Shown here piece by piece: positions 1 through 41,461 of a stretch of 41,461 nucleotides of DNA. Positions within the stretch are counted from its first letter, which is position 1. Each line of letters begins with the position of its first letter. Source of the DNA: Malassezia furfur (Eukaryota). Below the pieces are notes generated by a model. The model was not told the DNA's origin and made no database searches. It was given only the letters and a program-made list of their open reading frames with translations. The stretch lies in NCBI GenBank assembly GCA_052055015.1, contig JBQJIT010000048.1. One strand, written 5' to 3'. The position numbers were made by a program, and so were the translations under genes.

Positions 1-813
1 CGCGCTGCCACGTGCCGGGGGCGCGTCGGCGGAGCCGCTTGCGCGCGGCGCGGCCTGAGCGGTGCGTGCGAGACGCGCATGCAGCGCGGCCTGAGCGGCG
101 CGTGTTTCCTGGGCCTCGCGTGCCTCGCGTGCCTCAGGCGTCTCGTCAGGCGACGCGGGCGCACGCGGCGCGTCGGAGGGCGGCGTGCCCTGCCGCGTGG
201 CAGGCGCCGACAGCACGGCGCCCAGGCCCCAGCCCTGTACGCCGCCAAGCTCGGGCGAGGGTGTCAGTGCGGGCGCTGGCACGAGGTCGCTGTGCCGCGC
301 CGTGGGGCTGGGTGCATCGTAGCTCGAGCGCCGCGGCATGGCGAGCGCCGCGCGCTGGGCTAGCATTGCAGGGATCGACTGCGTGTCGGGCAGGCCCGTG
401 GTAGTCCCGTGTGCGACAGCTGCGGGCACGGGGCCCGGTACAGGCGGCAGTGCACGCGCCGGACGCGTGGCTGGCGCCGACTGCGAGCGCGCCCCATGCT
501 CGGGCTCGCTCGACGCCGCCGAGGAAACACGGGCGCGTCCGCACGGGCGTATACGACGTGCCTCGGCGGCGCGTGCGCGTGCCTCACGCATCTGCGCCGC
601 GGCGCGCCGTGCATCCGCGTCGGCACCGGAGTCGGAGTCGGCGGCGGCGGCGACGGCAGCGGCAGCGGCGGTAGCATTGGTATCGGAGGCGACACGCGTC
701 GTGCGCTGCATCTCGCGCTGCGCCGCCACCTGCGCTGCCAGGTTCAGTCCACGCGGTTCTGGCGCATCGCGCGGTCCGCGCAGCGGAGGGGGCGACACAG
801 GCACTTCACGCAT
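1..813 (-). CDS. Hypothetical Ala/Pro/Arg-rich protein, 5' part only (runs off left edge)
   Basis: Stop-free minus-strand frame from ATG at 813 (MREVPVSPPPLRGPRDAPEPRGLNLAAQ...) to base 1. It is absent from the ORF track because it has no stop. No recognisable domain. Confidence 0.6.
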   Translation of the reverse strand, partial: MREVPVSPPPLRGPRDAPEPRGLNLAAQVAAQREMQRTTRVASDTNATAAAAAVAAAADSDSGADADARRAAAQMREARARAAEARRIRPCGRARVSSAASSEPEHGARSQSAPATRPARALPPVPGPVPAAVAHGTTTGLPDTQSIPAMLAQRAALAMPRRSSYDAPSPTARHSDLVPAPALTPSPELGGVQGWGLGAVLSAPATRQGTPPSDAPRAPASPDETPEAREAREAQETRAAQAALHARLARTAQAAPRASGSADAPPARGSA

Positions 814-919
814 CGAGGTCGACAAAGGCCACCGTGATCGGGAAATACACACACAACACGGCCACACGCCTATGACCTACCAGGCCGCCGGGCACGCGCC
901 TCGGCCGGCGCACGGACCA

Positions 920-2286
920 CTACCCGTACAGCGGCTCCTGCTCGTCCTGTTCGATGGAGAGGCGCAGGTTCATGGCATCGCTAATGATCTGCGCTGTGAG
1001 TGCATGCACATACGCGATCGACGTCCAAGGGTGGAAGCGAAAAAAGCATGCCGGTTGTCTCGGACCGATCGAGCTCCTCGAGCGCGTCCTTGCAGTTGGT
1101 CAGAATGGCCAAGCACACGTAGAGGTGCAGATCGAGCAGATCGGGCATCGCAAAGTAGGTGTCTAGGTTAGCCACGGCCACGTACCCCATAGCCGCATCA
1201 GGTCATTCATCTGCATCTCGCGCGCGAGTAGATGTTGTAGCCAGCTCGTGATGACGGCCACCAGGTCGACCTCCTCCGCCTCAAAGTACGCGTGCAGCTC
1301 CGGCAGCGTCCGCCGGAACAACGTGAGGAACGAGGCAACACGTTGCGGTAGCGGATGAATCACGTTGTAGTCCTCGATCATCGCCATGAGCCGCTCGAAC
1401 GCGAAATAGATTCCCGCCTCGGCACGCACACACTGCGCAAAGGGCGCACAGAGGTACACCAGCGACGGGTGGAAGTCGCCCAGGTTGGTGCCCGGCAGCA
1501 GACTCGCCTGCGGTGCCCACTGGTATGCGCGCGGCATGCGCGACTCCATCGTGGCCTGCAGCGCCGCATACTCCTCGTCACGCTGGTCCGTCGGCGCGGG
1601 ATTGTGCGTGTCGTCGCCGTCGCGCGGCGGATTCAAAATGTGCCGGTTCAAGTAGGCACATAACACGTTCTCGACAATCTGCGAGAGCCGGCGCTGCTCA
1701 TACACCAGCTCCGAGTCGTCCACCGTGGGATTCGATCGCATCGTCAGCACGCCATATTGCGTCGAGGGCAAAATGCGGGGGTATGTCGGCTGGTGCTGAG
1801 ACGGCGCCTCACGCTTGAGCGCGTGTTTCTCCTCCTCGTCCTCCATACTCGAGCGCGATGCCCGCGGGCCGCGTATGACTGCGTAAGTTTGCGCACCTAC
1901 TAGACACGCCAAACCGCTGGTGATTGCCGAGCTTGGGGTGCAGCCGCTGGCGGTAGTAGCGCAGCACTTCGGTGCGGATCTGTTTCTCCATCACCGGTAT
2001 CCGCTTGCTCACCGACTCATACTCCAGGAACTTATTGCGCACCGCTGTCATTTCCTGGCCTGTGGTCAGCATTGTCACCCACTCTTGTCCGCCGACAGCA
2101 CGCCTAGGAGGTACAGCCAGACTTCCTGTGTGAATTGCGCCACGTACGCCCCGCACTTGCGGATGGATACCGTGCCGCGCATAGTTTCGCAGCTTTGCCA
2201 GGTCAAGGTACTGCTCTTCATTCAGGAGCTGCGTGAGCACCGCGCCGACGCACCTCCAGGAACTCCTCGAGCGTCACGACGCTCAT
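920..2286 (-). CDS. TBC-domain (Rab-GAP-like) protein, 7 exons
   Basis: Splicing introns 2229-2253, 2126-2147, 2060-2082, 1879-1900, 1163-1185 and 989-1013 restores TBC motifs LAKLRNYARHGIHPQVRGEVWLYLLG, WLQHLLARE and LMRLWDTYF. Ends ...EPLYG*. Confidence 0.85.
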
Positions 2287-2322
2287 GCCGGCCGCGGTAG
2301 TGCACGTGACCCCGCAACGACG

Positions 2323-2817
2323 ATGGTGGTGCACGCGCGGTCCGAGCCCACGCCGTGGGTGCAGCAGTTCAACACGGAAAACGTCGGGTTCAATCTCGCC
2401 CAGGCGCATTCGTACGTGTAGGCATCTCATCCAGCTTCCGCTCGCTCACCCTGTCGATCGCCGGCTCGATCGCCGGTGTGCTGGGGCTCCAGAACTTGGC
2501 CGGCTTCGGCTTCTTTGTGCTGTCAGTCGTCTTTCTCAACACGGTGCTTCTCCTGGTGAATGCGAAGGGGCGGCCTCATGCCTACTTCGTGCTTGGAAGT
2601 GCGCCGATGACCACCGACGCTAGCGAGCGCCTCGTACCGGCCAAGGCGGCCCAGCTGCGCACACCCGCAACGCCCGCGCAGCGCGCGCGCCAGCTCGCCC
2701 TGTGGGTGCTTCTGCAAGGCGCGCAAGAGAACATGCTCAGTTTCCTGCTGTGGTGGACGTTTTGGTACGCCATTGTGCATGGTATGTTGTGCGACTGACG
2801 ACGCAGTGTATGATTAG
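2323..2817 (+). CDS. EMC6: ER membrane protein complex subunit 6 (Rab5ip family), 3 exons
   Basis: ENVGFN..HSFRSLTLSIAGSIAGVLGL..GFGFF and SFLLWWTFWYAIVHVYD* after removing introns 2412-2434 and 2782-2806. Confidence 0.88.
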
Positions 2818-2827
2818 TGGTATAGTG

Positions 2828-4218
2828 CTATACATGGCGTTCGGATGCGTCGGCAGGCTCCAGGAGCGGCGCAAGGAAAAAGGTGAGCTGATCATCGTCG
2901 TCCTCCGTAGAGACATCCTCGGTATCGCCGTCCAAACGTGGCGCCCATATGGAGCGGCGCGTCGGCGGCGTGTAGGGGTGCATGCTCCGCAGCACCCACG
3001 CATCCGATGCGGGGCCTGTGGAAAAGACGTTGACGACTGCCTCTTCCTCGTCCTGCTTTTTGCGACTCAGTTCATTTTCGTCCTCCTGCGGTGAGCAGCA
3101 TACACGTACCAAGTCGAACTCATCTTCGGGTTCCTCGTACTCGACGTTCTCCTCGAGTTCCTCAAATCCAGGCGCATAGGCACTCCAGATTTCGGTCCAC
3201 TTGGTCTTCCACAGGTAGATGTCGCCAGATGCTGCGATCGAGGCGAGTTGTGGCTGGAGAGGATGCCATTGCGCAGAAATTAACGGCTCCCGGGGGCCTT
3301 CGAGGATCTTGACCAAGACGCCCGCGTCCCGATCCCATAGGTATATGTGGTGCCCCGCATCCTGCGCAGCGCCGCCCATGACGTACTCGCCATCGGCGCT
3401 GAACGAGATTCCACTCCAGGGCGTGCGCCCCACAAGGTCCTGAAACTTGGACCGCTGTGTGAGCGCATAGGGCGTGGGCCCGTCGCGTGTTTCCGATACG
3501 CTGAGCGTACGCAAGGTGCGGTCGTTCAAATTGGCAACCAAATGCCGGCCCGACGCATCGAACGCGAGCTGCCGTACCGACGAATTACCGATCGGCACCG
3601 GTTCGCCCAGCATCGCGCCCGAGACCGCGTCCAGAATGACGACGTTGCCTTTGGTTGTGCCGAGAAACAGGTGCGTACCCGACGGCGTAAAGCAGGCGGC
3701 CGTCGCACCTTCCCCGACCGTCAGTGGCACGCGCGTCGGCTCTGCGGCACTGACTGACACAAGCACCGCCTCGCGTGAATCCAGGAGAACAACCATACGA
3801 CAACTGCATCAGCACGCGGCGTACCTCGAGTCCGGTGCAAAGAGCACCTGCACCACTGGCGCATCAAAGTGCAACGACCGCACGATGCGGCCCTGTGCGA
3901 GGTCCAAGACGTGCACGTTCCAGTCCAGCGACGAGGTCGCAAGGTACCGATTGTACGGGGACCAGCTTACACTCGTCACCGTCTTGACGTGCCCCCCGAA
4001 CCAGCGCAACACGTTGCGTGTCTCCACATCCCACACGGTCACGAACCCATCTGTGCGGCCGACGGCGAGGTAGCTCCCAGGAAAAAGCCCTTTTTTGGAG
4101 CTATACGCAAGACAATTTGCGTATGCGTTGTCGAGGGTCGACTCCACGCGCTCCGGCGTGTCGCGCGCAAAAGGATCTGGGTGAGCAGCGCGCACGCACT
4201 GAGTAGCTGCGCGTTCAT
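2828..4218 (-). CDS. SWD1: COMPASS/Set1 complex WD40 subunit (RBBP5 orthologue), 4 exons
   Basis: MNAQLLNPFARDTPE N-terminus, WD repeats, WSAYAPGFEELEENVEYEEPEDEFD motif. Introns 4177-4199, 3804-3824, 3086-3109. Confidence 0.92.
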
Positions 4219-4251
4219 CCAGGCGCGTCGGTAGAGTTGTCAGTGTCACGT

Positions 4252-4281
4252 GTTCTAGAAACGTGGCGACGTTCCTAGAAG
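4252..4281. promoter_or_regulatory. Heat shock element (phased nGAAn units) upstream of HSP104
   Basis: gTTCt aGAAa cGTGg cGACg tTCCt aGAAg, in phase, about 95-120 nt before the HSP104 ATG. Confidence 0.7.
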
Positions 4282-4373
4282 CCACGGGACGGAATCGGGT
4301 GCACGGTCCATCCGGTCAGGTCCGTTTCATTTAAAAAGGCAATCTGTCACGTTGAGCCTAATCCACAGACATC

Positions 4374-7118
4374 ATGTCTGGTCTTGACTTTACAGATCGT
4401 GCACAGACATCGCTGGGAAATGCTTTCCAGCTGGCAAAGGACTATGCCAACCCCCAACTCTCCCCTCTACACATTGCGCTCGCGCTGCTGAACGACGACA
4501 CGTCGAACTCGACGGGCGTCCAAAGCACCAACAAAGACTCGCAGTCTTTGTTCAAGAGCCTGTGTGAAAAGACGGGAGTCAACTATAATGAACTGGCCAA
4601 CAAGATTCGCCAGGCCCTCGCCAAGATCCCTCAGCAGTCGCCTGCGCCTGACGACGTGACCCTGTCGGGTGCCGCAAGCAAGGTGATGAAGCAGGCGCAG
4701 CACTACCAAAAGACGCAGCGGGACTCGTTCATCGCGCAGGACCACATCCTACTTGCGCTTCTGGACGACTCGCAGATCGAACGGATGCTCAAGGACTGTG
4801 GCCTGGCGAACATGGAGCTGATGCGCAACGCCATCAACCAGGCACGCGGCGGCCGTCACATCGACTCCAAGACGGCCGAGGCGGGCTATGATGCGCTGAG
4901 CAAGTACTGCACGGACCTTACGGAGCTTGCCGCGGAGAACAAGCTCGACCCCGTGATTGGCCGTGACAATGAGATCCGCCGTGTGGTGCGCGTACTGTCG
5001 CGCCGTACCAAGAACAACGCGGTGCTGATCGGCAGCCCCGGTGTGGGTAAGACGGCGGTCGTCGAGGGTCTTGCACAGCGTGTGGTGAACCGCGATGTGC
5101 CGCCGAATCTGCTCGGCAAGATTTTCGCGCTGGACATGGGTGCGCTCATGGCCGGTGCCAAGTACAAGGGCGAGTACGAAGAGCGTGTTAAGTCGGTGTT
5201 GGCCGACATTGAGAAGATGACGAACGATGGCACGCCGTGCATCCTGTTCATTGACGAGATGCACCTCATGATGGCCGGTAAGGGCGGCGACTCGGGCATG
5301 GACGCGGCCAACCTGCTTAAGCCCATGCTTGCGCGTGGCAAACTGCGCTGTATTGGCGCCACGACGCTGAACGAGTATCGCACCTCGATCGAGAAGGATG
5401 CGGCGCTGGAGCGCCGCTTCCAACAGGTGCTGGTAGAGGAGCCGACCGTGGAGGACACGATCGCCATCCTGCGTGGCATCCGCGAAAAGTACGAGGTGCA
5501 CCATGGTGTGCGCATCATGGACGGTGCGCTCGTGTCGGCCGCACAGCTTGCGAAGCGCTACCTGACTGCGCGCAAGCTGCCCGACGCTGCGATCGATCTG
5601 GTCGACGAAAGCTGTGCGGACGTGGCCGTGTCGCGCGAGACGGTGCCTGAGGCCATCGACAACCTTGAGCGCCGCAAGCTGCGTCTGGAGATTGCGACGC
5701 ATGCGCTCGAGCGTGAAAAGGACCCGCAGAGCAAGGAGCGCCTGGCCGAGACGAAGCGCGAGCTCGCGCACCTCGACGACGAGCTGGCGCCGCTCAAGGC
5801 CGAGTTCGAGGCGCAAAAGGCCAAGGGCGACGAAGTGAACAGCGTGCGGCGCAAGATTGACGAGCTGCGCGCCAAGGCCGCTGAGGCCGAGCGTCGCTAC
5901 GACCTGGCGACCGCGAGTGACCTGACTTACTACGCAATCCCTGACCTCGAGAAGCGCCTCGAGACGCTTCAGGAGCAAGAGCGCCGCGACGAGGAGGAGG
6001 GCCGTACGAACGCGACAAACTCGGTGACGAACGACAGCATCGCTGCGGTCGTAAGTCGCTGGACGGGCATCCCCGTGTCGCGTATGCTCGAGAGCGAGCG
6101 CACCAAGCTGCTCAAGCTCGAAAAGATTCTGCAGCGCGAGGTCGTGGGCCAGGACGACGCGGTGCGTGCGGTGGCGCAGGCCATCCGCCTGTCGCGCAGT
6201 GGCCTGTCGAACCAGTCGCGCCCGATCGCGAGCTTCCTGTTCTGTGGCCCGTCGGGTACAGGTAAGACGCTCATGAGCAAGTCGCTGGCGACGTACATGT
6301 TCGACGACCCCGATGCGATGGTGCGCATCGATGCGAGCGAGTACTCGGAGAAGCACAGCATCTCGCGTCTTGTTGGTGCGCCGCCCGGCTACGTCGGCTT
6401 TGACGAGGGCGGTGTGCTGACCGAGGCCGTGCGTCGCCGCCCCTTCTCGATTGTGCTCATCGACGAGATTGAGAAGGCCGCGCGCGAGTTTGTGCAGCTC
6501 TTCCTGCAGGTGCTCGACGAGGGCCGTCTGCAGGACAGCCAGGGCCGCCAGGTGTCGTTCCGCAACACGATCATTATCATGACGAGCAACCTCGGCTCGA
6601 GCTTTATCAACGACTCGCAGGACGAGGAGCTTACGCCGCACGTCCGCGAGCTGGTGCAGGGCGCAATCGCGGCGCACTTCCCGCCCGAGTTCATCAACCG
6701 CATTGACAGCATCGTTACCTTCCGCAAGCTGGCGCGCAGCGACGTGCGCCGCATTGTGGACATCCGCCTCAAGGAGCTCCAGATGCGCCTGCGCGACAAT
6801 GGCCGCCGGTCGCGCCTGGTTGTGGACGAGTCCGCGAAGGAGTGGCTTGGCAGTGTGGGCTACTCGCCGACGATGGGCGCGCGTCCACTGGGCCGTGCCA
6901 TTCAGGAGCAGCTGCTGCACCCGCTCAGCCTGCTCTTGCTGCGCGGTGAGATCCACAACGACGACCCCGAGATCCACGTGACGTTTGACCCGCACCGCAA
7001 CGCGCTGCTTGTCAAGCCGAACCACGAGCCGTCGGTGCCTGCTGGCGAGGGCGACGAGGACCTCATGGATGAGGACGACCTCGATGAGCATCTGATCGAG
7101 CCCGATACCCTGGACTAG
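4374..7118 (+). CDS. HSP104: Hsp104/ClpB AAA+ disaggregase, intronless
   Basis: Two Walker A motifs ([16 protein letters not shown]), middle coiled coil, KDAALERRF, acidic tail ending DTLD. Confidence 0.97.
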
Positions 7119-7220
7119 GCGGTCAAATCGCTCTGCAGAACGTAGTTTATGTCTACTAACTTCGTTTCTGGTACGATAGATAGGAAAAGCATCCACACTA
7201 AAAGAAAAGTTCGTTACGGG

Positions 7221-8732
7221 CTAGTCGGCATCGCGTCCCTGGGGGTAGTTGGAGGGAGAATGAGTGTAGGAGGAAAGAATCGGTTGCGTCGCAGGAAGCT
7301 GCGTCATGCGCGGCATGCCGTGCGTCGCATAGGCAGACAACGAACTCGTCATCGGGTTGTCCATCCCTGGCGGCGCCATGTTCGGCGTCGAGGGATGGGC
7401 AGACACTTGCCCTGTATTCTGCATGTTGGACATCATGGAACTAGTCGCTGGGGTTGGGTAGCTGACGAATCCGTTGGTGACGTTGATGTTCATCGGCGGG
7501 TATGAGTTCGGAAGGGGGCGCCCTTGCTCGGACGGCGCCTCCTTGCGGTCCCCGGTCATCGAGGATGCCTCGGGGTGCTGTGACTGGTGCTGCTGGTGCT
7601 GCTGGTGCTGCTGGTGCTGCTGCTGGTGTTGTTGTTGTTGTTGTTGCTGCTGCTGCATCAGTTGTGATTTGAGGAAAAGCACCTCCGCACGGAGCGCCTC
7701 AACCGTGCTTTGCAACGATTCGTTGTCCGTTTGCAGATATTCGACCTTGGCCTGCAGCGAGGCAAGCCAGGCCTTTTTGCGCTGACGGCACTTGTATGCA
7801 GCCTGTCGGTTGCGCTCCAAGAAGCTCTTGCGCTTCGAGTCGTTGTCGGTCTCATCCGACTGGTTCTCATCCCTTTCTAATGCTCTGTCCGCACCGCGCT
7901 TGGTATTGTGGTTCGAGTCGTTGTCATGCGCCTGCGCTTTTGTGTGCGGTGCAGACGTGGACTCATCATCGGATACCTTGCGTCCACGCTTAGGTGCACC
8001 GTTGCTCTCGTCGTCGTGTAGATGCGGCTTGACGTCTTGTTGACTCTGGCTCAACATGTATAGTCCGGACGCCGCACCAATTTCCCCCACACCGCGCTGA
8101 TCTTTGCTTCCGTGTATGTTTCGACGATCATCACGAGGGGACTGTGGTCGCGACGCGGACGGCGACGGAGCGTGCGCACCCGGCGCCTCCACCTGCACTC
8201 CATCAGCCGCGCTGGCCGAGGTGGCGGTAGGTAGCGGCGAAAGGAACGGGCCAGTCGACAAACCATTATTCATGTTGCTCGACCCGAGAATCTCAGATAT
8301 GTTCGTAGGCACAGACAAAGAGAACAAGGAGCTCGACGACGGCGGCTGCGAAAAAGATGCAGACGTCATGGACGTCGTCTTCCCGCTGAGCGGCATCGGT
8401 GCTGTGTCGGTGAATGACGTGGCCACAGAGGGCTCTGTCGTCGGTGTCGTCTCAGGCTGGGATGTATGTAGGAGGGTCCCTTCTAGGTCCTTACCCCTTG
8501 ATGGAGACGACAGCGAGTTGAACCGCGCCGACAAATTCGGAGGGCTCGATGTTGACGTCGCACGCTGATCGTCCTTAGCATTGCCAGAAGACCAAGATGC
8601 CTTGGGTCTCTCCGTGCCCGCAACCCCATTATGGGAGCTCGATCCGTTGCGCGAGTGCAGAGTATTCTTCGTTGAATCCGTGACCGAAGCTGCAGATGGG
8701 TGATGTGAGTGATCGTCGCTTAAGTGCTGCAT
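7221..8732 (-). CDS. ATF/CREB-family bZIP transcription factor (Atf1/Sko1-like)
   Basis: KRKSFLERNRQAAYKCRQRKKAWLASLQAKVEYL basic region plus leucine zipper, followed by a polyQ/H tract. Confidence 0.9.
   Translation of the reverse strand: MQHLSDDHSHHPSAASVTDSTKNTLHSRNGSSSHNGVAGTERPKASWSSGNAKDDQRATSTSSPPNLSARFNSLSSPSRGKDLEGTLLHTSQPETTPTTEPSVATSFTDTAPMPLSGKTTSMTSASFSQPPSSSSLFSLSVPTNISEILGSSNMNNGLSTGPFLSPLPTATSASAADGVQVEAPGAHAPSPSASRPQSPRDDRRNIHGSKDQRGVGEIGAASGLYMLSQSQQDVKPHLHDDESNGAPKRGRKVSDDESTSAPHTKAQAHDNDSNHNTKRGADRALERDENQSDETDNDSKRKSFLERNRQAAYKCRQRKKAWLASLQAKVEYLQTDNESLQSTVEALRAEVLFLKSQLMQQQQQQQQQHQQQHQQHQQHQQHQSQHPEASSMTGDRKEAPSEQGRPLPNSYPPMNINVTNGFVSYPTPATSSMMSNMQNTGQVSAHPSTPNMAPPGMDNPMTSSLSAYATHGMPRMTQLPATQPILSSYTHSPSNYPQGRDAD
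7584..7655 (-). repeat. Coding CAG/CAA/CAC microsatellite (24-codon polyQ/H)
   Basis: Encodes Q9HQ3HQ2HQ2HQ2HQ directly after the leucine zipper. Confidence 0.9.
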
Positions 8733-8834
8733 CGGGACACAGAGACAGACTGGTCAATTGAGCAAACCAACGAAGAAGCACACGGTGCTACTCGCAAGTA
8801 AGAAATTCTAGTGTGATGAATAGGAATCAGGTGG

Positions 8835-8842
8835 TGACGTCA
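8835..8842. promoter_or_regulatory. CRE site TGACGTCA
   Basis: Perfect CRE about 100 nt upstream of the ATF-like gene ATG. Confidence 0.6.
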
Positions 8843-9123
8843 AGGAATCAACACCCGGATCGCGTCGAACGTGTTTAGCCAAAACTTAAAATCGACACTG
8901 TGTGGGGCACACGCGCGACACGAAGAAATTGACCAGGGTTAGTTTCCTCTGTTTACTAGCCCTGATTGAGACGAAGATGTCAATGTGCAGAGAGGTACAG
9001 AACGAAAACGCGGAAGACAATACCCTGTCGCTCTTCCGCGAGGGGAACCGAGTCAATCGCCGGGCAGTCCTGGGGCTCGGTCACAACGCCACATCCGTCA
9101 TAGGTTTCGCGCAGCCCCGCCAT

Positions 9124-9137
9124 TTATGACGTCATAA
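9124..9137. promoter_or_regulatory. Extended palindromic CRE TTATGACGTCATAA
   Basis: 14-bp perfect palindrome in the ATF/RRM divergent promoter. Confidence 0.65.
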
Positions 9138-9317
9138 TTGGTGCGGCGTCGCCCAAACGCACGTGTATCGCACGTGTCCAGATGGGCCTACTAGGCCTAG
9201 ATACAATGAGGCGCAACAAGCAGTGCGGATGCGCGAATACATGGACCCCAGTTGGAAAGGCGTGCCGGTTCTTCGTTCATTTAGTGATCATTTACATTTC
9301 GGTCACGTTCGATTAAC

Positions 9318-10325
9318 ATGGCAACCACAAACGCAGAAGTCATCCCCGTCGCCGACACCCCAGTGGAAGCTGTGGTGACGCCTGTTCCGGAGGCTACGCC
9401 CGCCGCGGGAACGAACAAGGTTCGTTACATCTTCCAAAGCTGGCCGAATTCTAACACGTATTGATCGCAGGTCTATGTCGATAACATACCTATTGCCGCT
9501 CGGCTGGCTGATGTGAAGTCCTTGCTGGAGAGTTCAGGACCTATGTGCGTCATTTAATCGCTGACCAGCAGCTCGGAGCTGCGTATCACCATTCGCGAAA
9601 ACCGGTCACAGATCTCCGCCGTCGCTGCCTACAAGTCACACGAGGTCGCCCAAAAGGCTGTCGAGTCGCTTGCCAATGCCAAGCTGGAAGACACGACGCT
9701 CTCTGCGGAGCTCTTTGGCCGAACTCCCAAGCGCGCTAACCCGCGCGCCGCTACGCGCGGGCGTGGCCGTGCCAGCGGTCGTGCGACTTCGACCCGCGGT
9801 CAGAACCTGACGCGTCAGCCTCGTGAGGATGCTGGCGAGGAGGGCACGACGGCTACCTCCTTGGAGCCGGTGTCGTCCGTGCAACCGGAGGCAGCCAAGG
9901 CGGCTGAGACAGACGCTTCTGTTCAGCCTAATGCGAGTAAGGCGAACAACGTTCGTGCAAAAAAGCCCAAGGCCCCGAAAAAGGCGAAGGAGGCGCAAGG
10001 CGTGCCGAGCAAGACTTTGCTTTTTGTTTCGCACCTCTCGTATTCGGTGAAGAACGAAGACCTGATGGAGCTTTTCTCGGCGTACCCCGCCGTCAGCGCC
10101 AACATCGTCTACCATCGTCAGCAGCCGAAGCACTCGCGTGGATTCGCTTTTGTCGAATTCCCTAACGAGGAGGCACAGCAAAAGGCCATGGCGGAGAACA
10201 ACGGCAAGGAAGTGCACGGCCGTACGATTGCAATTTCTGTTGCGTTACAGCCTGAGGAATCCGAGCCTAAGGAGAAGAGTGAGGACGCGGAGGCACCTGC
10301 CGAGGTGTCAAACCCCACTGCTTGA
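9318..10325 (+). CDS. Two-RRM nucleic-acid-binding protein (Tcg1/Sbp1-like), 3 exons
   Basis: ATG 9318. Introns 9420-9470 and 9545-9571 (or 9568). Degenerate RRM1 (KVYVDNIP), RG-rich linker, RRM2 with LLFVSHL and RGFAFVEF. Confidence 0.8.
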
Positions 10326-10911
10326 TGCCGTTTATTGGAGCCATGATGAAACCGACGTCATACCCACCCGACATTGTAGCTACATGAACACAGAGTGGGC
10401 TGCGGGTGCTCATTCCGTGTTTTCTACTTTTGAATAGAAACAATTTATCCTACATCCTAAACGGCTTCGTCGGTAGTATTGGGCATTGGTATGCATCTCA
10501 AAAGGCGAACCACTACATTCTATGCATTGCAACTCTAGTCTTGAGACTTCAGGGTACCACGTCCATTAGGCACTGTACGGACAGAATCATATGTACAAGT
10601 TTCTTGTATGCCATAGATTCTAGACTGCCCCTTCGCCTACGATACTCCATCATTTATCCATGCCCTCAAGACTGACCAGCCTGCGTATCTAAATTCGAAG
10701 GATTCGTAAGCGTCACATCCGCGTGCGAATCCCTCGAGCCAACCACGCGAAGCTTCGGTCCGTGCATCGCACAGAGCTAGGTACAGGCGGCCCACATTCT
10801 TGTGAAAATGGCCAGCAGCACGTGTTAGCGTACGTAACCAATCGCAATTTGGATTCAATTTGTGTGGGGGATCCGGAGATTTGTCACTCTCCGCTTCACA
10901 CTCCCTTGAAC

Positions 10912-12549
10912 ATGAGCTCAGTCGTGAAGAGTACGCCTGTGGGCGATATTCCTAAGATCGTCGAGAGCCTTCGCTCGTCTTTCTTGAGTGGAAAAACTCG
11001 GAGCTTGGAATATCGGAAGAATCAACTGAAGCAATTCGCATTTCTCATCGCGGACCATGAAGCGGACTTTACCAAGGCAATTTTGCAAGATCTTGGGCGC
11101 CCGCCGATGGAAACAGGCTTCGGCGAGATTATTTCCGTGAAGAACGAGATCATTGACGCGATCAACAACCTTTCTCGTTGGGCAAAGCCTGAATCTGTGT
11201 CAGCAGGTCCGGCCTATTGGTTTCACAAAAAGCAGGTCCTCAAAGACCCGCAAGGTACTGTGCTTGTCATCGGGGCCTGGAACTACCCAATGGCAGTCCA
11301 GCTGGGCCCTATTGTCGGTGCCATTGCTGCCGGCAATACAGTGGTGTTGAAACCCTCGGAGCTTGCCCCGCACACGGCTCAGCTCATTGCAGACCTCTGG
11401 CCGAAATATTTGGACCCCGAATTGACGCAGGTGATCAATGGAGGCATTGAAGAAACCACTGCATTGCTCGATCAGCGGTTCGAACACATTTTCTACACTG
11501 GAAACGGTACAGTGGGACGGATCATTGCGGAAAAAGCCGCCAAATGGCTTTGCCCCACCACCCTAGAGCTGGGCGGAAAGTCGCCGGTAATCATCGACAG
11601 CACGGCGGACTTGAGCATTGCAGCACAGCGTGTTCTCTGGGCCAAATCATTTAACACTGGCCAGACCTGTATTGCACCCGACTATGTGCTCATTGATCGT
11701 TCGGTGCAAGACAGATTTGTGGTTGAATTGATTGAAGCAGCAAAGCAACGTTGGCCTTCGATGGACAAAAATGTCAAGGACCTTGGTCGTATTGTCAATG
11801 ACCGCCACTGGAAGCGTGTATATGCCCTTATGGAAAAGACCAAGGGCACTGTGGTATATGGAGGCACCAAAGATGCAGATGAGGCGACCAAATTCTTGCC
11901 GATGACGATCATCAAGGATGTGGATGGTTCCGACTCCACCATGTCTGAGGAGATCTTCGGCCCGATCTTGCCGTTGATTCCATTCGATCATATCCGCGAG
12001 GCAGTCGACTTTGTGAACGCAAATGACCAACCGTTGGCGCTGTATATGTTCACGAAATCGAACACAACTAAGGACTATATCTTGCGGTACACGCGCAGCG
12101 GAGCCGCCATGCGTGGAGATATGCTGCTGCATTTTGTTATCAATGACCTTCCGTTTGGAGGTACTGGCCCTGCGGGCTACGGTTCGTACCATGGCAAGAA
12201 GGGCTTTGACTGCTTTACTCATGAACGAGCGTATGTGGATGCTCCTGCCTCGGGCATCGTCGGAAATCTGGTGGAGAAGGTCATGGCAATGCGCTATCCA
12301 CCGTACACGCCAGCGAAGTTGTCCTTTTTCCAGCTTGTACTGAGTAAATGGATGCTCTTTGGTCGTCCAAAGAACCCCACCAAGTCGACAACCTCGATTG
12401 ATGCACCCATCAAAAAATCAGTATGTCGTCTGCTTAATGCACGAAAAGATCTAACATTACAGACTCTTGGTTTGATGGCGCCTACTTTGAAACGAATCGG
12501 CCTACTCTTTCTGATTCTTGCGGTGTTGCTCTCGAAAGTGTCTAAATAA
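10912..12549 (+). CDS. ALDH3-family (fatty) aldehyde dehydrogenase, Hfd1-like, C-terminal membrane anchor
   Basis: AWNYP, LKPSE, YTGNG, LELGGKSP, GQTCIAPDY, EEIFGP, LPFGG motifs and a hydrophobic tail. Probable in-frame intron 12421-12462. Confidence 0.92.
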   Translation: MSSVVKSTPVGDIPKIVESLRSSFLSGKTRSLEYRKNQLKQFAFLIADHEADFTKAILQDLGRPPMETGFGEIISVKNEIIDAINNLSRWAKPESVSAGPAYWFHKKQVLKDPQGTVLVIGAWNYPMAVQLGPIVGAIAAGNTVVLKPSELAPHTAQLIADLWPKYLDPELTQVINGGIEETTALLDQRFEHIFYTGNGTVGRIIAEKAAKWLCPTTLELGGKSPVIIDSTADLSIAAQRVLWAKSFNTGQTCIAPDYVLIDRSVQDRFVVELIEAAKQRWPSMDKNVKDLGRIVNDRHWKRVYALMEKTKGTVVYGGTKDADEATKFLPMTIIKDVDGSDSTMSEEIFGPILPLIPFDHIREAVDFVNANDQPLALYMFTKSNTTKDYILRYTRSGAAMRGDMLLHFVINDLPFGGTGPAGYGSYHGKKGFDCFTHERAYVDAPASGIVGNLVEKVMAMRYPPYTPAKLSFFQLVLSKWMLFGRPKNPTKSTTSIDAPIKKSVCRLLNARKDLTLQTLGLMAPTLKRIGLLFLILAVLLSKVSK

Positions 12550-12576
12550 ATGCTTCATAGTAGTAAGGCAGTAGAA

Positions 12577-15159
12577 TCAGGGTTCTTCCTCTTCTATGAC
12601 GGGAGTATGAGGATCCCTGCGAAGAAGTTTGGTGCGTAGCGCCGCCGAGGTATCAAGAGGACGTGTGTCGTCCACAAATGCTTTGTTTGTGTGTAGCATC
12701 TTGGGTGGACAGGGCGAGCCACGCCGACGGCGCTGCTTTCCCAGCTCCATCCAGTCAGAAATGTCGTGGACAGGCTCGTTCGGTTGACCAAGTCCACCAG
12801 CGTAAGAAATTTCTTCGTCGATCCAGTCATCATCCGCACTGAGTTTTACTCTGTTCGCGCGCTGCCGCAAAGGCCGCGTAGAATGAGCCTTATGGGTGTG
12901 TTTCTGCACAAGCGATGCGCGGACTCTCGGCGAGATGACTTTGGGCATACGTGGACTGTGCAGCGGCGAACGCGGAAGCCTCGGTCCCAGCACAGTGCCG
13001 CCATCGCTGGAGAAGCTTCGCTGACGTTGAAAAGCAGCAAATGCTTGCTCATCCATGGATACAGGTCGCGATCTCTGAGGAATATCAGAGGAGTCGCTGC
13101 GCCCAGAAGCCTTCCTGGAGAGCCGGCCAACGTCAGGAGTTAGCGTCAGACCATGTTGGAATGCCTTGCGTTGGACCATAGATTCTGATCGACGACGCGG
13201 ACGGGGATACTGCAAAGAGGTCCAGGATGACTGGCGACTCACACGTGAATGGGAAACAGGCGTAGCAGACCGTGAACTGCTTACGCTCAACGAGCGGTTG
13301 CGTTGCAAGGAGACAGATGCGACGCTGCCCACCGATAAACGCCGACCGTAGGCGCTGCCTGGACGTGCCATGCTTGATGTGCGCCGCAAAATAGGCGTGT
13401 CAAAGTGCCGCGAGGGCATCCGGGAATGCTGATCAAGCGAAAATGCTTTTTCGACCGGTGCAAATTCGCGGAAAGAAGGCGATGGAGAAACGCCACTGGA
13501 TGTCGACGCTGTCGGTGCCAGGGAGAAAGTTGATCTGTTCGCAACGAGCGTGGCGGGTAGCAGAGGTGGAGCCAACGGTGAGTCAGGAAGTTCCTCCTGT
13601 TTTGCATTGAACTGGGGTGTCCCGCTAAAATTGCTCACGGTCGCGCTAGGCGCAGGCGCAGTAGCGCGCACTTCTGCATTGGAGTCGCGCCGGTCCTTTT
13701 TTAGCCATGATTTGACGGAAGAAATCACAGAATTGTTCCGCTTGTATGGTACAGCATCTTCATGTGTTGCATGCGACACAGGCAGGCTCAAGAACTGCGC
13801 TCCATTTGCAGTGTATTCGTGGTTGGGTTGTGCGGCACGATCGCTGGACGCAACGGGAGCAAGTGAGACGACTGGGGCCATCCGTAGATGAGAAGTGCCA
13901 TCGTGCGTGCCTCTTGACAGAGATGCACGTCGTGAGCTGACCGCACTTTGTGAGTCGGAAGAAGGAGAGAGCTTATTGAAGTCGTCCGACGCAATGCCAA
14001 GTGTATTCGCCTGTAGCGGTGAGCTCTTCGCGCGATGCAGTAAAAGCCACCAAAGTGCACCGGCCGCATCACAGGCATTGGTCTGTACACTGTAGCGAAT
14101 CTGGCCCACTGCAAAGCCGAGCGTTTGGAGCATATGAAAAAGCTGCTGCTCCACGGGGCTCTCAAAGGGTATATAAGCTGGCTGCGTAAGCATGGCAACA
14201 AAGTCCGAGGGCGGAGTGTACGTTGATTCTGGCTCATTTGGCGAAATCGAGCGCATGTGCAATGATTGGTACCGCGAACGTTCCGACGACGAACGCTGCA
14301 ACGTAGACGGTGATGGGGCTTGGTACCATGGATGTGAAAGAATTTGATAAATGCTTGGGCGCTTTGATCCGTCTTTTTGCAGAATCCAAGCAAGCAAGTC
14401 CTGCAGATTTTCCGAGAGCGTTTCGGGTATCAATACAGGATCATTCACAATTTTCCATTGCATGGCAGGCTCATTATCGTCGTCGAACGGCAGATAACCA
14501 CACACCAGAACAAAGAGGATCACTCCCAACGACCAGATATCGACCTCTGGACCTTGGTAAGGTTTACCTGCAAGCATTTCTGGGGCCGCATAGGCTGTAG
14601 TACCACAACGTGTCCGAAGTAGCTGATGCGGCTCAAACTCCCGCGTAAAGCCAAAATCGCTCAGCTTAATCTGATTATTGGAATCAAGCAGGATGTTCTC
14701 GAGCTTCAAATCGCGGTGAACAATTCCATGGGAATGGATGTAAGAAACAGCAAGACACATTTGACCAAATAGCTCTTTAGCTTTGGCTTCGCTCAAGCAC
14801 CCGTGATCCACAACATAATCGTACAATTCTCCATTTGCGCACAACTCTGTCACCATCCAGATACAAGATTCCGACTGTATCACTTCATAGAGTTGAAGTA
14901 CATTTTGATGGTGCATTCTCCTGTGATGATGAATCTCTCGCGTGAGACTGGCGACATGCTCTTTGGGTATCTGCTTCACAGCCACGCGCGAGTTGGTCAG
15001 ACGGTGGGTCGCCAACCGTACTTTTCCATAAGTTCCCTGACCAATGGTTCGTTGTAGGGTATAATTTCCAATTACTGTGAAGTTTCCCGACGTTAATTGA
15101 CGTCCGAGCTCATGATATGCAGACGTGAGCCGAGCTCGGCGGTTGTGCGCGTCGGCCAT
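12577..15159 (-). CDS. Ser/Thr protein kinase, CAMKL group (Ppk16/MARK-like)
   Basis: GQGTYGKV, VAVK, HRDLKLEN, DFG, CGTTAYAAPE, UBA-like segment and long Ser-rich tail. Start taken at MADAHN. Confidence 0.9.
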   Translation of the reverse strand: MADAHNRRARLTSAYHELGRQLTSGNFTVIGNYTLQRTIGQGTYGKVRLATHRLTNSRVAVKQIPKEHVASLTREIHHHRRMHHQNVLQLYEVIQSESCIWMVTELCANGELYDYVVDHGCLSEAKAKELFGQMCLAVSYIHSHGIVHRDLKLENILLDSNNQIKLSDFGFTREFEPHQLLRTRCGTTAYAAPEMLAGKPYQGPEVDIWSLGVILFVLVCGYLPFDDDNEPAMQWKIVNDPVLIPETLSENLQDLLAWILQKDGSKRPSIYQILSHPWYQAPSPSTLQRSSSERSRYQSLHMRSISPNEPESTYTPPSDFVAMLTQPAYIPFESPVEQQLFHMLQTLGFAVGQIRYSVQTNACDAAGALWWLLLHRAKSSPLQANTLGIASDDFNKLSPSSDSQSAVSSRRASLSRGTHDGTSHLRMAPVVSLAPVASSDRAAQPNHEYTANGAQFLSLPVSHATHEDAVPYKRNNSVISSVKSWLKKDRRDSNAEVRATAPAPSATVSNFSGTPQFNAKQEELPDSPLAPPLLPATLVANRSTFSLAPTASTSSGVSPSPSFREFAPVEKAFSLDQHSRMPSRHFDTPILRRTSSMARPGSAYGRRLSVGSVASVSLQRNRSLSVSSSRSATPVSHSRVSRQSSWTSLQYPRPRRRSESMVQRKAFQHGLTLTPDVGRLSRKASGRSDSSDIPQRSRPVSMDEQAFAAFQRQRSFSSDGGTVLGPRLPRSPLHSPRMPKVISPRVRASLVQKHTHKAHSTRPLRQRANRVKLSADDDWIDEEISYAGGLGQPNEPVHDISDWMELGKQRRRRGSPCPPKMLHTNKAFVDDTRPLDTSAALRTKLLRRDPHTPVIEEEEP

Positions 15160-15296
15160 CGTCAACTTGCTGTGCGCCTCCACACGGCTGTGGAGAAGCG
15201 TGTGGTTGACTAAGCCGGGCCGGTGGGGATACGGCCGCAGGTCCATGCACGTGTAGGGTTCAACACACTCAGCGAAGCTTTGTCTCCTACCTGAAC

Positions 15297-16077
15297 ATGT
15301 CTGCCAACCCTAAGCACGCTGACGCGAAGTATGTGTTCCTGACGGACTTCGACGGCACGATCACGTTGCTGGACTCGAACGACCACATGGTCGACACCGT
15401 GGGCATGGGCTACGAGGCGCGCCGCAAGATCAACGACGAGATTGTCGCTGAGCGCGTCGGTTTCCGTGACGGTTTCCGCACCATGATGGAGTCCGTCAAG
15501 CACCCCTTCCATGAGATGGAGGAGCTTGTCCGCCGCGATGTCAAGCTCGACCCCGGATTCAAGGAGTTCTATGCCTTCGCCAAGGCCAACAACATCCCTG
15601 TCATTGTGGTCTCGTCTGGTATGACGCCCATCATTCGTTCCATCTTCTCGAACCTCATTGGGGAGAAGGATGCCAACGAGATTGAGGTCATCTCGAATGA
15701 TGTCAAGTTCACCGATCCCGAGCAGACTGGCAAGACGTGGGAGCTGGTGTACCGTCACCCTGACAATGCGTTCGGGCACGACAAGTCGCAGAGTATTCTG
15801 CCCTACCGCAAAATGGCTAACCCGCCGCTGCTGTTCTTTGCCGGTGACGGTATCTCGGACATGTCGGCCGCACGCCACGCCGATGTGCTGTTCGTGAAGG
15901 ACAAGAAGGACAATGACCTCGCTACCTACTGCGACAACAACAAAATCGGCTACCACCTGTTCAAGGACTGGACCATTCCGAAGAAGATGCTTGAGGACGT
16001 ATGTACACAAGTTACTGACGCAGCTCATCTCCGGCAAGGTGACCGAGGCCGACATCATTACCAACACGAACCCGTAG
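15297..16077 (+). CDS. HAD-superfamily phosphatase, Pyp1 (YNL010W)/MtnX-like, 2 exons
   Basis: DFDGT, VSSGM, GHDKS, GDGISD motifs. Intron 15999-16023 gives C-terminus LISGKVTEADIITNTNP*. Confidence 0.85.
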
Positions 16078-16164
16078 ACAGAGGCCCCAGCGTAGTGGTA
16101 TCACGTGATACATGCCGATCGGCCGCGCGGCCCTAGCGCGCGACGTTCGCAGCTGGTACCAACG

Positions 16165-16942
16165 ATGAGTGCAGGTGCAGGCGAGGGCGCGTACAGCTTC
16201 TCGCTCACGACTTTCTCTCCGAGCGGGAAGCTAGTACAGATCGAACATGCGCTTGCAGCTGTCGGCCAGGGAGCTACGAGTCTCGGCATCAAGGCGTCTA
16301 ACGCTGTGGTGATCGCAACCGAGAAGCGTGCACCGTCGCCGCTCGTGGACGACGCGGCGCTCGAAAAAGTCGCGCTCGTGTGTCCTAACATCGGTATTGT
16401 ATACTCTGGTATGAGCCCCGATTTCCGGGTGCTTTTGGCCAAGGCGCGTAAAATTGCCCAGTCGTACTGGAAGATTTACGGTGAATATCCTTTGACCAAG
16501 GTTTTGGTGCAGGAGATTGCGACCATCATGCAGGACGCCACGCAGAGCGGCGGTGTCCGTCCGTATGGTGTTTCGCTTCTTGTGGCTGGCTACGACAATG
16601 CCAGCGGGCCTGCCCTCTTCCAGGTCGACCCTAGCGGGAGCTACTTCATGTGGAAGGCCAGTGCCATGGGCAAGAATATGACCAACGCCAAGACGTTCTT
16701 GGAGAAGCGGTACAGCGATGATATCTCTCTGGAGGACGCGATTCACACTGCGATCCTCACGCTCAAGGAAGGGTTCGAGGGGCAAATGACGGAAAAGACG
16801 CTCGAAATTGGCATCATCGGCCAGGCGACCAAGGGTGTGATTGGTGCCTCGACAGAGCAACAGCCCGTGTTCCGCCGGCTCACTGAGCAGGAGATCAAGG
16901 ACTAGTACGTGTGTTATGCTGACATTCAGTCTTGCGCTGTAA
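16165..16942 (+). CDS. PRE8: 20S proteasome subunit alpha-2, 2 exons
   Basis: [31 protein letters not shown]. Intron 16905-16929 gives EIKDYLAL*. Confidence 0.95.
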
Positions 16943-16948
16943 TTCCGA

Positions 16949-19280
16949 CTACTTGGTGGTAGAGCGCATAACGTTGCGGCTTGCACTGCGCCCAGGCTTG
17001 CGGCGCTGTGTGCGTCCGAACCGTGCTTCTTCGTCCAGCGCATCTGCTCCATAGCCCTGGTCGGCACCAGCACCTTTGGACAGACCCATACCAAATGTAT
17101 CTTCTTTCGACGCGCGCTTGCCCGCTTTGGCCTTCTTGCTCGGCGCCGCCGATGGCGTCCACGCAAGGCTGCCCGCGCCTTGCGGTCCATCGTCGTGCGA
17201 AGCACGCGCCGATGAAGTCCGCGGTTTTTGCTGGCCGGCGCGCTCGCCAAGCGTCTGTACACGCTCGTCCAGTGCCATAGAGTCGTCGTCAAGCAGGCGC
17301 GGTGTGCGTTTCGCGACCTTGGGCGCCTTGGCTTGGGGAATCGACCGCGGTGGGGGGGAGGGGGTGCGGTCCTCGTCGCTTGGCTCCCGCGCCTCTTCCT
17401 CGTCGGGGTCAAGCGACTCGCGATCGCTTTCCATCTCCTCCTCCATGGCAGGAACCATGCGACGACTGGTTTCGCGCAGTGCTGGCTCCTGCGCCTGGTT
17501 CTGCGCCGTGCTTGGGTTAAGCATCGCAAACTCCTTGCTCGTTTCATCCACTTGGAACTCGGGGTTCGTGAAGAGCTCCTTGAACCGCTGGTCCTCCAGC
17601 AGCTTGGTATCTTCCTTGTGTTTGGTCTGGCCCTTGGCCAGGCGCTCGGCCAGCGCCTTGTTGACCTGCACACTCTTGTGCAGCTTCGGTGCGTTGGCAA
17701 CGCTCCGAACGCGGCTCTCGGCCTCGCGCTCGATTTTGGCCTGGATGGCACGCTGCTTCGCCTCCTGGTAGGCCGTGGGGTGTGCCATGAGCCGCGCACG
17801 CTCGTACAAGCGCAGGGACAAGAAGTAGCCATGCATGTAGGGGCGCAACAACGGCGTGCCCACCAAGTGTGTAAGTTCGAGACGCTCCAGCTCGGCCTGG
17901 TCCACAAACTTGAAATCCTCGTATGCATTCGCACCGCCACCTGCACCTGCAGCATCTGCGGCATCGATCTCGTCCGTAACGTTGTCGATGAAGCTACACC
18001 ACCGTGGGGCAGGGCCCAGTGCGGGTACGTACCACGCAGCCATCTGTGTGGCTTCCACTGTGGCAAAGATGAGACCACTTCCAGGGTACTGCTGCACATC
18101 GTTGAGGTTCGTCGACGGCGAGGGAGGCGACACCGAAACCACATTCTCGCCCGTCGTCTTGTCCCAAACCTTGATAACCTTGGCGTCGGCACTCAGCACC
18201 TTGTTCATCGATTCGGAACGCGCGTGTGCATCGGCACCAATGGTCCCTGCCGCGGCCGAAGCGTTGCGGTCGCCCGGCCAGGACAGCGAATGCACAGGAA
18301 GTCCGAAACCTTGGTCTTTGCACAGGTAAGGTTGGTCCATACGCAAATCGAACAGAAGCACATGACCCGTACTCGTTCCAACCGCCATATTCAACCCATC
18401 TTCTGCGCTTGCCAGTGCCGTTGTCGCTAGCGATTGAGACGCACGCGAGACAGCATCCGCGTCGACGTCTTTGCTGAAGAGACCGGGGAGTTGGCGCCGG
18501 GATGCGAGCAGTGCTGCATCCAAAACCGTCTGCGTCGCAATACTAAGCGCGCCAGCCTGTCGCCGCATACGCGGATCCCACAGCTCGACGACGCCCTCGC
18601 CATCGGTGCCAAAACTCAAAAGCCCATGCGCCGGATTCACGTCAACAGCATTGCAGCCATTCACCAGGTTTCCACGCTGCCCCAGTACATAGGGTGCCAA
18701 GTATTGCCCTTGGTGCAAGTTCAGGCGATAGATCTCGTTGCTGGATGCGCCCACGAGCGCATCAGCGCTGGGGAAATGGTAGCCCAAAGCGCGGCCGAAG
18801 CGAGGAAGGCGTACCGTCGTCAGAATGCCACCCTGCCCCTGAAGCTCAAGTGACCGATCACTCTGAAGATGCAAGGATTTAGTCCAATCGTCCGACAAAA
18901 TCTGGGTCAGAGTGCAAAGGCCGTACCTGGAAGTCGACGTTTTCGGCGTCCGTGTGACGCTCAAACTTCAAGCTGAGTTGCTCGCAATCCCACACACGGA
19001 TTTGGGGCTTGTACGTTCCAGTTGCCATGATATTGAGCCCATCGCGTGTGAAGCGGATTTTGTTGCTTGCTTCAGGGAATTCGAGGTCCTGGATCAATTC
19101 AATTTTGGAGAGAATCTTGTCATTTTCGATCGCCGCACGCCGCTTTTTCCGCTTGTTTGACGATCCTGACCGACGTAAGATATCGGGTAGCGAAGTAGAA
19201 TTGTACGACGCCTCTCCGGGCCCGGAACCCGAGCCACCGGACACGACATAAGCCCGCGCGGGCTCATGCGTCGCAGACAT
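16949..19280 (-). CDS. ENP2: Ribosome biogenesis WD40 protein Enp2/NOL10, 2 exons
   Basis: [69 protein letters not shown]. Intron 18902-18926. Confidence 0.93.
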
Positions 19281-19375
19281 CGTTTCGCGCACAGCGTCGA
19301 AAGATCCTCCACCCACTTTTTTTGCGGCCGTGGAAGTCACGTGCTCTACACCGTCGTCCGTTTTCCCAGTCCAGC

Positions 19376-19839
19376 ATGTCGAAGGCCGGCGGGAAGGCCG
19401 CGGCCGCAACGATTGTGAAGCTGATGGTGCCCGCAGGAAAGGCCTCTGCGCAGCCTCCTGTTGGTCCAGCTCTTGGTGCGAAGGGTGTCAAGGCAATGGA
19501 CTTTGCCAAGGAATTTAACGCGCGGACAGCAGATCTGGAACCCGGCCTTCTGACCCCCGCAGTCGTCACCATCCAGCCGGACCGCACCTTCTCGTTTAAC
19601 ATTTTGAGTATGTACAAGGTCCTAACTCAGCTCCGCCGACTTCACTGCTCTTGAAGCGCGCCGCAAACATTACCACTGGTGCACGTAAGCCCGGTGCCGA
19701 GGTCACGGGGACCATCAGCATCAAGCATGTCTACGAGATCGCCAAAATCAAAATGAAAGACGTGGACGTTACCGAAAAAGAGATGTGCAAAGTGGTGGCG
19801 GGGAGTGCCCGTAGTCTTGGCCTCCGCATCGTGCGGTGA
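19376..19839 (+). CDS. MRPL19: Mitochondrial ribosomal protein uL11m, 2 exons
   Basis: [33 protein letters not shown]. Intron 19608-19630 restores [12 protein letters not shown]. Confidence 0.92.
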
Positions 19840-20012
19840 TGCGCAGTCTTCCCAGCTCCGCACATGGTCATCGTTAGGGCCATACACCAGCCAGCACAGC
19901 TCCCTGTATTATTTTATTAACAAACTGGAAAAGGTTTTCATCGCCGAAATCAAGCCGGATCGTGTATATGCGGGTTTTCTTACATAGAGATGATTCGGCT
20001 AAATCTATTATT

Positions 20013-20835
20013 TTACCACAGCGTGAAGCCACCGTCAGGACGGATGTGGCTACCCGTGATGTAGCTCGCGTACTCGCTGAGCAGGAAGATCGCGGGGTAG
20101 GCCTGCTCGGCCGGCTCGCTGAAGCGGCCCAGGGGCACGCTCGAGGCCTGGTAGTCGCGGATCTTCTTGTCCATCACGCTGGTCTGCTCAGTGTTGCAGA
20201 AGCCAGGCTCGAGGGCGTTGACACGAATGCCGTGGTCCTTCCACTCACCGGCAAGACCCTTGACCATGTTGCTCACAGCACCCTTCGAGGAGTTGTAGAA
20301 CACCTGGGTGAGAGGGTCGTTCAGACCCTTCTGGTTGTAAATGTCGGCGCTCATAGACGACGTCACAACGATCGAGCCCTTCTTGAAGCCGGTCTCGATC
20401 CAGTGCTGCGCAACCGCCTTGGCAGTGTTGAAGACACCGAGAACGTTCACGTTGAACACCTTGTGGAAATCATCAGGAGTGAGCTCCGTGGCGGGCTTGA
20501 CCACCGAGACACCGGCGTTCGCAGCAAGGGCGGTGACCTGACCGAGCTCCTGCTCAGCCTGCTTAACGACCTTCTTAACCTGGTCGGCATCACTGACATC
20601 GCACTGGTATGCCTTAACCTTGACGCCATACTCCTTGGCGACCTCAGCGGCGTTCTTCTCCGCGTCAGGGTGCGAGTGGTAGAGGATCGCAACGTTGGCA
20701 CCGGCGTGGGCAGCAGCCTTGCTGATACCGAGACCACTGCGTTGTTAGTAGCTGAAGACAAGGTGTTTGAACATACATGCCGCGGTTACCACCGCTAACA
20801 ACAACAGTTCCAACAAGCTTGATTTCGACGGTCAT
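20013..20835 (-). CDS. SDR, NADP-dependent mannitol dehydrogenase-like, 2 exons
   Basis: SGGNRGIGLG after removing intron 20737-20776, ANAGVSVVKPATEL, LTQVFYNSSK catalytic YxxxK, DGG. TATA box at 20876-20884. Confidence 0.88.
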
Positions 20836-21243
20836 GATTCAAACAGGTGGGGTGAGGTAGGAACTTTAATGTTCGTTTATATAGACTTACAATGGCCCGT
20901 GTCCCCGACGGGAAGACCGCGACGCTCGGACCCCACCAAACGAATTACGACGGCTTTCCATGCGGGCTATGACGTAATAGACCAGGAACCTGGGCTACAC
21001 CCGCTCCAGCGCGGATTGGTCACTTCACCCATCCGATCGTTTGTGCGATCGATTATATAATCACAACGTCAGATTGTATCGTTGACCAATCTCGGGGTCC
21101 TATGTGACAAATGGTCGTGCGCAGCTGGTTTGATTGGCAGCGGTAAAACTGGGCGGAGAATATTACTCTCGCCGGGCGAGCAAGGGATTCATAAGCGATA
21201 TCCAAATTGTTGCCACACTTCACCACCACACCACTCGTCTACA

Positions 21244-21852
21244 ATGACTATGCTTACTTCGATTGCAAGCTTTGCCGTTCGCGGCCGTATGATGCGTGCG
21301 ACGGGAGCTGCCATGGTGGCTGCTCCTCGTCAGGTTCGCATGTACCACGAGAAAGTTCTTGACCATTACAACAACCCTCGTAATGTACGTGCGCACTAAG
21401 ATCGATGGATACTAACATTGCAGGTCGGATCTTTCCTGAAGACTGACAAGGACGTCGGTGTTGGTCTTGTCGGTGCCCCGGCTTGTGGTGATGTGATGAA
21501 ACTCTCCATCAAGGTGAACGACAAGGGCATCATTGAGGACGTCCGTTTCAAGACGTTCGGCTGTGGCTCTGCCATTGCCAGCTCTAGTTATATGACGGAG
21601 CGCGTAAAGGGCCTTACCCTCGAGGAGGCCGGTGCGATTAAGAACACCGAAGTTGCCAAGGAGCTCTCGCTTCCTCCCGTCAAGCTTCACTGCTCGATGC
21701 TTGCCGAGGATGCGATCAAGAGTGCGATTCGCGACTACAAGAAGAAGCGCGACGAGACCGGCAACACGAAGCAGGGCCACATCGATGTGACCCAGGATGT
21801 TGCGTCGGGCCAGACCACCGCTACTGCGCACGTTGGCTCTGGTACCGTGTAA
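21244..21852 (+). CDS. ISU1: Mitochondrial Fe-S cluster scaffold IscU, 2 exons
   Basis: Arg-rich presequence, YHEKVLDHYNNPRNVGS, GAPACGDVM, FGCGSA, LPPVKLHCS. Intron 21385-21423. Confidence 0.96.
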
Positions 21853-21923
21853 TGTTTTGACATGCGACGATCTCGTGATTTCCATTATGGAGAATCTCCT
21901 CCCCCCTTATACAGTAATGTAAT

Positions 21924-22650
21924 CTATGTGCTTGCTTCGGTCTGCAATTGCTTCTTCGGATTGCTCGCGGTAACTTGAGCTTGGCCGTGTCGAACCGCCT
22001 CCTGCGACGTGGTAGGCTCAGTGGTAGGTGCGGTCGGCATCGTGCGTATTGATTGTTGGTCAGTCGTAGCATCAGGCTGGGGCTGCGCCTCTGCAGCCAG
22101 CTCTGCCAATTCGCGTTCCACTTCTTCCTGTTCATCCGCGGATAACTGCGATGCAAGACGATCATCGATTTCCTGATGTGAGAGCAATGGCATACGCGTT
22201 GATAGTATTGGGCATCAGCAGTTTGGTCCATAAGAGCATCAACGCGCTCAATGCTGGTCTCCTTGTGGATTTCTTTCAAAACCTGGTTGCCTTGCTCCAG
22301 GCCGTGCATAACACTCTGTTCGAGCTGCGCGAACTCAATGGTAGAGACGAGCTCCAAAAGAGTAGTGAGCTGACTTTCGGTCCTCTCAATAAGTCCACGC
22401 TGGTACGCCCTTCTTTGCAAAGCTAGACGGGCTTGCGTCTTTCGGCCTGCCGCGATTGCATCCCGTGCAATTTCGTATTCCTTGTCAAGTACGACTTGAA
22501 GCTGCATGAGCCATTATGGACCAACCTTTGTCTGGTATTGACGTAGTCTGTCACGTTGTAGCTTAAGACTGTATTAGGGATGCACACGCACTCTAACACA
22601 GCACGGTCGTGCTTTGTGATCCGTGGACCCTTGGAACTCGAGGCACCCAT
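21924..22650 (-). CDS. VPS20: ESCRT-III subunit Vps20/CHMP6, 4 exons
   Basis: Myristoylation start MGASSS, ITKHDRAVLDLKLQRDRLRQYQ, STIEFAQ. Introns 22569-22591, 22502-22525, 22173-22195. Confidence 0.9.
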
Positions 22651-22724
22651 GCTCGATGAGAGCGGTAGGGCCTCCACATTACTAACAGGCACGTTTGCCC
22701 CGTGCTCTCTGCACAATTAGAACA

Positions 22725-24013
22725 CTAACCACGGCGTCCGCGCTTGCGCGGCGGTCTATCTTGTTCGTGGTGCGCCCCACTTCTTTTTGTGGCAGCCAGA
22801 TCTGTTCTTGACCCTCCTCCCAAAGCAGCATCCAGAGATTTGCGGTCTTTCTGTGCATCTTTGCGCACCTTGCGCTCCATAGCTTTCTTAAGGGCACCAG
22901 ATGCGCCCTCCTTACCATGCTGTTGGGCAAGGCGTTCGTATTTGTGGCGCAGAACCTGAGCAGTACGTTCGGCTGGTGTCAGAATACGCTGCACGTACCT
23001 TTCTTGGGGAAATACGGCCGCAGCCCCGCATCGACGCGGCGCTGGTTGTTTTTCTTGATTTCTGATTTGACACTGCGCTCCGTTTCGCGACGGAGACGCT
23101 CGTTGCGCTGGCTCTCTGCCCGGCGGAGGGCCAGCTCCACGTTTTGGCGCTCTTCTCGGATTTTCAACGCTTGCTCACTCTTCGCATGCGGACCGGCATG
23201 GTGTGCCTCCATCCGTTTCAGTTTGTCGTGTGTCGACTTGAGCGACTTGAGCTCTTTTTCGTACAATTCCGGCAGGAACTTATACGACTTGGAAAGGAGA
23301 TCGAGATTGACAGGACCTGCGGAGAGTGAGTCGAAGCGTGGGTCGCGGCCCTTGGATGGCTGCACAGGCTGGACCACTGTACGTGCGCGAGAAACTGGTC
23401 GCCGCGACGACATTACTGTCGGTGCACTCTTATGCTCGCGCGATTCAATGTGTTGCTCTTTCTTTGTCTCTGGTGTCTTTTTCGGACCCTGACCACCATC
23501 TGAGCGCAATCCGCGCAGCTGTTGCTTGGCTTCTTCTCGTCGAGCACGCAGTGCGTCGGGGTCCATTTTCTGCTTCTCCTTCGGATTCTGCATAGTGCGC
23601 TTGGCGTTCATGATCTCTCGGAAAGGAACTGCTTCGATTTCTGGGTAAGCGAATGGACCAAGAGCATACCTTGCCGGAGCGCCGCCTTGGGTTAGTCAGA
23701 GACGTACCTCTTCGTCGTCGGAGTCTGATTGTGACTCAGACTCTTCCGAAGTCTCTTCATCTTCATCATCCAGCTCATCCTCATCCACAAACTGTGCATA
23801 CGATGGGCCGTCCTCCTCTTCGTCAGATTCACCACCGTCCAAGCTGGCGTCTTCGGCTGCGTCTTCGTTCTGGTCGCTGCGACCGGACAGTGACTCATCA
23901 TTTTCAGGACTAGAATCTCCATCCTCATACGTCTCTCGTATATATTCTGACCTTTTTGGATCAGGTTGCCGCCCAGGTTGAACCTGGCTCAACTGGCGTT
24001 GGCCTGCGCGCAT
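22725..24013 (-). CDS. RRP36: rRNA biogenesis protein Rrp36, 4 exons
   Basis: KSAPTVMSSRRPVSRAR, RDPRFDSLS, YKFL, PYFPKK. Introns 23686-23707, 23641-23669, 22973-22998. Confidence 0.88.
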
Positions 24014-24095
24014 CGTGGTGCCAAGGACGAGCTCAAAAATTTGGTTTAGTCATACATGCGACTTGTGGCGTCGTGTGCGTTGAGCCATTGCGTGC

Positions 24096-24914
24096 ATGGC
24101 GGCCGTGTCGGCGACCGTGCCTGACCTGGCGGCGGTGCATTTTGAGGAACAAAACTGTGCCATCTGTCTAGAACGTGTGTCGGATCGATGTGTTCTACCA
24201 CAATGCTTTCATGCCTGTTTTTGTTTCCCATGCATTCTAGAATGGCTTCGGACACAGCAGACCAAGAAGACGTGTCCCCTGTGTGTCTCACCCGTGGGAC
24301 CCGTCATCCTGCATAATCTTGACCCGACAGTCCAAAACTTCACTGTCCATCGCTTAGACGACGACACGCAAAAACAGCTTGAGGAGCTGGCAGAAGAGCT
24401 CGAAGAGAGCGAAGAGGGTTCGATCCCACATCCTCGAGACCCATGCCCAGCGCCACGTCCAGGTCTTGAAACGCTAAGGCGTCGAGAAGAACAGCGGCAC
24501 AGAAGAAAGTTGAATGCGGCGCTTGAGAAGCGTCGGCGTGTTTATCGATACAGACGCTACGCCAAACATGTCGCCTCCAACCGCTATACCAAATACCGGC
24601 CTTACCCAGGCCCAGCCGGTTTCCAGCGCAATGCGACATATGCCCGTCTTCTTTCTGTCTTTTTGCAGCGGGAACTACAAGTGTGGCCTCATCTTGACAT
24701 TGCATTTCTCTCTTTTTACATTCCAGCGTTGTTGTCGCACGTTGACATACGTTCCGATACGGTGCTACAGCGGCTCACTGAATGGATTGGCAGTGCAGAG
24801 GATGCGCACCAGCTCATCCACGAAATGGAACTCTTCGTCCGCAGCGGACGCGGGGGCCTAGGCCTCGATCAGTACGACACGAACCCCTGGCTCCAGTACG
24901 ATGAATTTGTATAA
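24096..24914 (+). CDS. C3HC4 RING E3 ubiquitin ligase (Topors-like)
   Basis: CAICL..C.HACFCFPCILEW..CPLC, RRRVYRYRRY, FLQRELQVW, HEMELFVRS. Confidence 0.85.
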   Translation: MAAVSATVPDLAAVHFEEQNCAICLERVSDRCVLPQCFHACFCFPCILEWLRTQQTKKTCPLCVSPVGPVILHNLDPTVQNFTVHRLDDDTQKQLEELAEELEESEEGSIPHPRDPCPAPRPGLETLRRREEQRHRRKLNAALEKRRRVYRYRRYAKHVASNRYTKYRPYPGPAGFQRNATYARLLSVFLQRELQVWPHLDIAFLSFYIPALLSHVDIRSDTVLQRLTEWIGSAEDAHQLIHEMELFVRSGRGGLGLDQYDTNPWLQYDEFV

Positions 24915-24928
24915 TATATGTAAATAAA

Positions 24929-26146
24929 CTAAACGTCATCCATCTCCTCCGCATCCGGTTCGTCCTTGGCAGGTTCCGGCGGGTTTGTGCTCGGTCCAGC
25001 GGGCTGCGAGTGGCCTGGATCGCGCCGCGCCTCGCTAAACTCTTGTTTCAGGCTCCAGGAGCCTGCATAAGGCCCGTTGTGGTGCTGGTTCGCAATGGAA
25101 AGCAGCACCTCGCGGAGGTACGCATAGGGCTGCTGTGTCTCCTCCCGGAGGCGTTTGAGAGACCAGTGCTTGTACCGATCGAAGAGCGAAAATAGCAGAT
25201 CAAGTAGTTCGTTGCGCGGCATACGAGCAAACTTCTCTGGCGGCTGGTTCGACCGAGCCTGCGACGCTTGATACACAAGGTTGGCGGCGCGCGATTTGAC
25301 GTGGCCTTTGCCAACACCGGCCGCAAGCATGTTGTTCACACCTGCATCCGTCTCCTCCATCATCTTGACGGTGCGCTTGGGTGTAGTAGAGTTTTTGTGT
25401 CGGTTTCGCAGAATCTCGCGATACTCGGGCGTGATCAACGAGCGCGACCCAAGGGCCATGGGCTTCTTGGTGTCGGTTTTCTTGTCCTCCGCCACGTTGC
25501 GCTGCGGCTGAAGAGCTGTTTCGTTGGTGACCGTACCTGTCAGTGCGGTAACGCCTGTGTCAGTCGAACCTGCGTACGTTTCTTCTTGTTCGGGGTGCGC
25601 GCAGGTCCCGCCGCCCCCAAATTGCGCTTCCGGTAAAAGTCGGTCGCGCTCATTTCGTCAATGTCGTCGTCGTTGCCAGCATCGATGGAGTCATCATCAT
25701 CCAGTAGTTGTTCTTGGAATGCATAAAGGTTCTTCAAGTAGGTATCCTGCGTGCTCGACGTGAGCCGCATGTCGTACGCGCGCGGTATGTTGGCATACTG
25801 TGCCCGTTCCGAGGGATCGGTGACCGGAATGGCTGGCTCCGGAGCGTCTGGGAGCAGTAGCTCCATGCGCTGGTTTCCATTTTGATCAGGGCTGGGTTAG
25901 CCAACGAACATACTCGTATACACGCACGGTCCCGAGCCGCACGTCGTCTTGATGCACCTGACTCCAACCGTCAATGAGAAATTTGGGGACCTTGACCAAC
26001 CAGACCTGATGAGCGCCGCGCGCCGTATTCAAGTCTTGGTCGGGCTCGGGGGACAACTCCCGATCCGGACGAGCGTTGCGCAGTGCCGAGGTGCTTGGCT
26101 CGGGCACTGGCTCGGGCGTCGTGTCCTCCGCGTCCGAATGAGGCAT
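24929..26146 (-). CDS. TFG2: TFIIF beta subunit (RAP30), 3 exons
   Basis: VWLVKVPKFL, TALTGTV, winged helix RMPRNELLDLLFSLFDRYKHWSLKRLREETQQP. Introns 25892-25913, 25555-25577. Confidence 0.9.
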
Positions 26147-26167
26147 GACGGTGACCAACGCGCGCGC

Positions 26168-26174
26168 TGAGTCA
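26168..26174. promoter_or_regulatory. Gcn4/CpcA (AP-1) site TGAGTCA
   Basis: Lies in the 48-nt gap between the TFG2 and SER1 start codons. Confidence 0.55.
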
Positions 26175-26194
26175 GCACTGCTTCTCCGCTTGCT

Positions 26195-27418
26195 ATGACT
26201 AGGTCCACGGCAGCACGCGAACAGACAATCAACTTGGGTGCGGGCCCCTCGACACTGCCGACACCGGTACTGCTCGAGGCGGCGCAAGGCCTCCTGGACT
26301 ATGACGGCCTTGGCATGGGTCTCACCGAGCTGAGCCACCGTTCGCAGAACTTTCAGAAGTTGCTGCAGGAGGCCGAGAACGATCTTCGTAAACTGCTGGA
26401 TGTGCCGGAGGAGTATGCGGTGCTCTTTTTGCAGGGTGGTGGGACGGAGCAGTTTTCTGCGACCGTGCTCAACATGCTGGCTGCACATGCTGCCCGGAAT
26501 CCATCTTACCAAGGGACTCCACCGGTTGACTACGTCGTCACCGGTGCCTGGTCCAACAAGGCATGCAAGGAAGCACAGCGTCTAGCGCCGCGCGTGAATG
26601 TGGTTGCAGACCTGCGCGCCTCGATCACGGACAAGGATACACCGATTACGCCGCCAGAAGAATGGTCGCTGAGTCCTGTAGAGGAAGCGCCTGCCATGCT
26701 GCACTACTGTGACAACGAGACCATCGGCGGGTTCGAATTCCCTTCGGACTTCATCAAGCGCCTACCGAAGGCCTACCGCGACCGTGTTCCAATCGTGGCG
26801 GACTGCTCGTCCAATATTCTGAGTCGTCCGATTGATGTCCGTGCACACGGTGCCATCTATTTCGGTGTGCAAAAGAACATTGGCCCGAGCGGCCTGGCGG
26901 TCGTGATTGTCCGGCGCGACCTGGTCGTGGATCCGGATGCAGTACGCGCAAGCTACACCCCCGTGATCCCGACTTCGCTGGTGTACAAGAATGCGATGGA
27001 CAATGGGTCGCTCTACAACACGCCCCCGATGTTCCCCATCTACATTTCGGCGCTGGTCTTCCGCGACCTGCTCAAGGAAGGCGGTGTGGATGGCGCACAG
27101 CAGCGTGCGGCGAAGCGCAGCAAGCTTGTGTATGACGCACTGCTGGCAGAGCCCAAGCTGTTCCGTTTGGTGGTTCAGCACGAAGAGTTCCGCAGCCAAA
27201 TGAACGTCACGTTCCGCATCTTGGATCCTGCCTCGCAAGAGCCATCCCCAGACCTGGAGGCCAAGTTCGCCAAGTTCTGCGGCGAGCAACACATTCTCAA
27301 CGTGAAGGGCCATCGTTCAGTCGGAGGGTTGCGTGTGTCTCTTTACAACGCCATCACTGTCGCTCAGGCAGAAACTTTTGTGCACGTTGTTGCCCAATTT
27401 GCAAAACAGAACCAGTAG
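26195..27418 (+). CDS. SER1: Phosphoserine aminotransferase
   Basis: NLGAGP, ELSHRS, LQGGG, NETI.G, ADCSSNILSR, GVQKNIGPSG (PLP lysine), SLYNTPP, KGHRSVGGLRVSLYNA. Confidence 0.96.
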   Translation: MTRSTAAREQTINLGAGPSTLPTPVLLEAAQGLLDYDGLGMGLTELSHRSQNFQKLLQEAENDLRKLLDVPEEYAVLFLQGGGTEQFSATVLNMLAAHAARNPSYQGTPPVDYVVTGAWSNKACKEAQRLAPRVNVVADLRASITDKDTPITPPEEWSLSPVEEAPAMLHYCDNETIGGFEFPSDFIKRLPKAYRDRVPIVADCSSNILSRPIDVRAHGAIYFGVQKNIGPSGLAVVIVRRDLVVDPDAVRASYTPVIPTSLVYKNAMDNGSLYNTPPMFPIYISALVFRDLLKEGGVDGAQQRAAKRSKLVYDALLAEPKLFRLVVQHEEFRSQMNVTFRILDPASQEPSPDLEAKFAKFCGEQHILNVKGHRSVGGLRVSLYNAITVAQAETFVHVVAQFAKQNQ

Positions 27419-30400
27419 CTATGACTCAGTTTCTTCGTCTGATGATGGCATCGCAAAGTCCTCCGCAGAAGCGTTTGAAGAAGGCATGTACGCAAACTTA
27501 GCGAGTGTGGCCTGTTTGCCAGAAGCTCGTTTGTCGCTTCCATTGCCCTCCGTTTCAGGGGCTTTACGCTTTTGCGGCGCATAGTTACGATCGTAGCCCG
27601 TAGGATTCTTCTGCAACTGGCGCTCCCTGGCCACAGACTGGGTTCGTGCAAACGGGTTAGAGCGCGTGGGTGGTGCTGGCGTGGGGAGCGTATCGTTCGT
27701 GGAAGAAGGTGTTTGGGTGGTCATGGCGCTGCTCGAGGGAGCGGTTTGAGAAGAGTCCATAGCCTGCTTTTGCGCAATCCCTTCTTGTGCGAGTGCCGAA
27801 CGTCCATGTGTCTCGCTGGGACGCCGGGGCAAGAAACTTTCTTGAAGCCGCTGAGATGACGGTGTGGGTGCCGTTGTGCCAGTCGCTTGCTCGGCGACTG
27901 GCACAGGGAGCCGCGCCGTGTTACGCAGCAGTGCATCCACGCCGCAAGCGCGGTCCGTAGTTTCCTCCTCGAGTTCCTTGCGTACCGCCAACGGTGCACG
28001 GACCAACTCCAGGCGGTCTGCTAAGCTGGGCAAATGGAAGAAGGACGCAATTTTGAGCGCGGCATCCAGTGTCGCCTCCGAATGCAGCGCGCGTGTTCCG
28101 TCCAGAGCTCGAGCATAACGGTCAGCCTTGCAAGCAAGCTGAACGAGTTGCAGCAGAGCTTTGTCAGCCTCAATCTCGAGTGCGCTCGGATCGCTCTGCT
28201 CCACTGGCAAACGGGATGCACGTAGGGTCTCGTCGCCAGTCGCGGCGCGAGCATCACGCGTGGCATTTGCGAGCAAAGACGAGCGCAAGGCTGCTTCTTC
28301 CAAGGGTGTGGCTGCATTTTCCCGCTGGGTAACGCACATCGCCATAGCCAATTCCTGAACGACCGGCCGTGCGGTGGTCACTTGCGGATATGTTCTCGTC
28401 ATAGGGAGCAACAGACCCAGTAGGTGCGTTGCTGTGACACTGATGGGCCAGCAACGCACCCGTGGAACTCGCGACTCGCTCTCTTCTGCGGCACTAGCCC
28501 TTGCGGGGAGCAAGGCATGGGTAGTATCCAGTGCGGGGACCCAACGAGCTTGGCCAGGACGCCAAGCACGGTCTAGTACGTATAATGTACCCATCGAGTC
28601 AAACACTGCGGGTGCACCCAGTTCGTTGAAGCCAGCCCAAGTCAAAGTCGCTTCAGGGACCAACGGGAGGGGACCATGCTGAAGCGTCGCAAGTTGCGTG
28701 AGGTCGATCAGCATGTACTCAAGATGGACATGGTTGGGGGACACATTGGCAGCACGGTAGACCACAAGCACGGCAGTTGCACTGGCTGCCAGCGTTACGA
28801 CTGGAAGACCCAGCGACCAGACGTATCGCTGCATCCCACTCATTCCCAGGAACCGCAGGTAACCCTGCGATGTGGCCACGACTGCCGTTGCAGCAGAGGT
28901 CTTGCCTTCGTCGACCATGGTTGTCGAGCCAACGTGCACATCGGCATATGAGCCTGCATTGACAACGCCGCCTAGTGCGATGGCAACAGCATTTTCGTTC
29001 GGTGCCAGATTGATGGACCATTCCGTCTGGATACCCGGAACGTCGTCAAACGGGCGATAAAAGATGGTACTGGGGTTCTCCGACTCCGCCTCGCACGCAA
29101 ACAGAATGCCCTGGGGAGCCACACTGGCCATCTTGTACCCATAGTGGTCCGTGAAACGGAAATTGCGCCGCTGCGAGGTATCGTAAGACTCAAATGATAT
29201 CGTCTGGTGCGTGTCCTGATCGACCGCCGTCAGGGTGCCAAAAGTAGTGACACTCAGATATCGTCGCTGGGCCTCCATCGGAGTCGACCCGGGCTGGAAA
29301 CTGGGCTGCGTAAGCACATTAACATCTGCGCGGGGCGCAGGGCGTCTCCGCGCGACCGGCTTGTGGGTTGCGGGCTCATCGATAGGCGTGTCGTCAAACA
29401 GATCATCGAGGTCCTCCTCCAGTTCTTCCGCAGGGACATCCGGCTCGGCTTGGGCATGAGCAAATTGGAGCTGTTCAAATGGACTCGGAAGCGTCGTTCC
29501 GATTACCGATTCCCAGCGAACCAATTGACCTTGGGCATCAGTCCACGCGAGCGTGTCTTGAGTTGGATGCCAACTGAGTCCTGTGACGAGTGCTTCCGCC
29601 TGCTGCACCCGGAGCACGCGGCGAGAATCGAGTGCCCATACAGTTACTTGCATGTCCTCCGTGGCTGCAGCAAGATAGCGCCCATTTGGACAAAAGGCGA
29701 GGGCCGAAACGAGACCGCTTGGTACCTTCTGTTCCGCGGATGTCGTACCGCTGGCGCTCCCGAATATTACAACGGTTTCCCATACATGCTCCCCATTCAT
29801 CTCGGCAGCTGAAATAGGAGCACGCACCAGGGCAATCTCTTGCGTACGGAGAGGCATGGCAAAAATTGCGCCGGATGGATGCCATACGACCGAGGAAGAA
29901 AATTCGCTCTCGGGCCGCAGCGCCGGCAGCATATTCTGTAGGACTTTGACGCACCGAGGCTCCGTCTCTGACATATCCCAGGCGCGCACATCTCCATCCG
30001 ATCCAGCAGTGAAAAGGAGGGGCAAAGCCGGACTCCAACTGGCAGCACGGACCCCCCGGGAATGGCCCGTAAGCAACACGATGCTGCGTGGGTCTGCTGC
30101 ATTGACGACACGAACAATAAGTTCGTCTGAGCACACGGCAGTACGTGGGAGCGCACCATGACGACTGGCGCTTTCGATCGCAACACAGCGTACAGGGAGC
30201 ACCTCGCGCCGAATGATTTGGATTAGTTCGGCAGAGCCTTGTTTGTATAGTCGCACCGCCCCATCTTCGGAGGCCGTCACCAGATACTCTGCATCGGCAT
30301 CAATCCATGTCATTGGACGCGTTGCATCCTCGATCACAATAGGATTCACATCAGAGGCAGTGGCTTCAGCGGGAAGAATGCGGACGAGATGGTCCTCGCC

Positions 30401-30538
30401 GGCGGTGACAAGACGTCTATGCGTTAGGTAAAAGAGTGCGTACTCGACTGGTGCCCCTTGAGGCAGATACAGAACTCGCGTTGACCCAGCCGTATGTGTC
30501 ACTTGCACGCGTAGATCATCGCTATCCAGCGAAGCCAT
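27419..30538 (-). CDS. CTF4: Replisome hub Ctf4/Mcl1/AND-1
   Basis: N-terminal WD40, SepB domain (QPSFQPGSTP..RRYL, DKALLQLVQLACKADR..RAL, NPFAR). Probable in-frame intron 30417-30443. Confidence 0.9.
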   Translation of the reverse strand: MASLDSDDLRVQVTHTAGSTRVLYLPQGAPVEYALFYLTHRRLVTAGEDHLVRILPAEATASDVNPIVIEDATRPMTWIDADAEYLVTASEDGAVRLYKQGSAELIQIIRREVLPVRCVAIESASRHGALPRTAVCSDELIVRVVNAADPRSIVLLTGHSRGVRAASWSPALPLLFTAGSDGDVRAWDMSETEPRCVKVLQNMLPALRPESEFSSSVVWHPSGAIFAMPLRTQEIALVRAPISAAEMNGEHVWETVVIFGSASGTTSAEQKVPSGLVSALAFCPNGRYLAAATEDMQVTVWALDSRRVLRVQQAEALVTGLSWHPTQDTLAWTDAQGQLVRWESVIGTTLPSPFEQLQFAHAQAEPDVPAEELEEDLDDLFDDTPIDEPATHKPVARRRPAPRADVNVLTQPSFQPGSTPMEAQRRYLSVTTFGTLTAVDQDTHQTISFESYDTSQRRNFRFTDHYGYKMASVAPQGILFACEAESENPSTIFYRPFDDVPGIQTEWSINLAPNENAVAIALGGVVNAGSYADVHVGSTTMVDEGKTSAATAVVATSQGYLRFLGMSGMQRYVWSLGLPVVTLAASATAVLVVYRAANVSPNHVHLEYMLIDLTQLATLQHGPLPLVPEATLTWAGFNELGAPAVFDSMGTLYVLDRAWRPGQARWVPALDTTHALLPARASAAEESESRVPRVRCWPISVTATHLLGLLLPMTRTYPQVTTARPVVQELAMAMCVTQRENAATPLEEAALRSSLLANATRDARAATGDETLRASRLPVEQSDPSALEIEADKALLQLVQLACKADRYARALDGTRALHSEATLDAALKIASFFHLPSLADRLELVRAPLAVRKELEEETTDRACGVDALLRNTARLPVPVAEQATGTTAPTPSSQRLQESFLPRRPSETHGRSALAQEGIAQKQAMDSSQTAPSSSAMTTQTPSSTNDTLPTPAPPTRSNPFARTQSVARERQLQKNPTGYDRNYAPQKRKAPETEGNGSDKRASGKQATLAKFAYMPSSNASAEDFAMPSSDEETES

Positions 30539-30579
30539 CGCCGTCCACTAAACGAAGCGCGTGGTACAAAAGAAGAACG

Positions 30580-30613
30580 CGCGCGACGCGTGGAGCACTC
30601 AACGCGTCGCGCG
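30580..30613. promoter_or_regulatory. Paired MCB elements (ACGCGT) forming a 12-bp inverted repeat
   Basis: CGCGCGACGCGT-N10-ACGCGTCGCGCG, 42-75 nt upstream of the CTF4 ATG. Confidence 0.65.
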
Positions 30614-30666
30614 ACTTAATCATAGGATTATAGAAGCTACCAGGTAACGACCAAGCTAAGAACATA

Positions 30667-30767
30667 TCCCGGCTAGCTCAGTCGGTAGAGCGTCAGACTC
30701 TTAAAAGAGTCTCTTCGGTTACGAAGAGTTAATCTGAATGTCGTGGGTTCGAGCCCCACGTTGGGAG
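30667..30767 (+). tRNA. tRNA-Lys(CTT) with 28-nt intron (30704-30731)
   Basis: Acceptor stem TCCCGGC/GTTGGGA, A box TAGCTCAGTCGG, anticodon stem TCAGA/TCTGA with CTT, B box GGTTCGAGCCC. Mature length 73 nt. Confidence 0.95.
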
Positions 30768-30776
30768 TTTTTTTTT
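30768..30776 (+). terminator. Pol III oligo-T terminator
   Basis: Run of nine T immediately after the tRNA. Confidence 0.85.
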
Positions 30777-31186
30777 CAAAAGATTCCATGCGATTGGAAT
30801 AGAAACACCTCCTTCGCTCCTGACTTCCCCTTGCTCACAATGCTGTAAGAATTTTTGCGAAAAAAAAGCCTAGTAATTCATATGAAGGAAAAAGTAACAC
30901 GAACAAGAATCCTACGAACGACACAGGTCGAAAAGAAAAAGGTTTATGTCCAGGATCAGACTCACGCGCAGAGTAGAAAAGGTAGAAAAGGTCCCTCTAC
31001 CAAAGAGACAACTCAGTTGTCACTTTGTGCATGGGAGCAACATGGGCTCCTGCTCGAAACGCTGATAGTAGAAAGATCGAATGTTTCGCAAATCAGTTGT
31101 ACCCGTCTTATTCTTCTTCGGCAACGGAATGCAGACCTTGGGCTTCTCGCCAGGAGCAAGCGCAAAAAGGTCATTGCGCTGCTTCT

Positions 31187-32074
31187 TTAGGCCGAAAGCT
31201 CCTGAACACGAGCGCGCTTCACCATGTGAAGCGAGTGACCACGGCGCTGGTGGTTACGCTGGGCAAGCTTAATCGAAAGCTGGGGAAGCCAGACGTTGGC
31301 GAGCGAGCGGAATTGACCGCCGTTCGAGAACAGGGCATTGAGGGGAGTCGCGTAGTCGTCAGGGGGGTTGGAGACGTCGTAACCACCGTTCCAGGCAGCA
31401 CGCTCAACGTAGTCCTGAGCCTCGAGCCACTGAATGGCCTCCGAAGCGAAGTCGTTCACCTGCTGCTGCGAGGGGTTGGACGCCGAAGTAATGCCGAACT
31501 CAGTAACCCATACAGGGAGCTTGAACTTCTGGTGGACGTTCTGGACCCACGCCTTGAACTTGTCCATGTCCTTGTACGAACCGTACCAGTGAAGGGCCAT
31601 GAAACCAATCTTGCAGTTGCTGCACTCGTCCATGAACTCCTCAAGCCAGTCCATGTTGTACACCATCTGGGGCGAGCTGACGTTCTTGCCTTTCAGCGCG
31701 TACGGCTGGAGCTCCTTCATCCAAAGGTGAGCGGCAGTCTTCGGGTCGAGGTTGGCCTGCGAGGCCACATCAGGCTCGTTGAAAGCGAGAATGTGGCTCG
31801 AGTTGAACTTGGAAATCTCCGCCTTGCGGAACTCCCAGTCGAGGTACTTCTGGGGACCCCAAAAGGTAGGGACGTACTCAACATCCTTGGGCATCTCGGG
31901 AACGTAGCCCATCTGCCAGTGGTGGTACCAGCTAATCACACCATCAGGGATGTTCTTAGCCCAGCGGTTGTCCGCACCCCAAGGGATACCGAAACCGAAC
32001 TTGGCCGAAGCCGAGTCAGCGCAAATGATCGCAAGAGCCGAAGTAACGGCAGTAACAGTCGAAAGGAACTTCAT
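31187..32074 (-). CDS. Secreted GH128 beta-1,3-glucanase (Glyco_hydro_cc/Asl1-like)
   Basis: Signal peptide, ISWYHHW, EYVPTFWG, LAFNEPD and PVWVTEFG catalytic glutamates, YVERAAW. Confidence 0.88.
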   Translation of the reverse strand: MKFLSTVTAVTSALAIICADSASAKFGFGIPWGADNRWAKNIPDGVISWYHHWQMGYVPEMPKDVEYVPTFWGPQKYLDWEFRKAEISKFNSSHILAFNEPDVASQANLDPKTAAHLWMKELQPYALKGKNVSSPQMVYNMDWLEEFMDECSNCKIGFMALHWYGSYKDMDKFKAWVQNVHQKFKLPVWVTEFGITSASNPSQQQVNDFASEAIQWLEAQDYVERAAWNGGYDVSNPPDDYATPLNALFSNGGQFRSLANVWLPQLSIKLAQRNHQRRGHSLHMVKRARVQELSA

Positions 32075-32982
32075 CGTAATTAGAGCAGTAGCGGGAAAGA
32101 CGGCCAGCGCCTTGTGAGGTGGAGACGAATGAAGGGTTGAGAGTAACGAAAATACGCGTCCTCAACTATATACCTGCCCTGGACGGCGGTGCAAATGCCA
32201 ATTGACACCCCTACCCGGAAAAGAGCAGAACGCGTCCCCAGGCAGTTCTGCCTGCATTGTGTTGCTTGAGTGGCTTTTGGCACGCATACGCGCCCTACTT
32301 CCGCCCCGCGACACAAACACTCTTTTTGAATAATCACTGTGTTATTGTCTGTTACATTGTGGTTTGTCATATGCAAGCTGCACGTGCAATATGCATGCCA
32401 GTCGGGAAGTTGTCCGCTGCTGAGCTACAGAATGGGCCTAATCGCATCGCATTCCTCGAGATCCAATCTCATCACTCCTCCCTCGTTTCATAGCGCGTAT
32501 CTGAAGTGAACAGGGGTACTATGCCTAGGTCGCGTCCAGTCAGCTGCGGCACGCGACACAGATTGTCGCAGAGGTGTCAGACACTCCGCCGCTCGTGACT
32601 TGGCGCATGTGACCTCGAGAGCCCACCTACGTCCCCGTCAATTCTAGTTCAGACCCCACAAAAACCGGTTAGGTCCGTTCGCTTGATCGGGATCGGGTCT
32701 ACGAGCGTGGCGTGACCAGCCCGGGCCAATCAGGAAACGAATGGTTGGGTTAATAGTTGGGCGACGCAATTAGATCATGGATTGGTAAACCTAGAACCTT
32801 CATTGGCCGGGTTTCTACGGAGGCGTGGACCGCTAGGCCGATTTCGCGGGTGAGCCAAGGTCCGTGCGAGATGTTCTTCGCGTCGGCAGCCGAAAGGCAC
32901 CGATGCCGGGAACGCCTACAGGCATAATTTGCACATATAAGAATGCCAAGACGTACCTTCCGTCTTGGTAGCTCTGTCAATT

Positions 32983-34224
32983 ATGTCCTTTGCTAACGTT
33001 GAACACTATCGGTCCGAGCTGACTCCCGAGCATGCCGAGGTTATTCGAGCTACGCTCCCTCTAGTTGGTGCCAACATCGACAAGATTGCGAAGCAATTCT
33101 ATGCGTCTATGTTTGAGGGTCACCCCGAGCTGATTCGCAACTTGTTTAACCGGGGTAACCAGAAGCAGGGTGCACAGCAGCGTGCACTTGCTGCATCTGT
33201 GGCTACGTTTGCCACTATGCTGGTCACCCCTGGCGCCGAGACGCCCGAGCGTCTTCTCGGTCGCATTGGCCACAAGCATGTGTCGCTCGGTATCACCCGT
33301 GACCAGTACCAAATTGTACATGACTACCTGTTCGGTGCCATTGTTGCGATCCTTGGTGCTGATGTCGTGACTGCACCCGTTGCAGAGGCCTGGGAAAACG
33401 TGTACTGGATTATGGCCAACCTGCTGATCAAGTTTGAGGCGGAACTCTACGAAAAGGCTGGCGTGAAACCGGGCGAGGTGTTTGTTAACACCCAGGTTGT
33501 CGAACGCAAGGATTTGAGCGGTGGCATTGTCGAGTTTACTGTCGAGAGCAAGGACGCGAGCAAGCCCCTTCCTGCACACCAGCCGGGCCAGTACATCTCG
33601 GTTGGTGCCAAGCTTCCCGATGGTGCACGCCAGCTGAGGCAGTACAGTCTGGTCGATGCGGGCATCAACCCAGGTCGCCTGACTATTGCAGTCAAGAGCG
33701 TGGAAGCCACGAAGGATGCACCGGCTGGTGAAGTGTCCAACTGGCTCATCAACAACGTCAAGAAGGGTGATGACTTGGAAATTACGCTGCCGTTTGGTGA
33801 CTTGGTCTTGAACGAAAAGTCGCAAAGGCCTGTGGTTCTTGTTTCGAGGGGAATCGGCATCACGCCTATGCTTGGCATCCTCTCCTACCTGGCTGCTTCG
33901 AATTCGTCGCGCCCTACCTTGAGTCTGCACGCTGACTCCAGCGCAGCGACAGATGCATTCTTTGATGAGCGTACGAAGCTGGTGTTGAAGATGCCGTCCG
34001 GTGAAGCGAAGACGTGGTACTCGGAGGGTCAGACTGGTCCAAATGTCTCGCAAGGCCACCTGGACCTTAGCACGGTCCAGCTGCCGGCCGATGCCGAGAT
34101 CTACCTGTGCGGCGGCAACGAGTTCTTGCAGCGCATGCGCAAGCAGCTGAAGGACATGAAGGTGCCTGACGAGCGTGTCTACTTTGAGCTCTTCTCGCCG
34201 AACGACTGGCTTCTCGACGAATAA
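32983..34224 (+). CDS. YHB1: Flavohemoglobin (nitric oxide dioxygenase), bacterial-type, intronless
   Basis: Globin domain (LFNRGNQKQGAQQRALA, RIGHKHVSLG, QYQIVH), FAD domain (PGQYIS, RQYSL, GEVSN), NAD domain (GIGITPM, YLCG, FELFSP). Confidence 0.95.
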   Translation: MSFANVEHYRSELTPEHAEVIRATLPLVGANIDKIAKQFYASMFEGHPELIRNLFNRGNQKQGAQQRALAASVATFATMLVTPGAETPERLLGRIGHKHVSLGITRDQYQIVHDYLFGAIVAILGADVVTAPVAEAWENVYWIMANLLIKFEAELYEKAGVKPGEVFVNTQVVERKDLSGGIVEFTVESKDASKPLPAHQPGQYISVGAKLPDGARQLRQYSLVDAGINPGRLTIAVKSVEATKDAPAGEVSNWLINNVKKGDDLEITLPFGDLVLNEKSQRPVVLVSRGIGITPMLGILSYLAASNSSRPTLSLHADSSAATDAFFDERTKLVLKMPSGEAKTWYSEGQTGPNVSQGHLDLSTVQLPADAEIYLCGGNEFLQRMRKQLKDMKVPDERVYFELFSPNDWLLDE

Positions 34225-34447
34225 GCTTCCAAATGTTATGTCGATACCATCCATCACTCCAACACTCCATTTCCAGAGGCTGCATTTTCATTAATAGCCG
34301 AATTTATACTTAATGTTCAATCTGGGTTTTTTGGTTACTAATCCATTGCTGGCGGTCACATCGTACATCGAGACTGTCGGAAGCTACCGACACGCTATAG
34401 CAGCGCAAATCCATGTGGGTTGACGCATTTTTAGGGGAAAGAGTGAC

Positions 34448-36067
34448 TTAGTCGAACGTCATCTTCTTGCCGGTCGACTGCGTGATAGCACCGGTCCGTG
34501 CACTGCCAGTAGAGGCAGTGCGTCCACCGCCACGGCCGCCACGCGCACCGCCGCGGCCGCCCCAGCCAGAGTCGCGCGCACCGCCGCGACCACCACGGCC
34601 GCCACCACGGCCACCGCCACGGCCACCAAAGCCGCCCGCCGGCGAGCCGCTGCGCGAGCTGTTGGAGTTGTCACGCTTGCCAGCAAAGTCAATACGGACA
34701 GGGCGGCCGCCGAGCTCTTGGCCGTTGAGCGCCTCGAGCGCCTTGCCTGCGTTTTCTTCCGTGTCAAACTCGACATAGCCGAAGCCCTTAGGGCGGCCCG
34801 ACTCCATGTCCTTCGGGAGACGAACGGCAGACACCTCGCCGAATTCCGAGAAGGTGTTCCAGATATCGTCCTCGGTCAGCGACCATGCAAGGCCACCAAG
34901 GAAAAGCGTGTTGGAGGGGGCGCTGCGCTCATCGTTGAAGTGCTTAGCACGGCCCTCGACGCGCTCCTTCGGAGCACGGGGAGCCTGGAGGTCCACGCGG
35001 AGCGCGCGACCATCGACCTCCTTGCCCTGCGCCTTTTGCGAGGCAGTCAGAGCGTCTTGTGCGGTTGCGAAGTCGACGTAGCCAAACCCGCGACTACGGC
35101 CCGTGTCGCGGTCACACTGCACACGCGCATCAACCACCGTGCCATATTCCTCAAACTCGCTCTTCAGCCAGTCGTTGTCCACGTTCCAGCTGAGCTGGCC
35201 GACCCAGAGTGTCTTGATGCCCTCGTCCGCGCCCTCGGTGGGTGCGTCCACCTTGGACTTTTTCGCAGCCGCAGGCTCCTCCTCATCGGCCTTGCGCTTC
35301 TTCGAGTCCTTTGCCTTCGGCACCTCCTCCTCGTCAGAGCTGTCCGACGAGTCGGACGAGTCCGACTCAGAGCTATCGGAACTGTCCGAGTCAGAGCTGT
35401 CCGAATCAGAGCTGTCCGAATCGGAGCTATCCGAGTCGGAGCTGTCAGAGCTGTCCGAGTCCGACTCGCTCTTCTTCTCTGCCTTGTCCTCGTCTTCCTC
35501 CATCTCATCGCTGGAGCTGTCCGAGTCGGACGACTCCGATGAGCTCGACTCGTCCGAGCTGTCCGAGGACTCGGAGCTGTCCGACTTGTCGGCGCCCGAC
35601 TCCTTCGTGACCTCCTCTTCTTCGTCATCCGACTCCTCATCGGAGCTGGAGCTAGAGCTGGAGCTCGACTCCGACTCCGAGCTAGAGCTGGACTCGGACT
35701 CGGACTCAGATTCGGAGTCCGAACTGGAGCTGGAGCTCGACTCGGACTCCGAGCTAGAGCTGGACTCGGACTCGGACTCAGATTCGGAGTCCGAACTGGA
35801 GCTGGAGCTCGACTCGGACTCCGAGCTAGAGCTGGACTCGGACTCAGACTCGGAGCTCGAGCTAGACTCAGACTCGGACTCGGACTCGGAGCTCGAGCTG
35901 GACTCGGACTCGGACTCGGACTCAGGCTCCACCTTCTTCGCCTTGCTCTTCGTGTTCTTCTTGGCAGGCGCGTCCGACTTCGCCGTCACCTTGCTTGCCT
36001 TCTCAGTGTTATTCTTGCTGGCCTTGGCCGAGACCGCGGGAGCAACAGACTTGTCCTTCTTGCCCAT
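34448..36067 (-). CDS. NSR1: Nucleolin-like protein Nsr1/Gar2
   Basis: Acidic/Ser N-terminal tract, two RRMs (RGFGYVDF, KGFGYVEF), GAR domain, ends GKKMTFD. Start MGKKDK. Confidence 0.93.
   Translation of the reverse strand: MGKKDKSVAPAVSAKASKNNTEKASKVTAKSDAPAKKNTKSKAKKVEPESESESESSSSSESESESESSSSSESESESSSSSESESSSSSSSDSESESESESSSSSESESSSSSSSDSESESESESSSSSESESSSSSSSSSDEESDDEEEEVTKESGADKSDSSESSDSSDESSSSESSDSDSSSDEMEEDEDKAEKKSESDSDSSDSSDSDSSDSDSSDSDSSDSDSSDSSESDSSDSSDSSDEEEVPKAKDSKKRKADEEEPAAAKKSKVDAPTEGADEGIKTLWVGQLSWNVDNDWLKSEFEEYGTVVDARVQCDRDTGRSRGFGYVDFATAQDALTASQKAQGKEVDGRALRVDLQAPRAPKERVEGRAKHFNDERSAPSNTLFLGGLAWSLTEDDIWNTFSEFGEVSAVRLPKDMESGRPKGFGYVEFDTEENAGKALEALNGQELGGRPVRIDFAGKRDNSNSSRSGSPAGGFGGRGGGRGGGRGGRGGARDSGWGGRGGARGGRGGGRTASTGSARTGAITQSTGKKMTFD
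35657..35845. repeat. 72-bp coding minisatellite (about 2.6 copies) in the NSR1 Ser/Glu/Asp tract
   Basis: Near-identical units start at 35657, 35729 and 35801, embedded in hexamer (GACTCG/GAGCTG) repeats. Confidence 0.85.
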
Positions 36068-36107
36068 CCTGGTCGGTGTACGAAACCAAGAGGCGTAGCG
36101 TTGGCCA

Positions 36108-36134
36108 CCACTTTTTTTGCCCGCAAAATTTTTC
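36108..36134 (-). promoter_or_regulatory. RRPE-like element GAAAAATTTT plus GCAAAAAAAGTGG upstream of NSR1
   Basis: Minus strand reads GAAAAATTTTGCGGGCAAAAAAAGTGG. The 13-mer recurs upstream of ENP2 at 19313-19325. Confidence 0.55.
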
Positions 36135-36177
36135 TCTGCGACCTGCAGGCTGACTAAATACATCTACGGGTGGAGGT

Positions 36178-39100
36178 CTAGGCGTCAAAGACAAGCGGGC
36201 GCAGCGGCGGCAGCGTGGGCTTGGGCGAGACGAGGGCGGGCCTGGGGTCAGTGCGAAGGGTACGTACATGCCGGTACCGACGGTCTGCGCCGGGTTGCCC
36301 ATGATAATGCTCTCACTCACACCAGCAATCGAATCCGACTTTCCGTAGAGCGCAGCATCGAAGAGATGGTCGGTTGTCTTCTCAAACGAGGCGAGCATCA
36401 GCACCGAGTCCTTCATCTTGGCGACTCCAAAGCGCGTGATACCGAGCACCTCGCCCTTGTATGTCATGACATCTGCGAGGAGCATCACGTGGCGCGGGTC
36501 GATCGACATGCCGTGCGACGCCATGGTGTAGTCGATCTCGCGGTAGATGGCGTTGCGGGCCGCCTCGATGCCGAGCACCTGCTGCATCTCCATGACATGG
36601 TTCGTTTGGGTCTGGGTGCCAATCACGCCCTCGGTAGTCATCACCTCCTTGAGGCCGTAGCCCTCGACCAGCAGCTTGCGCTCGCCCTTTTCGTCGCTGA
36701 TCACTGCGCGCGAGGCATGCGGAATGCCCTTGATCACCACCTTGGGCAGGAGCCGCTTGAGTTGCTTGAGCGTATAATATACATCTTTTTCCTTTTCGTC
36801 CGGGTACACGTGGATCTTGAGCTGGTTCTTGCGCGGGAGGATTGTGATCCGTTCGGGCCGGATCTTGAGCTTGGGCATCTGCGCAATGGCGACCTTGATG
36901 TCGTCGAGCGTCACCTCCAGCTGGAGCTTTTGGATGGCGTCCATGTCGATGTTCACACCGAGGTACGTGTGCGTGCCTGCCCAGGCCTCCTCGATGGACG
37001 CCGCCACGTCCCCGAGGTAGGTCTTCTCGATGCGGCCCTTGACGATCCGTGCCGCCTGCTCGCTGCGTTCGCTCACGAGCTTGGCCGCAATGATGGGGGT
37101 GTTGATCACCTTGGCGGCGTTGATGATCTCCTTGATGCGTGGCACACCAAGCGTGACGTTCATCGAGGCAACCCCCGCAAAGTGGAACGTCTTGAGCGTC
37201 ATCTGCGTGCCAGGCTCACCGATCGACTGCGCGCCGACCGCGCCGACGGCCGTGCCCGGCTCGATCTTGGCCTTCATATACTTTTCCCAGCACTCGTTCA
37301 AAAACTCGTCCAGGATGGGCTCGGTGACGCGCGCCTTGTTGGCGACAATCGCCCACTGCGCGGCGTCGGCGCCGAGCGACAGATCCGTCTCCTCGTCCCA
37401 GTCGCCTTCGCGCACGCGCGCGGGGAACATGCCGTAGGCCTCGCGCGTGCGCGCGACGTGCTCGGCAATCTGCACGTCACAGAACGCGCGGATCTGCTCG
37501 AGGTACTTGTCTGTGCACACGCGCCGGAAACGGTCCGTGCGCAGCGTCGCATCGACCCGCTCGCGGATCTCGAACGGCATGAGGCTGCGCGCCGGGATGT
37601 GGGCGGCCTTCGCCGTGGCGTGCCGGAAGGTGCGGTTGTACTCGACCGGGAGCGCGTTCCCCTCGAGCTCCGCGGGATCGAGGCCGTCGTCGCCGTACAG
37701 GAACTGTACGACGCCACCGACCGAGTTGCGCACCGAAAAGTCGTAGTGCGTCGAGAGGTCCTCGAGCGCCTTCATGAGGCGGCGCTGCATGTAGCCCGTC
37801 TCGGCGGTCTTGACCGCAGTATCGACAAGCCCCTCGCGCCCACTGATTGCGTGGAAGAGGAACTCGGTGGGCTCCAGGCCAGAGAAGAAGGAGTTGCGCA
37901 CAAAGCCCTTGCTCGGCGGGTCCTTGCTCTTTTTCGGGAAGTGTGGCAATGAGCGGTCCTGGAATCCGTTGGGCACACGCGATCCCGAGATGATCTGCTG
38001 CCCGACACACGCGACCATCTGTGCGACGTTGATCTTGGAGCCCTTGGAGCCACACACCGCCATCATCAGCGCGGCATTGTGCCTGCTCAGCTCGGTCATG
38101 CAGATCTCGCCGACGTCGTTGCGCACGCCCGAGAGCACGCCCGAGATCTTGCTCTCGAGCGTCTGCTCCTGGTTGCACCCGGGCAAATTCTCGAGCTTGC
38201 CGCGCTTCGCGAGCTCGATCAGGTCGCGGCACTGGCGGTAGGCCACCTCCACATTCTCGTCCTTGGTGCGGCGCAGCTGCTGCCCCGGCGTCACGTCGCT
38301 GATCCCCAGCGAGAAGCCCTGGTTGGCGAGCCAGCGCGCACACATCTTGGCGAGGCGGTTCATCGCCTGGATCGTCGCATCGGGGCCGTAGTCGCGCAGG
38401 ATCACACCAAACAGCGAGTGCTTGTTGCCGTCGCCGACCGTGGCCTTGTCCATGACACCACACAGCACTTCGGAGTTCTGGATGACGAGGTAGCCGTCGT
38501 TCGGCGACATTTCCTTGATGTGGTCACCGGTCGGCTTCTCAAACGTGCGGCACCGCGCCTCGAGGTTCACGAGGACGTTGGATGCGCGGTTCGGCCGGAT
38601 GAGCACACTGAACAGCTGTTTTCCCGTCCAGAGCCGCACGGGTTTCTGGATCGCGGGCGGCGGCACGTCGATGTGCAGCGTCGCGTCGCCAAAGTAGGAG
38701 CAGATCTGCACAAACTCGGGGCGCGTAAACAGCCGGTCACGCCGCGAGAGCAGGAACGACGCAGTGATAAAGTCCTGGATCGCCGCAATGATCGGCTCGC
38801 CGTTGCGCGGCGTCACGAGGTTGTGCTTGACACCCATCAGCGTCAGCGCCTCGGTCCGCGCCTCCTCGGTCTGCGGCACGTGCATGTTCATCTCGTCACC
38901 ATCAAAGTCGGCGTTGTATGGATTGCACACACACTCGTTCAGCCGGAAGGTGCGCCACGGCCGCACTTTGACGCGGTGGCACATGATCGACAGTTTGTGC
39001 AGACTTGGCTGCCGGTTGAAGAGAACAATGTCGCCGTCGCAAATGTGCCTCTCGACAATGTCGCCGACGTGCAAATTCGCCGCGAGTTCCTCGCGCATCT

Positions 39101-40443
39101 GGGGGAACTTGAGGAAGCGCTTGAACCCGTCGCGCCCATTGATGTGGTAGTTGGCGCCGGGGTGCGTATCGGTGCCGTTGCGCACCGCCGCGCGCATCGC
39201 TTCGATGTTGTGCGCAAAGACGCGCTCGGGGTACGTCAAAATCTTGGCCACGCGCTCGGGCACCGCTAACTCGTCGATTGCCAAGTTGGGGTCCGGCGAA
39301 ATGACCGTGCGGGCGGAAAAGTCGACACGCTTGCCCGACAGATTCCCACGGAAGCGGCCCTGCTTACCCTTGAGGCGCTGGCAGAAACCGCGGATCGGCT
39401 TGTGTCCGCTCATCGGCGGCACGCCAGGCATCTCCGAGTTGATATACATCGCAACGCTCAGCTGCAAAAAGTCCCATTGCTCCACGAGCTGCGCGGTGGT
39501 GGTCCCCTTGCTGCCCTTGGACAGGCCCGACTTGATAATGTTGTTGGTGAACACAATCTCCGTCAGTTTCACCGTCAGGTCGTCCTCGTTCGTCGCACCG
39601 TCCTGTGCGACGCTCGGACGGATACATACGGGCGGCACACAAATGTACTGCCAAATGTACTCCTCCGGCCGGCCGTACTCGGGCTTGAGGCCGAGCAGCT
39701 CACAGTCCTCGTCACTGATCCGCTTGAACAGGTCGAGCACGCGCAGCGGGTTCAGGTCCTCCTGGGCCTTGCTCAGATGCGGGCCGAGCTCGCCGCCGCC
39801 CATGCTGACGGCGGTGGTGAACGTCTTGCGGAACTCGAGCAGCTCCTCCTCTGTCTTCTTTTGGCGGAACTTTTCGTGGACGACTTTGAGCGCGCCGACC
39901 TTTTTGACGGTACCGTTCGTTGCACCGCAGTGCGGACAGTAGAGCGTCTTGCGCGCCACGGCGTTGGCCGCCTTGAACGTCTGCGTGCGCTGCAGATTCT
40001 CCAAGTTGGGCCGTCGGAAGCGGCGCAAAAAGCGCCGCCGGTCGCTCTCCTCGAGCAGGATGCCGGCACACGACTTGCACACCATCTGAAGTATGCTGAT
40101 GACGTGCTTGAAGAAGCCGATGTGGAACACGGGAAGCACGAGTTTGATGTAGCCGTAATGGCCCACACAGTCGGCCATGCGGTGCCCGCATGTCTGGCAC
40201 GTCGACACCTTGTCGCTCACGCCCATGCGGCGGTCGAGCACACCACCGACGCGCGGTTGACGGTTGGGTAGGTCATAGATATCGCGCGTGACCACCTCGA
40301 GCTCGGCGAGGTTCATAATCTCCTCCTGCGACATGACGCCGAACTGGATGTTTTTGCTGCGTTAGCTGGGAGCGGCGTACATTTTCTTGGGCGCATCCTG
40401 CGTACTGGGGTCAGCAGATCATCACATACACTAGCTCCTTCAT
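36178..40443 (-). CDS. RPC1: RNA polymerase III largest subunit, 4 exons
   Basis: YNADFDGDEMN, LKGKQGRFRGNLSGKRVDF, QDRSLPHF, no CTD heptads. Introns 40405-40429, 40357-40380 and 36242-36267 give MKELVTQDAPKKIKNIQFG... and ...LRPLVFDA*. Confidence 0.95.
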
Positions 40444-40607
40444 CTTGGCTACGCTGCGGCTTTGTGCGCGCACCACGCACCGGACTCTGCTGGTGGCGCA
40501 CTGGCGGGGTGGTGTCCAGCAAAATTTCGCGAGAGTCGCAAATGCAAAAATGCCCTGCCGCCCACAACGTGGCCGTGCGTAGGTGGAGGCCGCACAGGTC
40601 GCTCCTG

Positions 40608-41461
40608 ATGGACGACGTCGTGGCACGTCTGCTCGACGTGCTCCGCCGCGGCACCCCGGCCGCGGGCGATGCAGAGATCTTGCAGTCGCTTGCCAAGCTG
40701 GATGTAAGCGAGGCCAGTGCGCTTGCCCAACAGCTGCGCGACGCCGCTCAGCACGACACGGTGCAGGTGCTCGTTGCGCTGCATGTGCTCACCCTCGTCC
40801 AAGCCGCCCTCGCGCAGCGCGTGCTCGAGCGCGAGGGACTCCTACACGACTTGCTTGCGCACGCGCAGGACACACAGACGCGGTGCGCGATGGCGCACAT
40901 GCTCGCGGGTGCCGCGTCACAGGCGCCCGTGCGCAAGATGCTTGCGGGTGACTCTGACGTGCAAGCGTGGCTCGCGCGCTATTCGTCGGACGCACCGATC
41001 GTCGAGGTCGGCGACGATGCAGCGGCATGTGTCGATCTTGTGCGCATCAAGCTCGCGATCGAGAGCGACGCGTCCAAGGGCACGTTCTCCTTGCCCCAAT
41101 ATACATGCGTCCAGCTATTTGCGCGCCTGCGCGCGACCGCCGTGCATGCGTCCAGCGCCGCCGGTCCCGGCCTGCTCGCATTTGATGCGGCGGCTGCGGC
41201 GCGTGCAGATGCGCTCGAGGGCATGTATTACCTGGTGCGGCTCCCCGCGCTGCGCGACGTGCTGTGCAACGATCGCCCTCTGCTCGAAGCACTCGCACGC
41301 TTGCTGCTTGTCCAGCAGCCCGCGTCGGGCACGTTGCAGCGCTCTTCGGTGGCCTTTGTCATTGTGTCTCTGCTAAACACTGCGTGTGCGTACGCTGCGC
41401 CGCGCACCGACGAGCAGCGCCGCATCGAGGCGCTGCGCCGGTCAGCTGCACGTGGTGCGGC
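40608..41461 (+). CDS. UCS-domain myosin chaperone (She4/CRO1/UNC-45-like), 5' part (runs off right edge)
   Basis: Stop-free frame from ATG 40608 (MDDVVARLLD...). Contains DALEGMYYLVRLPALRDVLCND..LL and AYAAPRTDEQRRIEALRR, resembling the UNC-45 central/UCS region. Confidence 0.7.
   Translation, partial: MDDVVARLLDVLRRGTPAAGDAEILQSLAKLDVSEASALAQQLRDAAQHDTVQVLVALHVLTLVQAALAQRVLEREGLLHDLLAHAQDTQTRCAMAHMLAGAASQAPVRKMLAGDSDVQAWLARYSSDAPIVEVGDDAAACVDLVRIKLAIESDASKGTFSLPQYTCVQLFARLRATAVHASSAAGPGLLAFDAAAAARADALEGMYYLVRLPALRDVLCNDRPLLEALARLLLVQQPASGTLQRSSVAFVIVSLLNTACAYAAPRTDEQRRIEALRRSAARGA

What the first reader, a model, noticed from the sequence alone, without database searches (positions are those of the whole stretch)
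989..40429. Miniaturised spliceosomal introns: 28 of 32 are 21-29 nt with a near-fixed geometry
Seen: 32 GT-AG introns, most needed to restore conserved protein motifs. Lengths are 21 (1), 22 (4), 23 (8), 24 (3), 25 (7), 26 (2), 27 (2), 29 (1), plus four of 39-51 nt. Each is a donor (mostly GTRYGT), a few filler bases, a branch site (almost always CTNAY), then usually YAG. There is no polypyrimidine tract, the branch A is never earlier than position 16, and it usually lies 5-8 nt from the intron end. Known: Malassezia introns are reported to be short, and lengths in the low 20s otherwise recall ciliates, microsporidia and nucleomorphs. Inference: a spliceosome adapted to lariat loops of about 16-20 nt, possibly with altered U1/U2 or U2AF usage. 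Standard gene finders will miss many of these introns.
Basis: partly seen in the sequence, partly recalled or inferred. Interest (0 to 1): 0.75.

Follow-up and report, generated by a model that had tools for sequence, protein, structure and literature searches.

The report
Tiny spliceosomal introns in Malassezia genes
This stretch of Malassezia yeast DNA holds 32 real introns, most only 21-29 bases long and built to a nearly fixed plan, but very short introns are already published for this genus, so the finding is sound rather than new.

Summary
I rebuilt 16 intron-containing gene models and recovered 32 GT-AG introns.

- **Support:** 19 of 32 are independently supported: 14 by gap-free colinearity with full-length homologues and 5 by Pfam profile continuity across exons.
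- **Frame:** 29 of 32 would cause a frameshift or an in-frame stop if retained.
- **Chance:** The strict motif occurs 25 times, against 2.2-2.7 in shuffles.
- **Geometry:** Inferred branch A lies at position 16-20 in 27 of the 28 short introns and 5-8 nt from the 3' end in 31 of 32. There is no pyrimidine tract.
- **Organism:** Malassezia.

Very short introns are already published for this genus. M. sympodialis has 5350 introns with a mean of 30 bp, 99% supported by RNA-seq. M. restricta has a median of 30 bp.

The idea of an adapted spliceosome could not be tested, because no genome or RNA-seq was available for this window. The splice-signal geometry seems undescribed in the papers I could search, but it is incremental. 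Interest is low to moderate.

The parts
989..1013 (-). RabGAP-TBC gene, intron 6, 25 nt. An AG 3 nt after the branch A is skipped.
   Evidence: Junction is gap-free against 7 distant homologues. Retention would shift the frame.
1163..1185 (-). RabGAP-TBC gene, intron 5, 23 nt.
   Evidence: The sequence ...MRLW|DTYFA... is colinear with 10 homologues. Three public models read through or retain it.
1879..1900 (-). RabGAP-TBC gene, intron 4, 22 nt, donor GTAGGT.
   Evidence: Frame and motif only. It lies in a variable region and agrees with the 82%-identical relative P0121.
2060..2082 (-). RabGAP-TBC gene, intron 3, 23 nt.
   Evidence: Colinear with 8 homologues. Retention gives an in-frame stop.
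2126..2147 (-). RabGAP-TBC gene, intron 2, 22 nt, branch motif TTCAC.
   Evidence: Colinear with 8 homologues.
2229..2253 (-). RabGAP-TBC gene, intron 1, 25 nt.
   Evidence: Colinear with 8 homologues.
2412..2434 (+). EMC6 gene, intron 1, 23 nt.
   Evidence: Retention gives a stop, and the motif is present. Exon 2 residue 5 aligns to human EMC6 residue 33, which fits a 29-aa first exon.
2782..2806 (+). EMC6 gene, intron 2, 25 nt. The last coding exon is 11 nt.
   Evidence: Retention gives a stop. Exon 2 ends at residue 108 of the 110-residue human EMC6. This is consistent in length only.
3086..3109 (-). SWD1 gene, intron 3, 24 nt, in frame and open.
   Evidence: 10 of 11 homologues have no residues at this place. 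The M. furfur model P0272 retains 8 aa there.
3804..3824 (-). SWD1 gene, intron 2, 21 nt, the shortest. Branch A at position 16, 5 nt from the end.
   Evidence: Gap-free in 10 homologues. Retention gives an in-frame stop.
4177..4199 (-). SWD1 gene, intron 1, 23 nt, after codon 6.
   Evidence: MNAQLL|NPF... is colinear with homologues from other basidiomycetes and Mucoromycota.
9420..9470 (+). RRM-protein gene, intron 1, 51 nt.
   Evidence: Frame (stop on retention) and motif only.
9545..9571 (+). RRM-protein gene, intron 2, 27 nt. A tandem acceptor CAGCAG means 9545-9568 (24 nt) is also in frame.
   Evidence: Frame and motif only. The 27-nt form puts the AG 7 nt after the branch A, the 24-nt form only 4 nt.
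12421..12462 (+). Aldehyde dehydrogenase gene, 42-nt intron, in frame and open.
   Evidence: Motif only (GTATGT ... TCTAAC ... CAG). It lies beyond the Pfam domain, so it is unverified.
15999..16023 (+). HAD-phosphatase gene, 25-nt intron.
   Evidence: Frame and motif only. The PDB search was uninformative.
16905..16929 (+). Proteasome alpha-2 gene, 25-nt intron. The last coding exon is 13 nt.
   Evidence: A stop lies at the donor. Exon 1 ends at residue 245 of the 249-250-residue yeast alpha-2 chain, leaving room for the 4 residues of the last exon.
18902..18926 (-). NOL10/Enp2 gene, 25-nt intron.
   Evidence: Pfam Beta-prop_NOL10_N positions 25-91 fall in exon 1 and 100-380 in exon 2. The unmatched residues fit the gap.
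19608..19630 (+). Ribosomal protein L11-family gene, 23-nt intron.
   Evidence: Ribosomal_L11_N positions 1-58 of 58 lie in exon 1. Ribosomal_L11 positions 3-69 start at residue 1 of exon 2, in another frame.
20737..20776 (-). Short-chain dehydrogenase gene, 40-nt intron with TACTAAC.
   Evidence: Exon 2 starts at adh_short profile position 13, and the 19-aa exon 1 supplies the start of the domain.
21385..21423 (+). ISU1 (NifU_N) gene, 39-nt intron with TACTAAC.
   Evidence: NifU_N positions 1-15 end exon 1. Positions 20-125 begin at residue 5 of exon 2, so the match is exactly colinear.
22173..22195 (-). Snf7-family (Vps20-like) gene, intron 3, 23 nt.
   Evidence: Frame and motif only. Exon 3 covers Snf7 profile positions 25-120.
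22502..22525 (-). Vps20-like gene, intron 2, 24 nt, atypical donor GTTGGT.
   Evidence: Retention gives an in-frame stop, and the motif is present.
22569..22591 (-). Vps20-like gene, intron 1, 23 nt.
   Evidence: Frameshift on retention, and the motif is present.
22973..22998 (-). RRP36 gene, intron 3, 26 nt.
   Evidence...YFPKK|AERTAQ... is colinear with 6 homologues. One homologue retains 8 aa and one reads through.
23641..23669 (-). RRP36 gene, intron 2, 29 nt, downstream of a 16-nt micro-exon.
   Evidence: DDEE|AALRQ|EIEAVPF is colinear with EEDALRREIESIPY in 4 homologues.
23686..23707 (-). RRP36 gene, intron 1, 22 nt, upstream of the 16-nt micro-exon (23670-23685).
   Evidence: The same 4 homologues. 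It has two overlapping branch motifs.
25555..25577 (-). TFIIF-beta gene, intron 2, 23 nt.
   Evidence: Frameshift on retention, and the motif is present. In the exon frame, TFIIF_beta_N is matched to about position 123 of 145 just before the donor. There is no direct check of exon 3.
25892..25913 (-). TFIIF-beta gene, intron 1, 22 nt.
   Evidence: TFIIF_beta_N positions 2-35 end one exon and positions 40-93 begin at residue 3 of the next.
30417..30443 (-). CTF4/Mcl1 gene, 27-nt intron, in frame and open.
   Evidence: Motif only (GTACGC ... CCTAAC ... TAG). Pfam shows about 12 extra residues against the profile when it is read through. The PDB search was uninformative.
36242..36267 (-). RNA polymerase III largest subunit (RPC1) gene, intron 3, 26 nt.
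   Evidence...VGTG|MPALV... is colinear in 10 of 10 homologues.
40357..40380 (-). RPC1 gene, intron 2, 24 nt, downstream of a 24-nt micro-exon (40381-40404).
   Evidence: MKEL|VTQDAPKK|IKNIQFGV is colinear in 9 of 10 homologues.
40405..40429 (-). RPC1 gene, intron 1, 25 nt, after 14 nt of coding sequence.
   Evidence: As for intron 2.

Best explanation
These are ordinary U2-type (GT-AG) spliceosomal introns of a Malassezia yeast, shrunk almost to their signals.

Each consists of four pieces: a 6-nt donor (GUAYGU, yeast-like); 6-10 nt of unconstrained filler; a 5-nt branch site (CUNAC); and 3-6 nt ending in CAG.

Inferred mechanism:
- The sites are paired across the intron (intron definition).
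- U1 and then U6 read the donor, and U2 pairs with CUNAC.
- The 3' site is simply the first AG that lies at least 5 nt past the branch A.
- No pyrimidine tract is available for U2AF-type recognition.
- Where two mini-introns flank a 16- or 24-nt micro-exon, they must be removed one after the other.

What is shown: the introns exist at these coordinates, they carry this geometry, and removing them restores frames and conserved protein sequence.

What is inferred: the branch-point assignment, the first-AG rule, the order of splicing, and any statement about snRNPs.

The trait is a genus-wide property of Malassezia that is already published.
For: Organism:
- The RPC1 N-terminal 500 aa are 93% identical to M. 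vespertilionis, 92% to M. sympodialis and 92% to M. cuniculi.
- The SWD1 ORF is 91% identical to an M. furfur protein.

Reality of the introns:
- 14 junctions are gap-free against full-length homologues, including distant basidiomycetes: RabGAP 5 of 6, RPC1 3 of 3, SWD1 3 of 3, RRP36 3 of 3.
- 5 more show Pfam profile continuity between exons in different frames: L11, ISU1, TFIIF-beta intron 1, NOL10 and SDR.
- If retained, 15 would shift the frame, 14 would give an in-frame stop, and 3 would stay open.
- A homology-blind codon-usage Viterbi model recovered 29 of the 32 exactly.
- The strict motif gives 25 hits against 2.2-2.7 expected, and all true hits are on the sense strand.

Geometry:
- Filler length is 6-10 nt in 27 of the 28 short introns.
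- Distance from branch A to the 3' end is 5-8 nt in 31 of 32.
- The first AG at 5 nt or more is the site used in 32 of 32.
- AGs at 3 nt and 4 nt are skipped in two introns. One of these (989-1013) is confirmed by the conserved downstream frame.

Published precedent:
- The M. sympodialis curated annotation has 5350 introns, mean 30 bp, with 5271 (99%) supported by RNA-seq (PMC5389616 Table 2, passages seen). Its supplementary Figure S8 shows the intron length distribution over 0-100 bp.
- M. restricta has mean 37.2 and median 30 bp (PMC9241646 Table 1). Its annotators set the minimum intron length to 20 and then 15 (PMC6473144).
- A review states that Malassezia genes contain 'very short introns' (PMC7426719).
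Against: - No RNA evidence for this genome could be obtained.
- 13 of 32 introns rest on frame plus motif only. Two of these (ALDH 42 nt, CTF4 27 nt) are in frame and open, so they rest on motif alone.
- The branch-point assignment is partly circular. I chose the CTNAY nearest the 3' end that lies at least 4 nt from it, so the 32 of 32 first-AG rule and the 'never before position 16' statement depend on that choice. Intron 23686-23707 has an alternative branch A at position 12.
- My crude gene finder also emitted 20 other introns (49 in total). I rejected them because they lie in shadow or antisense ORFs, merge neighbouring genes, or have poor signals.
- Some supporting homologues are themselves predicted models from related Malassezia genomes and so are not fully independent. 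The distant ones are independent.
Confidence: 0.9

Rival explanations
1. The introns are real, but they can only be spliced because the Malassezia spliceosome carries lineage-specific changes. Examples would be loss or truncation of U2AF, SF1 or SF3a/b anchoring functions, or altered U1/U2 snRNAs. Such changes would let U1 and U2 act on sites only 15-19 nt apart with no pyrimidine tract.
For: - Both segment lengths pile up against apparent floors. The branch A is never before position 16, the distance to the 3' end is never under 5 nt (exactly 5 in 16 of 32), and the shortest intron (21 nt) sits on both floors.
- No pyrimidine run exceeds 7 nt.
- For Stentor's tiny introns, a published analysis conjectures altered branching factors and steric-clash avoidance (PMC9505925, abstract seen).
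- From general knowledge, not a call: the U2 snRNP contacts intron RNA upstream of the branch site over a span longer than these whole introns.
Against: - Nothing here tests it.
- The signals themselves are conventional fungal ones (GUAYGU, CUNAC, YAG).
- Ciliates splice introns of this size (about 98% of P. tetraurelia introns are 20-30 nt; PMC5485702, passages seen). The Stentor analysis found all snRNAs present and most proteins conserved. Small size alone therefore does not demand a novel machine.
- Four introns of 39-51 nt with TACTAAC-like sites coexist in the same genes' neighbourhood, so the machinery also handles longer spacing.
Confidence: 0.2
2. A minority of the 32 are mis-called. 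Some of the 13 unverified ones may use another nearby site, or may not be introns at all. This applies above all to the in-frame, stop-free ALDH 42-nt and CTF4 27-nt segments (possible coding insertions) and to the 24/27-nt tandem acceptor at 9545.
For: - These rest on motif, or on motif plus frame, only.
- Both 9545-9568 and 9545-9571 keep the frame.
- The strict motif has a background of about 2-3 chance hits per window.
Against: - All 13 are on the sense strand and carry the full donor, branch and YAG set in the standard geometry.
- 11 of the 13 are needed to keep an ORF that continues into recognisable protein, such as Snf7, TFIIF-beta HTH and the EMC6 C-terminus.
- The ALDH and CTF4 segments have GC of 0.38 and 0.44. 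That is near the mean of the four long introns (0.43) and at the bottom of the short introns' range (0.43-0.76, mean 0.55). It is below the GC of 0.51-0.58 in the surrounding 2-kb windows.
Confidence: 0.25
3. The pattern is an artefact: chance GT...AG matches, or assembly frameshifts in a GC-rich genome.
For: GC-rich DNA has long open frames in all six phases. A permissive search therefore finds many spurious joinable ORFs; 20 such were emitted by my own finder.
Against: - The motif is enriched tenfold over shuffles and is exclusive to the sense strand.
- 19 junctions restore conserved sequence to the residue.
- Phases are 12, 9 and 11, and lengths modulo 3 are 9, 12 and 11, as expected for true introns.
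Confidence: 0.01

Closest known systems
Annotated nuclear introns of Malassezia sympodialis and M. restricta
   Same: Same genus, by protein identity. The published mean of 30 bp (M. sympodialis) and median of 30 bp (M. restricta) match the window's mean of 26.5 and median of 24.5 nt. Both groups needed RNA-seq and a lowered minimum intron length to annotate them.
   Different: This is a different species. The closest named proteins are only 91-93% identical. The passages, tables and one supplementary figure legend I saw give size statistics only. They say nothing on donor or branch consensus, branch-to-3' distance, floors or micro-exons. I did not read those papers in full.
Tiny introns of Paramecium (about 98% are 20-30 nt, mean 25 nt)
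   Same: The length class is the same, the distribution is narrow, and gene finders need retraining (PMC5485702, passages seen).
   Different: Paramecium is a ciliate with an AT-rich genome, and its splice signals are described there as weak. Here the signals are strong and fungal in type, in a GC-rich basidiomycete. The depletion of stop-free 3n introns known from Paramecium (recalled, not from a call) cannot be judged from 32 introns; 3 of the 9 3n introns are stop-free.
Stentor coeruleus tiny introns
   Same: They pose the same mechanistic question: how a full spliceosome handles a sharply looped lariat (PMC9505925, abstract seen).
   Different: Stentor introns are shorter still (about 15-16 nt is recalled, not from a call). 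The 6-10 nt filler seen here is therefore not a universal physical minimum.
Yeast introns with a very short branch-to-3' splice-site distance and no pyrimidine tract (Yarrowia lipolytica type)
   Same: A CTAAC-type branch site lies a few nucleotides from the AG, with no pyrimidine tract. This resemblance is recalled from the literature on hemiascomycete introns; no call supports it.
   Different: Those introns are long overall. Only the 3' segment is compressed there, whereas here both segments are minimal.

Membership tests
U2-type GT-AG spliceosomal introns | GT at the 5' end and AG at the 3' end | tested here: met
   32 of 32
U2-type GT-AG spliceosomal introns | Extended donor consensus able to pair with U1/U6 (GURNGU) | tested here: met
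   G1 32, T2 32, A3 25, Y4 29, G5 32, T6 25 of 32. The snRNA sequences of this organism were not available.
U2-type GT-AG spliceosomal introns | Branch-site motif with an adenosine upstream of the 3' site | tested here: met
   C 31, T 32, N, A 32, C 28 of 32. This is a motif only; use of the adenosine as a branch point was not shown.
U2-type GT-AG spliceosomal introns | Removal restores a continuous, conserved coding sequence | tested here: met
   19 of 32 by homologue or profile colinearity. 29 of 32 are needed for the frame. 13 are not independently verified.
U2-type GT-AG spliceosomal introns | Spliced transcripts and lariats observed | not testable with these tools
Published Malassezia short-intron trait | The DNA is from a Malassezia genome | tested here: met
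   The best named protein matches are all Malassezia, at 91-93% identity.
Published Malassezia short-intron trait | Intron length centred near or below 30 nt | tested here: met
   Window mean 26.5 and median 24.5 nt; 28 of 32 are 29 nt or less. Published values are mean 30 and median 30.
Tiny-intron genomes (ciliate or nucleomorph class) | Genome-wide narrow length mode below 30 nt | tested here: inconclusive
   True for the 32 introns in this 41-kb window. No whole genome is held.
Tiny-intron genomes (ciliate or nucleomorph class) | Reduced or altered spliceosome components | not testable with these tools
U12-type introns | Extended, highly conserved U12-type donor and branch consensus (recalled from general knowledge, not from a call) | tested here: not met
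   All 32 donors are of the U2 type, GT[AGT][CTG]G[TCG].

The most novel reading that the evidence does not exclude
Malassezia splices most of its introns at two hard geometric floors: at least 15 nt from the 5' splice site to the branch A, and at least 5 nt from the branch A to the 3' end. It would do so without any pyrimidine-tract recognition and with strictly sequential removal around 16-24-nt micro-exons. This would depend on lineage-specific changes in U2AF, SF1, SF3 or the snRNAs. If so, Malassezia would be a transformable yeast model for tiny-intron splicing, a problem studied so far mainly in ciliates.
Probability: 0.15. Interest if true: 0.55.

Novelty: already known. Interest (0 to 1): 0.28.

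Why it matters
In practice, any annotation of a Malassezia genome made without RNA-seq or a lowered minimum intron length truncates or corrupts proteins. Public models of SWD1, RPC1, RabGAP and RRP36 relatives show exactly this.

As biology, a GC-rich basidiomycete yeast with 21-29-nt introns, strong signals and micro-exons down to 16 nt is a convenient system for asking how U1 and U2 act on sites 15-19 nt apart. However, the existence of the short introns is already published. Only the fine geometry appears undescribed in the library searched. That library omits most subscription journals.

Tried and rejected
- **Whole genome.** None is held, so there are no genome-wide distributions and no snRNA or U2AF inventory.
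- **Orthologous DNA.** A metagenome scan with the Hsp104 protein returned 80 loci, all at 52% identity or less (bacterial ClpB-like).
- **PDB searches.**
  - Uninformative for the junctions: CTF4 N-terminus, TFIIF-beta exon 3, HAD.
  - Length-consistent only: Snf7, proteasome alpha-2 and EMC6.
- **Two RRM proteins.** I checked whether they are splicing factors. They gave only generic matches (poly(A)-binding protein, nucleolin, hnRNP), so they are not diagnostic.
- **Rejected gene-finder output.** I rejected 20 of the 49 introns from my crude finder. Examples are 19836-19890, 22847-22868, 22705-22729, 24858-24934, 26167-26226, 31199-31242, 8102-8179, 40449-40473, 40490-40565, and all those in shadow ORFs antisense to Hsp104, RPC1 and the kinase. 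They merge neighbouring genes, extend false N-termini or lack the branch motif.
- **Corrected gene-finder output.** I replaced 22562-22591 and 22502-22542 with 22569-22591 and 22502-22525 after reading the frames.
- **Earlier notes of this scan.** There are none for this genome. A words search returned only an unrelated note on Ostreococcus introns, which I did not use.
- **Rfam.** No snRNA or snoRNA was found in the window, only one tRNA.

Full report
**What the window is.** The 41.5-kb window has 51-68% GC across 2-kb windows and is densely packed with eukaryotic genes. Pfam on the long ORFs names:
- RabGAP-TBC, EMC6, a WD40 protein (SWD1), Hsp104/ClpB, a bZIP factor, an RRM protein
- aldehyde dehydrogenase, a protein kinase, a HAD phosphatase, proteasome alpha, NOL10, ribosomal L11
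- a short-chain dehydrogenase, NifU_N/ISU1, Snf7, RRP36, a RING protein, TFIIF-beta
- an aminotransferase, CTF4/Mcl1, a glycosyl hydrolase, a flavoprotein, a two-RRM protein, and the largest subunit of RNA polymerase III

The best named protein matches are all Malassezia. RPC1 is 93% identical to M. vespertilionis and 92% to M. sympodialis and M. cuniculi. SWD1 is 91% identical to M. furfur.

**Rebuilding the introns.** A codon-usage Viterbi model trained on the long ORFs, using no homology, proposed 49 introns.
- After reading the frames and comparing with homologues I kept 29 of them unchanged and corrected two in the Vps20-like gene.
- I added the in-frame CTF4 candidate and rejected 20. 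The rejected ones lie in shadow ORFs, merge neighbouring genes or have poor signals.
- The result is 32 introns in 16 genes.

**Are they real?**
- *Homologue colinearity (14 junctions).* Spliced models were aligned locally to full-length homologues fetched.
  - RabGAP: 5 of 6 junctions are gap-free against distant homologues. The sixth lies in a variable region.
  - RPC1: 3 of 3. This includes MKEL|VTQDAPKK|IKNIQFGV, where a 24-nt micro-exon sits between a 25-nt and a 24-nt intron.
  - SWD1: 3 of 3. The in-frame 24-nt intron corresponds to a gap in 10 of 11 homologues.
  - RRP36: 3 of 3. This includes a 16-nt micro-exon (AALRQ) between a 22-nt and a 29-nt intron, matching EEDALRREIE in four homologues.
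- *Pfam profile continuity (5 junctions).* Exons in different frames continue the same profile: L11, ISU1, TFIIF-beta intron 1, NOL10 and SDR.
- *Frame and motif only (13 junctions).* Two of these have weak length-consistency from PDB chains: proteasome alpha-2 and EMC6.
- *Effect of retention.* 15 would shift the frame, 14 would give an in-frame stop, and 3 would stay open. Of the three open ones, the SWD1 intron is verified; the ALDH 42-nt and CTF4 27-nt introns rest on motif alone.
- *Chance.* The strict motif is found 25 times against 2.2-2.7 (maximum 9) in 200 Markov shuffles per order. 23 hits are listed introns, all on the sense strand.
- *RNA.* No RNA evidence could be obtained.

**Geometry**.
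- Donor: G1 32, T2 32, A3 25, Y4 29, G5 32, T6 25 of 32. Exon flanks are weakly conserved.
- Branch: C 31, T 32, N, A 32, C 28 of 32.
- Acceptor: C at position -3 in 29 of 32.
- Filler between the donor hexamer and the branch pentamer: 6-10 nt in 27 of the 28 short introns, with near-even base composition.
- Branch A: position 16-20 in 27 of the 28 short introns.
- Distance from branch A to the 3' end: 5-8 nt in 31 of 32, and exactly 5 nt in 16.
- The 21-nt intron has its A at position 16 and 5 nt from the end. It therefore sits on both apparent floors.
- There is no pyrimidine tract (longest run: median 3, maximum 7).
- The first AG at least 5 nt past the inferred branch A is the site used in 32 of 32. 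AGs at 3 nt and 4 nt are skipped in two introns. The skip at 989-1013 is confirmed by the conserved downstream frame.
- These branch statements depend on my motif-based assignment and are partly circular.
- All four long introns (39-51 nt) carry CTAAC. Two have a perfect TACTAAC. Their mean GC is 0.43, against 0.55 for the short introns.

**How it most likely works.** These are canonical U2-type introns reduced to their signals.
- The strong donor and branch motifs carry the information.
- The sites are paired across the intron.
- The 3' site is chosen by proximity to the branch rather than through a pyrimidine tract.
- Neighbouring mini-introns around micro-exons must be removed sequentially, because two spliceosomes cannot occupy 67 nt at once.

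Only the anatomy is shown here. The snRNP steps are inferred from general knowledge of splicing.

It is weakened by two points. Ciliates splice introns of this size, and the Stentor analysis reports all snRNAs present and most spliceosomal proteins conserved. Also, 39-51-nt introns coexist in this window.

**Comparison with what is known.** Very short introns in Malassezia are in print.
- The curated M. sympodialis annotation has 5350 introns with a mean of 30 bp, 99% supported by RNA-seq. Of 6786 RNA-seq junctions, 5169 were missing from the annotation made without RNA-seq (PMC5389616, passages and Table 2 seen; legend of supplementary Figure S8 seen).
- M. restricta has a median of 30 bp (PMC9241646 Table 1) and was annotated with a minimum intron length of 20 and then 15 (PMC6473144).
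- A review calls the introns 'very short' (PMC7426719).
- Searches combining Malassezia with spliceosome, branch point, intron retention and short introns, and a search for shortest introns in fungi, found no paper on the splice-signal geometry or the spliceosome of Malassezia. The library lacks most subscription journals, and I read passages, not whole papers.

**Verdict.** The phenomenon is already known. The near-fixed geometry, the floors and the micro-exons are a tidy but incremental addition. Public protein models of relatives are visibly damaged by these introns, which is the main practical lesson.

Noticed in passing
window 23670-23685 (-), 40381-40404 (-), 22526-22568 (-), 2083-2125 (-): There are internal micro-exons of 16 nt (RRP36), 24 nt (RPC1) and 43 nt (Vps20-like, RabGAP), each flanked by mini-introns. 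There are also first coding exon parts of 14 and 19 nt (RPC1, SWD1) and last coding exons of 11 and 13 nt (EMC6, proteasome alpha-2).
   Followed up: partly
window 9545-9571 (+): A tandem acceptor CAGCAG gives two in-frame 3' sites, for an intron of 24 or 27 nt. They differ by one glutamine. The proximal AG is only 4 nt past the inferred branch A.
   Followed up: partly
all 16 intron-containing genes: Intron positions are biased to the ends of the coding sequence. Eight lie in the first tenth and six in the last tenth. Only 5 of 32 lie between 30% and 80% of the coding length.
   Followed up: no
window 9420-9470, 12421-12462, 20737-20776, 21385-21423: The four long introns (39-51 nt) form a distinct group. 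All have CTAAC and two have a perfect TACTAAC. Three have the branch A 8 nt from the 3' end. Their GC is lower (0.38-0.46) than the short introns' mean of 0.55.
   Followed up: no
window 30667-30767 (+): Rfam finds a 101-nt tRNA gene at 52 bits, with about 30 nt inserted after an anticodon loop reading CUCUU. This is probably an intron-containing tRNA-Lys(CUU). ARAGORN, as run here, missed it.
   Followed up: partly
proteins P0272, P0005, P0292, P0297, P0121, P0122, P0124, P0138, P0393, P0394: Public protein models of Malassezia relatives are truncated, read through mini-introns or retain them. Examples: M. furfur SWD1 (322 aa against about 440), M. cuniculi RPC1 with a wrong N-terminus, and M. 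yamatoensis and M. nana SWD1 listed at 223 aa.
   Followed up: partly
window 1-900: This region is very GC-rich (0.68 over the first 2 kb). It has long open frames on both strands and no Pfam match, so the coding strand and gene content remain unresolved.
   Followed up: no
window 25916-26488 (-) versus 26171-27415 (+): The long upstream ORF of the TFIIF-beta gene overlaps the aminotransferase gene on the other strand and looks non-coding. The true TFIIF-beta start is probably the internal Met near 26140.
   Followed up: partly
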